DNA of 64,000 nucleotides, taken from assembly GCF_963676685.1 (NCBI RefSeq), contig NC_092346.1, forward strand, positions 48,484,001-48,548,000, given 5' to 3'. The notes below the pieces were generated by a model. That model had not been told where the DNA came from and did no database searches. It was given only the letters and a program-made list of their open reading frames with translations. A program made the position numbers and the translations under genes. Source of the DNA: Mytilus edulis. Taxonomy: Eukaryota. Below are positions 1-64,000 of this stretch, piece after piece. How positions within the stretch are numbered: position 1 is the stretch's first letter; each line of letters begins with the position of its first letter.

Positions 1-1577
1 CTTCTTGTCCTTGAATGTGAATTACTGTATGTGATCTATCACCAAACGTTCACTTGCATGAGTAACACAACCGGTGTCACCTGTTAAGCAGGATCATCCA
101 TAACACCTGAAATCACCGGTTGTGTGTGGAGTAAGTGTTGCATAGTCTTTTCTATGATTTGTTTGTAGACTGATGTTAATTTTTATCTTCAACTCATGAG
201 TTTTAAAAAATCGTTTGATGAATTTTCCTCTCTATCGTTAAATTTGTACAGGCTGAGGTAAATAAGGGCAACAATAGTATACCGTTATTCAAAAGTCAAA
301 AATCGATTGCGATGAAACAAATCAGGATTACAAACTAAAACTGAGTGAAAAACATCAACCAAACCTTATAACAATCTAATATTTTATCAAAGTAGAAATA
401 AATACATAGCTTAGTTTAAAGTTTGTGTTTTATAAGAGCCCAACTGAGTAGTTTTATCTATACGTAACGTGAGTTTTGCGTTTTCAAATTATAAGCCTGG
501 TATATCTGATGAATTGCGACAACCGGTGTCGATGTTGGCTTCAGCATTCCAGTTATAAATAGTAATGAGTAAAAGATGAAAGTATAGTTAGTTAATTTCA
601 TATCTACAAACAAACAAAATCAAATTATTTGAAACACTTAATTTTCTACCAATGGAATAGTTTGCCGAAACCGTTTTTTCGTTTTACAAATTTTTATTTG
701 ACTATTTTGATTAAGGCGTACACACTTATTATTACGATTTATAAATCGACAATATTTATCTTTAATTCTTATAGTCTAGATCTTCATTGGACACTCATAA
801 TGATTTCTCTTTGTCTGTGAGTCAACCTAATATAAAAGTCTGCTAGATTTGGATATAACACTTCACACATTGTTAATGTTCCTTGATTAGACTGTTGATG
901 GTTGTTTTTCTTCTTTCTGTAGGAATGCATGATTCACATCAAGTTTGCAAAGTCCATGGATGGAGTGGGGTTAAACGTTATTTTTTATTAACTGGTAAAT
1001 GTTAAAGAGATATTCTTAACTATGAAAATACTTATAAAGTTTTAATAAAATATTTCATAGATACAACACCTATTTGATATAGACGGTTGGCTGTAGATTT
1101 AAAAATCATACGACAAACGGAATATGGCGTTCGAATTGTTACGGTCACTTACGAAGTTTACTTAAGTTAGATCCATATAAACCTATGGATCTTTTGAATA
1201 CACTTATTTGTAAAAGTAATCAACTTAAACCTGCATTAAGATCTTTGGATATTGTCCTTGTCGATACTCAAATTGATTTTGAAAACTGCATTTTATACTG
1301 TTATGAACAATACTTAAATTTTGACTAGCACAAATGCATGTCTTTCTTAGATTATCAATAATGTCTTGACACCATCCCTTGGTTTTTTTTCACTTTATTT
1401 GGTGGCTTAACGATTAATGTTAAGGTTTTCTATTGTGAAAGTCTTATACATTATCTCGAGATCCTCTGATCTCAGGTCAGTATTCGATCTTATAAGACTC
1501 ATTAGGGAGGAAGATTGAAAGTTGCCAGAAAAGCAAAACCAATAAGGAATGAAAAATTACCTTGTGATTGTTTGTGT

Positions 1578-2348
1578 TAAATAAAGGCAACAGTAGTATA
1601 CCGCTGTTCAAACTCATAAATCCATAAACAAAAAACAAAATCGGGGTTACAAACTAAAACTGAGGGAAACGCATTAAATATAAGAGGAGAACAACGACAC
1701 AACACTACAATGTAACACACACAGAAACGGACCAGGCAACAGACAAAATCCCACGAGAATAACAAATATAACATCGAAACCAAATACATGAATTTGGGAT
1801 AGACAAGTACCGTGACACGTCTTATCGCAATGTGAATTTACACTCAAAAATAAGAGAAAACAATCGACGCAACGTTAAAATGTAACACATACAGAAACGA
1901 ACTATAATATAACAATGGCCATATTCCCGACTTGGTACAGGACATTTTTAAAGAAAAATGGCGGGTTGAACCTGGTTTTGTGGCATGCCAAACCTCCCCT
2001 TTTATAGCCATGTGAAATATAACATTAAGATGATAACTCAACACCACAGGACTACAATATAAATAAATTGGAGAATACAATTGACAAAGAAACACACGAA
2101 CAACAGCCAACAAAAGGCAACAAGTTGAAAATTTTAATACGCCAGAAGTGCATTTTATCCACACAAGATCTACTAGTGATGCCCAGATACAAAAGTTTGA
2201 AAGCCGAAACAAGCACAAAGTCGAACAGCATCGAGGACCAAAAGATCAAAAAAGTTGTGCCGAAAACGGCCAGGGTTTTATGTTTGTTACCAGAACATCC
2301 TTATCATTTAGAATAATTTATACTTTTGCAAACAGTAAATTTATAAAA
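1578..2348 (-). mobile_element. Interspersed repeat (family P3) containing a decayed retrozyme/hammerhead segment
   Basis: Reverse complement of ~25105-25875; 2135-2345 aligns with the 355-bp retrozyme unit; short ends also at ~260-355, ~23345-23440 and ~40586-40753. Confidence 0.75.
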
Positions 2349-2464
2349 TTAAGTTCACAATTAAATGAAATAGATAACTATAAACTCTAAAATACTATTG
2401 GTCAAGGGGTAAATTTTGTTAAATATTTACTCGGTTAATCGTCTATCAAATAAAAAAAGAGCTA

Positions 2465-2520
2465 TACAATAAAATGTTTTTATTTAATAACATAATTCCA
2501 TATACAATATAGAGGTATTC
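2465..2520 (-). other. Gene A terminal non-coding exon with polyadenylation signal
   Basis: TTGTAG acceptor at 2521-2526; sequence conserved with 30306-30351 of gene B; AATAAA at 2479-2484 (minus). 3' end approximate. Confidence 0.7.
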
Positions 2521-2895
2521 CTACAATAAAAAGAAAAAGAATATCAGTATGCAAATAAATTTCTGTACAAACATTCAATAACATTGCAGAGAAAACAGTT
2601 CATATATGACTTTTAAAGCAACTACAGCTTCTTACAGTGATAAAGATACTAGTACTTGAGACATATCATACCGGCAAAATGTATAGTAAACAAAACGACT
2701 TGTGTAGGATGGAATTAGGTGTGGTCTTATGTTCGTTTTTATGGTCACTTCCAAATGGGTAAAAATGTTGGTATTTTTTTTCTCGCTAATTATCGTTTAT
2801 GCCACAAGGAAGTGTGTTTAACATTGTTATTTAGAATAATAGATAAATTGTATTTGGTATTGTGTTAAATAATAATAAAATGATCATGTCTTACA

Positions 2896-2948
2896 TTAGT
2901 ACACTTTTTCTTTGACCGCTGGTTCGTATCCATCCTCTTCATCATATC
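2896..2948 (-). CDS. Gene A exon 20 (acidic C-terminal tail, stop)
   Basis: GYDEEDGYEPAVKEKVY*, followed 1 nt later by a GTAAGA donor. Confidence 0.82.
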
Positions 2949-5900
2949 CTAATTGTTAAAAAAAATGTCAATTATAGCAATAACTGATTACGTACAATTT
3001 TTTGTTTCTTATGTTTATGCAATATACAAATTTTGCAATGCATGCGTAAAGATTATAAGTTTTATAAAGAAGTTTCAATAAGAATTTTTCATAACTTTAC
3101 AGTGCATGCTGTTGAAATCTAGTTAGGGACAACAGCAAATGCATGTAATCAGGCTCCTTAAAAAATATAAACAGTCAATAACACAAGAAAAGCCCGTTAA
3201 ACATATTTCCATTCAAATATACATGAAACCGAGTTATATATTCCAAGAAAAACAACCTTACAGTTCACGTGGGGTGTATGTTGACCAAACCTTCTATAAA
3301 TTCTGTAAATGGTATATGTATAAACATAAAAAATATGTGTTTTACCGTCGGTATATAGATCAAACAGGCGCCTTTTCTTTAGTTTTCCAAAGCATACGCT
3401 TCTACTATGATAATGTGAATAGCAATGACTCCAATACCTCCAGAATCGTTTATCACCACATGCCAGTTGGTATGCTACAAATAAATTACATGATACATAT
3501 TGTTAACCACAACTTAATATTAACGATTTTCGCAGTAACATAATAACGCGAATATAAATTGTAGGTAATATGGTAAACATTAATCTTCCCTAATGTAACA
3601 CATCTAGAATTTTTATTTTAAAATTTTTACAATGCTTGTTGTTTAGTTTATTTTTGACAAGTGCAGCTATATCTAACCAGGTATAAAAAAAATAACCCAT
3701 GCATGCGTCTATTTTTGTAGTAAAGTATATATCTTTTCTATTTGAGATTAAGTTTATATGGATACGACTTTCATAAGTATCTTATATTCAGTGTTAATTT
3801 GAGATATTAAAAAGACTGTCAGTTCGAGGAAAACACGAGATGGGATGTATATGATTAATATATAATTTACTTTTTACAATGAAGTATTATTTTAAAACAG
3901 TTTGAAAAGGCACGTAATATAAATGATGAATTGCATATTTCGTATCTAGTAATAATTCGCCAATTTGCATATTTCGTTTCTAGTAATAATTCGCTGATTT
4001 GCATTAAAAGTTAGACAGGTTTAATATGATGAGCGACATTTATTTTCTAAATGAGAAATTATATTGGAAGTAAAGACACGACCCTGTGACGTGCAGAGAA
4101 TGTAAATACTTTTTATTTGAAATATTAACATTGTTATAGCATTTGTAGGCATGTTGAAGTAACAATTATTGTGGACGTTAATATTTTTTGGTCAATTCAA
4201 TTGTTTTGATCAGTTGTTCTTACCTTTGCCACCATATGAAAATCTGTGCTGTCTGATTTTAAATCCATGATATTTCTTGTAGTAATCTATGTAACGTACA
4301 TGCCTGTGACTGTGTCTATGACGATAAGCATAACTATGTTTCTTGAGATTATACTCGTGTTTCTTATGGAGATGTCTCACGTTCAACTCATGCTTCTTGT
4401 TTTGATACTGACGTGTATTCAAATGCCTCTTATGTTGATGTTCAACAGTTGACAAATGATGTTTTGTGTGTTTGTGGAGTCGTTTAACATGATAATCTAC
4501 GAGTTGTTTAAATCTATTTATATGACTTCTAGCCTCGTTTGCAATTCTGCTGACGTGTTTGTTAGCCTGGTGTTGAATGTGGCGAACATGTTTATTTGAT
4601 ACATGAGATATTCTCGCTACATGACTCTTGGCTACTCTATGGATTCTTCTTGTATGGTGATGAGCAATTTGTCTGTGCCGGTACAGGTGCTTTCTCAGAG
4701 CATGATGGTCTGTAAAACGATAAATAAAATATATGTACTGATAGTAATGATTATTGTGGGTAAATTTACGATATTTCAATTATGTTTTAAGATATCAGAA
4801 TTAATAGAATAACGAAAAATAATAACCCGATTAAAAATTGATTTCGTGATGAAATAATCGTCAATGTCAAATACCTTAATTGCTTGTGATGATAGTTATC
4901 AATGCATATTGATATGTAAAATGGTAGTAAAATCGTAGATTTCCGCACTCTTAAATTTATTTTAAAAAGTAAAAAAAATTTAGAAATTCAAAATATAAAA
5001 AAAGGATAAGAATCATATGTAATGTGTCTTCGATAAAGTCTTTAAGCAATGCAGAATTAAACGTATTTAGTTTCAATTTACGTTTGAACATTTATCTCCA
5101 ATGAATCTATAAAAGAGAAGATAATTTTTCATAAAATGTATATTTTGAACTGAAATTATGAATAAAAAAAGTATAAAAAATCAAACAAAAATAATAGTAT
5201 AAGCAACAAATACGAATATATCTCCTGTCATATAAAGTTTAAAGTACATACGTCTAACGTATCTATAGAAGAGATGATGTCTTCCTAGTCGTCTAAAACA
5301 GGTCCCTACACTATGATAACGATGATAACATTGTCCCCAGTGTCTATAGAATCGGCTTCTGCTACATTTCAGTTTGTATGCTGCAATTAAAAAATGTCTT
5401 TTTTTCAAAACTGTCGAATGCTTGAAATGTCCTGAAGAGGATTGTCAAATAAGACAGCTCAATGAAAAAAAGTTAAAATATATGAAAAAACTACTAAAAA
5501 GTATACTACAAACATTCATTACGAGTTGTGTAAATAAATCACAATTTAAAAAGTATCGTGTATGAAATGTAAAATATGAATTATAAGTTATTAATATTCT
5601 TATGTTTTCATACTATTTGCAAATGGCTTTGTGTTCTTTGTTTACAAATAAACATACATTCTGGACAAATTGCGGATCACTGCTATGAATATAAACGACC
5701 AAAATGGTTACTGTGTTAATATTTCCGCCATTGACGTTATCCCTTTGAAAATATTTAAGTATTTTTAAATTCGCTCACCAATTCCGTTGTATGAAAATCT
5801 ATGATGTCTTATTCTGAATCCATGATGGCTATAGTAGTAACTACGGTCATATATAGGCCCGGAACTGTAACCAATTTCGGAATAATCTTCTACATAATGA

Positions 5901-8900
5901 TAAACATAATAGTTAAACTCAATGATGGAAAGGTTTTAAAGCATGTTTTCAATGTTTCGATGTAATCATTCACAATTAAATATTTAATGTATACCAGTTT
6001 TTTCATATTAACCAGCATCCAGTTTTAATTTCACGGAGAACATTTTGAACAAAATTTATCCTCAGAATAAATGTTTCGTTACGGTTTTTTTTTTCTTGGT
6101 TCATGTCGAAAAATACAGTAAGGTTAAAAAAACGTGGACAACTAACTGTTAAATATAATAGGACCAACATTTCATCGAATTTGTAAATGAAACAAGAATA
6201 ACAAAGAAAATACATGCTTAAGGTGGAACCTAACACTACAGGCATAAAATCTGTAAAATCAGATAAACGTTTTAATTACGTTGTGTTGTAAAGGGTATAT
6301 TAAGCTTCTCAATGATCAAAATTAGGCCGTGTTCACACCAAACTCCATGTACAGTAAACTTGTTTACAATTAGTGTAATGCACTGGACATTGGTTTCACA
6401 TTAAATTTGTTCACATCTATACACCTTGTTTAATTACCTGTGCATAAGATTTGTTCACACTTGTAAACTCTATGTCATTTAAATGTTCATTACGTAGAAT
6501 CGAATGAAAAGTTTTCGAACAACTTTTCTAGCAGTAAGGGAACGACCATTTGACTCTGAATAGGGGGAATGGAAATATTCCGATCCCCAATTGGATAAAG
6601 AAAACAATTGTGGTTCTACAGATGATAAAAAATATTGTGAATCAAGAGTTTCCCCATACATGATAGAGTTAAATGTAACAGTTTGAAGAAAAAAAATTTG
6701 ATTACCAGCATCGAAAAAAAAACCCGGAATAAAACGTTTGCACGGAAATAATTCTGACTCAGATAAATAAACAAAATACCCCCCCCCCCCTCTTTTTTTT
6801 AAAGTTATGTGGTTGCTTCTTTATGAAAGCCATTTTGATGATTTGCAGTAGTTTAAAGATACTAAAGATGTCTCGATTCAACATTAGAAAACGTAGGCTG
6901 GAACAGCGTGCTTACAGACGAAGAGGGAGGATTGATATATTAGGGATCACTATATTTCTATCTTTTCTGTTTGTTCAAATGGTACTCTTCTCCAAGAAGT
7001 ATTTGGCAAAAGGGTGGGGGGTAATTTTTTTTTTAACTTTAACTAAGTGTAATTTCAAGGATCCGAGATACTACACATACAATACATTTACCTCACACTT
7101 TTTAAGTAATCCATTTATGAGTGAACCGCTGTTTGAGTAAAGACCAGTGGCAAATATTTCTGTGTAAGTCAAATTTATTCGGAAAGACCTTAATTTTCAA
7201 ATGAATTATGTGTTCGGCAATGATGCTGCTTTGAGTCTTGATAAGGGCTTTATAAAGCTACGTTAAGTTTTATTTCTAAACAAAACAATTAAATATATCA
7301 AGTTTAGACAAATATTTATGTAAGTAACTTTATAATAATTGCTATAAATATCCATTGTATTTAAAAATCGTTTCTTCTTTAAATATGCACGATGAAACTA
7401 ATGTTTTGAATGCCTATTTTTATGTACACTTAATCTACACAAGGCCTACATCGAGTATCGATTGCATGTAGACAAAACATGAATTACACTACATGTAAAC
7501 ATTGAGTTTGATCAATGGGAACTTAATTTTGTTTAGTTTACGTGTGAGTTACACTTACACAACACCGAGTTTAGGTCAATGGGAACACGGCCTTAGTGTA
7601 ATTTTTCTGATAAAATAGTAGGTTCAAATTTTATGAAATTTTTATATTTTTGTCATAGGGTGAAAGTGAATACATTGTAAAAATTTTATGAAAATTCAAC
7701 GAGCCAAATTAATCTTAGTGAAGGTGTTTGGTACCACCTTAAGGCCGTGCGCTGAAGTAAAGTCATTTTGTCTCTTGCGGAGAGTTGTCTCATTGACAAT
7801 TATACCACAGTTTTTTTATATATATATTTAAACTGTCATTTAATAGTATACCTCCGCCGTATCTATAGAATAGATGTTGTCGATGTAGCCGTCCAAAGCA
7901 GCTTCCTACACTGTGGTATCGGTGATAACATTGACCCCATAGTCTGTAAAATCGGCTTCTTCCACATTTCAGTTTATATCCTGAAGTTTTAGAGATTTTC
8001 ATTTCCAGATGTTTATACTAAAATACTACTGAATTTCTCAAACGAGTAAGTTATATGAATTAAGATGAAATATGAAGATCATTTTCAATTTTTTACTATT
8101 ATTTCTAGCATTGCATTTAAATGGAAATTGTATAGGAATGTACGATTTACCCTCTAATATACTTTACACATAAAAAAAAGAATTTCCTAATATTTTAAGA
8201 TTCGCTTACCAATTCCGCCATACGTGAATTGATTATTTCTAATGGTAAATCCATGATGGCTCTTGTAATAAGCAAAGTCATATGTAATTCCGCTGCTATA
8301 ACCAGCTCCGTACGCACTGTGAGTTACACTTGAGTAACCTGCTAATTATATAAAACCAGAAAATTCAAAATTGATATTAAAAAGAGCTGACAAAAAAAAT
8401 CACATGTTACTAATCGTTTGATAAACATATTGATTCTGAAAAGAGTGACGAAAGACACCAAAGGGACAGTTAAACTCATAAATCGAAAATAAACTGACAA
8501 CGCCATCGCTAAAAATGAAAAAGACAAATAGACAAACAATAGTACACATGACACAACATAGAACAATTTAAGAATAATCAACACGAACCCCACCAAAAAC
8601 TAGGAGTGATCTCAGGTGATCCGGAAGGGTAAGCAGATCCTGCGCCACATGTGGCACCCGTCGTGTTGCTTATGTGATAAAAAATCTGGTAAAAAGTCTA
8701 ATTCGGTAGGTCAAATTCATGAAAGGGAAGGGGATTGTAGTTACGACGTAAGGAACATATCCGATATCATTTGTGAAACGGTTATTCCATAACGGTCAAC
8801 CAACTCGTGATGAGGTCCCTAAAATTAACGATGGGACGATTTCAACTTCACCATTTGGAACTCTTGGTTTAATAGCTTTCTCTAACTTTCATATAAAATA

Positions 8901-11900
8901 ATAAAACAAAATACAAATAAATACTTTGTGCATGCATTAAATTTCTGTCTTTTTACCACTTTTAAAACAAATTATCTATTTAGCAATCACGACTAAAAAA
9001 ATATTTTTCCCTCGAATTTAAAAAAAACATCAGTACCTTTATTCTTATTTAAACAGATATCACTCAAATCACTATTTTGAAACCAATGATGTAAAAATAT
9101 TTGGCAGCAAAATGAAATTAATATACTCTAAAGAATAGCCTAATGTTCACCTAAGGGCATTTATGTTTTAAACCAAAACAAAATACTTCAGTTTTAAACT
9201 TTAATTTGTATGTGGTATACATGATATATTTAATATGATTACCATTGTAATATGAAAACAGATGTTTTCTTCTTAGGTATCCAAAACATCTACCAACACT
9301 ATGGTATCGACCATAACATCTGTTCCAATAACTGTAGAAACGTCTCTTACTGCAACTCAGTTTGTAATCTATGTGAAATAAAGACACGAAAAGTAAGAAC
9401 ATACCAATGGGCAACAAAAATTTTAAGCACAACTAATATAGAAGAAAAATCTAAATTACAATTTACAAAAACGCCGCAGGGAAATATGTTTCTATCTGCC
9501 AATCATCTAAGCCAGTTGGAATGAGAATGTTTTAAATGCCTGGCAATCGCCTGTCTTTATGATGAGTTCTAGCCATACATTATTGGAGAATGGACAAATT
9601 TTCAATCATTTTTAGAATCTTTTTAAGAGAAAATCAAGCTTTCCATGGACGAAATCACGAAGACATTGCTATCAATGGCCGTATAATTGTGACATGTACC
9701 TACTACTACATATATAGATTGAACATTTAAAAATTACTCAACTTTTCACAAACTTCTTTATTTCGGCGAAAAGTGATAGATGTATAAAAAAACTTCGAAC
9801 ACTTTTTTCTCAATCTTTTCAATAAAATAAAATACACATTTATATTCATATATAAATGAGTTATAAACTGTATATATATATATACATGTATATATTATAT
9901 CTATACTATTAAACGAGAAGACCTCATTTTGGGTGTCGCTTCTCTTCCTTCCACAATAAATCAATCATCATGCCTCTGTGTCCTATAGGTAACATGCATA
10001 GTCGCATTTGTCATCCATTCTTATGATTATTCAGATTGAGTTATTTTGGGAGAAAAACGACAAAAAAGGAGTCCGGATATGATTCCGTCATCAGACTGAC
10101 TTTTAGTCATAGATAAGACTTCCGGTTTGAAACATGCACAAACACAACCAATCGTATGATAGATAACAAAAAATCAAAAATAAATAAGCCTATCAAATCG
10201 TTCTCCATGTCATGGTGTTTAGATCGCAAGAACCACAACTATTATACCTCCTTATAAAGGACAATTATTTTTCGCGTTTATCTACATGTAAACTACGATT
10301 ATACTACTTTAATATAGAGACTCTCTGTATTCTGTCTACTGTTTTTCCTTCAATTGTTTACTATTTAAGGGGTCATACCAGTTGCATATATATTAAAATA
10401 AGTAAAACATGTGACACATTTAAAAAAAACAATCGTATGATAGATAACAAAAATGAAAAATAAATAAGCCATTCAGAGCGTTCTCCATATCATGGTGTTT
10501 AGATAGCAAAAATAACAACTATTATACCTCCTTAGAGAGGACAATTATTTTTTGCGTTTCATTTCATGGTGTAAAGATCGCAAGAACCACAACTATTATA
10601 CCTCCTTAAAGAGGACAACTATTGTTCGCGTTTATCTACATGTAAACTACGATTATACTACTTTAATATATAGAGACTCTCTGTATTCTGTCAGGGACTT
10701 TCTATGTTAGTATAGAAAGTCCCTGATTCTGTCTACTGTTTTCTTTGAAATGTTTACTATTTAAGGGGTCATACCACTTACATATATATTAAAATAAGTG
10801 AAACATGCTTAACTTCATCTTAAACTACCTCGACCAAAAACTTTAACCTGAAGCCGGACTGACGGACGACCGACCGAACGAACGCACGGATGCACAGACT
10901 AGATGGGGCATAACAATTTATTGTTGAAAGTGAAAATAGTGATTTGGCAAAAATGAAAGTAAGCCGTAGAGATTAGAGGAGGCAGGGCCTTTTTCGGGCG
11001 TCGGGATCGGGTGTTTTGAAACTCGAGATTTGGGGATTGATCCTTACGGGATCCGGGAATATATTTTTCGATTTCGGGATTTCGGAATATGAATTTCTTT
11101 AAATTCTGCATCTCGGGATTTCGGGATCAGGACCCCTCCGACCACCCCTCAAATTAGCCTTAGTCGGTCTTAGTCATTTATACAAGATTCATATCCTACC
11201 ATTGGCATGTTAGTAAGACTCAAAAGAAAAAAAGCACTGATGGATTGTCCTTGAAGCATATTTTATTAGACTTATAATGGACTATATATAAGCAATTACA
11301 TTTATTTGATGTTTGAAATATAAGCAGTTACATTTATTTGATGTTTGAAACAGTGCAAATTTTTAATTTGATTTGACTTTTACCAAAAAAAGCATTGTAG
11401 CAAAAGAGACGAATAATTGTGGTCTGAGGCCAGAAACACGAAAATAATTGAATTTAACAGAAAGGAAACAAATATCGGACTTTGGAAAAAGGGAGAGGGC
11501 TTTTGATACCTTTTATGAAATTCTTCATACATAATATCTTTTTAAAAAATAATTCTACAATAGTTCACAAGCTGTATGTGCCCGCGATTTCGCGGGTGTG
11601 TTCTAGTATTTATTTATAATGTAACATTATTATTAACTTTTTGTTTTTATTTTATTATTTTTAAGTGATGAAGCGAATGGACACAACTTATCGTCAAAAT
11701 CAGTTCCAAATATATAATTTCATACGGTTATACAGTTTATCTTGTTTGTTGCTCTGTGTGTAAGAAATAGTTAATTCTTGCTTGTTTTTCATATGTATAG
11801 ATATATAAATGACTTACATTTTCCTCCGTATCTGAATCTCCCGTGGGAAATCTTAAATCTTCGGAAACGTGTGTACCCGGCAAGGTGCATGTGACCATGA

Positions 11901-14900
11901 TATGAATGAGGTGATCCAATCAGATGTCTTTTCCTCAATACTGACACACAGGTGCTTGCATGATGGAACTTATTGTAGCAGGAAGTCATATAACGAATGA
12001 ACTTTGATCGTCGGCACCCAAATTTGTAATCTAAAAAAAAGTTTAGTTTATTCTAGAATAAGGGGATTTAATATGATTTTAAATGAGCCACCCATTCAAA
12101 CAGAGACTATAGGAATATACTGTGAATATCTATATGTTACCGTACGACCTTCTACAATTATCCAAAAACATACCGTTTGGTAATTAAAAATAGAGAAACA
12201 GCAATTCTGTGCATGCTCAAATATGTGTATCATTGAAAAGAGAACTGGTTTGAATACAAATAAGTTTTGAAGACAAATCGGCATAATTGGGATTAAATTT
12301 TGTACACAATTTGTTTATATTGACAAACAGCTGCTCTGTGGGCAATGCATTTTTATTTTAAATATTGGAACCGATTTAATGTAATATGAATGGATGCATT
12401 GTATTATTTAAAAATGAACGAATTTAGTGTTGAACTTTGGTTAACTACTAGAAATATATGTACAAGACATACAAAGAGATAAAGCATTGTCGAATTTCTT
12501 TTTCTTGTTAGCTCATTCGATTATAATTAGTCAATTTTAAACAAAAATGGCACTTACATGATCTTCCGTAAACAATGCCTCTCTTTACAAAAGTTACACC
12601 TAAGCCAAATCCATGACCATATTTATGGTAAACGTGTCGTCTACCAATCAAACCTTGTTTAATCAGACCAGGGAAACAATCGCCTATATCTCCATAATCT
12701 TCATAACAGGAATTTAGTGCACCGTACAGTTTTGTTGAACTGCAAAGACGTCCATAGTCTGACATAAAAAAAAACTTATTATTATAAATACATGCATTTA
12801 CACATTCAATGCAGCTCAGATCTAAAAAGAAAATGATAAAGAAAAAAACCGATTCAACCTGGAAAATATACAATCATTATAACCATTACTTTTAGAAAGT
12901 TGTCTTTCTTGTTCATAATTATTACTTTTCATTCAGTATTTGACACTGAAACATATTAGTTCTACAGTAATTTTGGGAACATTTTGAATAAAAATATGTT
13001 ACTTGCACCTGAAATGAACAGGTTTTTTTTACTGCCTGTGGATTTTGTAAGATTTAACTAGAAATGTAAATACGAAATTGCCTCATTAGATTTCTAAGTA
13101 ATATAATCCCGAAAAAAAAATAGTTCTGCAACAAAAGTCTAGTGCAGTGTATAGTTGACTTACAGAATCCATTATATCTGATTCCACGGCCGATAAGTTC
13201 AACGCCAAGTCTGTGGAAACGATTGAATATGCGTCCTACATGAAATCTGTAGGCATGTCCTGAAAGTCAAAGACAATAGCGAAATATTATAAGATCTACC
13301 TTAACTGTAGGAAATTGTGACATCAAAATATAGTGTGACCTTTGATATTATGATTTGGTAATGAAAAGAGACACGAAGCAAACTTAAATGTGAAAGACAC
13401 AAGTCGACAGAAATAAGCATAATATATTTGCAGATTCTATTAAATTTTATATATGTATTATTTGTTTTATCTTCAGTATTGCCAAATAAATTTGAGTTTG
13501 CCTTTCATAAATATCTGATTTAAATGGAGTTATGTGCTTTGTTTGCTGAATTAATATCAATTTAACACAGCAAAAGTCAAAAGTTACAAATTACTGATTC
13601 AATTGAGTCAAAAAATGACTGATAAAAACATATTTGGTACATTTGATCTTACCTTTGCCACCATGTGAAAATCTGTGATGAATGAGGCTGTGACCATGAC
13701 CATAACGATAACCATGTTTCTTAAGATAATATTCGTGTTTCTTATGGAGATGTCTCACGTTTAATTCATGCTTGTTGTTCTGATACTGGCGTTCATTCAA
13801 ATGCTTCTTATGTTGATGTTCAACAGATGACAAATGATATTTTGTGTGTTTGTGGAGTCGTCTAAGATGGTAATCTACGAGTTGTTTAAATCTATTCATA
13901 TGACTTCTAGCCACGCTTGCAATTCTGCTTACGTGTTTGTTTGCCTGGTGTTGAATGTTGTGAATATGTTTGTTTGATACATGAGATATTCTCGCGACAT
14001 GACTCTTAGCTACATTATGGATTCTTCTTGCATGGTTGTTAGCAATTCTTCTGTGATGGTACAAGTGTTTGTTCAGAATAGCATGAGTGGCTGTAAAATG
14101 ATAGAAGCATATATTGTACTATTGCTATATATGTCATATCGAGCTCGTTTTATGTAGTATGCAATATAAAAATGTTCAAGATTTTTTTTTTTTATGCAAA
14201 GCATTCAATTGAGAAAATAAAAATAAAAACAACCATGTTAACAGCAATTTATAGTATTCAATACAAATTGATAGAACCATTAAATTTCTATAATAATCGA
14301 TAGCATCAATGATATGGCTGTAATTTTATTTGTTGCGAAGTACATTGTGAAATGGAACAAATGAATAAAAAAAAGGTGAAGAATAAATTAAAAAAATAAA
14401 ATAGTATTTTATAAACTTTTCTCGTTAACACCATCAACAGTTCCTTTCTCAATTTCATTTTGTAAGGAAGTGAAATAGATACACTGTCATATAAATTTAG
14501 AAAAATGTACCTCCAACGTATCTGTAGAAGAGATGAAGACTTCTTAGTCGATCAAAACAGATCCCCACACTATGATAACGATGATAACATTGACCCCAAT
14601 GTCTATAGAATCGGCTTCTGCTACATTTCAGTCTGTATGCTGTAATTAAAATCTATCTTGTTTCTAGGGTGTTGAATTATAAAAAAGCAAGATTGAGTCT
14701 TAATTAACTAAAAGAACTGCATACGATGAATCCTCGGTTATTAATCATGATAGAAATATTGGATATAAAAATATTCATAAATGGGAGCAATTAAAAAAAA
14801 AGCAATGGCAAGTATTATGATAAAAATTAATATATGAAATGTTAGCAACTTCTATTATGATGTTATCCATATTCATATTTTAGCCACTGTCTTTATTATC

Positions 14901-17900
14901 TTTATTTGCAAATACACAAATGAGAAGCAGTTAATTGCTATAACTTTATACAATCATATTGGGGTTTTCAATTTAACTTAATGTATTTTACGAGTCGGGC
15001 ATCAATATGTTTCCTTTATATGGACATTTATGATGTCTTATTCTAAATGCATAATGGTTACTGGAATTACTATAGTTAAAGGTAGACTCAATACTCCGTG
15101 TACATTACTGTCATTGGGTATAATCTTCTTATCAAATAATATATGCTTTCTCAGACGAGTCTTTATGATTTAATCCACAGTACTGAAGTATGTTGTTTTG
15201 TTCGATCATATTAACATGAACATTACCATTTAAAATTGAGAATGGAAATGGGGAATGTGTCAAAGAGACAACAACCCGACCAAATAAAAAAAACAACAGC
15301 AGAGGGTCACCAACCGGTCTTCAATGTAGCGAGAAATTCCCGCACCCGGAGGCGTCCTTCAGCTGGCCCCTAAACAAATATATACTAGTCCAGTGATAAT
15401 GAACGCCATACTTATTTCCAAATGTACACAAGAAACTAAAATTAAAATAATACAAGACTAACAAAGGCCAGAGGCTCCTGACTTGGGACAGGCGCAAAAA
15501 TGCGGCGGGGTTAAACATGTTTGTTTTACTATTCTTTCAAAATCATTGCATTAAAATTGTATAGGAACGTAAAATGTTAAATGTCAGCTGTTCATTGTTA
15601 TGCATTTATGCATTAAACCACCAGTGTGTTTACCATTTTGTCCCTTATTTTACCTTACTTCAATATAGATCTACTAATGTTTCTAGATTTACTTACCAAT
15701 TCCACCATATGTGAATCTATTATGGTGTATACTAAATCCGTGATGACTTTTGTAATAACCATAGTCATATACAATTCCACCATGTCCACTCCTGTAACCA
15801 GCTCCGTACCCACCACTTGAGTAACCTGCTATTTATATTAAAATGGAAAATTAAAAACAGATAGTGAAAAAGATGGGGAGAATCATTCAACATTTAAATA
15901 TTCACTTGATAAGTAAACTGATTTAGACAGCCACAAAAAGTAATCGAAACAACAAAACGAAATGTCAATGCATATTAATTTGAAAACAATGTTTTTTGCC
16001 ACAAATAAGATTAATTCACGCCTTTACAATGTGAATTTTCTACCAATTTTAAAATAAATGTACTAAAATTCACTACTGAAAAGTCATTGATGTATACATG
16101 ATTAGGAACCTAAAATTCTATGGACCACTTACTAGTAATAAAAACAAAAACAGTTCCTTGCATTTATAACTTTGAATTTGTAAGTGTTACATGTGCCTGT
16201 CCCAAGTCAAGAGCCTGTAATTTAGTGATCGTCGTTTGTTTATGTGTTACATATTTGTTTTTCTTTATTGTTTTGTACATAAATAAGGCCGTTAGTTTTT
16301 TCGTTTGAATTGTTTGACATTGTCATTTCTGGGCCTTTTATAGCTGACTATGCGGTATGGGCTTTGTTCATATTTAAAGGCCGTCCGGTGACCTGTAGTT
16401 GTTAATTTCTTTGTCATTTTGGTCTCATGTGGAGAGTTGTCTCATTGGCAATCATACCACATCTTCTTTTTTTTAAATGTACATGTAATTACCATTATAA
16501 TATGAAAACAGATGCTTCCTTCTAAGGTATCCAAAACATCTACCAACACTGTGGTATCGACCATAACATCTGTTCCAATAACTGTAGAAACGTCTCTTAC
16601 TGCAACTCAGTTTGTAATCTATATGAAATAAAGACACAAGAGGCTAGAAGATATCTATAGAACAAAAGAAATATTTAACAGAATAAAAAAAGTGTTTTGA
16701 AAGACTACCGATCGTCCACCCCTTATGATAAGTTATAACCTCATACTGCTTAGAGAATAGACAATTTGTCAATCAATTTTACAAAGTCATCAAGAACTCT
16801 TTCAAGATTTTAAGAGCAAAAAAAAAGTTCCCTATTGCTGAAAACACGGAGATATCCTATTCAATATATGTATGATTGAAGCATATATACATAACTACAA
16901 AATAACGTTGAGCATTTATTTTGTACTCAACTGTTCACCCGTTTATAGTGTTTCGGTACTTTTCTTATTTTTTGTTTTGTATGTGGTCAATTGTTTATTT
17001 TCGTTTGTTTTTGTGTAAAATATACATAACTTACATTTTCCTCCGTATCTGAATCTTCCATGGGAAATCTTAAATCTTCGGAAACGTGTGTACCCGGAAA
17101 GGTGCATGTGACCATGATATGAATGAGGTGATCGAATTAGATGTCGTTTTCTCAAAACTGACACACAGGTGCTTGCATGATGGAACTTATTGTAGCAAGA
17201 AGTCATATAACGGATGAACTTTGACCGACGGCACCCATATTTGTAATCTGAAAAATAATTTTATCAAAAATAATCAGATGTGTAAGATTGGCAATGAGGA
17301 AACAATCAGTCTGATCCTAAAAAATGAGCCTGTTAAAAACGATGGGCCACCATACTGCATTAAATGATCATAAACCATCATACCGTTCGGTGAATAAAGA
17401 AAACAGGTTCGTCAATGTGTTAATGCTTGAAACGGTTCAACGTACGCAAAATGTATACTTAAGATAGCTAAAACTATTTTCAAGTGTTTCAAATTTGCAG
17501 CTGAGAGATTACCCAGTCAAACTGAATTTACGTCAAATAACGAAAAACATGTATAAAATCTACATTTTTTACATTCTAATCCATATAACATATTGTCATT
17601 TTTATATGGTTGGAGACAATCTCATCAGTTTTAAAGATTGAAACAGTTGTAATTAAATGCGATAGGGTAAATTGCATTTCCCTTGTTCCGCAATACTTAT
17701 TGAATAATTACTTATCATTTCTAATCACTCATATAACGTGGGGACACTAATTTTTAATTTAAATCAATGTATCTAAATGTTGGTAAACTAATAAAATATA
17801 TGTTCAAGACGTAACGTCAGACGATGTGTTCTCGTTTACTCATTCGAGGAATATTTTTCAATTACAAAACAATAAATATGTACTTACATGATCTTCCATA

Positions 17901-20900
17901 AACAATGCCTCTTCTCACAAAGGTGACACCTAAACCGAATCCATGACCATATTTATGGTAAACGTGGCGTCTTCCAATCAACCCTTGTTTAATCAGACCA
18001 GGGAAACAATCCCCTATGTCACCATAATCTTCATAACAGGAATTTAGTGCACCGTACAGTTTTGTTGCACTGCAAAGACGTCCATAGTCTGCAACAAAAG
18101 ACAAATGAATATAACATGAAGGGTAGCTTAGACTTAATCTTAATCTATAAAGACAATAAAAAGAGACACAAATTTACGGTCATACTATGATAACAATCAC
18201 TCAACGGAAGAACTGTTTTTTGTTCATTAATTTCATTTTTATTTTTCAATCAATATTTGACACTATAAAATGTAGAATCGAAATGGGAAATGTGTCAAAG
18301 AGACAACGATCAGATGAAAGTGTAAAAAACTGCCCAAGGCAAAACAGTGAATAAAAATTCCCGCAGTCAGAGGCGGGCTTAACTGGACCCTAAACACAAA
18401 TGTGTACTAGGTCAATGAAAAAGACGTTACTCAAAACACCGAAACATATTAATGACAAAATTTAAAAAAAAACAAAAAAACCCAGACATACATGACTAAC
18501 AAAGGCGAAAGGCTCCAGACTTGGAACACGCATAATTGTTCCTTGGAATTTTTGCAGCAAAATGTATGATCTTTTACCTTTTTATTTATTAGTCCTTTTT
18601 CGGTATTTCTTACCTTTAATTATAAAACTTAAAGTTTCATACAAAATGTACCACACCTAAAATTCATTGACATTATAACAGTCCCGTAAAAGTTTCTTTC
18701 TTAAAGTCGAACGTAGTGTACAATATTACTTACAGAATCCGTTATATCTGATTCCACGTCCGATAAGTTTAACACCAAGATTGTGGAAACGTTTGAATAT
18801 ACGCCCTACTTTAAATTTGTAGGCATGTCCTAAAAGTACAAGACAATAGCAAAAATATAATAAAATATATGTTCAATTCAGGGCAATAAAATGCACATAA
18901 GAACGAGCTTAAGTGCTTCCAAAGCAGGACGAAAACCCAAGCTTAGCTAACCTTTTTTCTGTAATATGCACAAATAAAAAAAATAAACATATTGCTTTGA
19001 CAACGACTGTGAAGTCGACATCAATGTGAACTGTGTCGTTAATAACTGTTTGGACACGGAGTCGGAATTCCAATTATACCAATAAAGTTTGTTCATGATA
19101 TAATCAGTATCCAAAGAGATGATATTTGTTTAGATCACGGCGTTGGCGTTACTTTACAGCTGTATTTGAACATTATATATAATGCATTACAGTTATCAAT
19201 TTGGTAATGTTTATGATTTTTTCATCACGTATTCCCAAGTTTTGATAAACCTTAGAACTGAAAGTAGAATCTGCCAAATCCGTGTATTTTTAGCATTGTT
19301 ATTAAAGGGAATTGTTTTTTCTAAAATGGTAATTGTTCCCTCTTTTTATGATGAACTTAAAATAAAAATCGGTATGAATCAGACTTTAATGAGACATACA
19401 CCAGACGACAAAATAGAAATGGAAATAATCACTTTTATTTAGATTCAAATACCTATTTCTTTTTTTGTCAACTGATTACATTTGTTCATATCAATTTTCA
19501 AAGATGTCAGAGCTTTCATGTATTAATTCTAATCGGACTCTCAAAGATCACAAGAAATGCCTGTCATTGATAAAAAGAACATGTTTTCATTTCGTTAAAT
19601 CTTTGATATAAACACACTCCCGAACAACACAAGCATGCCTTTAAGATGAAGATAAGCAATAAAAATGCAGTCTTTTTGGTTATTGTGTGGGATTTGCTCT
19701 GTTTGTACTGATTTTGTGTTATGAATGAATACCTCATACTCTTTGTTTTTCTATTATGAAAGTAAAATATGAAAGTTAGAACAGCACAAAAACACTGATG
19801 ATGGCCAACGATTAACTCATGCGCATCGATACTGTCTTTTTTTCGAACCAGATATTCGTTAATAATAAAACAAAAACACGATTGGTAATAAAGTTATTAC
19901 CTGATAAAGTAAGGGAAGTTGACAAAAATAAGTACACAAAGCCAAATAACACGAGTACAGAACTAAGGGCATCACTTAGTAAAATGACGAATTTCCTTTA
20001 CATACTAGGTTAAATACATACAATCAGTACTTGGTGTAGAATGAGTATATAGCATATCATCTTCTGAGATTATTTCAATTATTCTCTCACTTAATATAAT
20101 AATTTGGAGATGCAGTATGACTGAGACAATGAGACATTTATCCATCACATATTCAAAATGTTCACATGACGTGCATGTATTCAATCAACTCAATATCAGA
20201 CGGACACAAAAAAAATATAACGCTCAAATAGTCATACCAGTAATAAGTTTGTGCCCAGCATAACCGGCATGGTGACCATGAGAAACATAGCTTGAGCTTG
20301 AGTATGAACTTGATTTAACTACTTTAGGTTTGTAGCTATAGTCTTCTTTATTACCGGAATAATAGTCTTTACTGCCATACCCATTCGTAGCTGAAATTTG
20401 ATAAAAAAAAAAAAAAAAAAAAAACAATTATGAAACAGAAATAAAAATTTGTAAATATAGCAACTTTCAGATTTCCCCCCGATCTTTTAATGTCCATCAC
20501 AGATACATGTAATGTGCATATTATTTAAAATATTAGATAAAACTATAAAACTGTAAAAAAGACTTGCCACTGGAAAGTATTTTACATCTTATTCCAGTTT
20601 TCTAGTAACCTTTTTTTTATATATAAAAAATGCTTTTTTGTCACACAATGAATTACATTTAATTTGATTGAAATACGAAAATAATATGTGCTATCGTTGA
20701 CGATGATATCCCTCAACAGTTCATTTCACGCACATTTAAACTGAACTTATTCATAAAATTGTTTCTCAACTAAAAATTACTGTATATCAATTAAAAAAAA
20801 TATCTATTTCTATATCTTAATGCCGATGTTATTTATTAGTCCAAAATAGTTTCTATTGGGTTTTCTGCTAGTTTATGTGTTTCCCTCGATTTTGGTGTGT

Positions 20901-21460
20901 GACTTTTTTTTGTTTTGGCTTTATCGCTTTATGATTTTTGAACAACAGTCAAATAATATTTCCTTAATTACAAGATCTTATACAAAAAACGAAAAAAAAA
21001 AAAAATATGTATAACTCTTAAGGTACTGAATGGCTCTATAGAAAAAAAGATTGATATTTTTTTTTCTATTATATAAAAAGCTTTAACCTCAATTTTGGTT
21101 AGATGGAGACATTCCAGAAAAAAAATTCTGTACATTGTACACACGAGTCGCACATGAGATGACTTTAAATTAATTTATATATAGTTAAGTTTCTGGGACA
21201 TTTCAAAACTCAAAAGTCTGCAATCTATCGAGTTCTGAAAGTTGTTTAATCTTTTGTTTTTACTTTTTTTGTAAATATTTTTAGTTTTAGTACTTGGAAC
21301 ACACAAATAAAAAAAACTAACTGTCTGAAGGCAGTTAAGGTTTGAATTTAAGCTGACCAATAGAGAAAAAAAATCAAACTAATTATTAAATTAAAACTTA
21401 TCGAGAATACTTACATGCAGCAATCGCTGCAATGAGTAGGACTAGTATCCCACAAGCCAT
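2896..21460 (-). CDS. mfp-12: Gene A: secreted His/Tyr/Cys-rich modular protein, mussel foot protein-12-like, with internally duplicated body (20 coding exons, ~1110 aa)
   Basis: GT-AG exons read by eye: 21415-21460, 20238-20390, 18734-18829, 17888-18088, 17035-17247, 16493-16618, 15697-15825, 14511-14639, 13653-14090, 13164-13259, 12558-12758, 11818-12030, 9243-9368, 8210-8338, 7852-7980, 5779-5889, 5252-5380, 4224-4709, 3346-3474, 2896-2948. All introns phase 1; sum 3333 nt, open frame from signal peptide MACGILVLLIAAIAASTNG to TAA. The symbol rests on recalled architecture (His-rich helix plus Cys/His modules), not on a search. Confidence 0.8.
3346..3474 (-). CDS. Gene A exon 19 (Cys module)
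   Basis: AYQLACGDKRFWRYWSHCYSHYHSRSVCFGKLKKRRLFDLYTD. Confidence 0.88.
4224..4709 (-). CDS. Gene A exon 18 (His-rich 11-residue-repeat helix, copy 2)
   Basis: HHHALRKHLYRHRQIAHHHTRRIHRVAKSH...YHGFKIRQHRFSYGGK; 486 nt; inside track ORF 4210..4779. Confidence 0.9.
5252..5380 (-). CDS. Gene A exon 17 (Cys/His module)
   Basis: AYKLKCSRSRFYRHWGQCYHRYHSVGTCFRRLGRHHLFYRYVR. Confidence 0.88.
5779..5889 (-). CDS. Gene A exon 16 (Gly/Tyr/His module)
   Basis: EDYSEIGYSSGPIYDRSYYYSHHGFRIRHHRFSYNGI. Confidence 0.85.
6325..7592. mobile_element. PIF/Harbinger-like MITE nested in the TTAA element
   Basis: TTA-GGCCGTGTTC ... GAACACGGCC-TTA: 10-bp perfect TIR, 3-bp TTA TSD. Confidence 0.72.
6535..6823. mobile_element. 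Possible third nested MITE
   Basis: Imperfect TIRs TAAGGGAACGACCATTTGACT / AGTTATGTGGTTGCTTCTTTA with subterminal G and C runs. Confidence 0.4.
7852..7980 (-). CDS. Gene A exon 15 (Cys/His module)
   Basis: GYKLKCGRSRFYRLWGQCYHRYHSVGSCFGRLHRQHLFYRYGG. Confidence 0.88.
8210..8338 (-). CDS. Gene A exon 14 (Gly/Tyr/His module)
   Basis: GYSSVTHSAYGAGYSSGITYDFAYYKSHHGFTIRNNQFTYGGI. Confidence 0.85.
8437..8878 (-). mobile_element. Family P2 3' fragment
   Basis: Reverse complement matches 27746-27968 and continues into the 3' UTR shared with 22351-22628. Confidence 0.75.
9243..9368 (-). CDS. Gene A exon 13 (duplicate of exon 6)
   Basis: YYKLSCSKRRFYSYWNRCYGRYHSVGRCFGYLRRKHLFSYYN. Confidence 0.88.
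10150..10805. repeat. Internal tandem duplication inside the Helitron
   Basis: CAATCGTATGATAGATAACAAAAA at ~10149 and ~10430, each followed by ~250 bp of similar sequence; a sub-repeat is triplicated. Confidence 0.75.
10692..10725. mobile_element. 34-bp TIR-only mini-insertion with 7-bp target duplication
   Basis: ATTCTGT-CAGGGACTTTCTAT-gttagt-ATAGAAAGTCCCTG-ATTCTGT; empty site in the paralogous segment near 10329-10340. Confidence 0.75.
11818..12030 (-). CDS. Gene A exon 12 (duplicate of exon 5)
   Basis: YYKFGCRRSKFIRYMTSCYNKFHHASTC...; 213 nt. Confidence 0.88.
12558..12758 (-). CDS. Gene A exon 11 (duplicate of exon 4)
   Basis: YYGRLCSSTKLYGALNSCYEDYGDIGDCFPG...; 201 nt. Confidence 0.88.
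13164..13259 (-). CDS. Gene A exon 10 (duplicate of exon 3)
   Basis: GHAYRFHVGRIFNRFHRLGVELIGRGIRYNGF. Confidence 0.85.
13653..14090 (-). CDS. Gene A exon 9 (His-rich 11-residue-repeat helix, copy 1)
   Basis: ATHAILNKHLYHHRRIANNHARRIHNVAKSHVARISHVSNKH...HHRFSHGGK; 438 nt; overlaps track ORF 13591..14064. Confidence 0.9.
14511..14639 (-). CDS. Gene A exon 8 (Cys/His module)
   Basis: AYRLKCSRSRFYRHWGQCYHRYHSVGICFDRLRSLHLFYRYVG. Confidence 0.88.
15010..15128 (-). pseudogene. Decayed pseudo-exon homologous to exons 5779-5889 and 34583-34714
   Basis: Reads EDYTQ*Q*CTRSIESTFNYSNSSNHYAFRIRHHKCPYKGN: two in-frame stops and no GT donor at the homologous position. Confidence 0.65.
15231..15523 (-). 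mobile_element. Family P1 3' fragment
   Basis: AAAATTGAGAATGGAAATGGGG...GGCGGGGTTAAACATG, similar to 62756-63043. Confidence 0.78.
15697..15825 (-). CDS. Gene A exon 7 (Gly/Tyr/His module)
   Basis: GYSSGGYGAGYRSGHGGIVYDYGYYKSHHGFSIHHNRFTYGGI. Confidence 0.85.
16190..16474 (+). repeat. Interspersed repeat 3' end (SINE/LINE-like), unclassified
   Basis: GGCCTTTTATAGCTGACTATGCGGTATGGGCTTTG...GTTGTCTCATTGGCAATCATACCACATCTTCTTTTT recurs at ~45490-45662 and inverted at ~31975-32120. Confidence 0.65.
16493..16618 (-). CDS. Gene A exon 6 (Cys/His module)
   Basis: YYKLSCSKRRFYSYWNRCYGRYHSVGRCFGYLRRKHLFSYYN. Confidence 0.88.
17035..17247 (-). CDS. Gene A exon 5 (Cys module + His tail)
   Basis: YYKYGCRRSKFIRYMTSCYNKFHHASTCVSVL...HGRFRYGGK; 213 nt. 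Confidence 0.88.
17888..18088 (-). CDS. Gene A exon 4 (Cys module + Gly/His tail)
   Basis: YYGRLCSATKLYGALNSCYEDYGDIGDCFPGLIKQGLIG...GIVYGRS; 201 nt. Confidence 0.88.
18272..18535 (-). mobile_element. Family P1 3' fragment, degraded
   Basis: Diverged match to 15231-15500. Confidence 0.6.
18734..18829 (-). CDS. Gene A exon 3
   Basis: GHAYKFKVGRIFKRFHNLGVKLIGRGIRYNGF; 96 nt as in three paralogous exons. Confidence 0.85.
20238..20390 (-). CDS. Gene A exon 2 (Ser/Tyr/Gly/Lys-rich N-terminus)
   Basis: STNGYGSKDYYSGNKEDYSYKPKVVKSSSYSSSSYVSHGHHAGYAGHKLIT; CAG acceptor, GTATGA donor. Confidence 0.85.
21415..21460 (-). CDS. Gene A exon 1 (signal peptide)
   Basis: MACGILVLLIAAIAA, then T|GTAAGT donor. 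Confidence 0.85.
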
Positions 21461-21660
21461 TTTGACGGATGATGTTTTATCAGCCAAAGAACCTTCTTAT
21501 ATACTAGATTCAAAACCATATGTTGCATCTAAAATGTTTAAGTACAATAAACATATTTGTATTTTTTTCTTGTTGTATGTTAACATGTAGTATAAAGTCT
21601 GATCCGGTGTTGTATTTCCTCCTCAGAAACTTTATCAAAGTATGTTTCCAATTCATTAAG
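21461..21660 (-). promoter_or_regulatory. Gene A proximal promoter (TATA box 21497-21503, E-box 21517-21522, conserved upstream block)
   Basis: TATATAA about 40 nt upstream of ATG; ~200 bp aligns with 43563-43760. Confidence 0.7.
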
Positions 21661-22031
21661 ATCAATTACGACATGTAATCTTCAGTCATCTTATATACAT
21701 ATAGGGGGATCGGTACGCATAGTCATGATTTTCCAGAAAATTAAACCTTCCATATAATTAGGTGAAAAAGTCATAAAAAGGCCACAAACAATACTGCTAC
21801 ATTTGTGTAGGTAGCCATTATAAATAAGTCAATGAGAGTCAGCGTTGAAATTTCACCTATTTTGCAGTCATTCCGAAGAAAAACTAGATTTCATTTGAAT
21901 ATATTTGTTAATATATTGTTTCGAAACATAAGACCGAGCAAATAACACAGCAATGTCATATTTATAAAATGTTTATACAACATTGACAAATTACACATGT
22001 TTGCATCGATTTCTATTAAAATTGTTGATTC

Positions 22032-22730
22032 TCCCAAGGGTGACTGGGGTACAGAAATATGATCACTTGCTCTCCTCCCGACCGGCAGTAAAACGCTTGC
22101 CGTCCGTTTGGCTGTGCGGGATGTATCAAGTTTGCAGTCACGTCCGGACAGAAGGGGGACGTTAAATCCGATGTCTCGTGTAAAGAGAGTGCCACGCTCT
22201 TTGCACGTTAAGAACCCTTACAACAACTCTTTAAGGGTTACGTAGGTGACCTGTTGAAAGCAAAATTTATGTCCCTATCCAATATACCCTCATTTACCAG
22301 TGGCAGTCCAAATTTCTCCGACCATCATCCCAGATGGTCTATATTGTATCAAAGAGGGACGAAAGATACCAAAAGGACAGTCAAACTCATAAATCTAAAA
22401 CAAACTGACAACGCCAAGGCTAAAAATTAAAAAGACAAACAAACAACAGCACACATGACACAACATAGAAAACTAAAGAATAAACAACACAAACCCTATC
22501 AAAAAACTAGGGGTGATCTCAGGTGCTCCAGAAGGGTGAGCAGACCCTGATCCACATGTGGCACCCATCGTGTTGCTTATGTGATAACAAATCCGATAAA
22601 TAGTCTAATTCGGTAGGTCACATTCATGTCAACCTACCTATTGTATTTATTGTGAACTTGTTCTCGTCCTGAATATGCATGAAATGTTTGCCACTGGACG
22701 TTCAGCAACCAACAATCAATCAATCAATAT
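22032..22730 (+). mobile_element. 5'-truncated SINE-like retroposon with (CAAT)n tail, containing a nested retroelement fragment
   Basis: 13-bp TSD AAATTGTTGATTC at 22019-22031 and 22731-22743; CAATCAATCAATCAAT tail; core GGACGTTAAA...GCACGTTAAGAACCC recalls the Deu/Nin SINE domain (from memory). Confidence 0.68.
22351..22628 (-). mobile_element. Family P2 3' fragment nested in the SINE
   Basis: Matches 8438-8720. Confidence 0.72.
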
Positions 22731-23493
22731 AAATTGTTGATTCATTAGAACTAACAATAATTCTTGTCAATGACGTAAAATGAAAAGTTTTGGAATAAGG
22801 GTGCTAGAATGGTTGCTATATAAATCAAAATGTGTCATGTTTGCCTGTTACCTTAGAAATTGACCATGTGATTATTGGACACATAATATCATTAATATTT
22901 TGGTTCAGGACCATATGGACTATTAACCAGACAATACTTTAAAGGTCAGGCATTACATTTTACGTACCAACAAATCAACATTAATGGGTAAAAGGCCTAG
23001 CAGCCATTCAATTGTAGTAAAATAGATCGTAGCGATAATTTATTTTTGAATTCATTGAGAAACAAATCGAGCAAATTTATCAAACAAGCAGTTTTTCTTT
23101 GTATAAATCTTCCAGAAAACGCATTTGGTTCGCCGCATTGTTGAATGAACTCACTCGGTTGTCCAGTTTAGTTATTCAATATCAATTTGGACCAAAATGA
23201 AAAACAAAAAAGAACGAATAAAATTGCACAGAGGACGATTAATTTATATATTGGGTTAGAGATAATCACATGGTTCTCGTGTGGTGGACAAATCTTTTTT
23301 ACTCATTATAAGACTAGTTTATTTTAATATTGTTATCGTCGAAAAAAGGCAACAGTAGTAAACCGCTATTCAAAAATCATAAATGCATTGAGAGAAAACA
23401 AATTCGGGTTACAAACTAAAACCGAGAGAAAGCATCAACTGTAAAAGGATATATTTTTCTGCTGTGAACATACTTATTTCGTTTTTAAAGTCA

Positions 23494-25886
23494 CTAGAAC
23501 ACACCCGCGAAATCGCGGGGAAATAGCGCTTATGTAAACTGTAAAAAAATATAACTGGTATAATATGGACATACATATATATATATATACTATAATTACT
23601 TTTTAAAACTGTCACTGATATATTAAAAGTCATCCCAGTAAACTATTGGCAATTTATAGAAAATTACAGCAAATTTATACAATTTATTCCTAGTATATAT
23701 TTATGTAGTATACAGAAATATTGAAGTGACCGCCGTGGATAAAAAAAAATATTGCAATTGATTCATATATATAAATAGCAAATACACTTTATTTATAGCA
23801 AGGACGTATATTAGATGTTAGTTATACGTCCTTGTTTATAGTATATGTATGGTCATAGTATACAGAAAAACGCAAAAAAAAAATGATTGTTCTGTCCCAA
23901 GTACTTAAGCAAATTATGTTTAATTTCAAAACAGGCCTAAAGGGCAGCGGAAGTCTTTTATATTTTTCAAAAAGTCAGTCCGATGACGGAAACAATTTAT
24001 TTCCTCCCAAAATAACCCAAACTAAAATACTTTAAGCAAGGGTGATAAATGCTAGAACACACCCGCGAAATGGCGAGCATCCAGAGCGTGGTTGAAAGTA
24101 TGTAATGTGTTGTAGGATGATTTTTTTGTAACAGAATTAATGACTGGAGAATTTCAGGAAAGGTAATAAAAGTTATAGGCACTTGGGGACAGGACAATTG
24201 TTTTTTAACCCCTTCTCCTTTTCGGGCCAAAATTTCCAATTTTTGTTTTCTATTTATTTCAAAATGAACATACGTTTAATATGTGATGAACAAACATTAC
24301 TATAGATAAAGTGTGTTTGCTTTTTACTATCAATTTTCAGTTAACTAATCAATCCACTGTGGTCATTGATATATTATATAGACCCTCTCTATTTAATATA
24401 CTTAGTGACCCGATGAATTTTTGTAAAAGATTTTATGAATGAAGAATTTCAAAAAAAGAAAGTAATAATTACTTTTAGACATGACAATTGTTTTCCTAGC
24501 CAGGCTCCTAATTTTTTTCCTCAAAACTCCTATAATTTTGTTCTATTGATTTTAATAATGTTAGTAGCGTTTATCTGTATATATATTATGAACATACATT
24601 ACTATAAATAAAGTGTATTTGCTTTTTACTATCAACTCCCAATTTACTAATCATTGACATATTATATAGACCCTCTCTATTTAACAAAGTACAGAAAAAA
24701 ACGCAAACCGGATGTCTAGTCTGACTTAAAATTTCGTCCAATGACTGAAAAATATCCGGACGCAGTTTTTTTCGTTTTTCTCCCAAAATAACCCAAACTG
24801 AATAATCACAAGAATGGATGACAAATGCGACAATACATGGTACCTATAGGACAAAGAGGCATGATGATTAATTTATTGTTGAAGGAAGAGAAGCGACACA
24901 CAAAATGAGGTCTTCTCGTTTCATATATTCAAATGTGACGTAATTTTTAATGCCTTTTCACCATCGTATGTGACGTCATTTTCATAATTTACTGCGTTGA
25001 GGCCTGGACTGAGTCGGGTGTGTCTAGTCTGTGTTATGTATTCGTGTTTGTTTTATGTAATGAGTTAATATTTCAGTTTCATTATGTATATCTGTTATAT
25101 TTATTTGATAAAATTTACTGTTTGCAATATCATTAATTGTTCTAAATAATAAGGATATTCTTATCCCAAGCATAGAAACATAGCCGTATTTGACAAAACC
25201 TTTTTCAACTTTTGATCTTCAGTGCTGTACAACTTTGTACCTTTTTTCGCTTTCGATCTTTTATATCTGGGCGTCACTGGTGAGTCTTGTGTGGACGAGG
25301 CGCGTTTTTGGCGTATTGAGTTTTAAACCTGATGCTTTTTGTTATTCATTAATCATGTGTTTCATTGTCTAATACGGTCTCCTATTTATTTGTATTGTAG
25401 TCCTGTAATATTATGTTGTCATTTCAATGTTATATTTAACATTGCCATTAAAGTGTGAGGTTTGGCATGCCACAAAACCAGGTTCAACCCACCATTTTTT
25501 CCTTTAAAAATGTCCTGTACCAAGTCAGGAATATGGCCATTGTTATATTATAGTTCGTTTCTATGTGTGTTACAATTTAACGTTGCGTCGTTTGTTTTCT
25601 CTTATTTTTGAGTGTAAATTGACATTGCGATAAGACGTGTCACGGTACTTGTCTATCCCAAATTCATGTATTTGGTTTTGATGTTATATTTGTTATTCTC
25701 GTGGGATTTTGTCTGATGCTTGGTCCGTTTCTGTGTGTGTTACATTGTAGTGTTGTGTCGTTGTTCTCCTCTTATATTTATGCGTTTCCCTCAGTTTTAG
25801 TTTGTTACCCCGATTTTGTTTTTTGTCCATGGATTTATGAGTTTGAACAGCGGTATACTACTGTTGCCTTTATTTAATAGTATAGA
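23494..25886 (-). mobile_element. Non-autonomous Helitron of the same family, with a second internal 3' end and a nested insertion
   Basis: CTAG plus hairpin at 23494-23519 and again at 24052-24077; 24690-24921 is the reverse complement of ~9911-10135; terminal 11 bp at 25876-25886. Confidence 0.72.
24922..25875 (+). mobile_element. Family P3 copy inserted into the Helitron 5' terminus
   Basis: Splits CTCGTTT|AATAGTATAGA; decayed hammerhead GCGTCA-CTGGTGA-GTC...GAC-GAGG at 25271-25314. Confidence 0.72.
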
Positions 25887-26787
25887 TATGTGGGTAATAC
25901 ATGTACATATAAATGTGCCAAAATAGTCACTAGTAAATTTTACATGGTTACTGATTCATTAATGAGAACACAATGTATATAACATGTAAACTAAATTGAT
26001 TCTGGTAAATATCATGATTACTTTGAAGATCTTTAATTCTACTTATTCTTACTTATAACACATATTTTTCTTTAATTGCCTTTACCTATATGGACTCAAC
26101 TGATGATTTCAGCTATGATTTCGTCCTGTTCTTCATACTTAAATGGGACAAAATTGTCATTCAGAGGCAATACGTCATCAGCTCCATACCTCATTTAAAC
26201 TGATTAAAAGATTATTTCTACACCATATGGAGATCATGTAAAATCCCTCCTGTTAGGGGTTTATTATCCTATCAACAACAATTATAGGAGATTGATTTGA
26301 TTTTGATTCTTGGTGTTTTGACGCTAAATATACGAGAAGAAAATATATAAATAACCCGTATCATTCCAACAATTGGTTTTAGAATAAATTTGTTTAATTC
26401 CTATGCAAAGACACTATTGGAAATTTATTTTCAATCCTTACTTAATTTGAACCGAAATAAAAAAAAAAATCAAGGTACTGAATATTCGCAACCTAAGATC
26501 TTTAAATAAGACACAAGTTAATTTATTTTTATCCTTTATCTGCCGCAGTTTATGATGTATATTTTGATATAAAAAAGTTTAGGGATCAAATAGAAACTAC
26601 TGTAGCAACCTGAATTCCAAACCTTTCTTTATAAATTTATCTAGGCAATAGAGATATTTAACTTAAATACTTCAATATTTATGAGATGCAAAATAGTAGT
26701 AAAAGGTACCGGGTTTATAGTTTGATACGTCAAACGCGCGTTTCGTCTCAAGTTGACATCTTCGGATGTCAAATGTTTGGCTTTGAG

Positions 26788-26827
26788 CGTTCCTGGTGAA
26801 GGTAAATCCAGAAAAGCGCTTCGGACG
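26788..26827 (+). ncRNA. Minimal type I hammerhead-like motif, probably inactive (one core substitution)
   Basis: CGUUC-CUGGUGA-AGGUAAAUCCA-GAAA-AGCGCU-UC^-GGACG; helix I pairs, palindromic helix III, CUGGUGA instead of CUGANGA. Confidence 0.55.
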
Positions 26828-27616
26828 AAATAAATTATTAAACGTGTTGTTTTATATTTTGGCAATTGTTTCATGTACACAACATATAATTTGATTTCTT
26901 ATAAAGATTGAAAACTCCCTTCATTCTTATCAGTGTTGCCACCTTCATTATTTTTAATTAGAAGTGATTATATATGATGTTATATTGAAATTAATAATTT
27001 TTATAAATTGAAATTTGTTCATGCTAACTGCTGGAACTTTTCCATTTTCTAAAACAAAATATGCAGTTTAACGTCTATTTCAAAGGGGACACGAAAAATG
27101 CGATGACACTGCTGACATTAACAACATTTTATTCACAATAGTTATAATATGTTTACAGATACACCTGTCATTTTTTTTTAAAATCTGATAAATGCAAATG
27201 AAGAGACAAAACTGCTACTGAACGTAATGTAGAAAAACGTAATCAGAGTAAACGACAATTGTAAAGCTACTATAACATAAACACTAAGCAACACATGCAG
27301 TTCTCAAGAGAATACATGTCTCTGTATACACTTTGTCAAGCTGATCACTCAATATAAAGTAAATACAAGTAGAAAACATTTCAACAGAACAAATCAATTT
27401 GCTTTGATTAACTGATGATAATATGTTTAACCTTAGTATAGGTGTTTTTGTATGGTTTATACATTGGAATATTAAAATTGCATCGTAGGTTAAAGTATAA
27501 CTAAAGTTCTCTTAAACACTGACAGACCACCAGTATCAGCTTTTATTAATTTGTTTTGATATTTTAATTTAAGATCGTTTTAAGTTAGTTCAATTGTTCT
27601 TTTCGAATGAAAAGTC

Positions 27617-28260
27617 TTTCCATTTCTAAGTAGCAACATTCCAGGAGCACCTGCATACGGGTATATATCCCCCAATTGATACGATATTCCCGTGCGTGCA
27701 TTTCCTATTATGATTTTCTTAATAGAGGGTTGCTGCTCACAAGGAAGCTATTAATCCAAGAGTTCCAAATGGTGAAGTTGAAATCATCCCTTCGTAGATT
27801 TTACGGACACCATTACGAGTGGGTTGACCATTATGGAATAACCGTTTCACAAATGATATCGGATATGTTCCTTACGTCGTAACTACAATCCCCTCCCCTT
27901 TCATGAATTTGACCTACCAAATAAGACTATTTACCTGATTTGTTATCATATAAGCAACACGACGGGTGCTTACGGGTGGTATGTTTTAATTGTCTTAACT
28001 TAAATCTTCTATTGTTGTCCTCAAAAGTGACATCACCAAATGCGACATATCACTGCAGTTGTTATTTTCTGAGCAAGGTAAAAGGTGTCATCTATGAGAA
28101 TAACCTCATTTCTTTTTATAGGTTTGTGTTGCTCAGTCTTTTCAATATTGTGCAGACCTTTGTTTATCTTTTCGACATTTATTTTCTAATCATGGGTTGT
28201 CAATTTTGATTCTTCTTGAGTTTGGAAATTCCTTTGATTTATTTCTTCTCTCCTTCTCTT
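27617..28260 (+). mobile_element. Penelope-like retroelement remnant (family P2): frameshifted RT thumb plus decayed 3' UTR
   Basis: FPFLSSNIPGAPAYG/..QLIRYSRACISYYDFLNRGLLLTRKLLIQEF motif typical of PLE RT C-termini; 3' boundary approximate. Confidence 0.7.
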
Positions 28261-29292
28261 ATTACTTAAGTATAAGGTAACATGGACATAAACTTTTCTA
28301 CTTAAGAAAATGCATGTACCTAGTCAGGAATAGGACAGTGATCGTCCATTCCTTTGAAGTGTATGAGCTTTTTATTAGCCATTTAATTAGGGACTCTCCT
28401 TTTGAATTTTTATCAGAGATTGGTATTTTTGGGATCTTACTTTTGTCATCGAAAGAAAAAAATATCATCACTACGAAACAGTGAACGTTTATCTGTAATT
28501 TTCCAGTTGTTGTTTGCATTTTCCTTTTTTATTTTTCATGTTTATGTTGAACGCTACTAATACAATGTACGTCTTTTTCTAATTAGTATGTACCAAGTCA
28601 TGAATATGACATATGCTATCCATTCGTTTGATCTGTTTGAGCTATGGATCTTGACACTTGATTAGGTACTTCCCGTTTTTTGTGATTTTACTTTTAAAAG
28701 GTAAAATTTGCGTCTGGAAAATAAATTATAGCCTACCATATTTGATCAGTTAATGTTAATCATTGGGTCGGTGCCAGTGTTGATGTAAGTTACGTCTCCC
28801 AATGTACCACCAGCCCGGGAGTATTTCTTTTCGTTTAACGAAGAAAAGATTGTTTAATTTGTTTGTTCAATTAAAAAAACATGAAACACTAACATGACTT
28901 AGGGTTTCTACCCCTAAGGATAGATAGATTTCCCAAACCGTTTATCGAACAGTTTATAATAATATTTTTTTTTATAATTTATGTGTGTGTTTAAAGTTGA
29001 ACTTCAAACTGTGTTGATTATTGTATGCACAAAAATGAGCTTTGTTACTTTGATATGATTAGAATGATTCAACTTGATTAAACTTCTAGATTTGGTTATA
29101 ACCCTTTCACACAGGAGTTAGTGTTCCACGTTTGGACTGTTGAGTTGTTGTTACCACTTCTGTCGATGTGTTTAATTCTCATCTCGTTTGCCAAGTCCTG
29201 TTTTAAAGGCCATACATATCATCTATTTATAACTGATAACGATTTAAGTAAGATACTTGCTTCCCATACACTATGTTCACCAAAACATTTGA

Positions 29293-29682
29293 TAAAATTG
29301 AGAATGGAAATGGGGAATATGCCAAAGAGACAACAACCCGACCATAGAAAAAAACAACAGCAGAAGGTCACCAACAGGTCTTCAATGTAGCTAGAAATTC
29401 CCGCACCCGGAGGCGTCCTTCAGCTGGCTCCTAAACAAATATATGCTAGTTCAGTGATAATGAACGCCATACTAATTTCCAAATTGTACACAAGAAACTA
29501 AAATTAAAAATAATACAAGACTAACAAAGGCCAGAGGCTCCTGACTTGGGACAGGCGCAAAAATGTGGCGGGGTTAAACATGTTTTTGGGATCTCAACCC
29601 TCCCCCTATACCTCTAGCCAATGTAGAAAAGTAAACGCATAACAATACGCACATTAAACATGTTAAAATTCAGTTCAAGAGA
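29293..29682 (-). mobile_element. Family P1 3' fragment
   Basis: Close match to 15231-15523 and 62756-63130. Confidence 0.78.
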
Positions 29683-30289
29683 TAAGTTATATAATGGATA
29701 TAAATAAATGATTTGTACTTTTGACTGGTGATATTTAAATCGTATTACTATTGTTTGTTTGGGTTTTTATTTTTCATTTTAACAATTTTAACAATGGCGT
29801 TGTCAGGCTTTTTTTCGGCTATTAAGTTTGAATGTCCCTCTGGTGTCTTTCGCCTCTTTTTTGCAATATTTAGGTTTTTGCCCCATTGATGAAGCATATG
29901 TATTAAAAGACCCTCTACGTTTTGTTAATCTGATTTGTATCAACTACCTCACAGCTTTCATCCATTTAGAAAGGGAATTTACTTCTTCCCGTTTTACTGA
30001 TTGTTGGCACCGATTGCTGACTGAATCCATCAATATTTTTATATATTTTTAATTGATGGATTTAGGCTGCCGATTTGTCGATCTTTTGGATAGCGCCAAT
30101 GGGTGTTGGTGTGATCCGTGTTGGCCATTATTTAGTTTTCTGTGTTGTGTTTTGCATTCTGTTATTGTCGTTTGTCTGTTTCTTATTTGGCAAACGCGTG
30201 ACTAAGGCTTTTCAGTATTATATTTTTTTCCGTATTGAGTATATTGCATATTGCATTGCTATGTCTTTAATTCAATAAAGAGTAATGAA

Positions 30290-30351
30290 GTAAATCATAT
30301 AAAGCTTTATTAATTTCATTTCATATTTCCATATACAATATAGAGGTAATC
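30290..30351 (-). other. Gene B terminal exon: GA of split stop codon, short 3' UTR and AATAAA
   Basis: TTGTAG|GA acceptor; AATAAA at 30306-30311 (minus); homologous to 2479-2520. 3' end approximate. Confidence 0.7.
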
Positions 30352-33300
30352 CTACAAAAGAAAGAAAATATATAAGTCAAAATAAGTCTAAAAAGATTTT
30401 TGGTACATACACTCTAATTCAGTTATATTGCAAAGACACAACTTCATAATATCTAACTTCGGAGGCATACAATTCTTCTAGCACCGATTACGATGTTAAT
30501 TCTGAACACACCATTCGTACTATTCAAAACTGTTCTTGTGTATGTTTTATGATAAAAAATTATTCTAATTCGCATCAAAGCTACAAAACAAAAATCAGAT
30601 GACTAATTCTTATAACTTGCTACCCAATCCATTTAAGGAATGATTGTAATATTTTTTCTGTCTATGAAGAAATAACATAAAAAATTTAGTGCACACTGAA
30701 TAACGCACGTAGCGGGTTATTTAACAGTGTGCACCACATTTTTTCTGTTATTTTGAATAGACAGAAAAAATATTACAGTCATTTTTTATAATTTAATTCT
30801 AAATTCCATTTTAAACCGTAGAAAACCATGAAAAAACGTTGATGACGTCACGGTCACATGACTAAATTATGTCTATGGGCTCATAACAAAATAACGTCAG
30901 CCAATTAGAAGACGCGTTACATCCAAAATTAAATTATTATAAAGGAATATGAGTAAACTAACTAATAACATTCATGTAACATCACAATAGTAAATATAAA
31001 AGAAACTAGGTTTGCTACTTTGCGTGTGCAGGATGGCGTTGCATTGTATCACGTTTTCAAAACAAATACTTCATTATTGAGGCATATTGGTCCAAATGTG
31101 TTCATCGTTAATAAGCAAATATACCTTTTCCTATTTTCTTAAAGATACATTATAAATATATCCATTTTTCTATTAACGTTTGGTTTAGAACTTATCTTAT
31201 GAGTATATCGTTTCTGATTGATTGTTCAAAATAAAGAGGGATGTATTCCTTGAGGTTAACCCCTCCCCCTCCAAAAATAATAATAATAAAAATCGGCTTG
31301 ATACGACATATCATTTATCATTTGTTTAACATTTTGTTCATTATGACCGGAATAAAAATATTACATACGTTATATAATTCTTCCGTCTTGTTCAAAAGGA
31401 TTTCAAAAAGTGTTTTAGAGGAAAGAAATATTAAAATATTTGAGTTTCAAATTGTCTTTATAACCGGAGGAAAGTATGTTATCTCTTTTGATATCATTCA
31501 CCTACCTTATATAATAATTGAAAGATTCAAAAGGGCAATGATGGATATAAATGTGGGTCTCTTGTGTTTTGTACGGTGTAAAACACATAATTGAACATAA
31601 TCATGATATTTGATATCTTACAATAGTATGCTGATTTTCCTGCTGGTACATAATCATCCTCGTCATCATATCCTAATGGGAAAACGAAACAAGTTACAAT
31701 AGTGATTACAAGTAATGTACAAATATCAACTACACATTTCTGTTTTGACAAAGCCCGCACATCATTATTAGATGCAGTCTTTGAATTTGTTTTCTTTTTG
31801 TTCTTGTATTGTAAACCAGACAAGGTGTATGTAAAAATTAAGTTTATAAAACTAATTAATAAGAAATAAGTAAATTTCACATCAACTCACAAACGATTGC
31901 ATGACGCAAATACACAGTTTACAATAATACTTATACATGCACTCAAACTTTTCATTTCTGGCTCTATTGATATATAAAAAAGAAGATGTGGTAAGGTTGC
32001 CAATGAGACAACTCTCCAAAAGAGACAAAAATGACACAGAAACTAACAGCTATAGGTCAACGTATGGTCTTCAATAATGAGCAAAGCCCATACCGCATAA
32101 TCAGCTATAAAAGGCAACGAAATATGTTTGCTGGCGCTAAACCACTCCGACCCAAATGGGACATACACGAAACAGCACAATAAAAGAAGAAGCTATCAAA
32201 ATTAGTTGATAAAGAAAAGAAATTTAATTTTTAAAGCGATGCAACGACAAAAAAAACCCCCAAAACACAAGGTATGAATTTGAGAGTACTTGAAGCTGTT
32301 TAAAGCTATATAAAAGCCTAATTAATAACAAATGAACAAATCTATATATAATGCTAAATTGTTTAGGGTCCGGAAACAGCAGGTATATATTGCAGACATA
32401 TCAGCACTTGACCACTTCTTTATACATATTATAGTCAATTACACAAGAGAACTATATGTTGGTGCTTGTTTAATAGACTATATAAAGTGATTCTGTGAAT
32501 AGCATACATTGCATTAACCAAAATACGTGTATGATATGCTTATATAATGTGGTTTACCGTCGGTGTATACATCAAACAGGTGCCTTTTCCTTAGTTTTCC
32601 GAAGCAAACGCTTCTGCTATGATAATGTGAATAGCAATCACTCCAATAATTATAGAATCGTTTATCTCCACATGTCAGTTGGTATGCTTTAAAAACATAA
32701 ACAAAATATTATTATCAGTTTGAAAGTACGAAATGAGTTATTGATGAGTAACAAAGTTGATACTTATACAATATATGATTATAGGTCTAAGTATACAGTT
32801 GTTAGTTTTGTACACAGTTCTTCAATTCACTTCCTTAGTAATTATATTCGTTACATGTAATAATAATGATATTAATATATACACATGTTTCTTTTTTATT
32901 ATAGTATTGTTCTCTTCTACTCAAAATTAAGTGTACATGTGTAAGGCTTTCCATTATGTTTTTGTCTGTACGATATTGGTAATATAAAAGACAAATTAAA
33001 TGTATCTCACGTATGCGACACAGTTACACTTGATAAAACATGAACCTGTGATGCAATGAAACCGAACATACTTTTATTGAGAATATAAGTATTCATATTG
33101 TATTTGTGGGCATGCGTAAGTAAATATTTCATGAATTCTTATTAAAATATTCTGGTACATTTGATCTTACCTTTGCCACCATATGAAAATCTGTGATGAT
33201 CCAGTTTAAATCCATGATATTTCGTAAAGTAGTCATTATAACTTACTACAAGCCCATGAGCATAAGCGATTGCATGTTTCTTGAGATTATATTCGTGTTT

Positions 33301-36300
33301 CTTATGGAGATATCTCACGTTTAACTCATGTTTGTTGTTTTGATACTGGCGTTCATTCAAATGCTTCTTATGTTGATGTTCAGCAGCTGACAAATGGTAT
33401 TTGGTGTGCTTGTGGAGTCGTTTAATATGGTAATCTACCATTTGTTTGAATCTATTTATGTGACTTCTAGCCTCGTTTGCAATTCTGCTAACGTGTTTGT
33501 TAGCTTGGTGTTGAATGTTGTGAACATGTTTGTTTGCTACGCGTGATATTGTTGCGACATGAGTCTTGGCTACATTATGGATTCTTATTACGTGGTGATT
33601 GGCAATTTTTTTGTGAAGATACAGATGCTTGTTCAGAATAGCATGAGTGTCTGCAAAATGATAAGAAAAATTAGTATACCACTAATAATATAAAACATAT
33701 AACTTGTTTGGTTTTATAAAAGTAATTAAGATTTCCTTTTGATGCAAAACAACAACGAATAATAACTCTGTTAAAAGATAGATTTCAAAATGAAATTTTC
33801 TTTAATATTGAATACATAAATATCGTTGATAACAGTTAAGCACCCAACAAAATTACATAGTTATCTATAGCAGCAAAGGTCTACTCGTACCTTTGTTCTT
33901 TAAAAAAGTATATTTTGAAATCAAAACCTGAAGTAGAAAATATGCAAACTAATCAAAAAAGAATAAGATATATTCTGTATTTGATAAGGTTTATTGACTG
34001 ACGTATAAGGATAAAAAAAAATTACCTCCCAGGTATCTATAGAAGAGATGATGACTTCTAAGTCGTCCAAAGCATGTTCCTACACTATGATAACGATGAT
34101 AACATTGACCCCATAGCCTGTAGAATCGGCTTCTGCTACATTTCAGTTTGTATGCTGCAATTGAAGTTTACATTTTTTTCTACGCTGTTGAAATCGTAAA
34201 ATTTCTTCATAATTCTTTATTTACAAAATAAGATAAACGATATACATGAAATAAATCCTGAAACCATTTAACCAAAAAGTCATTTATATTATAAGTTTAT
34301 CCATATTTTACTTATTTACAAATATATAACGCCTCCTGGTACTGAACTTTCTTGATGTGTTGAAGACCAATTGGTGGCCTTCGGAAATTTTCTGCCCTTT
34401 GGTCGGGTTGTTGTCTCATTGTCTCATTGACACATTCGTCATTCCCATTCACAGTTTCATACATATATTTTAATTAGCTTGGGGTTGATTATTAATTATA
34501 CAATCATTGATTTTACTAAGGTCATCATCTTACAACAAACGTTATCCATTTAAATATGTAGAAGTATTTAGAATTCACTCACCAATTCCGTTATATGAAA
34601 ATCTGTGATGTCTAATTGCGAATCCATGATGGCTATTGTAATAACTATAGTCGAATATAGGCCCGGAACCATAATCGGATCCATAGACATCACCATCAAC
34701 TACGGAATAATCGTCTAGATAATAATAAACATAAAGAATTAAACTCAACGATGAAAAAATGTTATACCTTTTAAAAACGCTTTGGTGTCAAATTCAACAA
34801 ATATTAGAATCAATATAATTATTTTAAAGGTGCCGTTTAGCTAAATTTATCATCCAGTTTTAATAAAAGATCTTTAAGAACAAATTCAATTAAATTTAAG
34901 AACGGACCAAATTTTTGTTGGTTCATTGATTTCTAGATAAATTTTAAAATTTCAGCATCACTCGTAATGAGAAAATGAAGTGCATAACCTTTTCGCAGAA
35001 TGTTAATTTGTTGTGTTGTGTTTTTTTTTTTTTTTGCTTTTGAGAGCTAATCCAATTTAAGCTGACAATGTATTGATCAATCGCAAACTCTTTGTTATAT
35101 GCACATCCAGTAGGAGGAAGATAAGTTAGCCGTAGACATGAAATGATTTTGGTAAATTGTATTATTTGTCGGTTGTGTGCGTGTATTAAAAATAATCATA
35201 ATTGGTTGGATTCTTTTAAATATAAATATAAAGGAATTAAGCACTTCTGTTAGGTATGTTAATTTTAAGCTTGTATCAACTCCATTTTAATGGGGGGAAA
35301 TATAGTACCAACTTATTGAGAGTAGAGAACTAGGAACTTCTACTTACATATGTTCTGTCAGGAAAGAGTTGAAAAGGCTAAATTGTAGATTCACCATACT
35401 TACCATGAAAGAAGATGTGAATGGTTTTCATCCATAATGTATATTTTTTTGTTTAAACCTAGACTTTTCATATTTTGACTGTCATATATCCAAATATTGA
35501 ATATAGTCCTTCAATTTGTGATGTTATTGAACAAAATAGTTTGATTTATATTAAAACAAAAACAAAATACATTGTGTTATTAAACTTATTACAAACAAAG
35601 GTACAAAAACATAGATACCTATCTTTTCGATATTATGCAACGTTTAACTCAAACAGATTTGTTAGAGGTATTAGAAACACAAAAAATGTATCTTTATTTT
35701 CGTCAATACTTAGTATTTGAGTTGAAGGTATACCTCCACCGTATCTATAGAATAGATGTTGTCGTCTCAGTCGTCCAAAGCAGCTGCCTACACTATGGTA
35801 TCGGTGATAGCATTGGCCCCATAGTGTGTAAAATCGGCTTCTTGAGCACTTCAGTTGATATCCTGTAATATAAAGTCATTTTCATTCAGCAATGCTTTTA
35901 TTAAAATGCGACTGAATTTCTCAACTGCGTCCTATTGATATAATCAGCAGCATGTTAATTGATTTGTTTAACATATTTACATATATATGATTCTAATTGA
36001 AAAATATGCATAAGCATATCACATTTTCAAATATTTTTAACTTTATTACTTTCAATTGAACATTAAGAAATGTCAAACATTTTAATACCAGCTGTTCAGT
36101 GTCATAAATTAAGATAATACGTGATTATACTGATATTTTGTTCATCTTCCGACGTTATCACCTTTATGACACGAAAATATATTAATAATTCAAGATTTGC
36201 TTACCAATTCCGCCGTATGTAAATCTATTATTTACAATTGCAAATCCATGATGGCTCTTGTAATAACCATAGTCATATGTAATTCCACCGTATCTATAGA

Positions 36301-39300
36301 ATAGATGTTGTCGTCTCAGTCGTCCAAAGCAGCTGCCTACACTATGGTATCGGTGATAGCATTGGCCCCATAGTGTGTAAAATCGGCTTCTTGAGCACTT
36401 CAGTCGGTATCCTGTAATATAAATTCCAAAATGATTTTAATAAAATACGAATGAATTTCTCAAACGCGTCTTATTGCTATAATCAGCAGCATGCTAATTG
36501 ATTTGTTTAACATATTTACATTTATATGATTCTAATTGAAAAATATGCATAAGCATATCAAATGTTTTAATCTTTTGTACCTTATTACTTTCAATTGAAC
36601 ATTAAGAATAGTCAAACATTTTAATACCAGCTGTTCAGTGTCATGAATTAAGATAATAAGTGATTATACTGATATTTTTTTTCATCTTCCGACGTTATCA
36701 CCTTTATGAAACAAAAATATATCAATAATTCAAGATTGGCTTACCAATTCCGCCGTATGTAAATCTATTATTTACAATTGCAAATCCATGATGGCTCTTG
36801 TAATAACCATAGTCATATATAATTCCACCGCTGTAACCAGCTCCGTATCCTACACTTGAGTAACCTGCTAACAATATGTACACAGACAATTTATAATAAA
36901 TTGTTTAACGGATTGAATGAAATGACTTATTTGATTATTACACTTTTCTATAGCAATTTGTTTGAAACGATAATTTTCATTGGACGTTGAAAAATATTTT
37001 GAAGTTTTATATTTCACAATGACATCATATCTGTCTAAACCAAAGGAAAGCTTAATCTTTTTTGTAAATTTGTAAACCATTTTTAAGCGTACAAAAAGTT
37101 CAAAGACGTCCATTGTTTATGTTTGACATTTAGGGTAAACGTATGTTGTCAGGTTATGTAGACGCCGAAGACAGGCCGGTGTGTGGACTTTTTTTATTTA
37201 AGACATTTTAAGCCAAAACATTCACTATAATATAATTTGGTTTAATGTGTGGTTATACTGGAGATAACCATATAGTATTTTTCGTAGAACGTAGATTTTG
37301 CTGTCGTCAAACTAGCGACGCGTATATTATAGCATTTACTGTTTTAAGGATACGAACTGCCTAAAATTTGTATGTAATACATGTACATATAATTACCATT
37401 ATAATATGAAAACAGATGTTTTCTTCTTAGGTATCCAAAACATCTACCAACACTATGATATCGGCCATAACATCTGTTCCAATAACTGTAGAAACGTCTC
37501 TTACTGCAGCTCAGTTTGTAATCTATTTGAAAAAAAGACACGAACATTTACAAAATGACATGATGGCAAAGAAAATCATTAGCAGAAAAAAAACTGATGA
37601 CAAAAAAAAAGACACACAGACAAACAACAGTAAGTTGTAAACAACATTAAAAAAAACCTGACATAAGGTACTATGTAGGTTCGGTAAAATATTATAGTAT
37701 ATTAGAGATCAGGCATATTAGTAATCAATTTTAAAAAGGACCGAAGAAAACTATAAAGTGACACATATTAAAGTTCCCATGGACAAAATTATGAAGATAT
37801 CACATTCAATATTTGTATAAATGAATCATAATCAAAATAATACAAGGACAACATTTATGCCCAATAGTTCTCAAGTTTTAACTATTTCTTATAGTAAAAG
37901 ATGCAGTTAACTATTGACAAACATTTTGTTGAATTATTGCACCAATGTGTTTTTCCATTTGAATAAGATACAATACACAAACCATATTTTAAAATAAATG
38001 TTTAACAAGCAGTTTTTAGATGATGAATCATTTGAATGCGTTCATTCCAATGTTTTGAAAATGTTAAGCAAGTGTCTATAACTACTAGTAATCAAAATTA
38101 ATTCCAAATATAACATAATTCATTTTAATATAGTTAAACTGTTTGTTTTCTTTTGATATAAATATTACTTACATTTTCCTCCATATCTAAATCTCCCATG
38201 GGAAATCGTAAATCTTCGGAAACGTGTGTACCCGGCCAGATGTATATGACCATGATATGAATGAGGTGTTCGAATAAGATGTCGGTTTCTCAACAAAGAT
38301 ACGCAAGTGCTTGCATGATGTATCTTGTTGTAACAGGAAGTCATATAACGGATGAACTTATGTCGTCGGCATCCGAATTTGTAAACTGAATAAAACATAA
38401 TTAGAAAGGAAATAGGGTATGATTGTAAAGAAGACAACTAACCACCAGATATCAATGACAAAGCTGTAATCATTTATATTTCACAGTACAGTGTTCAACA
38501 ATCATTCAAAACTCATTCCGTTTAGTAAGCTTTAAAAACGGGAACGCTTATTGTTAATGCTTGAAAATCATTGACAATACCATACGCTATTTCTCATTTG
38601 TGACTGAACGAATTAGACTTGGCTTGTACAACACGACTTGTAGTAGCCACATTTGGAGCTGGTCTGCTTATCCTTCTGGAGCACCTGAGATCACGTCCAG
38701 GTTATGGTGAGGTTCATGATGCTCAGTTTTACGTTTGTTCCTATTGTGTTGAATGTCCTAATGAGTTTGAATATCCCTTTGGTATCTTTTGCCTGTCTAT
38801 GACAGTATATTAAACTAATAGTTGAGAGAGTACTATCTGACTTGAGGACTCTTTAAAATATTTACAAGATTTCCACGATTTGCATATAATTCAACATAAC
38901 ATGTTATCATTTTTATAATGTGCACGAATTATTTTATTTTATGTTTCGATTCCCGATACTGTGTGCATAGTTTATTTTTATTTGGCTCATTTGGCGAACA
39001 TAATGTATTTCCATTGCTAAAAAATAAAATTTACTTACAGGATCTTCCATAAACAATGCCTCTTTTCACAAACGTGACACCTAAGCCAAATCCATGACCA
39101 TATTTATGGTAAATGTGGCGTCTACCAATCAACCCTTGTTTAATCAGACCAGGGAAACAATCGCTTATATCACCATAATCGTCATAACAGGAATTTAGTG
39201 CGCTGTACAGTTTTGTTGCACTGCAGAGACGTCCATAGTCTGTAATAGAAGAATGTATATTTGTTTATTCATGAATGTAATAAAATTGAGAATGGAAATG

Positions 39301-42300
39301 GGGAAAGGCCAAAGACACAACAACCCGACCATAGAAAAAAACAACTAACATGAAAGACGACTGTAAACTGTTCGTGATTTAAAATAAAGAAGAAAAAGGT
39401 AAAAGTTGCAATTATAAAATGACATTTAATTGTATCTTATAGCACTTTTCTAATTTGTTCATTCTCTGTATCTGTACTTCAATATTTGACACGAAAGCAA
39501 AATTTAAAATGAAGAATGCAACTTGTATTTGAAACTACACGTTTTTATTAGCACTTTCTGTTAGCTTCAATAGCTTTATTTCAATAATTGGAAATATTCA
39601 TACAAACTTTGTCACATTTAATTCAATGATAAACTAATTTATCCTGAAAAGTAGGTTTTTTAATTCTAATGTAACGTAGTAAAAAGTAAAACCACAAAAA
39701 TACTGAACTTAGAGGAAAATCAATTTGGAAAGTCCATAATCACATGGCAATTTCAAATAACAAAACGCATAAAAAACGAATGGAAAAGAGCTGTCATATT
39801 CCTGACTTGGTACAGACATTTTCAAATGTAGAAAATGGTGGATTAAACCTGGTTTTATAGCGCTAACACTCTCTCTTTGATGACAGTCTAATCAAATTCT
39901 GTTATATTTACATTGATGCGTTAACTAAACAGACACAATAAATAAATAGTCAAAATATGGGTACATCAGTCATCATCGTAAAACAATTTTAAAAGGGACA
40001 ATTCAACAGAACACAAAAACATCTATCTACAAACACTTTCACACTTTTCTGTGTCTGACGTCAGAAAATTTTATATGTCTCATAAAATTTGTCGTTCAAT
40101 GTGCATGCAAACAATTTCAAAATTTACATAGGCAATGCTAGCACATAGGACATAGGGTTAAAACATCAAAAGCATATAAGAACAAACATCAGAAACAGAC
40201 CGAGATTGAAAATAGTTCAAAAGTTACATGAAGAATTCATAAGAATCCACAAATAGCCTATACAATAAATTGTATTACTAGTACTCACAGAATCCGTTAT
40301 ATCTGATTCCACGTCCAATAAGTTCAACACCAAGTCTGTGGAAACGTCTGAATATATGACTGACTTTAAATCTGTAGGCGTGTCCTAGATATACAAGAAT
40401 ATTGCGAAAATAATAAGATATTTGTTGTATGTAAGAAATTATGATAATTAATAAAATGTGTGTTTAAAATAAAGACAAGCTCAGTTTTTTATTCTCTTTT
40501 GCTCTTTTAAACTTTTATGATTCATTACTAGAGCTTTTCGTTGTGTCTGTTAAAGACGAAACGCTCGTCTTGTGTACACAGTTATAAATAAAGGCAACAG
40601 TAGTATACCGCTGTTCAAAGCTCATAAATCTATGGACAAAAAACAAAATCGGGGTAACAAACTAAAACTGAGGGAAACGCATTAAATATTAGAGGAGAAC
40701 AACGACACAACATTAAAATGTAACACACACAGCAACGGACTAAGCATTAGACATGGTATTTTTTTATTAGTTATTTCAAGCTACCATATCACAACGAAGT
40801 AAACTATGACATTACCTTGAAAAAAACCCAAATTATTCGATATAAAGAGAAGTTATGTATTTGTATTGGTTATGAATTTATGCATTGAGAATAAGACTTC
40901 AAGGTCGAATGTTTGACGTATCTATTTGTTATATGGGTGTGAAGTGTACTAAGGGTTATAGAAACAATAATACTGTTGAGTCAAGACGTCGACTATTATG
41001 ATCATGTTATTTTCAAGCTGCCAAATGTTGTAAAATCAAATTTTCTTTAGTACGTAGCTGTATATTCATACACTTATTGAAACATGATGTATCATGTTTA
41101 TCTTCCGTCTTCCATATAAATTCTTTTAGTAAAATGAATGAAACTACTGTATAGTCATAGTTATCAAAAGTACCAGGGTTATAATTTTATACGCCAGACG
41201 CGCGTTTCGTCTACATAAGACTCATCAGTGACGCTCAGATCGAAATAGTTAAAAAGCCAAACAAATACAAAGTTGAAGAGCATTGAGGACCCAAAATTCC
41301 AAAAAGTTGTGCCAAATACGGCTAAGGTAATCTACTCCTGGGGTAAGAAAAACCTTAGTTTTTCGAAAAATTCAAAGTTTTGTAAACAGACAATTTATAA
41401 AAATGACCATATAATTGATATTCATGTCAACACCGAAGTGCTGACTACTGGGCTGGTGATACCCTCGGGGACGAAACGTCCACCAGCAGTGGCATCGACC
41501 CAGTGGTGTAAATAGTTATCAAAAGTACCAGGGTTATAATTTTATACGCCAGACGCGCGTTTCGTCTACATAAGACTCATCAGTGACGCTCAGATCGAAA
41601 TAGTTAAAAAGCCAAACAAATACAAAGTTGAAGAGCATTGAGGACCCAAAATTCCAAAAAGTTGTGCCAAATACGGCTAAGGTAATCTACTCCTGGGGTA
41701 AGAAAAACCTTAGTTTTTCGAAAAATTCAAAGTTTTGTAAACAGACAATTTATAAAAATGACCATATAATTGATATTCATGTCAACACCGAAGTGCTGAC
41801 TACTGGGCTGGTGATACCCTCGGGGACGAAACGTCCACCAGCAGTGGCATCGACCCAGTGGTGTAAATAGTTATCAAAAGTATCAGGGTTATAATTTTAT
41901 ACGCCAGACGCGCGTTTCGTCTACATAAGACTCATCAGTGACGCTCAGATCGAAATAGTTAAAAAGCCAAACAAATACAAAGTTGAAGAGCATTGAGGAC
42001 CCAAAATTCCAAAAAGTTGTGCCAAATACGGCTAAGGTAATCTACTCCTGGGGTAAGAAAAACCTTAGTTTTTCGAAAAATTCAAAGTTTTGTAAACAGA
42101 CAATTTATAAAAATGACCATATAATTGATATTCATGTCAACACCGAAGTGCTGACTACTGGGCTGGTGATACCCTCGGGGACGAAACGTCCACCAGCAGT
42201 GGCATCGACCCAGTGGTGTAAATAGTTATCAAAAGTACCAGGGTTATAATTTTATACGCCAGACGCGCGTTTCGTCTACATAAGACTCATCAGTGACGCT

Positions 42301-43562
42301 CAGATCGAAATAGTTAAAAAGCCAAACAAATACAAAGTTGAAGAGCATTGAGGACCCAAAATTCCAAAAAGTTGTGCCAAATACGGCTAAGGTAATCTAC
42401 TCCATACGTTTGTTCAAATATGATATGTATGTCTATATAATATGCCAGTCTTCTGTATATTTTGGAAATGCTTATTATGTATGTAAGTTAACTTGGTAAT
42501 TGATTCAACATAGTTTGTTATATTGTGACAATATATGTTTAATAGTATATGTTCACATACCCGGGTTAACGGTCTTGAAAAAGATAACTTAAAACTTCAA
42601 TATCTAATAGTCATACCAGTAATAAGTTTATGTCCAGCATAACCGGCAGGATGACCGTGAGAAACATAGCTTGAGCTTGAGTATGAACTTGATTTAACTA
42701 ATTTAGGTTTGTAGCTGTATGAGTTGACACCTTTGTAGCTGTAGTCGTCTTTATCAGGATAATAGTCACTACTGCCATACCCATTAGTAGCTAAAATGTA
42801 ATATAAATTATTTGTTAATACAAATAAAAAAAATCAAACGGGATATCTTGAAAGCATGGTGTTTTTCCGATCTTACAGCTTGAACTACTGATAAGTTGAA
42901 TATTATTCGGATAAAAATATCTATAAAAATGTTTGTAAGGCCTGCCACAAGGTATGGTGACCTAAATGTATATCTTTTAAAAGAAATATACTTTACACTC
43001 ACAATAGGTAGAATAACAGTGAAGAGTCTAACTAATCTTATAATTTTTAAATATAATAAAGACGAAATGCTCAATTTGTTTGATTTCCACAATGGCATAA
43101 AGTGCACCAGCAGTTGTACAGTCCTACTGTTAGCAATGATGGTAACTGTTAATCGGTGAATTGTTTCAGATATTGAATATTGCTTGCAGGACGAGAACAC
43201 GTTAACTATACGCATATAAAACGTATAATATTTTTGTAAATACCCAAATTAAAATAGAAGCGTTTTGTTTTAAGTGTAATTAAACAAGTGTAGAAAATAT
43301 AGAGAGAGTGGTTATCCTATTTAGCCATCAATATGACTTAGAGCCAACAAGTAATCTAAGCTTTTCACTTTTGGAAAGGCTTTAGTCTTTTGTTTAAGAA
43401 TTTCAATTACTAGTAACAATAAAAAAAATCATTGTTAGAAAATGTTCAAATTGTAGATTCATTCTTAATTATCAGTAAAATTTATAAGAAAAATAGAAAT
43501 CCCCATGAATACTTACATGCAGCAATCGCTGCAATAAGAAGGACTAGTATCCCACAAGCCAT
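30350..43562 (-). CDS. mfp-12: Gene B: paralog of gene A, mussel foot protein-12-like (15 coding exons, ~744 aa)
   Basis: Exons 43517-43562, 42617-42790, 40289-40384, 39039-39239, 38173-38385, 37397-37522, 36745-36864, 36205-36411, 35734-35862, 34583-34714, 34026-34154, 33171-33650, 32558-32686, 31622-31672, plus 30350-30351 (GA of a split TGA). All phase 1, sum 2235 nt; same signal peptide as gene A. Symbol tentative. Confidence 0.8.
30635..30938. repeat. MITE-like foldback element
   Basis: AATGATTGTAATATTTTTTCTGTCTA / TAGACAGAAAAAATATTACAGTCATT inverted arms with inner GTGCAC arms, followed by an ATAATTTAATT/AATTAAATTAT-bounded segment. Confidence 0.55.
31622..31672 (-). CDS. Gene B exon 14 (acidic tail)
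   Basis: GYDDEDDYVPAGKSAYY then T|GTAAGA. Confidence 0.82.
32558..32686 (-). CDS. Gene B exon 13 (Cys/His module)
   Basis: AYQLTCGDKRFYNYWSDCYSHYHSRSVCFGKLRKRHLFDVYTD; AAG acceptor. Confidence 0.85.
33171..33650 (-). CDS. Gene B exon 12 (His-rich 11-residue-repeat helix)
   Basis: DTHAILNKHLYLHKKIANHHVIRIHNVAKTHVATISRVANKH...HHRFSYGGK; 480 nt. Confidence 0.9.
34026..34154 (-). CDS. Gene B exon 11 (Cys/His module)
   Basis: AYKLKCSRSRFYRLWGQCYHRYHSVGTCFGRLRSHHLFYRYLG. Confidence 0.88.
34583..34714 (-). CDS. Gene B exon 10 (Gly/Tyr/His module)
   Basis: DDYSVVDGDVYGSDYGSGPIFDYSYYNSHHGFAIRHHRFSYNGI. Confidence 0.85.
35734..35862 (-). CDS. Gene B exon 9 (Cys/His module)
   Basis: GYQLKCSRSRFYTLWGQCYHRYHSVGSCFGRLRRQHLFYRYGG. 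Confidence 0.88.
35735..36830. repeat. Tandem duplication (~540-549 bp) inside gene B
   Basis: TCCACCG at 35735, 36284 and 36824 bounds two near-identical exon-intron-exon blocks. Confidence 0.88.
36205..36411 (-). CDS. Gene B exon 8 (chimeric Cys module + Gly/Tyr/His module)
   Basis: GYRLKCSRSRFYTLWGQCYHRYHSVGSCFGRLRRQHLFYRYGG-ITYDYGYYKSHHGFAIVNNRFTYGGI; 207 nt, open, intact splice sites. Confidence 0.82.
36745..36864 (-). CDS. Gene B exon 7 (Gly/Tyr/His module)
   Basis: GYSSVGYGAGYSGGIIYDYGYYKSHHGFAIVNNRFTYGGI. Confidence 0.85.
37397..37522 (-). CDS. Gene B exon 6 (Cys/His module)
   Basis: YYKLSCSKRRFYSYWNRCYGRYHSVGRCFGYLRRKHLFSYYN. Confidence 0.88.
38173..38385 (-). CDS. Gene B exon 5
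   Basis: FYKFGCRRHKFIRYMTSCYNKIHHASTCVSLL...; 213 nt. Confidence 0.88.
39039..39239 (-). CDS. Gene B exon 4
   Basis: YYGRLCSATKLYSALNSCYDDYGDISDCFPGLIKQG...; 201 nt. Confidence 0.88.
39681..40255. repeat. Interspersed repeat, unclassified
   Basis: First ~140 bp (…CTGTCATATTCCTGACTTGGTACAG) recur at ~60265-60364 and inverted at ~28310-28445; far boundary approximate. Confidence 0.5.
40289..40384 (-). CDS. Gene B exon 3
   Basis: GHAYRFKVSHIFRRFHRLGVELIGRGIRYNGF. Confidence 0.85.
41191..41234 (-). ncRNA. Type I hammerhead ribozyme, copy 1
   Basis: GCGUCA-CUGAUGA-GUC(UUAUGUA)GAC-GAAA-CGCGCG-UC^-UGGCGU: intact core, helix I, helix II, palindromic helix III; predicted cut between 41197 and 41196. 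Confidence 0.88.
41546..41589 (-). ncRNA. Type I hammerhead ribozyme, copy 2
   Basis: Identical to 41191-41234. Confidence 0.88.
41901..41944 (-). ncRNA. Type I hammerhead ribozyme, copy 3
   Basis: Identical to 41191-41234. Confidence 0.88.
42256..42299 (-). ncRNA. Type I hammerhead ribozyme, copy 4
   Basis: Identical to 41191-41234. Confidence 0.88.
42617..42790 (-). CDS. Gene B exon 2
   Basis: STNGYGSSDYYPDKDDYSYKGVNSYSYKPKLVKSSSYSSSSYVSHGHPAGYAGHKLIT. Confidence 0.85.
43517..43562 (-). CDS. Gene B exon 1 (signal peptide)
   Basis: MACGILVLLIAAIAA, GTAAGT donor. Confidence 0.85.
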
Positions 43563-43760
43563 TTTGACGGATGCACTCTCGTCAATCAAAGAATTTACTT
43601 ATATACCTAGGCAAAAACCATATGTTGCATCTTATTGTTTTAAAACAATAAAACTATTTGTATATTAGTCTTAGTGTATGTTAACATGTCTTATAACGTC
43701 TGATCCTGTGTTGAATTTCCTCCTCAGAAAATATATCTAAGTATGTTTCCAATTCATTAC
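43563..43760 (-). promoter_or_regulatory. Gene B proximal promoter (TATA box 43599-43605, E-box 43619-43624)
   Basis: TATATAA about 40 nt upstream of ATG; conserved with the gene A promoter. Confidence 0.7.
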
Positions 43761-46668
43761 CTAGTGCGAACTCAGTCGACACTATTGTCTGATATTTCTT
43801 GCACATTTATGAATAATATTTTCTGTACATGAGACGCAGATTTAACAAATTCGATTGAACATAAAACTTAGGAAGAGGATGGTTTAAAAAACATTTACAT
43901 TCAAACATAGAATTTAGTAATTAGTCAGTACATATTCTGAATGTGCACCACAAATACTTTTTAGCAATATTTATTTTGAATATTTTTATCTCAAAGATAT
44001 CTAACTGTTTAAAACAAGTTGCTTTCTTTAAAAAAAGAAATGCAATCGTAAACCCAAATGCTTGTTTGGCATTATATATATATTAGATAATTGTTTAATA
44101 AAGATGTATTGTCTTATATTACTTTTGTTGTGCATAAGAATTAGAAACTGACATTGTCTGTTTAGTGGTTTAAATAATGTAATACCGGCTTCACACATCA
44201 ACGTATAGATCCGACGTACGTCGGCCGAGGTAAAAAAAATCATGCACGCTACCAAAACGCTAGTAATTTTGATGCATTCAACCTGTCAATCATATCTGTA
44301 TCGTGTGCACAACGAGCTTAAAGCGTGTATTGGGTGTGCGTAAAGCGTACCTTAGCGTTTCTCCTGGTCTTCCTACATTCCCAACTGCAGGTCTGTCTAT
44401 ATGTGAATGTTTGTCAATAAGTCTGTCACATTCGCCCGTCTGTTTACATGTTTACCAGTCCGTCTATGTCCACTGGTTCGTCTACATGTTCACTAGCTTT
44501 GAAATAGCTTTCGGTAAGTGCGATTATTTCAGTGATTTGTGTCTATTGTTTTTATGTAAGTGATTATTGTGCACCGTACCCATAATTTTAGGGACGCGAA
44601 TTGCAAACTGATATTTTACAGTTTTTTCTTGCGATGTGTTGTCCTTAAGGTTTGGTTCATTTGGGAGGGTTGGGTTTATGGCCACCACATTGTTTATGTG
44701 CCAATGTCCATTCTAAAGCCAGAAACATGTAGTACAGTGGTTGTTGTTCATAATTCATGTCGGTCAAGTTGTTTTCGTAAATTATTTTGTTATCAATAAG
44801 GCTGTTTAGTTTTGTTTGATTTTTGTTTTTAAATCTTAATGGTCGGGGCATTTAATAGCCGACTAAATAGTAGGTTTTTTTTCATTTTTGGAGGCCGCTC
44901 GGTGGCCTTTAAAGACTTACTACCACGTCATTGTAACTCTGGTTGGTATTTGTATCATTAGTGCTGGACCATGGTCGATCTTATATGCACCTTTGAGGCA
45001 GGCGGGATATTTTTGTAGATCTTGTACAGCTCAAACTAATGTGAGTAGTTCCTGTACTTCTATGTCTAGTCCCAAGTTGCATGGTTAGAGAGGGTGTAAT
45101 ATCTTCTGTAGGTTTGATGAAGTTTCACCCGTATCGGACTTCTTTTCCTAAATGAAAGCTTTAAGGCGACGAGTATTTTTGTATGCAATGTGCCCTTAAC
45201 GTGTCTAAAACTTATCTGTAGCGTTTTCAACGCTCGTGTAGCGTGTATATTATGTGCGTGCAGTTTACAGGTACATGTATATACGTTTGACAAACGCTTG
45301 AGCGGAATGATTTTTTTTTATGTTCCATTAAAATTTTCCTGAAGTAAAAGCGTTCACCAAGCGTATACCTTTGCATTTCGACGTAAGTGAACACTTATGG
45401 AACGCGTGTTTAAACGCTTGCGTAAAGTTCCTCTGGTGAGCAACTAAGTTACGCATACGACGATACGGACTTTGTTAATTTTCTTTTTTGACTGATTGTT
45501 TTACATTGTCATTTCGGGGCCTTTTATAGCCGACTATGCGGTACGTGCTTTGCCTGTTGTTGAAGGCCGTACGGTGACCCATAGTTTGTATTTCTGTGTT
45601 ATTTTGGTTTCTTGCAGATAGTTGTCTCATTGACACCAAACCCGATATCTTCTTTTTTTATATTCGATATCTTATCGCCGACCTGGTTAAGTCTGCTAAA
45701 AATGCATGCATGATTCATTTTTAGGTTATCAGTCGTAATTAAAGTGGCACATTTAATTCGTTGTTTCATTGCTTGAAGTATCATTTCTTACATCTGCATG
45801 GTCAAATGTATATTTTTTTTAAATAAATTTTAGATTTAGATTTCAGTCACGGTTATTTTTTCCCCCTTCATATTGAATATCTATACTTATCAGTCGCATT
45901 TTAATGACGAAAAGGATTCAGAGGTTATTAAAAAAAAGTAAATAATGTTGCAATATTTAAACAAAGAAAATAGCTTTAAATTTGCAATATTAATGAAAAT
46001 AAATACGGACATAACTTTCATAATTAATTTTAACGTTATTTTCAATAAACGATTTTTTTTTTAAATCCTCGTTTTTACACCTATTTGAGGCACGTATTTA
46101 TGATTATATTTCCATGTCCTTGGTCTATCCTACACGTAAAATTTCAAAAAGTGCTAATACTTTTTTTAAAGATATTATTTTTAATTGTTCTCGTTCAAAA
46201 TATTTTATTTTTTCATATTCAATATCTATTTAATTTTATTTTTAATAACCATTTTTTTTTAATTAAAGTTGCAATATATAACCGAAAAGAAAACTGTAAT
46301 TTAATCATATGCAAGAAAGACTTCCCTTTAATTTCAGTATAAAAAAATAAAAAGCTTGCTTTTTACAACATGTACATCTTCACTAAACGTAAAATCTAAA
46401 ATAAAATGCTACTAAAACTCTTTCTAAAGATTTTATTTTTAATTATTCTCGTTCAGAATATAAAGCGCATTGTTTACATGAAATCTTATCTCATATCTAA
46501 ACACAGCTGGTTACATCGTTTGACTAATTAAAATACTACGCATGTAGGTTAATATTAGCAGCTTGTCATCGTGTGCAAGAAAATATTATATCATAATAAA
46601 TTTCAGATCATACGTAAAATATCTCTATAGCAACTTAAGATGCTAATGCATATTCAACAGATTTGTAA

Positions 46669-46732
46669 GCTATTGCGCATGCATTTGAAAGGTGGTCATA
46701 GCTATTGCGCATGTATTTGAAAGGTGGTCATA
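46669..46732. repeat. 32-bp direct duplication
   Basis: GCTATTGCGCATG(C/T)ATTTGAAAGGTGGTCATA twice. Confidence 0.8.
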
Positions 46733-47835
46733 GAAAGACCAGAAGTGTTCCGACTAACATCCGGTGTTCCGAAAGACTACATCACTCGTCCAATATATAC
46801 TGCGTAAACCCTTAGGGGTTTACGCAACTAGGCATAAAAAATGGAAATTATAAAACAGTAAAAAAAAAAAAATACCAATAAACACAACAAACACAACAAA
46901 ACAAAGCGATTATAAAAAAATTTATATTTTATTTCAAAAACAAACTATTTATTATTTGTATAGCAATCGTAAAGAGTAGATAAAAATTTCCAAACTTGTC
47001 TAAGATAAGCTTGTCTATGTGATATGTAATAAGATCATGAGGGGAAAACAACTGTCAGAATTGGTTCCTTGATAAATGAATTAAATTAACGCGATAATGT
47101 ACAGTGTAATAACGAATTTGATGTGATTTTTTCAGAGATAAATTAAATGATTAATACCACTAGTAATTTATTGATATGTGAATTGTTCAATGGAGAAGTG
47201 TGTTCATATCACCCCGTGTTATGTCCATGTTTTGAAAACCACTTGGTTGACTGTAGATAACTCTTTTTATTTTATTTATTTATTTATCTATATTCTGTTA
47301 TTTCAATCTGTATTCATAACTCGTTTGCTAATGAACATAATTTCTAAATATACTTAAAACTATTTTCTTTTCTGATTAATGACTTCTCGAACCAATCAGT
47401 TTGGTTAGGAGACGTAAAATCGAGAATAAAAACGTTGATATGAAGAGATACAACCCGATCAATGATGGTGAATACTTTCACTAAAAGATAAGGTTTTCAT
47501 TTCGATTCGAATTCTTATCAGCAGGTTAAGCACTTTGACTTGGCTTTTGATAAAAAAAAAAAAAAAAAAAGAATATAATAATAATCGAGCTCCAAGGCAA
47601 ATTCCGCAGGAAAAAAGACAAAATTAAACGTTTTTATTTATTAGAGCAAGAGAAAGAAACACCTGACAAAATTTTGATACATTAATTACATTGGGAGAGC
47701 AACCTTAACATAATAATAGTATCTATGATTACTCTCAAATCGTACTGTTTATTTTACCTATTGTCACAATTTATAATATACTTTAGTTGTTCCTTGTAGT
47801 ACTTATGTCGTTTTATATTGTTGAACCAGCTTTGA

Positions 47836-48503
47836 TAAGTATATAGAATCACGATATTTTTTACTTCTGTTTGAGTACTATGATCAACAATTTTTTTTTG
47901 TAAAATACTTTTCTCGTACTCCTTACAACAAAAATATTATATTCAAGGTTACCAATGTACGTTATTTTGTCCTTGGAAGTAGATTTTTTTTCACCTGATT
48001 GTGTCATTAATATTTTAATCGTTCAGTGTATGTTTACTGGCTTTTATTAATATTTCTTCTTGATCGAGAAAAGCCATTTTTAAATTGATATCAACAACAA
48101 TGCTTTTGCCGTTGAAAGTACTTACCGTTTATATTTTGCCGATCTCAGTTTGTTTTCTGACTGTTTTTTTTTAATGTGTACCATATTTTATAAGTATATA
48201 GAATTATGATATATTTTCACTCCTGTTCTCGTATTATGACCAACAAATTTATTTAATTTCTAAAAAATATTTTCGTACTTCTAACAAAAAAAATGTTAAC
48301 GTTACCAGTGTAGGTTTTATCTAATTTGGTCCCAGTTCATAAATATACTTTGGACGTTTATTTATATATTGTATTTAGTGTGTGTCATATAATTTTGTTT
48401 TGTTCAGTGCATGTTTACTTGATTTTTCGTTTTGATTGAGTAAAGACATTTCAAAATCAACCTTAACAAGAATGTTTTTGTCGTAGATAGTTCTTACCGT
48501 TTA
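47836..48503. repeat. Old degenerate tandem duplication (~355-370 bp)
   Basis: TAAGTATATAGAAT at 47836 and 48191; CTTACCGTTTA at 48121 and 48493. Confidence 0.6.
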
Positions 48504-48906
48504 AAGTACACAACCCTCACTTTGTTTTCTTTCTCGATTAATATATAAAAAAGTATGGAAATGCAAATTGAAGTACAAGCTTAGGGTAAGCAAATAGAAA
48601 TTTTTAAAGTCATTTGTGTCCGAATTGCACATCAAGACACACCTCTACAATAACTTTTGTAATTCTTTAATACGGTTTTATACATTATTTAAAGGTTTAC
48701 ATTTTTCCTTTCTTCGAAAGAGTTGAATTTGTTTCGTGTACAACGTTGTGTTGTTTGTACTGTAAGTCAACTGATCACTATTGAAGGAGTTTCAAATAAG
48801 CTTACAATAACAAGTTTAACCCTGCGTTGGTATGTCCCAAGTCAATAACCTCGCCTTCGGTTCTCTTTTGTCATATTTTTTATATGTGTATGTATGTATG
48901 TATGAG

Positions 48907-49129
48907 GAAAACTTGTTGTGAATGGCAAATAGTTTCTGTTGAATATGTTCCTACTGCTAAGTAGGATATGGAAGACGAAGAGCGTGACATATTGTATATT
49001 CACAAATCTATTGCTGAAAACTTGTTGTGAATGGCAAATAGTTTCTGTTGAATATGTTCCTACTGCTAAGTAGGATATGGAAGATGAAGAGCATGACATA
49101 TTGTATATTCACAAATCTATTGCTGAAAA
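48907..49129. repeat. 109-bp direct tandem duplication
   Basis: GAAAACTTGTTGTGAATGGCAAATAG...ATCTATTGCT twice, two substitutions seen. Confidence 0.85.
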
Positions 49130-49482
49130 TTGTATGCTAACTTAAAATAGTCTGTTATTTGTGTCGATTGGTTACTGTTTCACTTACGTATACTCCAAAT
49201 ATCCTTTAATTTATTTATATATCAACAATACAATATGAGATACCAGTCTTATGATTTACATGTCTAAACATTAAATGGAGGTGATATCTTTTGGTTTTCT
49301 TCTGTTGTAATGTTGCGGTGTTATTGTCGTGAACCCCATACATCCTTTATTTACAAAGCACGAAAATGTCGGCGTTCACCTCAAAAGCTATCCAAACCTT
49401 TGAACAGACTTACAAGAAGGGATAAAGATACGTTTCTGTTGTGAGGTCATTAAAGATGACATATTTTTGCTGGTATATTGAT

Positions 49483-50110
49483 TTACTTATAGGGTCTTTG
49501 CATCGGAAAAAACCACACTTATTCTTAAATAAATTGTTGGCATGACACGGGATATGTTCTTCTCATATATTGTATGATGGTATGATACTAAACCCCTAAC
49601 AGGAGGGATTGTGCTTGGTATGCATATGCTGGAGACATAATCTTTAAATCAGTTCAATTGAGGTCTAGATCTGGCATGTCATTAACTGCTAGTAATCCTT
49701 TGTAATTAATGCAGCATTGTTATTTTCCTCTTTTGTTTTGTATTATGTCATTGGAATCAGGCTTCTTTTAAACTGTGTTTTACTGTGCGTGTTGCTGTAT
49801 GTTACTTTTTTCTGCATTGGCTAGAGGTTTATGTATACGGGAGGGTTGAAATCTCATAAAAAAAAGTTTAACCCCGCCGCATTTTTGTGTCTATTCCAAA
49901 TCAGGAGCCTCTGTCCTTTGTTAGACATGTATGGTTTTAGTTCACTTTTATATTTTGGAATTAAGTATGCCGTTCATTATCACTGAACTAGTACGTTTTT
50001 TTGTTAAAAGGCCGGCTGAACCATGCCTTCGGGTGTGGGAGTTGACGACCCATTGGTGGCCTTCGTCTGGTTTTGCACTTTGGTCGGGTTGTTGTCTATT
50101 TTCAATTTTA
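49483..50110 (+). mobile_element. Family P1 fragment, opposite orientation, degraded
   Basis: Reverse complement of ~62756-63420 (GGGTCTTTGCATCGGAA...GGTCGGGTTGTTGTC). Confidence 0.7.
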
Positions 50111-50828
50111 TGTAACTTAAGGTGTCAAAGTCACGAATTGGATTTATTCCATATCAGAAAAAAGACCCATATTTGACAGTCCCTCTTCTATATATCATTT
50201 GAGAATCTTTTGAGGTCCAGTGTCAAGTTAACATGACTTAAACTTTAAGCGTCACCGAGTACATCTCTGATAACTGCTAAATTTGATTTTCTTTGTTAAA
50301 AAATAAAAACAAATGTTCAGCGGTGTGATCTTTCACATTATAAGCATGTGGCAGCACAATGATTTTTTCTTAATTCATAGAATACAGTTATTATTTTACA
50401 CTCTTCGTTTAATCTAGTTAGTTTAATAAGGAATTTTGAATTTATGATTCAAATTAAACTTAGAAATACATGTATCAACGAGTTGAATTAGTACTGTTTT
50501 TTCTCCTTGTCATCTGCATACATCTTGTACATTGAAATCAATATTAACTTTGTCAACGACAATATATAAGTCGATTAAAGGTATATATACATACAATTAA
50601 CGATTTTCATTTTAGTTTTCTTCTAAGTTATTCAATATTCAAGGGAATTTCAGCTGCATAGGTCAGCATTAAAGATTAACCTAAACATTATACTCAGTAA
50701 ATGTAATTGTAGGTTTAATAATCAACCTTTAACAATGAACTTGCTACTTTTATATGTCCTTTCAACTTAAGGAACTGTAAATAAACGACAAAAACAGAAA
50801 GGCTATGCGAGATGGATCATCTAGCGCA

Positions 50829-51012
50829 AATGAAATGGAAACAAAATAAGTCCTTGATGAGGAAATGAAAAAGATAACACTGCGCATGAAATAACCTCTA
50901 TGACACTTTACATGATTATGTGCAAAAGTCAGGATACTTTTAATGTAACACATGGTAGTGAAAAACACTATATAAAGAAACTTGATGATGATACAGCAAC
51001 ATAACCATCGAC
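50829..51012 (+). promoter_or_regulatory. Gene C proximal promoter (TATA box 50969-50976)
   Basis: TATATAAA about 40 nt before ATG 51013; motifs AATGAAATGGAAACA, GAGGAAAT and CACATG in the same order as in A/B. Confidence 0.65.
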
Positions 51013-51058
51013 ATGACTCGAGGAGTGTTCACTTTTTTACTGGTTGTCTGTGTGACAG
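51013..51058 (+). CDS. Gene C exon 1 (signal peptide)
   Basis: MTRGVFTFLLVVCVT, G|GTAAGT; 46 nt like A/B exon 1. Confidence 0.82.
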
Positions 51059-54000
51059 GTAAGTTTGCTGGCTTACTATAAGACAGTATATGCATTTCGT
51101 ATGTTTGTTAACGCATCTCTCCGTTGTGTTTTTACATATAACTTTTAAATAAGTCACCTCTCCATAATGTCAGTTTTAACTGTAACTATCATTGCATATT
51201 GTGATATTTTTCTTAGCCTCGAAAACGTGGTATTTCAAAGATTTGTTCTATGCAGAAAGCATTCTACAATGAAAGACAACTATTTAAGGAAGAGATAAGT
51301 TCTAGGTTTATAATCTGAAGATTTGAGCAGTTTTCGTTTTTTCTCTCGGTGATACACAGAAAATCGTAATCATGCTGCTTTTAATAAAAATGATTATCTA
51401 TGTCATTATTATTTTTTTCAATCTTCTTATTGTACCTGTATAAAGAGGGTAAACTTTTACACGATCGTATAATGGAACATAACTATTCTTAATATCAACA
51501 CAATATTTCAGCAAATTTTGTATGTTGCCTCGCTTGAATATAAACTCTTGCTTTTGGGATATCGAAACAACAACATGTGTAGGGATATCCGTAGGTAGTG
51601 ACAAAGCATTGAAAGGAAATATTTTCAAAAGAAGTTGTCCATATGTAGACATAAAATCTAAAAAAAAGTTGAGATGTTTGGTTGATTTTTAAGACGGTTT
51701 GGGAATATTTATACAGTGAAGGAATAATTTAATTTTTTACATTCTACAATGTGAAATTGAATATTAGACATTAACCCCCAAATTTAGAAAAAATAATTCA
51801 TTTGAAGTATTTCTAAATTTAAAGCAGCCATTCAAGGCATAACATTTTTTATTTATCGAGACGAATCATGACTATGGTACCGTTTACTATATTTTTTGTC
51901 TCATCAGGTATAAAATGTTATTTCTTTTTTGATTTTCTCTTTATTTTCTATTCACGGAGGGAGTTTTCATGTTTTCGTCTTTTAATATAACCCTCACCTT
52001 TTATAGCTAGTTGAATAACTGTTTTATATATAATAACATCGTCAATATTTCATTACAGCCACTATCACTGAAGGTTACGGCTCTTACCGCCATGGAGGCA
52101 TTGTTGGACACACCGGATTATACAAGAACCATCTTACTAGTTACAAGGATCTGTTAACTGGATATGGCAACGATCATGCTGCAGGTCACATTTACCACTC
52201 TGGTACACATGTTAACCTTTATTTCTATAAAATGTCTCAAAGGGATTTCAAAACGATCGATAATTTCCTTTAACTATTCACCGAAATTATGCATATTTAT
52301 ACATTTTACGTATCAGATAATAATTGATGACATTGCAACCGATAAAAATGCATTTCCGTATATTTGAGCCAATAAAAACAACCATATAAAAACACTTTCA
52401 TGCGCTGATAAAAAAAACCTTTGCACAAGAGTTTACAAATAAATACATTTGATTTTATTATTATCGCATGCAAAGATTGCGAAAATAAATTCAGATTCAA
52501 CAAAAGTGTTTTTTAATGAGTTTTTTTACAATTAATTCCTGAAACTTGTAGCATGGAGTTCTGTTTTCTTTTGTTTTTACCTTTTTACACAACATTGATT
52601 ATATATGTAAAGATGTAGTATGAGTGTCAATGAAACAACTCTCCATCCAAGTCACAATTAATTAATATATTAATCACGAACTGTATAATTGTATGCTTAG
52701 TTCAATCGGGATCCAACGAATAAGTTCTTTTGAATTGAGACTTTCTATCTTGAGAGACATATCTGTCCCATCTGATATTGAGTTTCATAATAACTATTTT
52801 CTATATTCTATGCAGGTCATTTTCATAAAATAGTGGTTGGACGTCTTTATAGACGCTTTCATCAATTTGGTATCGATTTGATAGGAAATGGCCTACGATA
52901 CAAAAACTACTGTAAGTAGATATATAGTATTTAAATAAGGCTACCAGAATATGAATTAGGGTACCTGCAATATCATGGGCGCTATATTCAGTATAACGTT
53001 CATTTGGATTACTTCAAATCCGACTAGATTTAACCTAATGTGAATCATGCCAAAAAGTAATGAAGTATTATAAGCTTTATCTTTGGGTTTGTCCTTTTTG
53101 TGTCGTGTTTTGGATTAATTGCTATATTGTTTTACCTATTTGCATTTCCTATATTTGAAGTCGAACAGTATTGATGAGAAATGCATTTATTAATTTCCAA
53201 TATGTTGTATCCGATTCAAAATGGTATTATTGATTTTTCTATCACATACTTAGAGATGTAGATAAATAAACAAGAGAACAGGAAATCTTATTTATGGAAA
53301 AACAAGACAAAAAAGAAGACGAACAAATAGATAAATACCAATTGCATGTGAACTAGAAAAGACAAGACTATAAAACTAAAGAAAATAAAGATCTCCACAT
53401 TTTCACAACAATCTAAATGCAATCAATATTTCCACAGATTTTGCACGTAAATGTGAACCCCTGAAGTTATACAACGCATTCAGTTCATGCTTTAATGAAT
53501 ATGGAAGGATAGAAGATTGTTTCCCAGGTCTTATCAAGGATGGGCTGATTGGACATCAACACCACTACCAGAGATATGGTCGTAGCTATGGACTCGGGGT
53601 TAAATTTGTGAGGAGAGGCATTATTTACCATAAAACCGGTCAGTAAACAAAACAATTATTCTAACATTCATGTAATATGTATCAGAGTTTTTATGAATTT
53701 GGTGTTTGCAATAAGATGTCGTCCTCATCCTGATATTTCATTTTACAATTTGTCAAATTTAATTTATAATATTGTAATTTCATGATCTGAAAGTGCATAA
53801 ATAATTATTCTACTTTGAATCTGCCTTTACATATTCCGAATAATTTTTATCCTTGGATTACTTAATACGAATATTTGTAGCATATCTTGTAATTCTATAT
53901 CCATTAATGTTAATGTTTAATTTTCAGTTTACCATTACCATGTAAGGTCACTGGAGTTTATATGGACAATGACATCTTGTTATAATTCCTTCCATCATGC

Positions 54001-57000
54001 AAGCATTTGTGTGCAAAAACTACAAAAGCAAGGTTTGATCGGAGCACCCCATCCTTTAACAGGTTATGTAGGACGCAATACTGGTTATCATGGCTTTAAA
54101 ATAGTACATGGTCGTTTCAGCTACCATGGACATGGTAATATTATAGATAACATATTTGATAGAAAAATCGTTCTACAATTTAACATTTGCAATTTGGGAA
54201 ATAATTATTTCTCATTTGTCGCCATGTTAGAGGTATTCATGATTAAATTCGGTTACCAATCAACCAAACCCTTATTAAGTTGACCTAATTTTAATTTCAT
54301 TAAGCCTTGATAAGTTCGTTTCTACAGCTTCGTTAGGATCTCTGAATTATTTTGACTTTCTGTACCACAAGTCTCACTTTTGTTATTCAAATGATATAGC
54401 AAAACATTTTCCCCGCCTAAATGACGACAAAGGGAAATAACTCAAACTGAAATAACGTCAACTAACAAACTTTATATATAGTGATACATTTTATACTCAA
54501 ACAGGGAAATGCGCTGTATTCAGATCAATCTTTCTATTAATATCGTATTACTGTGTTGATCTTTATGAAATTTTCTGTGTGGAAAATTAAAAAAAAAGGA
54601 ACAGAAAATATTAGACCTGTGTTCACTATCCATTAGAAATAGATATTCAAAGAGGCAAACAATGCTCTAAATATCTTCTGTAAAATTTGTTTCTCATTGA
54701 TTTGATAATTATTAATAATAAAGCTATAATTATAAAAATATGGAGAAGTGATTGCCTATGAGAAAACTATCCACGAACGATCAATGCAGGCGAAAAAAGA
54801 GGTCTTCAAACACGAGACCTATCTGCGTTGCATTAAAGTAATGGTCCGATACTACCAAATTTAAAACGAGAAACCAACGGCCTTTTTTGTGTTTAAAACA
54901 ATAAACGATAACAAATTTAGACAAAAATAGACAACGAGCAACTGTCTTGAGACATGCAAATAAAATATGTAGTGGGGTGAAAAATATTTTTTAAATGATA
55001 ATTTCTCTCCAACCCTTGAACAGTTGTATAACAGCACTACATAAGAAAAAAACCTAGTGTATTTACTTATGTTTTAGCGTACAAGTTGAGCTGCAGTACA
55101 ACTCGTTTTTACAGTGTGTGGAATAAATGTTACAACCACTATCACAGTGTGGGTCGGTGCTTCGGATATCTACAACAAAAACATCTGTTTGTCTCATATT
55201 CTTCCACCTCAATAGGTAATTATTTCTAGTATCATTATTTTGTTCATAAAGTTCTTTTCAAAATATGAAACTATTATTTTATTCAAATGATCACATATCA
55301 AAAATTATTGGTGTGAAGTAGAGTTGTGCTTTTTAAAACAAAAACTTGAATATGATATCGTACGACAAAATTATTTTGCTCATTAACCGCCTGAATAAAC
55401 TAAATATTGTGAACATTCATAACAAAAAGCTATTTATGAATGACTGGTGTAGGTGTTTAATGCCAATTTCAGTAAAAGGGACTTTTAAAAAGGCGACAAA
55501 AGTTTATTGGTTCAAAAAGCATATATATTTTTTTTAATTGATATGTTTTTTTTTTTTTATGAAATACTTATATTTTATTTGTTTTGGTTTCAAAGTAGGC
55601 TACCATGGATATGATCAACTTGGATTCAAAATAGTTCATGGAGGATTCTCATATCATGGAAAAGGTAAAATAGTAAAATAGTTATCAACAAAAGCTCTGC
55701 TGAAAAGTGTATCAAGTTGAAAAACATGGAACACAAAACCTCGACACTAAAACTTTTAAATCGCTACTCTATTGGCTTCGAAAATAAAGACTAAGATGGG
55801 GGATACTTTGAAGCTTTCAATAATTCATCACATGGAAAAGTTTGTTTGAATATGGTTTACGATTTGACTGAAATATTAAAAGCTTGTTTCTATGTGTATT
55901 TCATTTCTAACATTCGTCTCTTCCAAAATCTTAAACAAATTAAGGATGGCAAAAAATATTTCAATAGTTCATTATCCATGTGAAGTTTGGGTCTGTGTGA
56001 TAACTATTATGATTAAGGAATTTTTTTTTACATAGAATTAACTATGTTTTGTAATTTCAGCTTACACACTGAAATGTAGTGAGAGCAGATTTTATAAAGT
56101 ATGGGATGATTGTTATGGACATTACCACAAAGGCAGTTTGTGCTTTGACAGACTATTTAAACAGGGTCTTTTTGGTAAATATATTTATTACTTCTTTAAT
56201 TATGCACTTACAAATAACATTAATCAGTGAAGTTCTTCCAATGCAACAATTGTGGTTTTAGTTTTTGCCAAAAGCATGTCAATAACAAAATCATATCAAT
56301 AAATGAAGATAGTATAGGGGTTATTCTTAAATGAACAGCAACCCAACGATACAAAAATGTAAAAAGACACCAAGAAGTAAGCGTATCGTCTTCAATAATA
56401 GACAGACTTATTTACAAAAAAATACACGAATGTAAGTATCCAACCATTAAAACTACTTTCGATCAAATTTTTCCTGAAATATATATAGATGAATAATATA
56501 ACCAAAAACTATTCGATGAAGACAACCACAACTAATACATGGACATGTAGATCTGTCCTGGTCAATTTCAGCTGTGTTTTTATAGATATATAAAAAGTCT
56601 TAAGAAAAAGGAACAACACTAGCTATTAGATTTTTAACTACGAATCAACTAATTAAAATATATGTATATCACAAATTGTTAAATATGTGGTGACGATTTT
56701 TATTTGATAGTATATACTTTACACTAATTTACCTATTATAGGTTACAATGTAGACAGTGACTATGCCCATGGTGACATCGATTACCTTGGCTATTACAAC
56801 AGTCATCACGGATTTCACTTAGTCGATGGAGGATTCACTTACAAGGATGTTGGTAATAACAATGCTACTACAAAACAAAATGATTTACTGTCCTGACCGT
56901 GTAAATATAACTTTAAGAATGAGATGCTCTTTTTTTATTTCATAGAGTCCCAAAAGGGGGAATTGTTAGCACATTTTTTAGTGTGAAATGGACCTTCAGC

Positions 57001-60000
57001 CAACCCTTTTGCACCATAATAAAATTTCAAAAAGTATCATTTTTGTTTAAAATATACGCCCCGTATGAGTTGAAAAGACAAAAGTTACTATAAATTGGTT
57101 AAAATTGAAAATTATGTAAAATCTTTTGCGAAAAAGAAAAATTTCAACATTTAGTGCAATTTAAGTGTATCAACTTTATTTTGTGCGACGCTTGTGGTCT
57201 CTGTTTATTCAACCAATAAATGCATACACATACCCAATGTTGACACAAAAGCTGACATTTACCACTGTGGCAATATTAATTCACATACTAGGCAAGTTAT
57301 GTTCATGCAAGGCTGAGCTTTTGACAGTTTCAATGACTAATAAGTTATATGTTTTTCTTACAGCTTACAAATTGAGCTGCAAAACAGACCGTTTCTACAG
57401 ATCATGGCACGATTGCTACGACTCATACCACAGTGTAGATGTATGTTTTGGACGATTGTACAAAAGCCATCTGTTTGTGTCATTAGGTAATTTGATTTGA
57501 TATCTGAAATTTCTCTTCAGTTAATTAGTTTAAAACGAGCATTCATGTATGCAATATACAATGATTACTTCTATATTTGGAAGTTTAAGTGATTTTAAAA
57601 ATTGAAGACTTGAACGGCAATTAACACAAACATGTAAGACTAAGAAGCATATTTCTGTATTTCACTTTGTATTTTTAAATCTAAATTGGTTTTTAGATTT
57701 ATGTTAAATGATTGTTAAACATTAGGTCTTTAATTCGTATTTGTCATGTTTGTATATTTCGTAATCAAGTTTCAAATAAACTTATTATATTTTTTATTTT
57801 TTATATAAATTTTATTGGTGCAAAAAGCATATATATTTTGTTAATTGATATGTTTTTTTTTATGAAATACTTCTATTTTATTTGTTTTGGTTTCAAAGTA
57901 GGCTACCATGGATATGATCAACTTGGATTCAAAATAGTTCATGGAGGATTCTCATATCACGGCAAAGGTAAAATAGTGAAATAGTTATAAACAAAACTCT
58001 GCTGAAAAGCTTATCAAGCTGAAAATATGGAACACAAACCTCGACACAAATATTTTAAAATCGCTACTCTATTGGCTTCGAAAATAAAGACTAAGTTGAG
58101 AGATACTTTGAGGCTTTCAATAATTCATCACATGGAAAATTGTTTGCATATGGTTTACGATTTGACTGAAATATTGAAAGCTTGTTTCGATGTGTATTCC
58201 TTTTCTAACATTTGTCTCTTCTAAAATCTTATAGTTCATTATCCATGTGAAGTTTGGGTCTGTGTGATAACTATTATGATTAAGGAATTTGTTTTTTTTT
58301 TACATAGAAATAACTATGTTTTTTAATTTCAGCTTACACACTGAAATGTAGTGAGAGCAGATTTTATAAAGTATGGGATGATTGTTATGGACATTACCAC
58401 AAAGGCAGTGTGTGCTTTGACAGACTATTTAAACAGGGTCTTTTTGGTAAACATATTTATTACTTCTTTAATTAAGCACTTAAAAATAAAATTGATCAGT
58501 GAAGTTATTCCAATGCAACAATTGTGGTTTTAGTTTTTGCCAAAAGCATGTCAATAACAAAATCATATCAATAAATGGAGATAGTATGGGGGTTATACTT
58601 AAATGAACAGCAACCCAACGATACAAAAATGTAAAAAGACACCAAGAAGTAAGCGTATCGTCTTCAATAATAGACAGACTTATTTACAAAAAAATACACG
58701 AATGTAATTATCCCACCATTAAAACTACTTTCGAATATATTTTTCTTGAAATATATATAGATGAATAATATAACCAAAAACCTATCCGAAGAAGACAACC
58801 GCAACTAATACATGGACATGTAGATCTGTCCTGGTCAATTTCAGCTGTGTTTTTATAGATATATAAAAAGTCTTAAGAAACAGGAACAACACTAGATATT
58901 AGACGTTTAACTACGAATCAACTAATTAAAATATATGTATATCACAAATTGTTAAATATGTGGTGATGATTTTTATTTGATAGTATGCACGTTATACTAA
59001 TTTACCTATTATAGGTTATAATGTAGACAGTGACTATGCCCATGGCGACATCGATTACCTTGGCTATTACAACAGTCATCACGGATTTCACTTAGTCGAT
59101 GGAGGATTCACTTACAAGGATGTTGGTAATGCCTGATTTATTTTGTATTAATAACAATGCTACTACAAAACAAAATGATTTACTGTCCTGACCGTGTAAA
59201 TATAATTTTAAGAATGAGATGCTCTTTTTTTTTATTTCATAGAGTCCCAAAAGGGGGAATTGTTAGCACATTTTTTAGTGTGAAATGGACCTCCAGCCAA
59301 CCCATTTGCACCATAATAAAATTTCAAAAAGTATCATTTTTGTTTAAAATATACGCCTTGTATGAGTTGAAAAGACAAAAGTTACTATAAATTGGTTAAA
59401 ATTGAAAATTATGTAAAATCTTTTGCGAAAAAGAAAAATTTCAACATTTAGTGCCATTTAAGTGTATCAACTTTATTTTGTGCGACGCTTGTGGTCTCTG
59501 TTTATTCAATCAATAAATGCATACACATACCCAATGTTGACACAAAAGCTGACATTTACCACTGTGACAATATTAATTCACATACTAGGCAAGTTATGTT
59601 CATACAAGGCTGAGCTTTTGACAGTTTCAATGACTAATAAGTTGTATGTTTTTCTTACAGCTTACAAATTGAGCTGCAAAACAGATCGTTTCTACAGATC
59701 ATGGCACGATTGCTACGACTCATACCACAGTGTAGATGTATGTTTTGGACGATTGTACAAAAGCCATCTGTTTGTGTCATTAGGTAATTTGGTTTGATAT
59801 CTGAAATTTCTCTTCAGTTAATTATTTTAAAACGAGCATTCATATATGCAATATACAATGATTACTTCTATATTTGGAAGTTTAAGTGATTTTAAAAATT
59901 GAAGACTTGAACGGCAATTAACACAAACATGTAAGACTAAGAAGCATATTTCGGTATTTCACTTTGTATTTTTAAATCTAAATTGGTTTTTAGATTTATG

Positions 60001-63000
60001 TTAAATGATTGTTGAAAATTAGGTCTTTAATTCGTATTTGTCATGTTTGTATATTTCGTAATCAAGTTTCAAATAAACTTATTATATTTTTAAGATCATG
60101 GAGATGTGCATACTGTACACACCAATTACCATGGATACAAATATCTTGGATTTAGGGTAAATCATAGAAGATTTACATATCACGGAAAAGGTAAAAATGA
60201 CATGACTTTTTCCCAACATTTATAATATTTTGATAATGTGTAATGATTGAAAATTGAAAAGAAAATGATTCATATCGGAAAGTTGCCCTTTCGAATGGAA
60301 AAATCAAAAGCTCAATCACATCAAACAAATAAAAAATTCCTGTCATATTCCTGACTTGGTACAGTACATTGTTGCAGTTATTATGCAGCACGAATTAATA
60401 GTTAGTACCATACGCTCTAAATATAAGCATATCCTTTTTCGCATACGATTCACGTCGTTCGAGTTAGTGGTTAAATCAAATAAAGTGATTAAATACTGTA
60501 AGATTGAACTATTATATAAACGTATTTGACAAATAATGTCTGAAGCAAGGGGTAGTTCTATAATTTTTTGTGTGTCAAATTTAAACTGATTGTGTGTTAC
60601 AATTGTTTCTTGTGCTTTTTACCTGTATAATTTAAACAATATGTTTATTATCACTTTTGAAACGGCTGTATTAATTTAGAAACAAGAGCTTATTTTAAGA
60701 TTTATGTTAAAGATCTTCGAAAATATAGGTTGTCTTGTGGTTTTAACTAACTGGCCTTTCAATCTACAGCAGAAAAGTTGCATATTTTATTATTGCAACG
60801 AATATATAAAGTTGCATCTCTTTTCAGCATACAGACTGAAATGTAGTACAAGACGTTTTTATGGTTTGTGGGACGACTGCTATAACCATTACCACAGTAG
60901 AAGTCTGTGCTTTAACAAAATCTATAAACAACACTTCTTTGGTAAATACATATCTGTGCAATAAAATTTTATTTTATTGAAATATCTAAAAAGAAAAGTA
61001 CACTTATTCAATGGTTAAACAATAATTGCATTATAATTCCTGTGAGTCGTTTTATTTTGAACTATTATTTCAGCCAAATTGTTTATATAATACGAATGTA
61101 ACAAATGCATATTGTGAGACCATTGTTGTATATTATCTTTACTTAATCCTTGAAATTTAGTCACTAATATAGTACAAAGCTTCACATGCTTTCCTTTTGA
61201 AATATGTTTTCTTTTAAAATCTTTACAGGTTACTACCATGGGGCATCTTCCATTGTGAACGGTGGTAATTACGTTGACGACTTTGGATACTATAAGGCTC
61301 ATCACGGATTTAGTATTGTGAACGGAGGATTTTCATACAACGGTGCCGGTAAGTTTTGTTGTTTTTTCAGATTATAATACATTGTCAAATCACCAAACAA
61401 ATCATATTTAATTGAAAAATAAGGCATAACATTTGAATATAAGTGATATATTAGTTTCCAGTATTAAAGCTATGCAAGAAGGACCAAATAAACTTTTGAG
61501 AAATCAATATTTTTCATATACCAATTCGTATTAGTATTAATCTTTTATTAGTTTGTAATTTTCTTATACTTGAATTTTTAGTACCTTGCTTGATATATAC
61601 ATACATTAACCATATGTACTGATACCTATCACATTTCACCATATGCTTTTTCACGATTTTTCAGCTTACAAGCTCAGTTGTAGCAGAACACGTTTTTACA
61701 AAGCTTGGAGATCTTGTTATGGCACTTATCATAGTGTAGATGTATGTTACGGACGATTGTTGAACGATCATCTCTTTGTTGCCCTAGGTAATTTAGGATG
61801 TTTTTTTTGTAACTGTAAATAATCTAATTTAGCAAGTGGTATTTCGTCGAGGCTAATATTGCAATAATTTGAATTTCAACATTTTTTAAATCAGTTTTAA
61901 ATTAAATGCCATGGATATCATAATAATTTTCATAAATGCAAACATATTGCTATTTTTCGAATGTAAATTTCGTAATTAAAATTTACTTTAGATAAATAAA
62001 ACAACGATTTTTTACAATTTGGTTAAAAGGAAAATTCGTTTTTGTATGAAACATAAACAAGATTTGCAAATATATTTTATTATCTTTTTAAGACCATGGA
62101 GATAATTACTCTGTACACACCAATTACCATGGGTACAAATATCTTGGATTTAAGTTACATCATAGAAGATTTAGCTATCATGGAAAAGGCAAGTAAAATA
62201 GAACAACATTTCGCGCTAGATATTTGCATATTTACTTTAATTGTGTGTAATAATAGGAATGCATGGCTTGCTCCCCTGCAACTGAAAGAAACACAAGGGA
62301 TTAACAAATTAACGACACATGATGCCTAGTAACCTGTCAAAAGTAAGATGTACCTCTAACATTTTTCTCGTCAACTTTACACTACTGCAATTTTACCTTG
62401 TAATGTGTTACAATTGTTTCATTTGCTTAGTATTATTTCAATTATTTATGCAATGTTTCTGGTCATTTGGCAGCATCAATTTAAAAAGAACAGTTTAATT
62501 TACGGTCAATGTTACATTTGTACAAAGCTATATGTTTTCATATCGAATTAGGAAACTGAACCTTTCATCAACAAAAGTGTATATGAAATTTGTGAACGGA
62601 ATATTCAAAATGATCATCTTTTTTTCAGCATACAGACTGAAATGTAGTACAAGACGTTTTTATGGTTTGTGGGACGACTGCTATAACCATTACCACAGTA
62701 GGAGTCTGTGCTTCAACAAAATCTATAAACAACACTTCTTTGGTAAATACATAGTAAAATTGAGAAAGGAAATGGTGAATATGTCAAAGCGACAACCACC
62801 CGACCATAGAGCAAACAACAGCCGAAGGCAACCAATGGGTCTTCAATGTAGCGAGAATTCCCGCACCCGTAGGTGTCCTTCAGCTGGCCCCTAAAATATG
62901 CATAATAGTACAGTGATAATGGACGTCATACTAAACTCCGAATTATACACAAGAAACTAAAATTTAAAATCATACAAGACTAACAAAGGCCAGAGGCTCC

Positions 63001-64000
63001 TGACTTGGGACAGGCGCAAAATTGCGGCGGGGTTAAACATGTTTATGAGATCTCAACCCTCCCCCTATACCTCTAGCCAATGTAGAAAAGTAAAACAATA
63101 ACAATACGCACATTAAAATTCAGTTCAAGAGAAGTCCGAGTCTGATGTCAAAAGATGTAACAAAAGAAAATAAATAAAATGACAATAATACATAAATAAC
63201 AACAGACTACTAGCAGTTAACTGACATGCCAGCTCCAGACCTCAATTAAACTGATTGAAAGATTATGTCTTCATCATATGAATATCAGGTACAATCCCTC
63301 CCGTTAGGGGTTTAGTATCATACTATCATAAAATATATGAGAAGAACATAACCCGTGTCATGCCAACAACTGTTTTTTTAGAAATAAATGTGTTTAGTTC
63401 CGATGCAAAGACCCTATCAGTGAATCAATGTTAAAGCCAAAATATGCAATCTTTAATGACCTGACAACAGTATCGTAACTATATCCCCTTTTAATAAGTC
63501 TATTTAAAGGTTTTGTTAGTTTCTGAGGAGAATACTGACATTTTTGTGCTTTATAAAGAATATTTCCATAAAATTTTGGATGTGAAATACCTGAACGTAT
63601 AAGATGTCTGCATGTTGAGTTATATTTACGAATTATTTCCTTATACCGGTGATAAAATTTAGTAAATGTTTTGACCATAGTGCATTTTTTATTTTTTTTT
63701 ATTAAAAACTTTAAAAAAAAATATACACTTATTCAATGGTTAAACCATATATCACCGCATTATTATTGCAAGCCGTTAAATTCGAATTATTGTACAACCA
63801 CAATGATCATTCTACACTGATCTATGAACGAAGATTTTACGAGCATGGCTTTTGTTAACATCAACTTAAATAAGTCCTTTTAATTAATTTCAAGAATGTA
63901 AAACTATGTATTCTTTCATTTTAGTTTTTTTTTTTCATTCAAAATACTTTATAGGCTACTACCATGGTTCATCTTCCATTGTTCATGGTGGTGATTACAT
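51013..64000 (+). CDS. Gene C: divergent paralog of the same foot-protein family with many Cys/His and Gly/Tyr/His modules; 3' end outside the window
   Basis: Exons 51013-51058, 52059-52202, 52816-52911, 53438-53638, 53928-54134, 55078-55215, 55599-55664, 56061-56174, 56742-56852, 57364-57486, 57902-57967, 58333-58446, 59015-59125, 59661-59783, 60095-60190, 60828-60941, 61229-61348, 61665-61787, 62093-62188, 62629-62742, 63955-(64000). All phase 1; exons 1, 3 and 4 have the same lengths (46, 96, 201 nt) as in A/B; signal peptide MTRGVFTFLLVVCVTATITEG. Confidence 0.8.
52059..52202 (+). CDS. Gene C exon 2
   Basis: ATITEGYGSYRHGGIVGHTGLYKNHLTSYKDLLTGYGNDHAAGHIYHS; donor GTACAC is weak, so the 3' boundary is less certain. 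Confidence 0.75.
52816..52911 (+). CDS. Gene C exon 3
   Basis: GHFHKIVVGRLYRRFHQFGIDLIGNGLRYKNY; 96 nt. Confidence 0.85.
53438..53638 (+). CDS. Gene C exon 4
   Basis: YFARKCEPLKLYNAFSSCFNEYGRIEDCFPGLIKDGLIG...GIIYHKT; 201 nt. Confidence 0.87.
53928..54134 (+). CDS. Gene C exon 5
   Basis: VYHYHVRSLEFIWTMTSCYNSFHHASICVQKLQKQGLIG...HGRFSYHGH. Confidence 0.85.
55078..55215 (+). CDS. Gene C exon 6 (Cys/His module)
   Basis: AYKLSCSTTRFYSVWNKCYNHYHSVGRCFGYLQQKHLFVSYSSTSI. Confidence 0.87.
55599..55664 (+). CDS. Gene C exon 7 (short Gly/His module)
   Basis: GYHGYDQLGFKIVHGGFSYHGK; AAGTAG tandem acceptor. Confidence 0.82.
56061..56174 (+). CDS. Gene C exon 8 (Cys module)
   Basis: AYTLKCSESRFYKVWDDCYGHYHKGSLCFDRLFKQGLF. 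Confidence 0.87.
56742..56852 (+). CDS. Gene C exon 9 (Gly/Tyr/His module)
   Basis: GYNVDSDYAHGDIDYLGYYNSHHGFHLVDGGFTYKDV. Confidence 0.85.
57364..57486 (+). CDS. Gene C exon 10 (Cys/His module)
   Basis: AYKLSCKTDRFYRSWHDCYDSYHSVDVCFGRLYKSHLFVSL. Confidence 0.87.
57902..57967 (+). CDS. Gene C exon 11 (copy of exon 7)
   Basis: GYHGYDQLGFKIVHGGFSYHGK. Confidence 0.82.
58333..58446 (+). CDS. Gene C exon 12 (copy of exon 8)
   Basis: AYTLKCSESRFYKVWDDCYGHYHKGSVCFDRLFKQGLF. Confidence 0.87.
59015..59125 (+). CDS. Gene C exon 13 (copy of exon 9)
   Basis: GYNVDSDYAHGDIDYLGYYNSHHGFHLVDGGFTYKDV. Confidence 0.85.
59661..59783 (+). CDS. Gene C exon 14 (copy of exon 10)
   Basis: AYKLSCKTDRFYRSWHDCYDSYHSVDVCFGRLYKSHLFVSL. 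Confidence 0.87.
60095..60190 (+). CDS. Gene C exon 15
   Basis: DHGDVHTVHTNYHGYKYLGFRVNHRRFTYHGK. Confidence 0.83.
60828..60941 (+). CDS. Gene C exon 16 (Cys/His module)
   Basis: AYRLKCSTRRFYGLWDDCYNHYHSRSLCFNKIYKQHFF. Confidence 0.87.
61229..61348 (+). CDS. Gene C exon 17
   Basis: GYYHGASSIVNGGNYVDDFGYYKAHHGFSIVNGGFSYNGA. Confidence 0.85.
61665..61787 (+). CDS. Gene C exon 18 (Cys/His module)
   Basis: AYKLSCSRTRFYKAWRSCYGTYHSVDVCYGRLLNDHLFVAL. Confidence 0.87.
62093..62188 (+). CDS. Gene C exon 19 (GC donor)
   Basis: DHGDNYSVHTNYHGYKYLGFKLHHRRFSYHGK then G|GCAAGT; paralog of exon 15. Confidence 0.8.
62629..62742 (+). CDS. Gene C exon 20 (copy of exon 16)
   Basis: AYRLKCSTRRFYGLWDDCYNHYHSRSLCFNKIYKQHFF. 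Confidence 0.87.
62756..63675 (-). mobile_element. 5'-truncated Penelope-like retroelement (family P1): RT C-terminus plus 3' UTR
   Basis: Track ORF 63394..63678 (KTFTKFYHRY...GISHPKFYGNILYK) resembles a PLE RT C-terminus; CATAGT direct repeat at both ends; same 3' end recurs in the window. Confidence 0.72.
63955..64000 (+). CDS. Gene C exon 21 (partial, cut by window end)
   Basis: GYYHGSSSIVHGGDY..., paralog of exon 17. Confidence 0.8.

Follow-up and report, generated by a model that had tools for sequence, protein, structure and literature searches.

A 64-kb stretch of the Mytilus edulis genome (C3:48,484,001–48,548,000; hereafter the window, with all coordinates counted from its first nucleotide) carries short exons of uniform phase, which raises the question of what proteins these exons encode and what purpose their modular organization may serve. 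We consider it highly probable that the window contains a tandem array of three paralogous genes for Mytilus mfp-12/YGH-rich proteins, i.e., secreted, basic, His/Tyr/Gly/Arg-rich proteins of the byssal plaque, with genes A and B on the minus strand and gene C on the plus strand. The cluster had been noticed in a first-pass annotation; the observation is confirmed as real and correctly read, and is largely known already, annotation of the genes and, in 2026, a characterisation of the protein family having preceded it.

The first-pass annotation listed three genes, each opened by a 46-nt signal exon, and about 55 exons joined by phase-1 introns. We count exactly 55 in the window (20 in gene A, 14 coding exons in gene B, and 21 in gene C, the last of which crosses the window end), and the surrounding cluster carries at least 131 module exons. 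Phase 1 is found in 52 out of 52 introns in the window (51 GT–AG, one GC–AG), and the lengths of all 52 internal exons are divisible by three, ranging from 69 to 486 nt, as had been stated. The signal exons, each consisting of an ATG-initiated hydrophobic 15-mer plus one nucleotide followed by GT, lie at 21415–21460 (−), 43517–43562 (−), and 51013–51058 (+). The first encodes residues 1–15 of XP_071159489.1 (P0055); the gene B peptide is identical to that of gene A, the ~250 bp around these two exons aligning at 85%; the gene C peptide matches P0007 in 15/15 and YGH-rich protein-1 in 12/14 positions. All three products thus likely have N-terminal signal peptides, a criterion of mefp-12, and would be secreted. 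Their predicted pI is 9.9–10.3, with Lys and Arg comprising 16–19% of residues.

The claimed alternation of Cys/His modules with Gly/Tyr/His (G) modules is seen in the exon order of all three genes, one module corresponding to one exon throughout, with the fused CG exon of gene B as the sole exception. As each module is a single exon and all introns are in phase 1, the gain, loss, or skipping of a cassette leaves the frame intact. Tandem TAGCAG acceptors are present at G-module exons. When the paralogs are compared, the introns have diverged past alignability, and the exons are still 85–93% identical. The number of His-helix exons differs as had been described: two in gene A, one in gene B, and none in gene C inside the window, where gene C has ten Cys modules (at least ten had been reported).

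Gene A (2896–21460, minus strand) comprises 20 exons and 1112 codons. Its exons are 21460–21415, 20390–20238, 18829–18734, 18088–17888, 17247–17035, 16618–16493, 15828–15697, 14639–14511, 14090–13653, 13259–13164 (exons 1–10), 12758–12558, 12030–11818, 9368–9243, 8341–8210, 7980–7852, 5889–5779, 5380–5252, 4709–4224, 3474–3346, and 2948–2896 (exons 11–20), giving the module order SP-N1-Lk-D-T-C-G-C-H / Lk-D-T-C-G-C-G-C-H-Ct-tail. The exon peptides, as those of gene B, are 100% identical to the RefSeq protein, in this case P0055, with adjacent exons abutting across one split codon, and all 19 introns are GT–AG and in phase 1. The two His-helix exons (13653–14090, 438 nt, and 4224–4709, 486 nt) are 86% identical in DNA, and the halves of the gene are bridged by the linker exon 13164–13259, paralogous to the linkers 18829–18734 of gene A and 40384–40289 of gene B. 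The last exon (2896–2948) encodes an acidic tail, the final 16 residues of P0055, and ends with TAA (stop 2898–2896). The gene A product, an undescribed paralog, has a His content of 11.5%, two helices, and an internally doubled body.

Splicing across the predicted junctions is supported by RNA contigs from runs X1, X2, X4, and X12 (three to four studies), aligned to positions 12480–18400 only. The RNA joints read CT..AC, i.e., minus-strand GT..AG, and seven fall on predicted gene A boundaries, including 17888/17247, 17035/16618, 15697/14639, 14511/14090, 13653/13259, and 13164/12758. Hence both edges of the first His-helix exon are seen as joints, and both joints of the bridging linker (13653→13259 and 13164→12758) are present in runs X2, X4, and X12. 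An eighth joint mapped to the near-identical first copy and was read as connecting D with T in the second half of gene A. At the G-module exon 15697–15828 with its tandem TAGCAG acceptor (15828 or 15825), the RNA contigs take 15828, and RefSeq isoforms one residue apart take either site.

Gene B (31622–43562, minus strand) has 14 coding exons and 745 codons: 43562–43517, 42790–42617, 40384–40289, 39239–39039, 38385–38173, 37522–37397, 36867–36745 (exons 1–7), 36411–36205, 35862–35734, 34714–34583, 34154–34026, 33650–33171, 32686–32558, and 31672–31622 (exons 8–14). These are 100% identical to, and abut in, XP_071159498.1 (P0057), and all 13 introns are GT–AG in phase 1. The last coding exon (31622–31672, 51 nt) ends one base into the stop codon, which is probably split by a further phase-1 intron: P0057 ends at the last full codon, after which the genome reads T followed by GTAAGA.

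Gene B is the best candidate for mefp-12 (GenBank PV698367), described as a zinc-dependent plaque-scaffold protein (Rivard et al., Nat Commun 2026; PMC13022425), the assignment being based on agreement in three measured quantities and in one pattern of occurrence among species. Mefp-12 is 9.1 mol% His, its helix is 129 residues long with His at ~18%, and M. edulis and M. galloprovincialis alone possess an additional globular domain (PMC13022425). The His content of P0057 is likewise 9.1 mol%; the His-helix exon of gene B (33171–33650, 480 nt) encodes 23 His in its first 129 residues (17.8%); and the 69-residue module of the fused CG exon (36205–36411, 207 nt), an extra "sixth" domain, occurs in P0057 and P0081, from M. 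edulis and M. galloprovincialis, and is lacking in both M. trossulus proteins (P0047, P0002). By profile homology, gene B has seven Cys modules (D, T, C, CG, C, C, Ct), or six without the divergent D and five by the strict motif, compared with six counted in PMC13022425. Gene B shares with mefp-12 the His content and the lone 129-residue helix flanked on both sides by Cys/His globular repeats, and all module types are common to genes A and C as well. They differ from mefp-12 in the two helices and doubled body of gene A and the 16 Cys modules of gene C; the mefp-12 paper itself is silent on exons, paralogs, and isoforms (PMC13022425).

The 5′ two thirds of gene C lie at 51013–64000 on the plus strand, and the gene continues to ~72,970 in window numbering. 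The 21 exons in the window, all in phase 1, are 51013–51058, 52059–52202, 52816–52911, 53438–53638, 53928–54134, 55078–55215, 55596–55664, 56061–56174, 56742–56852, 57364–57486, 57899–57967 (exons 1–11), 58333–58446, 59015–59125, 59661–59783, 60095–60190, 60828–60941, 61229–61348, 61665–61787, 62093–62188, 62629–62742, and 63955–(64074) (exons 12–21). The G-module exon 62093–62188, whose peptide matches P0004 in 31/31 positions, precedes the sole GC–AG intron (donor GCAAGT after 62188). In the remaining ~9 kb, six further C modules are separated by five further G exons, and a His-helix exon closes the gene, yielding 16 Cys modules and an estimated length of ~1370 codons. Exons 1–18 run in order along residues 1–565 of M. 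coruscus YGH-rich protein-1 (ALA16016.1, A0A0K2D7W0; P0062) with 74–97% identity per exon and single-residue gaps at the joins; judging by sequence, gene C is its ortholog. Both have a terminal His helix and lack a C-terminal Cys module, and gene C differs by extra tandem cassettes, YGH-rich protein-1 having 873 aa and seven motif-matching modules. The orthologs of gene C contain 9.5–10.5% His and range in length from 872 to 1092 aa.

Searched against 1.84 billion proteins, the profile of the Cys module retrieved no more than 32 representatives, all named ones being from Mytilus, including Foot protein 10; no Pfam family matched the module, and the profile search found no unrelated protein family carrying it. 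Hence, the mfp-12/YGH-rich family appears to be restricted to Mytilus. Foot protein 10 of M. californianus (mfp-10, AST36128.1) has three copies of the module (E 3.7e-45); it represents a different subfamily of 319 aa with 2.2% His and no His helix, in which only the Cys module is common. We rejected assignment of A, B, and C to this short, His-poor, helix-free type, since they have 745 to ~1370 aa, 9–11.5% His, and helices. With the class 1-1 module genes of animal extracellular proteins, which follow the exon-shuffling rule of Patthy (PMC3632108, PMC6335736), the three genes share one module per exon, phase-1 introns only, and symmetric exons; in those genes, however, modules are shuffled between families, whereas here they are confined to one. 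The architecture reflects duplication inside a single family, young and confined to one genus, and not an exchange of modules among families.

Two tandem duplications detected by self-BLASTN illustrate this process. In gene B (35735–36830, minus strand), a unit of ~549 bp is repeated at 92% identity (35735–36290 vs. 36284–36830), and this event created the fused CG exon, i.e., the extra domain. In gene C (55499–60091, plus strand), a 2.3-kb unit comprising a G-C-G-C cassette with its introns is repeated at 93.7% identity (55499–57794 vs. 57807–60091), with frames and splice sites kept in both copies. The paralogs have 7, 12, and 16 Cys modules, and module number differs across both species and paralogs via tandem duplication of cassettes. 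The first-pass annotation had proposed that valency is set by exon copy number and possibly by splicing. The former stands as far as the counts are concerned, given the differing module numbers, the lengths of the gene C orthologs, and the two young in-frame duplications; the corresponding number of sites per chain is something we infer. As for splicing, the support consists of RefSeq isoform models with whole cassettes dropped.

These models can be mapping artefacts in near-identical repeats, and the view that module number is fixed in the genome, the cassette-skipping isoforms being short-read artefacts and splicing not tuning valency, falls only a little short of an even chance. The skipped blocks sit in arrays with copies 92–94% identical; in the 676- and 675-aa RefSeq isoforms of gene B, the missing stretch is the exon 36205–36411, yet the 69-aa gap aligns ambiguously, to residues 303–371 or to 327–395; M. 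californianus shows four different deletions, each of 151 aa; and the gene A RNA contigs gave constitutive junctions only. On the other hand, the deletions always comprise whole exons or C+G cassettes (69, 66, 82, 86, and 151 aa), the RNA contigs contain eight further joints besides those listed, and symmetric phase-1 exons are the most frequently skipped class in animals, which weighs against a purely genomic control.

The Cys module has ~42 residues with the conserved pattern C-x11-C-x4-H-x4-C; among 23 modules, C17, H22, and C27 are invariant, and C5 is nearly so. Conserved at fixed spacing, these residues would form a four-ligand CCHC set. Values of dN/dS far below 1 between paralogous Cys exons (e.g., 0.013/0.351 for D and 0/0.26 for C), exon conservation, and a C+G unit modeled by AlphaFold2 with pLDDT 84–91 across the Cys module support the prediction that the modules are folded and under selection. 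The 68-residue model had no Foldseek match at E ≤0.001, which is weak evidence for such a short model, and the best VIA hit (Z 3.1) was to unrelated proteins; neither a solved zinc finger nor any other fold was matched. It is conceivable, if rather unlikely, that the three conserved Cys are free thiols or disulfides rather than zinc ligands, engaged in mfp-6-like redox buffering, cysteinyl-DOPA cross-links, or intermodule disulfides; only the helix and the G modules would then take part in His–metal chemistry. Such a role would agree with the odd number of Cys per module, the secretion of the proteins, the lack of resemblance between the model and solved zinc fingers, the presence of the same module in the His-poor Foot protein 10, and the known function of Cys-rich mfp-6 as a plaque reductant (PMC13022425). 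Zinc binding is favored by the near-invariance of the CCHC set, by the mefp-12 authors' report of a predicted conformation that resembles a zinc finger and in which Cys and His are conserved, and by the high zinc content of the plaque (PMC13022425).

The helix exon of gene B is modeled by AlphaFold2 as a single unbroken helix (residues 2–130, pLDDT mostly >90). The first helix exon of gene A shows a His stripe with an 11-residue period. In the helix, His fills one register of 11 over ~11 repeats in a row, and harmonics appear at 5.5, 3.67, and 2.75. Power at 3.5 and 7.0 was no better than in shuffles, and a canonical heptad coiled coil was rejected, the period being 11 rather than 7; the published description of the mefp-12 helix as a coiled coil with a His-containing core may need refinement. 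The 11-residue period is common to amphipathic helices of the apolipoprotein A1/A4/E type (PF01442, also a precomputed domain of P0055). Yet the His exon scores far under the threshold of that family (E 0.006, 16.7 bits, cut-off 90), and its stripe is formed by His rather than a lipid-binding face, so the likeness is one of period only.

The byssal reading of the cluster holds by orthology: gene B agrees with the mefp-12 figures, gene C with YGH-rich protein-1, and the module recurs in Foot protein 10. That the genes encode a secreted structural material of another kind, such as shell matrix, periostracum, or mucus, is very improbable, since the RefSeq label "uncharacterized protein" on all products is outweighed by the MS/MS identification of mefp-12, which cures with zinc, in plaque vesicles, by its in situ hybridisation in the plaque gland only (PMC13022425), by the top rank that YGH-rich proteins, likened by the authors to the earlier M. 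coruscus ones, hold in the foot transcriptome of Mytilisepta virgata, and by the Cys module shared with Foot protein 10.

As plaque proteins, the products would be chains of small folded Cys/His modules alternating with Gly/Tyr/His hairpin modules, with one or two long single helices carrying His at every 11th residue. As others have shown for mefp-12, they would be stored as acidic fluid condensates inside plaque-gland vesicles; at seawater pH, His would be deprotonated, zinc bound, and the helices associated, and the condensate would harden into the porous plaque scaffold. Unequal crossing-over has repeatedly altered the module number, as the internally doubled gene A and the duplications of 549 bp in gene B and 2.3 kb in gene C exemplify. 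Module number would set how many metal or cross-link sites each chain offers, and the two-helix product of gene A could bridge two helix bundles.

The window is a eukaryotic locus and maps to C3:48,484,001–48,548,000. Six-frame inspection of this AT-rich sequence (~31% G+C, zero runs of N) revealed many short open stretches with abundant His, Tyr, Cys, and Gly, which lie between 3.2 and 43.6 kb on the minus strand and beyond 51 kb, up to the window end, on the plus strand. A scan of the window for short ATG exons encoding a hydrophobic peptide and followed by GT yielded exactly three convincing signal exons, each 46 nt long, in agreement with the number and length proposed in the first-pass annotation. 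They are 21415–21460 of gene A and 43517–43562 of gene B, both on the minus strand and encoding the same 15 residues, and 51013–51058 of gene C on the plus strand. When its modules were searched back against the window by TBLASTN, six recurring exon types emerged, namely, the N-terminal Tyr/Ser/Gly exon (N1), a linker of 32 codons (Lk), two divergent Cys modules (D and T), the standard Cys module (C) with its C-terminal variant (Ct), the Gly/Tyr/His module (G), and a long His-rich exon (H).

With exon ends placed at the phase-1 AG/GT closest to the homology ends, and three acceptors set from matching proteins, gene A comprises 20 exons (from 21460 to 2896), gene B, 14 coding exons (from 43562 to 31622), and gene C, 21 exons within the window, the last of which crosses the window end; this reproduces the earlier estimate of about 55. 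All 52 introns are in phase 1, and the lengths of all 52 internal exons (69–486 nt) are multiples of three, as had been claimed. The intron ends are GT..AG in 51 cases and GC..AG in one (donor GCAAGT after 62188), and TAGCAG tandem acceptors are seen on the G exons. The last coding exon of gene B (31672–31622) closes on the T that opens the stop codon, and GTAAGA follows, and hence the stop codon is split by one more phase-1 intron; gene A has a TAA stop within the exon at the homologous place. Symmetric phase-1 module exons are a standard architecture of animal extracellular proteins.

None of nine exon translations matched a Pfam family, the sole Pfam match being Apolipoprotein on the His exon, far below the threshold. 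A Cys-module profile built from 23 modules matched just 32 of 1.84 billion representative proteins, and every named one came from Mytilus species; “Foot protein 10” from M. californianus was among them, and a full-length search started from one of the matches found “YGH-rich protein-1” from M. coruscus. We then compared the exons singly with the returned proteins and checked the joins exon by exon. All exon peptides of gene A are 100% identical to XP_071159489.1 from M. edulis (1111 aa), and all those of gene B, to XP_071159498.1 (745 aa); thus, both gene models are already in RefSeq, labelled “uncharacterized protein.” Adjacent exons of these genes are spaced on the RefSeq proteins by exactly one residue, the split codon. 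The exons of gene C are colinear with residues 1–565 of YGH-rich protein-1, with 74–97% identity and a single-residue gap at each join. The family is confined to Mytilus, and its match to Foot protein 10 by the Cys profile and to YGH-rich protein-1 by gene C supports the original assignment to Mytilus plaque proteins. When “Foot protein 12” was sought with the His exon of gene B among short named relatives, one unnamed 155-aa fragment was found. A His-poor mfp-10-like protein of M. edulis, XP_071159487.1 (P0008), has an accession number immediately preceding those of the gene A products, and judging by this numbering its gene probably adjoins the window.

The structure of gene A could be compared with RNA data. 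Fourteen sequencing runs contain about one-fifth of the sampled words of 12480–18400, roughly the exons-only expectation. RNA contigs from four runs of four studies, which give neither strand, ends, nor levels and come from runs with coded tissues, cover the predicted exons of this interval and not the introns. The contig joints carry CT..AC ends (GT..AG on the minus strand) at the predicted gene A positions, that is, 17888 to 17247, 17035 to 16618, 15697 to 14639, 14511 to 14090 and, in contigs of runs X2, X4, and X12, 13653 to 13259 and 13164 to 12758. The last two joints link the first His-helix exon via the 96-nt linker exon to the second D module, and since they bridge both halves, gene A forms a single transcript that encodes two helices, in line with the first reading of the locus. 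The possibility that gene A is two genes was rejected on the basis of these joints and of the absence of a signal exon between the halves. One joint that “goes back,” 17247 to 12558, is best explained by the D-to-T junction of the second half being placed on the first copy, to which it is nearly identical; a reading as back-splicing was rejected.

Very deep RNA contigs are present in all four runs at 15054–15647 and 16044–16637, within introns of gene A; they have many rearranged joints and loose ends, and depth ratios unlike those of exons, and look like transcripts of a dispersed repeat, separate from gene A. Inverted repeats of about 780 bp are located between and inside the genes (1577–2352 vs. 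25100–25877, 86% identity; 49347–50096 vs. 62791–63560, 77% identity) and probably are copies of transposable elements. Intron 2 of gene B contains a 355-bp tandem repeat (41157–42403, 3.5 copies, 99% identity) with an 80-aa ORF per copy on the plus strand and, on the minus strand, four matches to Hammerhead_1 (RF00163) at 41191–41234, 41546–41589, 41901–41944, and 42256–42299, each with 33 bits (gathering score 34) and E 5e-06; at the gathering score, Rfam gave zero matches in the window. This repeat is retrozyme-like.

The product of gene B can be compared with mefp-12 of M. edulis, a plaque-vesicle protein identified by MS/MS, whose in situ hybridization signal is seen only in the plaque gland and which is present in plaque vesicles and microplaques (Rivard et al., Nat Commun 2026, PMC13022425). 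It has been described as a His/zinc-based scaffold protein that challenges the DOPA-centered view of mussel adhesion, and the phase separation of a 30-residue peptide from its helix depends on zinc and pH and is followed by formation of a porous solid (PMC13022425). The His content of mefp-12 is 9.1 mol%, its predicted helix has 129 residues with ~18% His, and its six Cys/His globular domains have been compared to zinc fingers, the sixth occurring in M. edulis and M. galloprovincialis only (PMC13022425). The gene B product likewise has 9.1% His; its H exon is modeled by AlphaFold2 as one helix at residues 2–130, with pLDDT mostly above 90 and 23 His out of 129 residues (17.8%); and its extra 69-residue module is shared by the proteins of M. 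edulis and M. galloprovincialis and is lacking in that of M. trossulus, repeating the pattern of the sixth domain. Given this agreement in His content, helix length, helix His, and species pattern, gene B is taken to be mefp-12, the match being to published figures, not residue by residue. Exons, paralogs, and isoforms are not mentioned in PMC13022425. In the foot of Mytilisepta virgata, YGH-rich proteins are among the highest-expressed transcripts (PMC5549309).

In the 23 aligned Cys modules, Y1, F10, C17, Y18, H22, and C27 are invariant, and C5, L31, and L36 nearly so; the conserved pattern is C-x11-C-x4-H-x4-C. In the AlphaFold2 model of a C+G unit, the Cys part (pLDDT 84–91) forms two helices, 7–21 and 24–33, and the G part, a beta hairpin. 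No credible relative of this model was found in PDB by Foldseek or by an exhaustive VIA-align comparison with 48,161 PDB chains (best Z 3.1), and hence “zinc-finger-like” refers to the ligand pattern alone. The dN/dS values between paralogous Cys exons are far below one (0.013/0.351 for D, 0.019/0.257 for T, 0/0.26 for C), and outside the exons and some tens of adjoining bases, the paralogous copies can no longer be aligned. The Cys modules are selected, folded domains rather than drifting low-complexity sequence. In the H exons, His occupies one register of eleven across about eleven consecutive repeats, and Fourier analysis gives peaks at 11/2, 11/3, 11/4, and 11/5 and no signal at 3.5 and 7; therefore, the helix is hendecad-based and not a canonical heptad coiled coil. 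Four helix exons show the 11-residue His period (4224–4709, 13653–14090, 33171–33650, and, in the DNA downstream of the window, L001:8504–8893), with 52 invariant columns. With a predicted pI of 9.9–10.3, the mature proteins are strongly basic.

The number of modules has changed repeatedly by duplication. In the body of gene A, the block from Lk to H is doubled; the exons retain 84–91% DNA identity, the introns can no longer be aligned, and the doubling is old. Gene B underwent a tandem duplication (unit ~549 bp, 35735–36290 vs. 36284–36830, 92% identity) that set a C module directly before the 3′ part of a G module, and this produced the fused exon 36411–36205, the only one of its kind, which is the “sixth domain” of mefp-12. 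Gene C has tandem copies, 93.7% identical, of a 2.3-kb unit with a G-C-G-C cassette, frames and splice sites being intact in both. It was stated earlier that gene C has no helix in the window, which holds within that limit; in the downstream DNA (L001), gene C goes on with six further C modules, separated by five more G exons, and finishes with an H exon of its own, a short tail, and a stop. In total, it has 16 Cys modules, whereas orthologs 872–1092 aa long give 7 to 10 motif matches. Genome-wide, at least 131 Cys-module exons were found, a lower bound from 150 scored out of 319 candidates; nearly all lie at 48.28–49.04 Mb of C3, the chromosome of the window (~0.77 Mb), where they are grouped into roughly a dozen arrays that surround the window on both strands, and a second, small group lies at 11.20–11.31 Mb of C2. 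The family cluster is much larger than the three genes of the window.

Splicing had been suggested as another source of variety, and RefSeq indeed contains isoform models that drop whole cassettes. In the gene B models of 676 and 675 aa, the missing stretch is precisely the 69-residue product of the fused exon; in models of the M. californianus ortholog of gene C, blocks of 151 and 66 residues are absent from several places; and a 13-module paralog of M. edulis has forms lacking 82 residues; the missing blocks are whole cassettes in every case. The gaps are also found in near-identical exon arrays, where short reads can go astray, and placement artefacts are for us a serious candidate explanation of the skipped forms, rated slightly below an even chance; support for this part of the suggestion comes from the RefSeq isoform models. 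The one-residue differences between RefSeq forms of genes A and B correspond to the tandem acceptors. The gene A forms of 931–933 aa, considered as possible cassette skipping, lack the first 179 residues together with the signal peptide and are treated as alternative-start models.

These observations suggest how the family might work. Genes A and C may act in the same material as mefp-12, and the Cys modules may bind zinc instead of participating in thiol/disulfide chemistry. Unequal crossing-over among phase-1 one-module exons, perhaps together with regulated cassette skipping, would set how many metal or thiol sites each chain carries, and module number could in this way determine cross-link valency. 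The two-helix protein A could bridge helix bundles: its helices would link separate zinc-stabilized bundles as a bivalent node, converting star-shaped oligomers into an open-cell plaque network. Complex prediction for helix 1 and helix 2 of gene A gave a score of 0.38 (best control 0.00), with contacts agreeing by at least 86% between runs and partner pLDDT of at least 73; this mark was reached by 51 out of 78 solved complexes and two out of 108 mismatched pairs, scores up to 0.60 included only five of the 78 solved complexes and all four mismatches that passed, and a pass in this range is wrong more often than not unless the pairing was likely beforehand, so that the prediction lends weak support to helix–helix pairing. 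Taken jointly, the reading of the mfp-12 family as a genomically tunable set of cross-linkers with gene A as the bivalent node is tentative and, in our opinion, rather doubtful.

The first description of the locus was accurate and its interpretation right. Much of this is known: the genes already carry annotations, names exist for the family (mfp-12, mfp-10, YGH-rich proteins), and a study of 2026 characterized its lead member. In the literature searched, we found no description of the exon-cassette organization, of how the sixth domain arose, of the paralog with two helices, of the cluster size, or of the 11-residue period. The genomic additions to PMC13022425 are the large tandem family, the neighboring two-helix paralog, the 549-bp duplication behind the “sixth domain,” and an architecture that permits frame-safe change in module number; they are useful, if unsurprising, and overturn nothing. 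They can be used for picking constructs for biomimetic glues and help to interpret plaque proteomics, since peptides are common to several paralogs.

What the first reader, a model, noticed from the sequence alone, without database searches (positions are those of the whole stretch)
4224..4709. His-rich exon has strict 11-residue periodicity with an invariant histidine stripe
Seen: HLYRHRQIAHH / HTRRIHRVAKS / HVARISHVSNK / HVRHIQHQANK / HVSRIANEARS / HINRFKQLVDY / HVKRLHKHTKH / HLSTVEHQHKR / HLNTRQYQNKK / HELNVRHLHKK / HEYNLKKH. His opens each of 11 consecutive units, with mostly hydrophobic residues at positions 2 and 5 and no Pro or Gly. The register is kept in the copies at 13653-14090 and 33171-33650. 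Known: 11 residues per 3 turns is the hendecad coiled-coil periodicity. Inference: an oligomeric coiled coil with His layers in or beside the core, acting as a pH- and Zn/Cu-triggered assembly switch. The exon ends in the ordinary YHGF..HRFSYGGK motif, so it looks like a Gly/Tyr/His exon that gained the coil.
Basis: partly seen in the sequence, partly recalled or inferred. Interest (0 to 1): 0.75.

Follow-up and report, generated by a model that had tools for sequence, protein, structure and literature searches.

The report
Histidine-striped coil of mussel glue protein
This spliced exon encodes an 11-residue repeat with a histidine opening every unit, inside a two-coil relative of the published mussel glue protein mfp-12, and it likely forms a zinc- and pH-triggered coiled coil that helps the glue set in seawater.

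Summary
His opens 11 of 11 units in three minus-strand exons; 0 of 20,000 shuffles reach this. Hydrophobic residues alone peak at 3.67 residues per turn (11/3), not 3.5. The mechanism is largely published: PMC13022425 describes mefp-12, a His-rich plaque protein whose coil peptide phase-separates and cures with Zn (not Cu or Ni) as pH rises. The copy at 33171-33650 is mefp-12 itself (primers, mass, pI and His content match). The finding's exon is the second coil of the neighbouring 133 kDa paralog, which has two coils and ten Cys/His modules and is spliced in RNA-type contigs. Not found in that paper: the hendecad register, the invariant His stripe, the two-coil paralog, and a family of 13 coil exons in this genome. 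One exon lies behind a His-rich decapeptide exon that looks like mfp-4, so mfp-4 and mfp-12 likely share the coil. Oligomer state and Zn positions are inferred, not shown.

The parts
4224..4709 (-). The finding: second coil exon (18th of 20 coding exons) of gene B, the two-coil mfp-12 paralog; residues about 890-1051 of P0001
   Evidence: AG/GT ends; 100% identity to P0001; exon map; joint 5252>4709 in 4 of 4 laid runs and 4224>3474 in 1 of 4
4336..4689 (-). His-stripe hendecad core: 118 aa, 11 units, 22% His, no Pro/Gly, predicted about 18 nm rod
4225..4284 (-). Exon end motif; predicted first (beta) half of the last globular Cys/His module, continued in the next exon
   Evidence: AF2 model: strands at residues 1045-1048 and 1051-1055, then helices 1059-1073 and 1076-1085, local pLDDT 75-81
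3344..3474 (-). Cys/His module exon after the coil
5253..5381 (-). Cys/His module exon before the coil
13653..14090 (-). First coil exon of gene B; 89% DNA identity to the finding's core; spliced onward into the duplicated second half
   Evidence: joint 13652>13258 in 3 of 4 laid runs
2896..21460 (-). Gene B: internally duplicated mfp-12 paralog, 1111 aa, 133 kDa, pI 10.3, 11.5% His, 20 coding exons, 10 Cys/His modules, 2 coils
21416..21460 (-). First coding exon of gene B, signal-peptide-like, same 15 residues as in gene A (judged by eye; no signal-peptide predictor run)
31623..43562 (-). Gene A = mefp-12 itself (P0005: 745 aa, 88.0 kDa, pI 9.87, 9.1% His; one coil)
   Evidence: 3 of 3 published RACE primers match with 0 mismatches at 43551-43574, 38228-38249 and 33527-33546; mass, pI and His equal the paper's 88 kDa, 9.9 and 9.1%
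33171..33650 (-). Coil exon of mefp-12; holds the stretch tested as peptide alpha-FP12 (29 of 30 residues identical, compared by eye)

Best explanation
The exon encodes an 11-residue repeat with an invariant histidine stripe, the second of two such segments in a paralog of the mussel plaque protein mfp-12, and it likely folds into a metal-stabilised, probably trimeric hendecad coiled coil once pH rises and zinc is present. Steps. (1) Shown: 11/3 register; conserved face of positions 8, 1, 5, 9, 2; expression as a spliced exon. (2) Published for the neighbour gene's peptide: random coil without Zn, Zn-dependent liquid phase near pH 6.5, helical porous solid at pH 8, dissolved by acid or EDTA. 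(3) Inferred: in the acidic vesicle the protonated stripe His and a net charge of about +22 keep chains apart; at seawater pH the stripe His of parallel chains form a ring every 11 residues (about 16.5 A apart) around Zn, with small Ala at position 9 leaving room. (4) Inferred: His pairs at i,i+3 and i,i+4 in the polar C-terminal half, and the less conserved outer His, bridge Zn within and between coils. (5) Inferred: a chain with two coils can join two bundles and so act as a branch point of the porous scaffold.
For: Stripe His in 128 of 138 aligned cells over 13 genome copies, with no indel in the block for 12 of 13 rows (the 13th is truncated); His on the stripe is more conserved than His off it (Mann-Whitney p=4e-5; copies are related, so this is descriptive). 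Hydrophobic peak 3.645-3.71 in 12 of 12 complete copies, 3.67 in 7 of them. Hydrophobic moment at 43 degrees with the stripe at 0 degrees, which fits a core of positions 9, 1, 2, 5. AF2: one helix, residues 2-133, pLDDT 93.5. The finding's copy keeps all 7 His of the tested 30-mer (23 of 30 identical by eye). PMC13022425 (sections read): plaque-gland in situ signal and MS/MS for mefp-12; AlphaFold3 predicts a likely homotrimer with His in the core; Raman and solid-state NMR show helix and His-Zn in the solid. Hendecads are slightly right-handed (PMC4786415 passage).
Against: No experiment concerns gene B or a full-length coil; the paper used a 30-mer and its authors could not express or purify mefp-12 (peer-review file passage). 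Zn positions in their model had under 50% confidence. The stripe lies about 40 degrees off the hydrophobic centre, so it flanks the core and may not point to the axis. In the whole-protein AF2 model (mean pLDDT 51) the first coil is broken and under 50. The tissue of the RNA runs is unknown, their RNA status is a tool guess, and no single contig spans both coils. No solved natural relative was found.
Confidence: 0.7

Rival explanations
1. Same coiled coil, but the stripe His act only as a buried pH gate (hydrogen-bonded layers), and Zn binds the off-stripe His to cross-link coils.
For: The Raman signature is an imidazolate bridging two Zn, hard to build from single layers 16.5 A apart. The basic mfp-12-type coils carry 8-14 off-stripe His per 110 residues, whereas the six complete near-neutral paralogs carry 3-6 yet keep the stripe.
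Against: The peptide showed no conformational change from pH 3 to 12.6 without Zn, so deprotonation alone did not fold the 30-mer. The paper's models place Zn in the core, at low confidence.
Confidence: 0.18
2. An apolipoprotein-like 11/3 amphipathic helix that coats an interface (vesicle membrane or condensate surface) or folds back on itself, not a multi-chain coil.
For: Weak Pfam PF01442 match over the coil in 6 of 6 proteins scanned, best E 1.1e-5. 11-mer amphipathic repeats are typical of lipid-binding helices (recalled).
Against: Best score 25.7 bits against a cut-off of 90. No Pro or Gly breaks for a fold-back bundle. A polar His lies inside the apolar face, and Gln/His/Asn fill that face in the C-terminal half. 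mefp-12 was found in the solid scaffold.
Confidence: 0.07
3. A disordered or beta-forming His-rich low-complexity region whose period is a by-product of DNA repeat expansion.
For: The 30-mer is random coil without Zn and only partly helical in condensates.
Against: No DNA tandem repeat; units are 17% identical outside the stripe; the register is kept at about 30% identity; the cured solid is helical.
Confidence: 0.03

Closest known systems
mefp-12 / mcfp-12, Mytilus plaque scaffold protein (PMC13022425)
   Same: Same signal-like N-terminus, same Cys/His globular modules, coil 81% identical over the 118-aa core; its gene is the direct neighbour in this window.
   Different: Gene B is internally duplicated: 133 kDa, two coils, ten modules, against 88 kDa, one coil, six or seven modules. 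The paper's main text has 0 hits for hendecad, heptad, '11 amino', periodic, right-handed and paralog, and its five supplements have 0 for hendecad, heptad, undecad, periodic and paralog. Its figures were not visible to me.
Hendecad (11/3) coiled coils (PMC4786415 passage; survey by Martinez-Goikoetxea and Lupas 2023 seen only as a reference entry)
   Same: 11 residues per 3 turns; apolar face with 3.67 periodicity.
   Different: One face position is almost invariantly His over 10-12 consecutive units, and folding appears to need metal and high pH. No solved natural homologue. Whether the 2023 survey lists this family could not be checked.
mfp-4, His-rich plaque-thread junction protein
   Same: A gene in this genome has an exon with 31 His-rich decapeptide matches, then a degenerate module exon, then a His-hendecad coil exon. 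A review describes mfp-4 as a His-rich decapeptide repeated more than 36 times (PMC5132118 passage).
   Different: That coil is near neutral and Asp/Asn-rich in its first units, about 30% identical to the finding's. That mfp-4 has an acidic 11-residue repeat is recalled from Zhao and Waite 2006, which was not held; the mfp-4 sequence itself was not compared.
Designed three-stranded coiled coils with His3-Zn layers and designed His-based pH switches (recalled, not looked up)
   Same: His layers inside a helical bundle that respond to metal or pH.
   Different: Those are heptad designs with one or a few sites; this is natural, hendecad, with about 11 layers, and cures a material.

Membership tests
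mfp-12 family | Central His-rich helical segment of about 129 aa and about 18% His | tested here: met
   118-aa core, 22% His; predicted single helix, pLDDT 93.5
mfp-12 family | Repeated Cys/His globular modules (two strands, two helices) flanking the coil | tested here: met
   10 modules in P0001 by a profile built here; strand-strand-helix-helix pattern in the AF2 model at moderate confidence
mfp-12 family | N-terminal signal sequence | tested here: met
   First 15 residues identical to those of gene A; no predictor run
mefp-12 itself (the characterised gene) | RACE primers, 88 kDa, pI 9.9, 9.1% His | tested here: not met
   Met by gene A, not by the finding's gene B (133 kDa; one primer matches with 1 mismatch, two do not match within 3 mismatches)
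mfp-12 family | Made in the plaque gland and present in plaque vesicles or scaffold | not tested
   Spliced contigs exist but the tissue is unknown; published only for mefp-12
mfp-12 family | Zn- and pH-dependent phase separation and curing | not testable with these tools
   Published for a 30-mer that is 23 of 30 identical to the finding's copy, with all 7 His kept
Hendecad coiled coil | Apolar periodicity of 11/3 rather than 7/2 | tested here: met
   Peak 3.645-3.71 in 12 of 12 complete copies; 7/2 power 0.7-23 against 93-223 at 11/3
Hendecad coiled coil | Multi-chain bundle with knobs-into-holes packing and straight to slightly right-handed supercoil | not testable with these tools
   No oligomer coordinates were available; the paper predicts a likely homotrimer for mefp-12
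Apolipoprotein A1/A4/E (PF01442) | Pfam gathering score of 90 bits | tested here: not met
   16-26 bits in 6 of 6 proteins
mfp-4 (for the distant gene at G000:C3:96.545-96.557 Mb, not the finding) | Tandem His-rich decapeptide domain | tested here: met
   405-codon frame, 36% His, 31 pattern matches; review says more than 36 repeats
mfp-4 (same gene) | Sequence identity to characterised mcfp-4 (ABC84184.1) and one transcript joining the exons | not tested
   Reference sequence and paper not held; exon order and phase-1 ends are compatible; a predicted M. galloprovincialis protein joins module and coil (P0042)

The most novel reading that the evidence does not exclude
The large His-rich plaque proteins of Mytilus (mfp-12, its two-coil paralog, the 14-18% His proteins that may include mfp-11, and mfp-4) are one exon-shuffled family built on a single ancestral module: a natural hendecad coiled coil with about 11 His-Zn layers. 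The 11-residue repeat of mfp-4, a protein described as mostly random coil at pH 3, would be the first units of that coil. Near-neutral and basic coils with the same register could co-assemble, tying thread-junction and plaque-scaffold proteins into one Zn-cured network with two-coil chains as branch points.
Probability: 0.5. Interest if true: 0.65.

Novelty: new variant of a known kind. Interest (0 to 1): 0.45.

Why it matters
The core idea is already in print for the neighbouring gene, which caps the score. The additions make that model testable residue by residue. The register sorts the seven His of the published peptide into stripe (H4, H15, H26), inner partners (H11, H23) and outer (H9, H21), each with a different predicted effect. 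It also predicts a straight or slightly right-handed bundle that heptad-based reasoning would miss. If mfp-4 carries the same coil, a long-known junction protein gains a fold and an assembly trigger. A natural, regularly spaced His-Zn coil is also a template for pH-cured wet adhesives.

Tried and rejected
Three-copy complex prediction of the coil: verdict 'no answer', score 0.00 in two runs, alignment not used, no Zn included; it counts neither for nor against. Foldseek against the PDB: 0 matches for the helix model and none at E<=0.001 for the low-confidence whole-protein model. PDB sequence search: 6 weak hits (E 0.006-0.9), five of them designed proteins. Profile search of 1.84 billion representatives gave 68 hits at E<=0.001; I read 20 of them and looked up sources for 16. 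Hits from hagfish, a sea slug, axolotl and several unnamed long proteins match only through generic 11-mer repeats and were rejected as relatives. Eight short unnamed fragments (P0048, P0053, P0055-P0058, P0060, P0062) look like true coil pieces, but their organism is unknown. Protein searches with the distant coils found no annotated close member. ESM Atlas: no usable hit for the decapeptide exon. Expression of the distant cluster stayed untested. No earlier scan findings. A heptad register and a DNA tandem-repeat origin were rejected. Papers not held: DeMartini 2017, Zhao and Waite 2006, Martinez-Goikoetxea and Lupas 2023, Hwang 2010 and one review. Rivard 2025 (Adv. Funct. Mater., the paper's reference 20) was not looked up by id; any of these could already note the register or the paralogs.

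Full report
Observation. The stretch 4709-4224 is a minus-strand exon with AG and GT ends in phase 1, as are the copies at 14090-13653 and 33650-33171. In each, a 118-residue core without Pro or Gly has His at the start of 11 of 11 units. Over all periods from 2 to 30, 0 of 20,000 shuffles per copy give a His run of 10 or more. The period does not rest on His alone: V/I/L/M/F peak at 3.67 residues per turn in the three copies, with 0 of 2,000 shuffles as strong and almost no power at 3.5. It is not a DNA repeat; the units share 39% DNA and 17% protein identity outside the His codon.

What the locus is. A search with the exon returned 21 proteins among 29 candidates, 20 named as Mytilus and one unnamed. 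PMC13022425 (Rivard et al. 2026; I read the abstract, introduction, results, discussion and the start of the methods, passages of the methods, the supplementary PDF text, and passages of the review file; no figures) describes mefp-12. Its three RACE primers match the window with 0 mismatches at 43551-43574, 38228-38249 and 33527-33546. The annotated product of that gene, P0005, is 88.0 kDa, pI 9.87 and 9.1% His, equal to the paper's values. The tested peptide matches the 33 kb copy at 29 of 30 residues and the finding's copy at 23 of 30 (by eye). So gene A (43562-31623) is mefp-12.

The finding's gene. The exon belongs to the next gene downstream, gene B (21460-2896), annotated only as uncharacterised (P0001, 1111 aa, 133 kDa). 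It has 20 coding exons, ten Cys/His modules and two coils: the block from the first modules to the coil is present twice. Four runs from four studies were laid on 2500-22000 (4 of the 19 holders listed). They show GT-AG joints into the finding's exon in 4 of 4 runs, out of it in 1 of 4, and from the first coil into the second half in 3 of 4. These are contigs of runs guessed to be RNA, of unknown tissue; none spans both coils, and the joint 11818 to 9368 is not among those listed (a joint to the identical exon copy at 16618 appears instead). A two-coil model also exists for M. galloprovincialis (P0029), and each coil pairs with its counterpart in a tree of 25 coils (99/96 and 94/98). Models from M. 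californianus and M. coruscus with the same ends have the duplicated modules but one coil (P0007, P0040, P0003); I did not check their genomes. A different paralog in M. trossulus has two near-identical coils of its own (P0002, 99/94).

Anatomy of the coil. Over 13 genome copies the stripe is His in 128 of 138 cells; position 2 is V/I/L/M/F in 80%, position 5 in 72%, and position 9 is Ala/Ser/Gly in 87% of cells in the first six units. On an 11/3 wheel positions 8, 1, 5, 9 and 2 form one face, centred at 43 degrees with the stripe at 0 degrees. A core of positions 9, 1, 2, 5 (a, d, e, h in the usual hendecad labels, recalled) has its mean at 49 degrees and fits best, so the His flanks the centre of the face. 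In the C-terminal half, positions 8 and 9 become Gln, His and Asn, and two conserved His lie three or four residues before a stripe His. AF2 gives one helix at pLDDT 93.5.

How it likely works. Published for the mefp-12 peptide: random coil from pH 3 to 12.6 without Zn; liquid droplets near pH 6.5 with at least 1 Zn per 3 His and 0.5 M salt, but not with Cu or Ni; a helical porous solid at pH 8 with imidazolate-bridged Zn, dissolved by acid or EDTA. Inferred here: protonated stripe His and 26 basic against 4 acidic residues block assembly in the acidic vesicle; at seawater pH parallel chains close His rings on Zn every 16.5 A along an 18 nm rod (geometry); His pairs and outer His bridge Zn within and between rods; a two-coil chain branches the network. 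Confidence 0.7. The main rival keeps the coil but gives the stripe a pure pH role (0.18). The apolipoprotein-like reading rests on Pfam scores of 16-26 bits against a cut-off of 90.

The wider family. The own genome has 13 coil matches, a lower bound: three in the window, one just beyond it, two elsewhere and seven in a cluster at C3:96.55-96.66 Mb. The seven are near neutral but keep the stripe. Their kinship is more than shared periodicity: with whole units shuffled and the stripe left out, L007 against the six mfp-12-type coils is reached by 0 of 20,000 shuffles, L016 against L007/L008 by 0 of 20,000, L016 against the six by 43 of 20,000, and L016 against the finding's coil alone by 299 of 20,000, the weakest result. 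Two of these genes also have a degenerate module exon before the coil (E 5.5e-11 and 2e-8). Upstream of L016 lies an exon with 31 His-rich decapeptide matches, which fits a review's description of mfp-4 (PMC5132118 passage); another review calls mfp-4 mostly random coil at pH 3 (PMC9999432 passage). That mfp-4 has an acidic 11-residue repeat is my recall; the source paper was not held, and neither its sequence nor a transcript of this gene was examined.

Novelty. The coil, Zn and pH mechanism is already known for the neighbour gene. The words hendecad, heptad, periodic and paralog do not occur in that paper's text or supplements. Searches of the held library found 0 papers with 'hendecad' and 'Mytilus', none among the 20 listed of 42 with all of hendecad, histidine, coiled coil and mussel, and one paper with 'mfp-12' and 'byssus'. 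Several subscription papers that could mention these points were not available. Verdict: a new variant of a known kind, interest 0.45; the family-wide reading that includes mfp-4 has probability about 0.5 and would deserve about 0.65.

Noticed in passing
G000:C3:96.545-96.657 Mb (L007, L008, L013-L020, L023-L031): Cluster of seven His-hendecad coil exons of near-neutral charge. Four are preceded by long His-rich repeat exons (decapeptide type, or a Lys/Arg/Tyr/Gly 12-residue repeat), three by shorter His/Tyr/Gly-rich exons; one gene looks like mfp-4. No annotated close member came up in two protein searches.
   Followed up: partly
window 52037-64000, + strand, continuing to about 72900 (L011, L006): A third family gene, divergent from mefp-12, with 16 module hits (10 inside the window) and a terminal coil exon just beyond the window end; partly matches the predicted protein P0041.
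   Followed up: partly
L010, 14-19 kb before the window start, minus strand: Four more Cys/His module exons; no coil exon was found in the 20 kb before the window, so this may be a coil-less family member (recalled candidate: mfp-10).
   Followed up: no
G000:C3:48.284-48.296 Mb (L021, L022, L004) and C2:11.217 Mb (L005): Two more one-coil family genes; the first has at least ten modules in near-identical tandem exons, the second belongs to the 14-18% His group that may include mfp-11.
   Followed up: partly
genes A and B, coding introns: The intron ends printed in the exon map are consistent with phase 1 throughout, which would let modules and coils be duplicated or skipped freely; module number in database proteins ranges from 0 to 16.
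   Followed up: partly
P0048, P0053, P0055-P0058, P0060, P0062: Short fragments from unnamed assemblies carry the family's coil signature at lower identity, suggesting relatives beyond the five Mytilus species; organisms unknown.
   Followed up: no
window 41157-42403: A 355-bp tandem repeat of 3.5 copies, 99% identical, inside an intron of mefp-12.
   Followed up: no
PMC13022425 methods: The printed peptide has 29 letters; the NMR table shows the missing residue (Ile5).
   Followed up: yes

What the first reader, a model, noticed from the sequence alone, without database searches (positions are those of the whole stretch)
5252..5380. Repeated ~40-aa C-x11-C-x4-H-x4-C-x7-H module, usually one per exon: candidate zinc-finger-like extracellular domain
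Seen: consensus Y-x-L-x-C-S-x-x-R-F-Y-x-x-W-x-x-C-Y-x-x-Y-H-S-x-x-x-C-F-x-x-L-x-x-x-H-L-F in more than 20 exons across the three genes, with fixed Cys spacing. Three Cys is an odd number for a secreted disulfide domain. Inference: a Cys3His metal site, or one disulfide plus a free thiol for cross-linking or DOPA redox buffering. The first Cys is replaced by Val in gene C exon 5, and the last His is replaced in a few copies, giving natural variants to compare.
Basis: partly seen in the sequence, partly recalled or inferred. Interest (0 to 1): 0.7.

Follow-up and report, generated by a model that had tools for sequence, protein, structure and literature searches.

The report
Mussel glue-protein repeat domain, probably disulfide-stapled
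This exon encodes part of a small repeated domain of mussel glue proteins that was already published as 'zinc-finger-like', but across more than 200 copies only two of its cysteines are constant, so it is more likely held by one disulfide bond than built around zinc.

Summary
The module is real: 27 copies lie in the window, and the exon (minus strand, 5380-5252) is spliced. It belongs to gene A, an uncharacterised tandem paralogue of the mussel plaque protein mefp-12. Neighbouring gene B is mefp-12 itself (three RACE primers match exactly; 88.0 kDa, pI 9.9, 9.1% His). Three things are added here. (1) The predicted domain is about 62 aa and includes a helix and beta-hairpin from the preceding exon. 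(2) The same domain builds mfp-10 and YGH-rich protein-1, with at least 120 matches in this genome, 110 in one 0.8-Mb cluster. (3) Of 226 distinct copies, Cys2 and Cys3 are kept in 225 and 226, while Cys1 (205), His22 (182) and His35 (126) vary; Cys1 is replaced by hydrophobic residues. A Cys2-Cys3 disulfide with a buried spare Cys1 fits better than a Cys3His zinc site. No coordinates or metal data were available, and no known fold matched.

The parts
5252..5380 (-). The finding: Cys-module exon of gene A (beta3-Cys1-helix1/Cys2-His22-helix2/Cys3-His35-beta4), about residues 847-889 of P0001
   Evidence: splice joints; pS 0.338 vs pN 0.051 against the matching gene B exon
5779..5889 (-). Preceding exon: linker, helix 0 and beta-hairpin, the predicted N-terminal third of the same domain
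   Evidence: joints 5380/5779 and 5889/7852; models of homologous domains
4224..4709 (-). Gene A second His-rich helical (predicted coiled-coil) exon, ending in the hairpin of the last domain
2896..21460 (-). Gene A: mfp-12 paralogue, 1111 aa (P0001, XP_071159489.1), internally duplicated, 10 domains and 2 His-rich helical regions
   Evidence: 1103 of 1111 residues matched exactly to window exons; names
13653..14090 (-). Gene A first His-rich helical exon
3346..3474 (-). Gene A module exon (His35 is Arg)
7852..7980 (-). Gene A module exon
9243..9368 (-). Gene A module exon
11818..12030 (-). Gene A module plus next hairpin exon
12558..12758 (-). Gene A His-free module plus next hairpin exon
14511..14639 (-). 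Gene A module exon
16493..16618 (-). Gene A module exon
17035..17247 (-). Gene A module plus next hairpin exon
17888..18088 (-). Gene A His-free module plus next hairpin exon
31620..43562 (-). Gene B = mefp-12 (P0002, XP_071159498.1, 745 aa); module exons 39239-39039 (His-free), 38385-38173, 37522-37397, 36411-36205, 35862-35734, 34154-34026, 32686-32558
   Evidence: RACE primers match with 0 mismatches; mass, pI and His content match the paper; 741 of 745 residues matched
33171..33650 (-). Gene B His-rich coiled-coil exon, source region of the alpha-FP12 peptide
   Evidence: 29 of 30 residues identical to the residue list of Supplementary Table S3, compared by eye
51013..64000 (+). Gene C (P0033, 1374 aa, runs past the window), the likely orthologue of YGH-rich protein-1; module exons 53438-53638 (His-free), 53928-54134 (Cys1 is Val), 55078-55215, 56061-56174, 57364-57486, 58333-58446, 59661-59783, 60828-60941, 61665-61787, 62629-62742

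Best explanation
The exon encodes the C-terminal two-thirds of a predicted ~62-residue alpha/beta domain that is repeated in mussel byssal-plaque proteins of the mfp-10/mfp-12/YGH-rich family, and the domain is likely stapled by one Cys2-Cys3 disulfide rather than folded around a Cys3His zinc ion. Shown: the exon is spliced, lies in a tandem paralogue of mefp-12, and only Cys2 and Cys3 are constant in the family. Predicted: the order helix0-beta1-beta2 | intron | beta3-Cys1-helix1-turn-helix2-beta4, with Cys2 near the end of helix 1 and Cys3 near the start of helix 2. Inferred: Cys2 and Cys3 face each other across the helix hairpin and oxidise to a disulfide; Cys1 is a mostly buried free cysteine; His22 and His35 are optional residues that may add His-metal contacts between molecules. 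Inferred, as the mefp-12 authors also speculate: strings of these domains flank the Zn-cured His-rich coiled coil and toughen the porous glue scaffold by unfolding under load.
For: Alignment not anchored on Cys, 469 hits covering the helix pair (38 of 507 dropped as partial), 226 distinct modules: Cys2 225, Cys3 226, Cys1 205, His22 182, His35 126. At 80% clustering 20 of 70 types have neither His. Fewest changes on a tree of 60 representatives built without these columns: Cys2 0, Cys3 0, Cys1 6, His22 10, His35 12 (FastTree 0, 0, 4, 8, 13). Cys1 is replaced by V 9, I 5, F 4, L 1, M 1, E 1. AlphaFold2 on a close homologue (P0059, 83% identical to the exon): blocks at residues 91-140 average pLDDT 91-96 (82 for 81-90); helix 109-123, helix 126-135, Cys1 107, Cys2 119, His 124, Cys3 129, His 137. 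The same elements recur in three domains of P0056. Ten helical residues span 15.3 A. mcfp-10 (AST36128.1) consists of three such domains, all without His35. His-free copies are kept at the same position in several Mytilus species.
Against: No coordinates were returned, so no S-S or S-N distance was measured; the strict lower bound for Cys1-Cys2 C-alpha is only 7.7 A. The finding's own copy and 19 of 27 window copies keep all five residues. His22 is still conserved in 182 of 226 and sits in the turn between Cys2 and Cys3. Free thiols persist in plaque (passages of PMC7269650), so secreted Cys need not be oxidised, and plaque holds zinc (PMC13022425). Invariance of two Cys also fits two thiolate ligands. 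The sample is all Mytilus or unnamed, includes computed gene models, and the tree rests on 54 columns.
Confidence: 0.6

Rival explanations
1. Cys2, His22 and Cys3 form an open Cys2His zinc site at the helix-hairpin turn, completed by water or by a His from another chain; His-free copies fall back on a disulfide.
For: His22 is in 182 of 226 modules and 23 of 27 window copies and lies in the turn between the two Cys. Plaque contains Zn and free thiols.
Against: 44 of 226 modules lack His22 (G 29, K 8, N 5, T 1, R 1) while the Cys pair stays, with about 10 changes on the tree. Within one protein (P0066) it is His in 2 domains and Lys in 2.
Confidence: 0.2
2. A closed structural Cys3His zinc finger.
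For: Three Cys and two His are conserved in the six mefp-12 domains the authors aligned; all five are present in 19 of 27 window copies.
Against: All five are present in only 31 of 70 types. Cys1 and Cys2 flank a long helix in the model. Cys1 is replaced by hydrophobic residues. The authors left out the His-free seventh domain of gene B (inferred) and call the idea speculative.
Confidence: 0.07
3. All three Cys stay reduced and serve as a thiol reservoir for DOPA-quinone reduction or cysteinyl-DOPA cross-linking, as proposed for mfp-6.
For: Thiol-based DOPA rescue operates in plaque; the proteins are about 12% Tyr.
Against: A reservoir would not fix two Cys at exact facing positions in 225-226 of 226 copies. 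Cys is under 3% of residues. mefp-12 goes to the solid scaffold, not the fluid redox phase.
Confidence: 0.07
4. Cys2-Cys3 is a disulfide and Cys1 forms disulfides between domains or chains that polymerise the scaffold.
For: Odd Cys number per domain; 3 to 14 or more domains per chain.
Against: Hydrophobic replacements suggest burial. Microplaques dissolve in dilute acid and mefp-12 runs as a gel band (the sample buffer may have been reducing).
Confidence: 0.06

Closest known systems
mefp-12 / mcfp-12 'Zn-finger-like globular domains' (Rivard et al. 2026, PMC13022425)
   Same: Same domain. Gene B is mefp-12, and the finding's exon is 86% identical to a gene B exon. The paper reports six domains with 3 Cys and 2 His, two helices and two strands, predicted only.
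   Different: The finding lies in a longer paralogue (1111 aa, two coiled-coil regions, ten domains). My models add helix 0 and further strands from the preceding exon. Family-wide data show the His residues and Cys1 are optional.
mcfp-10 (AST36128.1) and YGH-rich protein-1 (ALA16016.1)
   Same: Built from 3 and 8 copies of the same domain; gene C is the likely YGH-rich protein-1 orthologue.
   Different: mcfp-10 has no coiled coil, lacks His35 in all three domains and has a fourth Cys in one.
Classical zinc fingers (C2H2, CCHC, CCCH; definitions recalled)
   Same: Small, tandem, Cys/His-containing, beta plus alpha.
   Different: Secreted protein; ligands not co-conserved; no closely spaced Cys knuckle; no Pfam zinc-finger family listed for 8 queries.
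CHCH / twin CX9C helical hairpins (definition recalled)
   Same: C-x9-C spacing in a two-helix unit; one His-free exon scored Pfam CHCH at E 0.12.
   Different: Score 13 against a cut-off of 27.2; only one CX9C, with its two Cys on different helices; attached to a beta-sheet. Not a member.

Membership tests
mfp-12-type His-rich plaque protein (gene A) | Repeated 3-Cys/2-His globular domains homologous to those of mefp-12 | tested here: met
   10 domains; the finding's exon is 86% identical to gene B exon 34154
mfp-12-type His-rich plaque protein (gene A) | Long His-rich helical (predicted coiled-coil) region | tested here: met
   Two homologous exons; P0001 is the top hit of the gene B helical exon, 74% identity. 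Coiled-coil propensity itself was not computed.
mfp-12-type His-rich plaque protein (gene A) | N-terminal signal peptide | tested here: met
   First 15 residues identical to those of gene B/mefp-12, whose signal sequence is published; no predictor was run
mfp-12-type His-rich plaque protein (gene A) | Made in the plaque gland and present in the plaque scaffold | not testable with these tools
   Spliced transcripts exist but the tissue is not on record; shown in print for mefp-12 only
Structural zinc finger (Cys3His or Cys2His2) | Four ligands conserved together across the family | tested here: not met
   Only Cys2 and Cys3 are constant; Cys1 205, His22 182, His35 126 of 226; 6, 10 and 12 changes on the tree
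Structural zinc finger (Cys3His or Cys2His2) | Ligand side chains converge on one site | tested here: inconclusive
   Secondary structure puts Cys1 and Cys2 at opposite ends of helix 1, but no coordinates were available
Structural zinc finger (Cys3His or Cys2His2) | Sequence or fold match to a described zinc-finger family | tested here: inconclusive
   No significant Pfam, PDB-sequence or fold match of any kind
Structural zinc finger (Cys3His or Cys2His2) | Binds Zn and needs it to fold | not testable with these tools
   Not measured here, nor in the parts of PMC13022425 that I read
CHCH / twin CX9C domain | Two CX9C motifs, one on each helix | tested here: not met
   One CX9C spanning the turn; Pfam CHCH 13 bits against 27.2

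The most novel reading that the evidence does not exclude
A mussel-specific fold unlike any solved structure is the shared building block of the plaque scaffold proteins, amplified to over 100 exon copies in one cluster. It hides a latent thiol: Cys1 is packed against a helix-0 tyrosine, the position that is a fourth Cys in 17 copies, all of which keep Cys1. On unfolding under load or on Tyr oxidation to DOPA-quinone, Cys1 would form a cysteinyl-DOPA or disulfide cross-link, making the glue harden when strained.
Probability: 0.12. Interest if true: 0.75.

Novelty: new member of a known kind. Interest (0 to 1): 0.35.

Why it matters
[quoted passage not shown] The natural variants found here (His-free, Cys1-free and four-Cys copies) and the two-exon domain boundary make the zinc-versus-disulfide question directly testable, and warn that expressing the single exon would give a truncated domain. 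They also tie mfp-10, mfp-12 and YGH-rich protein into one gene family and cluster. The domain and the zinc idea themselves are not new.

Tried and rejected
Pfam scan of 8 exon products: nothing near a cut-off (best module hits E 0.05-0.12). PDB sequence search with the 27-row profile: 0 hits at E<=10. Foldseek against PDB: 0 matches at E<=0.001 for both models. VIA-align against 48,161 chains: best Z 4.3 and 3.7, none at 5 or above, no zinc finger among the 50 rows shown; this shows neither a new fold nor the absence of a zinc-finger likeness. ESM Atlas: no usable hit for the domain of P0001; only Gly/Tyr-composition leads under 0.8 for P0059. The complex-prediction tool (domain dimer with Zn) was not available, so no verdict. 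Independent-pair tests of co-loss among Cys1, His22 and His35 had 3-4 supported pairs and cannot reach significance. In the search of 1.84 billion representatives, 36 proteins passed E 0.001; three (P0076, P0078, P0081) are unrelated repeats and were dropped before counting. No run listed as holding the stretch is on record as RNA. Earlier scan findings: none. The idea that exon equals domain was rejected: in P0002 every Cys module follows a hairpin, the chain starts with a hairpin and ends with a Cys module. The idea that gene A is two genes was rejected on database gene models in two species; I did not check the internal junction in reads. DeMartini 2017 and Rivard 2025 (Adv. Funct. Mater.) are not held.

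Full report
Observation. The stretch 5252-5380 is a minus-strand exon of 129 nt with phase-1 introns on both sides. The pattern C-x11-C-x4-H-x4-C occurs 22 times in the window, against a mean of 0.01 in 100 shuffles; a profile finds 27 copies in three genes. Contigs from four public runs, guessed to be RNA, join this exon to its neighbours at CT..AC ends: 4709/5252 in 4 of 4 and 5380/5779 in 3 of 4. Against its counterpart in gene B the exon shows pS 0.338 and pN 0.051. All five motif residues are present in 19 of 27 copies; Cys1 in 26, His22 in 23, His35 in 19, Cys2 and Cys3 in all 27.

Identity of the genes. A search with the His-rich helical exon returned 11 proteins; the 10 with a name are all Mytilus. 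Gene A, which holds the finding, encodes P0001 (XP_071159489.1, 1111 aa; 1103 residues matched exactly) and gene B encodes P0002 (XP_071159498.1, 745 aa; 741 matched). Gene B is mefp-12. The three RACE primers in the supplement of PMC13022425 match it with no mismatch, and one also matches the start of gene A with one mismatch. Its computed 88.0 kDa, pI 9.87 and 9.1% His equal the published 88, 9.9 and 9.1, and the alpha-FP12 peptide is 29 of 30 identical by eye. Gene C encodes P0033, the likely orthologue of M. coruscus YGH-rich protein-1.

What is in print. I read parts 1-4 of 9 of PMC13022425 (abstract, introduction, results, discussion, start of methods), the whole text of its supplementary PDF (figures not visible) and passages of the peer-review file. 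It reports six AlphaFold3-predicted globular domains in mefp-12, each with 3 Cys and 2 His, two helices and two strands, 'resembling zinc fingers', and speculates that they toughen the glue like titin Ig domains. Only the coiled-coil peptide was tested for Zn. The words 'disulfide', 'paralog' and 'mfp-10' do not occur in the supplements, and 'disulfide' and 'mfp-10' do not occur in the main text. Seven literature searches listed no paper that treats the domain family-wide, judged from listings and abstract starts. DeMartini 2017 and Rivard 2025 are not held, and Qin 2016 (recalled) was not looked up; any of them may already note it. Passages only were read of PMC5549309 (YGH-rich proteins highly expressed in Mytilisepta foot), PMC7269650, PMC12723037, PMC6680511 and PMC7971044.

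Extent of the family. The module profile found 40 longer proteins among 1201 candidates, including mcfp-10 (AST36128.1) and YGH-rich protein-1. The search of 1.84 billion representatives gave 36 hits, three of them unrelated repeats. Every true hit with a name is Mytilus; the unnamed ones cannot be placed, and names were looked up for only part of the hits. The window's own genome has at least 120 matches: 110 in C3:48.28-49.04 Mb, 7 on C2 and 3 near C3:96.5-96.6 Mb. All 48 copies examined (27 in the window, 21 in ten fetched stretches) have a phase-1 acceptor exactly two bases before the first module codon.

Domain boundaries and fold. A hairpin motif precedes the Cys module in 151 of 176 distinct modules by a strict pattern; many misses are variant hairpins or incomplete models. 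AlphaFold2 models of two homologues (P0056, three domains, mean pLDDT 61.6 with linkers; P0059, residues 91-140 at 91-96 by blocks of ten) agree on helix 0, a beta-hairpin, a third strand ending just before Cys1, a 15-residue helix with Cys2, a turn with His22, a 10-residue helix with Cys3, His35 and a last strand. The conserved intron therefore falls inside the domain. The finding's own copy was not folded; P0059 is 83% identical to it. No significant fold match was found (see Tried and rejected).

Zinc or disulfide. In an alignment not anchored on cysteines, 226 distinct modules keep Cys2 in 225 and Cys3 in 226, but Cys1 in 205, His22 in 182 and His35 in 126. Of 70 types at 80% identity, 31 have all five and 20 have neither His. 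On a tree of 60 representatives built without these columns, Cys2 and Cys3 never change, while Cys1, His22 and His35 change at least 6, 10 and 12 times; tests for joint loss were underpowered. Cys1 is replaced by V, I, F, L or M in 20 of 21 cases, as expected of a buried residue (inference). Cys1 and Cys2 are separated by ten helical residues, 15.3 A in an ideal helix, though the strict lower bound for the pair is only 7.7 A. From general knowledge, structural zinc sites conserve their four ligands together, whereas an invariant facing pair in a secreted protein is typical of a disulfide. I therefore favour one Cys2-Cys3 disulfide with a buried Cys1 (0.6). An open Cys2-His22-Cys3 site stays plausible (0.2), because His22 is well conserved, thiols survive in plaque and plaque holds Zn. 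No distance, thiol or metal was measured.

A lead. Seventeen modules carry a fourth Cys in helix 0, at a position that is usually Tyr (102 of 226) or Phe (13). All 17 keep Cys1 and none has His35, and no Cys1-free module has Tyr, Phe or Cys there. This would fit a second disulfide to Cys1, and so a Tyr-Cys1 contact in ordinary copies, but the 17 fall into few lineages (6 of 60 representatives, 3 changes) and proximity is not shown.

Verdict. A real, expressed, selected domain of mussel glue proteins, already described in the neighbouring paralogue with the same zinc-finger suggestion. The gene carrying the finding is a new member of that family. The added value is the two-exon boundary, the family-wide expansion and comparative evidence against a Cys3His site. 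Interest 0.35.

Noticed in passing
window 2896-21460 (-): Gene A is an internal duplication of an mfp-12-like unit with two His-rich helical regions; a 1109-aa counterpart exists in M. galloprovincialis (P0019) and partly duplicated forms in M. californianus and M. coruscus (P0005, P0006). At 133 kDa it is a candidate for one of the three His-staining bands in the paper.
   Followed up: partly
window 56061-62742 (+): Gene C has near-identical exon pairs (56061/58333, 57364/59661, 60828/62629), a sign of recent tandem duplication.
   Followed up: no
G000:C3:48.89-49.04 Mb: Two blocks repeat the match pattern and scores of 48.45-48.55 Mb: segmental duplications or assembly duplicates.
   Followed up: no
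window 8313-9243: One run (X3) shows a joint with 19 other letters between, suggesting an allele with a shorter Gly-rich exon.
   Followed up: no
window 6160-6383 and 8400-8847: Intronic stretches with very high contig depth in all four runs, likely interspersed repeats.
   Followed up: no
window 27634-27879 (+): An open frame between genes A and B that resembles the tail of a retroelement reverse transcriptase (recalled, not tested).
   Followed up: no
P0068 and P0055 (database proteins): Divergent family members whose domains mostly lack the motif His residues; P0068 carries a long His-rich octapeptide repeat instead of a coiled coil.
   Followed up: partly
P0006 and P0079 (database proteins): Family members labelled 'HNRNPABD' and 'cation diffusion facilitator family protein 1-like', probably misannotations.
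   Followed up: no
L001 (G000:C2:11216000-11225999): Five module exons matching the His-rich P0010/P0067 type; by His content (17.6% in P0010) possibly mfp-11, not tested.
   Followed up: no

What the first reader, a model, noticed from the sequence alone, without database searches (positions are those of the whole stretch)
41157..42403. Four intact hammerhead ribozymes (retrozyme array) in sense orientation inside intron 2 of gene B
Seen: 3.5 near-identical 355-bp units, each with CUGAUGA-stem II-GAAA-CGCGCG-UC^ and a closing helix I on the minus strand, which is the strand gene B is transcribed from. Gene A's intron 2 has no such array. Known: metazoan non-LTR retrozymes, reported from Mytilus among others, are tandem 170-400 nt units with type I hammerheads that yield circular RNAs, and a short palindromic helix III favours dimeric cleavage. 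Inference: B pre-mRNA would be cut up to four times and release three 355-nt monomers that could circularise. This could make a gland-specific promoter a source of retrozyme RNA, or damp gene B output. The non-integer copy number and near identity suggest recent insertion by reverse transcription around a circular template.
Basis: partly seen in the sequence, partly recalled or inferred. Interest (0 to 1): 0.85.

Follow-up and report, generated by a model that had tools for sequence, protein, structure and literature searches.

The report
Known mussel hammerhead retrozyme in intron
This is a real but ordinary young copy of the already-described mussel "retrozyme" (a self-cleaving-RNA retroelement with thousands of copies), which landed in sense orientation in an intron of a secreted-protein gene and is absent from that site in a related sample.

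Summary
Window 41157-42403 is a 3.5-copy, 355-bp tandem array (99% identity). It carries four identical type I hammerheads on the minus strand (Rfam RF00163, 33.0 bits against a cut-off of 34, full length).

It lies in sense orientation inside intron 2 (42616-40385) of a minus-strand gene. That gene model rests on splice signals and exon conservation with paralogue gene A, not on RNA. Gene A's intron 2 lacks the array.

The unit belongs to the mussel non-LTR retrozyme family described by Cervera & de la Peña (2020). It has at least 1389 first-look matches across this genome at 96-99% identity. It is visibly homologous to their cloned, self-cleaving Mg353.

One DNA contig from a related organism joins 41155 directly to 42403, an empty site with a single TATG. 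So the insertion is recent or polymorphic.

In 20 arrays examined (19 independent), the sense 3' end is fixed 38-48 nt past the cut site, while the 5' end varies. This fits target-primed reverse transcription starting at a fixed site, in the manner of Penelope-like elements.

In one RNA run the family is abundant while gene B and its unique intron sequence have zero depth. Retrozyme RNA therefore does not depend on gene B. Cutting of B pre-mRNA is plausible but untested.

The scan has noted many such arrays in this genome, some of them intronic.

The parts
41157..42403 (-). Retrozyme array of 3.5 units of 355 bp. In sense order it is a partial unit (monomer positions 214-355), three full units, then a 40-nt tail (monomer positions 1-40).
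   Evidence: Tandem Repeats Finder; self-blast at 99.8-100%; unit boundaries by blast of the monomer.
42262..42403 (-). 5'-truncated first unit (monomer 214-355), ending with hammerhead 1.
42256..42299 (-). Hammerhead 1 (type I). The predicted cut is after C 42262.
   Evidence: RF00163 at 33.0 bits; exact motif.
41901..41944 (-). Hammerhead 2. The predicted cut is after C 41907.
41546..41589 (-). Hammerhead 3. The predicted cut is after C 41552.
41191..41234 (-). Hammerhead 4. The predicted cut is after C 41197.
41157..41196 (-). 3' tail of the element, 40 nt after the last cut site (...CCCTGGTACTTTTGATAACTAT). All 20 arrays examined end at this same place.
42403..42406 (-). TATG at the sense-5' junction (target-site duplication or microhomology).
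   Evidence: Sequence; the empty-site contig has one copy (X5 record 18).
41156..41159 (-). TATG at the sense-3' junction. Its TAT is also the element's own terminal TAT.
40385..42616 (-). Intron 2 of gene B (predicted), holding the array 213 nt after the donor and 772 nt before the acceptor.
   Evidence: Donor GTATGA and acceptor AG read; exon conservation with gene A. No RNA support.
42617..42790 (-). Gene B exon 2 (predicted), Tyr/Ser/Lys-rich.
43517..43562 (-). Coding part of gene B exon 1 (predicted): MACGILVLLIAAIAA signal peptide, with a TATA box about 40 nt upstream.
   Evidence: conserved with 21405-21658.
40289..40384 (-). Gene B exon 3 (predicted).
   Evidence: conserved with 18724-18873.

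Best explanation
The array is one recent, probably still polymorphic, insertion of the known Mytilus non-LTR retrozyme family. Shown here: it has 3.5 near-identical 355-bp units with four intact type I hammerheads. It sits in sense orientation in the predicted intron 2 of a secreted Tyr/His/Lys-rich protein gene. It is bounded by a 4-bp TATG repeat, and the site is empty in a contig from a related organism. Inferred: family RNA is transcribed elsewhere, cut by paired (double) hammerheads, and ligated into 355-nt circles. A reverse transcriptase of the Penelope-like kind then copied it by target-primed synthesis. Synthesis started at a fixed site about 40-47 nt downstream of the cut site, ran around the template 3.5 times, and stopped at a variable point. 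When gene B is transcribed, its pre-mRNA will carry four sense hammerheads and may be partly cut. With the slow rate measured for a sister copy (about 0.1 per min, PMC7229834), the effect on gene B is probably small. It is one of many such genic insertions, with no sign of a dedicated function.
For: Array and hammerheads. Family membership: at least 188 scored matches and 1389 first-look candidates on many chromosomes at 96-99% identity. Word depth in the millions in three DNA runs. The published cloned mussel retrozyme Mg353 shares the hammerhead (one loop-2 letter differs) and long identical blocks such as CCACTGGGTCGATGCCACTGCTGGTGGA and CCGAGGGTATCACCAGCCCAGTAGTCAGC (compared by eye). Published for the family: about 5000 copies in 350-390-bp repeats, in vitro self-cleavage, and circular RNAs up to about 1% of RNA. 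Insertion: X5 contig record 18 joins 41155 to 42403, with TATG at both junctions. Mechanism: all 20 arrays end at monomer position 38-48, with 5' starts at 18 different positions. Units differ by 1.06 letters on average within an array and 7.35 between arrays. The tail motif CCTGGTA..T.TGAT.A is shared with the second subfamily. Penelope-like elements and their non-autonomous derivatives make head-to-tail partial tandems with shared 3' ends (PMC8557442). GIY-YIG elements are abundant in this genome, with 858 candidates. RNA: family reads at depth 130-500 with a 3-7:1 strand bias and no pile-up of ends at the cut sites, against zero on gene B. Double hammerhead.
Against: No experiment or read shows cleavage of this copy or of gene B pre-mRNA. 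The gene model has no RNA support, because the one RNA run laid does not express the gene. The filled allele is seen only in the assembly, since short-read contigs break at the repeat. The autonomous partner was not identified: the two retrozyme-type hammerheads found near GIY-YIG remnants are antisense to decayed frames, and intact elements could not be fetched. A linear multimeric template with a defined 3' end would give the same array anatomy as a circle. Near identity within arrays could also partly come from unequal crossing-over.
Confidence: 0.85

Rival explanations
1. The intronic sense array materially changes gene B. Co-transcriptional cleavage separates exon 2 from exon 3 and lowers mRNA output, or gene B's promoter becomes a significant tissue-specific source of 355-nt circular retrozyme RNA.
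For: Four intact hammerheads in sense orientation lie between the exon 2 donor and the exon 3 acceptor. A sister copy self-cleaves in vitro. The array is absent from the paralogue and from one related sample, so alleles with and without it may exist to compare. Xenopus retrozymes are mildly depleted from introns, which hints at a cost.
Against: The reported rate is slow, about 0.1 per min. Family RNA is abundant where gene B is silent, and this array's private letters are nearly absent from it: 3 of 416, 1 of 355 and 2 of 78 reads (from another organism's RNA). About 43% of Xenopus copies are intronic, and other intronic sense arrays are noted in this genome. So the arrangement is expected by chance. 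There is no expression data for gene B.
Confidence: 0.12
2. The array is a DNA-level satellite, generated and spread by unequal crossing-over or segmental duplication rather than by retrotransposition.
For: It has a tandem structure. Very long arrays of the same unit exist elsewhere, for example more than 20 units on C3 and C12. L043 and L044 are one array duplicated together with its flanks.
Against: There are dozens of short arrays on different chromosomes with unrelated flanks. All share the same 3' end and have different 5' truncations. The empty site is precise, with a 4-bp repeat. The family is abundantly transcribed.
Confidence: 0.03
3. The array at this locus is an assembly artefact, and the true allele is the empty site.
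For: No independent read set was shown to span a flank-array junction. An empty-site contig exists (X5). Contigs in X4 and X11 stop at 41155 and 41156 with 68-88 further unplaced letters.
Against: The junctions have the same anatomy as 19 other insertions, with a canonical 3' end, 5' truncation and microhomology. The window has no N and the units are in clean register. X5 is labelled as a different organism from the best DNA holders.
Confidence: 0.03

Closest known systems
Mytilus galloprovincialis non-LTR retrozyme (Cervera & de la Peña, Nucleic Acids Res 2020, PMC7229834; cloned genomic copy 'Mg353')
   Same: It is a roughly 355-bp low-GC tandem unit. The type I hammerhead differs from Mg353 by one loop-2 letter, and the helix III palindrome is the same. 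Long blocks of identical sequence are shared. Copy number is in the thousands and the RNA is abundant.
   Different: This unit is a sister subfamily. The roughly 45 nt after the cut site and parts of the body differ from Mg353, while Mg353-like RNA appears as loose ends. The specific locus (an intron of a secreted-protein gene) and its empty allele are new details, not a new kind.
Newt satellite 2, Schistosoma Sm-alpha and other double-hammerhead repeats (Rfam RF00163 seed type)
   Same: Type I topology with a helix III that has no usable loop (ACGCGCGU), so that two tandem copies must pair to form the active structure (PMC7761336).
   Different: The host lineage and the unit sequence differ.
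Non-autonomous derivatives of Penelope-like elements (PMC8557442; preprint 10.64898/2026.07.22.740005)
   Same: Head-to-tail partial tandem insertions, 5' truncation, a defined 3' end, hammerheads near the 3' part, insertion with short microhomology or into microsatellites (L042 sits in a TTAC repeat), and co-occurrence with many GIY-YIG elements.
   Different: No autonomous element sharing this 3' module was found here. The intact element seen (L051/L052) has a different hammerhead.
Conserved intronic hammerheads of amniotes (de la Peña & García-Robles 2010, cited in PMC7229834)
   Same: A hammerhead in sense orientation within an intron of a protein-coding gene.
   Different: Those are single, ultraconserved, non-repeated motifs. 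This is a young, multi-copy, presence/absence-variable transposon insertion with no conservation.

Membership tests
Hammerhead ribozyme type I (Rfam RF00163) | Conserved catalytic core: CUGANGA, GAAA, and a cleavage triplet NUH. | tested here: met
   CUGAUGA ... GAAA ... GUC is exact in all four copies.
Hammerhead ribozyme type I (Rfam RF00163) | Score at or above the family's gathering threshold. | tested here: not met
   33.0 bits against 34. The match is full length with E 6.6e-6, so the shortfall is 1 bit. It comes from helix I letters that differ from the consensus but still pair.
Hammerhead ribozyme type I (Rfam RF00163) | Three helices around the core, with helix I open. | tested here: met
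   Helix I has 6 bp and helix II has 4 bp. Helix III is an 8-nt palindrome that forms in trans, and the minimum-energy dimer is the double hammerhead at -31.5 kcal/mol. The single copy does not fold into the active form on its own.
Hammerhead ribozyme type I (Rfam RF00163) | Self-cleavage activity. | not testable with these tools
   Shown in vitro only for a sister genomic copy in PMC7229834.
Metazoan non-LTR retrozyme | Short (about 170-400 bp) low-GC tandem repeats, each with a type I hammerhead and without LTR, PBS or PPT. | tested here: met
   355-bp units, four hammerheads. The unit sequence is AT-rich.
Metazoan non-LTR retrozyme | Dispersed multi-copy family in the genome. | tested here: met
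   At least 1389 candidates, with arrays on C1-C14.
Metazoan non-LTR retrozyme | Homology to the described mussel element. | tested here: met
   Compared by eye with Mg353 in the paper's supplement.
Metazoan non-LTR retrozyme | Expressed as monomer-length linear and circular RNA. | tested here: inconclusive
   Family RNA is abundant and reads run across the cut site without a pile-up of ends. This fits circles or multimers, but short reads cannot show circularity and cannot be assigned to this locus.
Element mobilised by Penelope-like elements | Fixed 3' end with variable 5' truncation and partial tandem structure. | tested here: met
   20 of 20 arrays.
Element mobilised by Penelope-like elements | 3' region shared with an autonomous RT/GIY-YIG element of the same genome. 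| tested here: inconclusive
   Two of 30 GIY-YIG loci have a retrozyme-type hammerhead nearby, but on the opposite strand and beside decayed frames.

The most novel reading that the evidence does not exclude
The hammerhead plus the roughly 45 nt that follow its cut site (…GUC|UGGCGUA…CCUGGUA..U.UGAU.A.UAUUUAC) may form the conserved 3' module at which the mobilising reverse transcriptase starts on the circular RNA. Every genomic array ends inside a 10-nt window there, whatever its length or 5' end, and the motif is kept between two mussel subfamilies whose bodies differ. That would supply the 'conserved motif' that the 2020 review (PMC7761336) said metazoan retrozymes lack. It would give genomic evidence that the template is not the hammerhead-cut linear monomer, which would end at GUC, but a circle or multimer read from a fixed entry point. 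It is a property of the family, not of this locus.
Probability: 0.45. Interest if true: 0.5.

Novelty: already known. Interest (0 to 1): 0.22.

Why it matters
As a locus it matters little. It is one of thousands of copies of a published element, and intronic copies are common. Two points are of some use. First, the insertion appears presence/absence variable in a gene with a signal peptide and a byssus-like composition. This offers a natural pair of alleles to test whether sense hammerheads in an intron lower gene output in vivo. Second, the family-wide fixed 3' end and conserved tail constrain how animal retrozymes are reverse-transcribed and which autonomous element moves them.

Tried and rejected
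- The Rfam gathering-threshold scan of the whole window found nothing. The hammerheads only appear in E-value mode.
- Folding a single 61-nt hammerhead or the 355-nt monomer gave no unusual stability (z +0.41, z -0.79). Single-copy folding therefore neither supports nor refutes the ribozyme.
- I looked for read ends at the cut sites in raw RNA reads and found none listed. The two 'begin' places, 41173 and 41505 (monomer positions 24 and 47), coincide with the edges of homology to the second subfamily, so I read them as mapping edges rather than RNA ends.
- I tried to name gene B. The His-rich exon was searched alone, by reference, and gave one unnamed 155-aa ENA protein. The Pfam call failed on a frame slip and was not repeated. 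'Foot' and 'gland' therefore remain unverified.
- I tried to find the autonomous partner. The GIY-YIG search gave 858 candidates. Of the 30 loci, L051/L052 carry a different hammerhead. L059 and L080 carry the retrozyme-type hammerhead, but antisense to decayed frames.
- The diverged relatives in the window (2110-2360 minus strand, 25070-25350 plus strand) have dead cores and are not hammerheads.
- Whether the X4 and X11 contigs at 41155/41156 are empty or filled alleles could not be resolved from the table.


Full report
OBSERVATION

Tandem Repeats Finder gives one array at 41157-42403, with period 355, 3.5 copies, 99% matches and no indels. A self-comparison of the window gives 99.8-100% identity between units.

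The motif CTGATGA-N13-GAAACGCGCGTC occurs exactly four times, all on the minus strand and 355 nt apart; shuffles give none.

At its curated thresholds Rfam reports nothing in the window. In E-value mode all four sites match Hammerhead_1 (RF00163) over the whole model at 33.0 bits, one bit under the gathering score of 34. E is 6.6e-6 on the region and 2.4e-4 on the window.

Read from the sequence, the catalytic core, a 4-bp helix II and a 6-bp helix I are all present. Helix III is the 8-nt palindrome ACGCGCGU with no loop. A single copy does not fold into the active form. Two copies cofold at -31.5 kcal/mol against 2 x -10.0 for single copies, and the minimum-energy structure is the double hammerhead, with helices I and III formed in trans.

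The predicted cuts fall after C 42262, 41907, 41552 and 41197.

GENE CONTEXT

Gene B was read on the minus strand:
- A TATA box lies near 43605, followed by an ATG at 43562-43560.
- Exon 1 encodes the signal peptide MACGILVLLIAAIAA and ends at 43517, with donor GTAAGT.
- Exon 2 is 42790-42617 (Tyr/Ser/Lys-rich, donor GTATGA).
- Exon 3 is 40384-40289 (acceptor AG, donor GTGAGT).
- Phase 1 is consistent across both junctions.

Sensitive blast against the paralogous gene A gives conservation islands that coincide with just these three exons: 43507-43759 with 21405-21658, 42603-42807 with 20224-20407, and 40279-40426 with 18724-18873. Nothing alignable lies between them. More 3' exons of A and B are also collinear on the same strand.

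The array therefore lies in sense orientation inside predicted intron 2 (42616-40385). It begins 213 nt after the donor and ends 772 nt before the acceptor. Gene A's intron 2 has no array.

This gene model has no RNA support. The one RNA run laid shows zero depth on all three exons.

That search returned one unnamed 155-aa protein. Calling gene B a foot or gland gene therefore remains inference from composition.

WHAT IT IS

The exact monomer between two cut sites (window:41552-41906:-) finds at least 188 scored matches, out of 1389 first-look candidates, in the window's own 1.37-Gb genome. They lie on most chromosomes at 96-99% identity, in arrays of 1 to more than 20 units. In three DNA runs the array's word depth is in the millions.

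Cervera & de la Peña (PMC7229834) described about 5000 type I hammerheads in 350-390-bp repeats of Mytilus galloprovincialis. They showed in vitro self-cleavage of a cloned genomic copy (about 0.1 per min) and circular RNAs up to about 1% of RNA.

Their supplement prints that clone, Mg353. By eye it shares the hammerhead, with one loop-2 letter different, and long identical blocks with the unit here. It differs in the roughly 45 nt after the cut site.

The same Mg353-like sequence appears as loose ends flanking only the hammerhead core in the RNA reads, at 41188/41236 and 42253/42301. Two sister subfamilies are therefore expressed. The element is a member of a published family.

INSERTION HISTORY

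In DNA contigs of a run labelled as a different organism (X5), a 479-nt contig at single-copy depth joins 42596-42403 directly to 41155-40868 (record 18). This is the empty site, lacking exactly the 1247 nt of the array.

TATG stands at both junctions of the filled allele (42406-42403 and 41159-41156) and once in the empty one. Its TAT is also the element's own terminal TAT. It can therefore be read as a 4-bp target-site duplication or as priming microhomology.

Contigs from two other runs stop at 41155 and 41156 with 68-88 further unplaced letters, and I could not decide their state.

Units within the array differ at one position. The nearest arrays elsewhere are 99% identical. The insertion is young.

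MECHANISM

I cut out 20 arrays (19 independent, because L043 and L044 are one duplicated locus) together with the window's own array.

Every array ends on the sense 3' side at monomer position 38-48, with the sequence ...CCTGGTACTTTTGATAACTAT[T][T][AC..]. That is about 40 nt past the hammerhead cut.

The sense 5' ends lie at 18 different positions: 20, 38, 42, 60, 86, 123, 143, 150, 162, 201, 214, 218, 234, 273, 279, 295, 296 and 300. I chose the arrays by their listed 5' partial units and not by their 3' ends, so the 3' result is not a selection effect.

A fixed 3' end with 5' truncation is the signature of target-primed reverse transcription. An end 40 nt beyond GUC means the template was not the hammerhead-cut linear monomer. 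It was a circle or multimer entered at a fixed site.

Three further observations fit this:
- Units differ by 1.06 letters on average within an array and by 7.35 between arrays. This fits several turns on one monomer template, although unequal crossing-over could contribute.
- One array (L042) sits in a TTAC microsatellite that matches the element's terminal TTTAC.
- The tail motif is conserved in the second subfamily.

Penelope-like elements and their non-autonomous derivatives produce exactly such partial tandems with shared 3' ends and a bias toward microsatellites (PMC8557442). A 2026 preprint argues that vertebrate retrozymes derive from the pseudo-LTRs of these elements.

GIY-YIG elements are abundant in this genome, with 858 candidates, but I could not identify the partner. 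An intact element (L051/L052) has a different hammerhead. The two retrozyme-type hammerheads near GIY-YIG remnants lie antisense to decayed frames.

RNA EVIDENCE

In raw RNA reads of run X22, labelled as a third organism, the array has depth 130-500 with the first mate on the + strand and 37-157 with it on the - strand. If the library is of the usual stranded kind, most RNA is of the hammerhead-sense strand.

Depth is zero on the unique intron sequence and on the exons. No pile-up of molecule ends is listed at the cut sites. The array's private letters are nearly absent: 3 of 416, 1 of 355 and 2 of 78 reads.

Family RNA therefore comes from elsewhere and is mostly uncut or re-ligated across the cut site, in line with the published predominance of circles. 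Short reads cannot prove circularity or assign reads to this locus.

FUNCTIONAL CLAIM

It follows from the anatomy that transcription of gene B would produce a pre-mRNA with four sense hammerheads. Complete cutting would release three 355-nt monomers. Whether this happens to a meaningful extent is not shown.

Three points argue against anything special:
- The measured rate for the sister copy is slow.
- About 43% of Xenopus retrozyme copies are intronic, only mildly depleted.
- This scan has 95 notes on hammerhead retrozymes, those listed all in this genome, and at least three note an intronic copy, two of them as sense to the host gene. I did not test those notes.

VERDICT

The feature is real and correctly recognised, and it belongs to an already published family. 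The locus-specific idea that it acts as a promoter-driven circle source or damper of gene B is possible but unsupported, and such an arrangement is expected by chance.

The empty allele makes the question testable. The family-wide fixed 3' end is the most useful by-product of this work.

Noticed in passing
window 40585-40753 (also 1578-1745 and 25710-25876): This is a 169-bp piece of another very high-copy, transcribed repeat, with word depth in the millions and RNA depth 90-230. It has a sharp end at 40585, whereas other copies run on past 40753. A contig of run X11 lacks 40588-40808, so this piece also seems presence/absence variable.
   Followed up: partly
window 1577-2352 and 25100-25877 (inverted): This roughly 780-bp repeat is 87% identical between its two copies. 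One end is the 169-bp piece above. The other end is a 75%-identical relative of the retrozyme unit with a decayed hammerhead core (CTAGTAG or CTGGTGA, with GAAAC and GTC lost). It looks like an older, larger retrozyme-like element.
   Followed up: partly
window 41188-41236 and 42253-42301; L059:834-865; L080:194-225: A second expressed retrozyme subfamily, the published Mg353 type, shares only the roughly 49-nt hammerhead and the tail motif CCTGGTA..T.TGAT.A with this unit. Copies lie beside, and antisense to, decayed GIY-YIG frames in two of 30 loci.
   Followed up: partly
L051:2600 and L052:2599: A Penelope-like element with a long open frame (595-755 aa) carries a different type I-like hammerhead (CTGATGACGGTGCCC..GGCACCGAAACATGTC) about 1.1 kb downstream of its GIY-YIG domain.
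   Followed up: no
window 63275-63339 (-): A SECIS_1-like match scores 30.9 bits (cut-off 35) inside a repeat that also occurs at 49350-50096. Naiad Penelope-like elements of clams are reported to encode selenoproteins (PMC8557442), so this may be the SECIS of such an element.
   Followed up: no
window 41505 and 41173: RNA first mates begin here in excess (51 of 182 and 17 of 78). The places are monomer positions 47 and 24, near the family's genomic 3' end. They also coincide with the edges of homology to the second subfamily, so a mapping edge is the likelier reading.
   Followed up: partly
L043 and L044 (G000:C5:37573200-37577000 and 37699900-37703600): These two loci hold the same retrozyme array with the same flanks in inverted orientation, 127 kb apart. 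This is a segmental inverted duplication that postdates the insertion.
   Followed up: no
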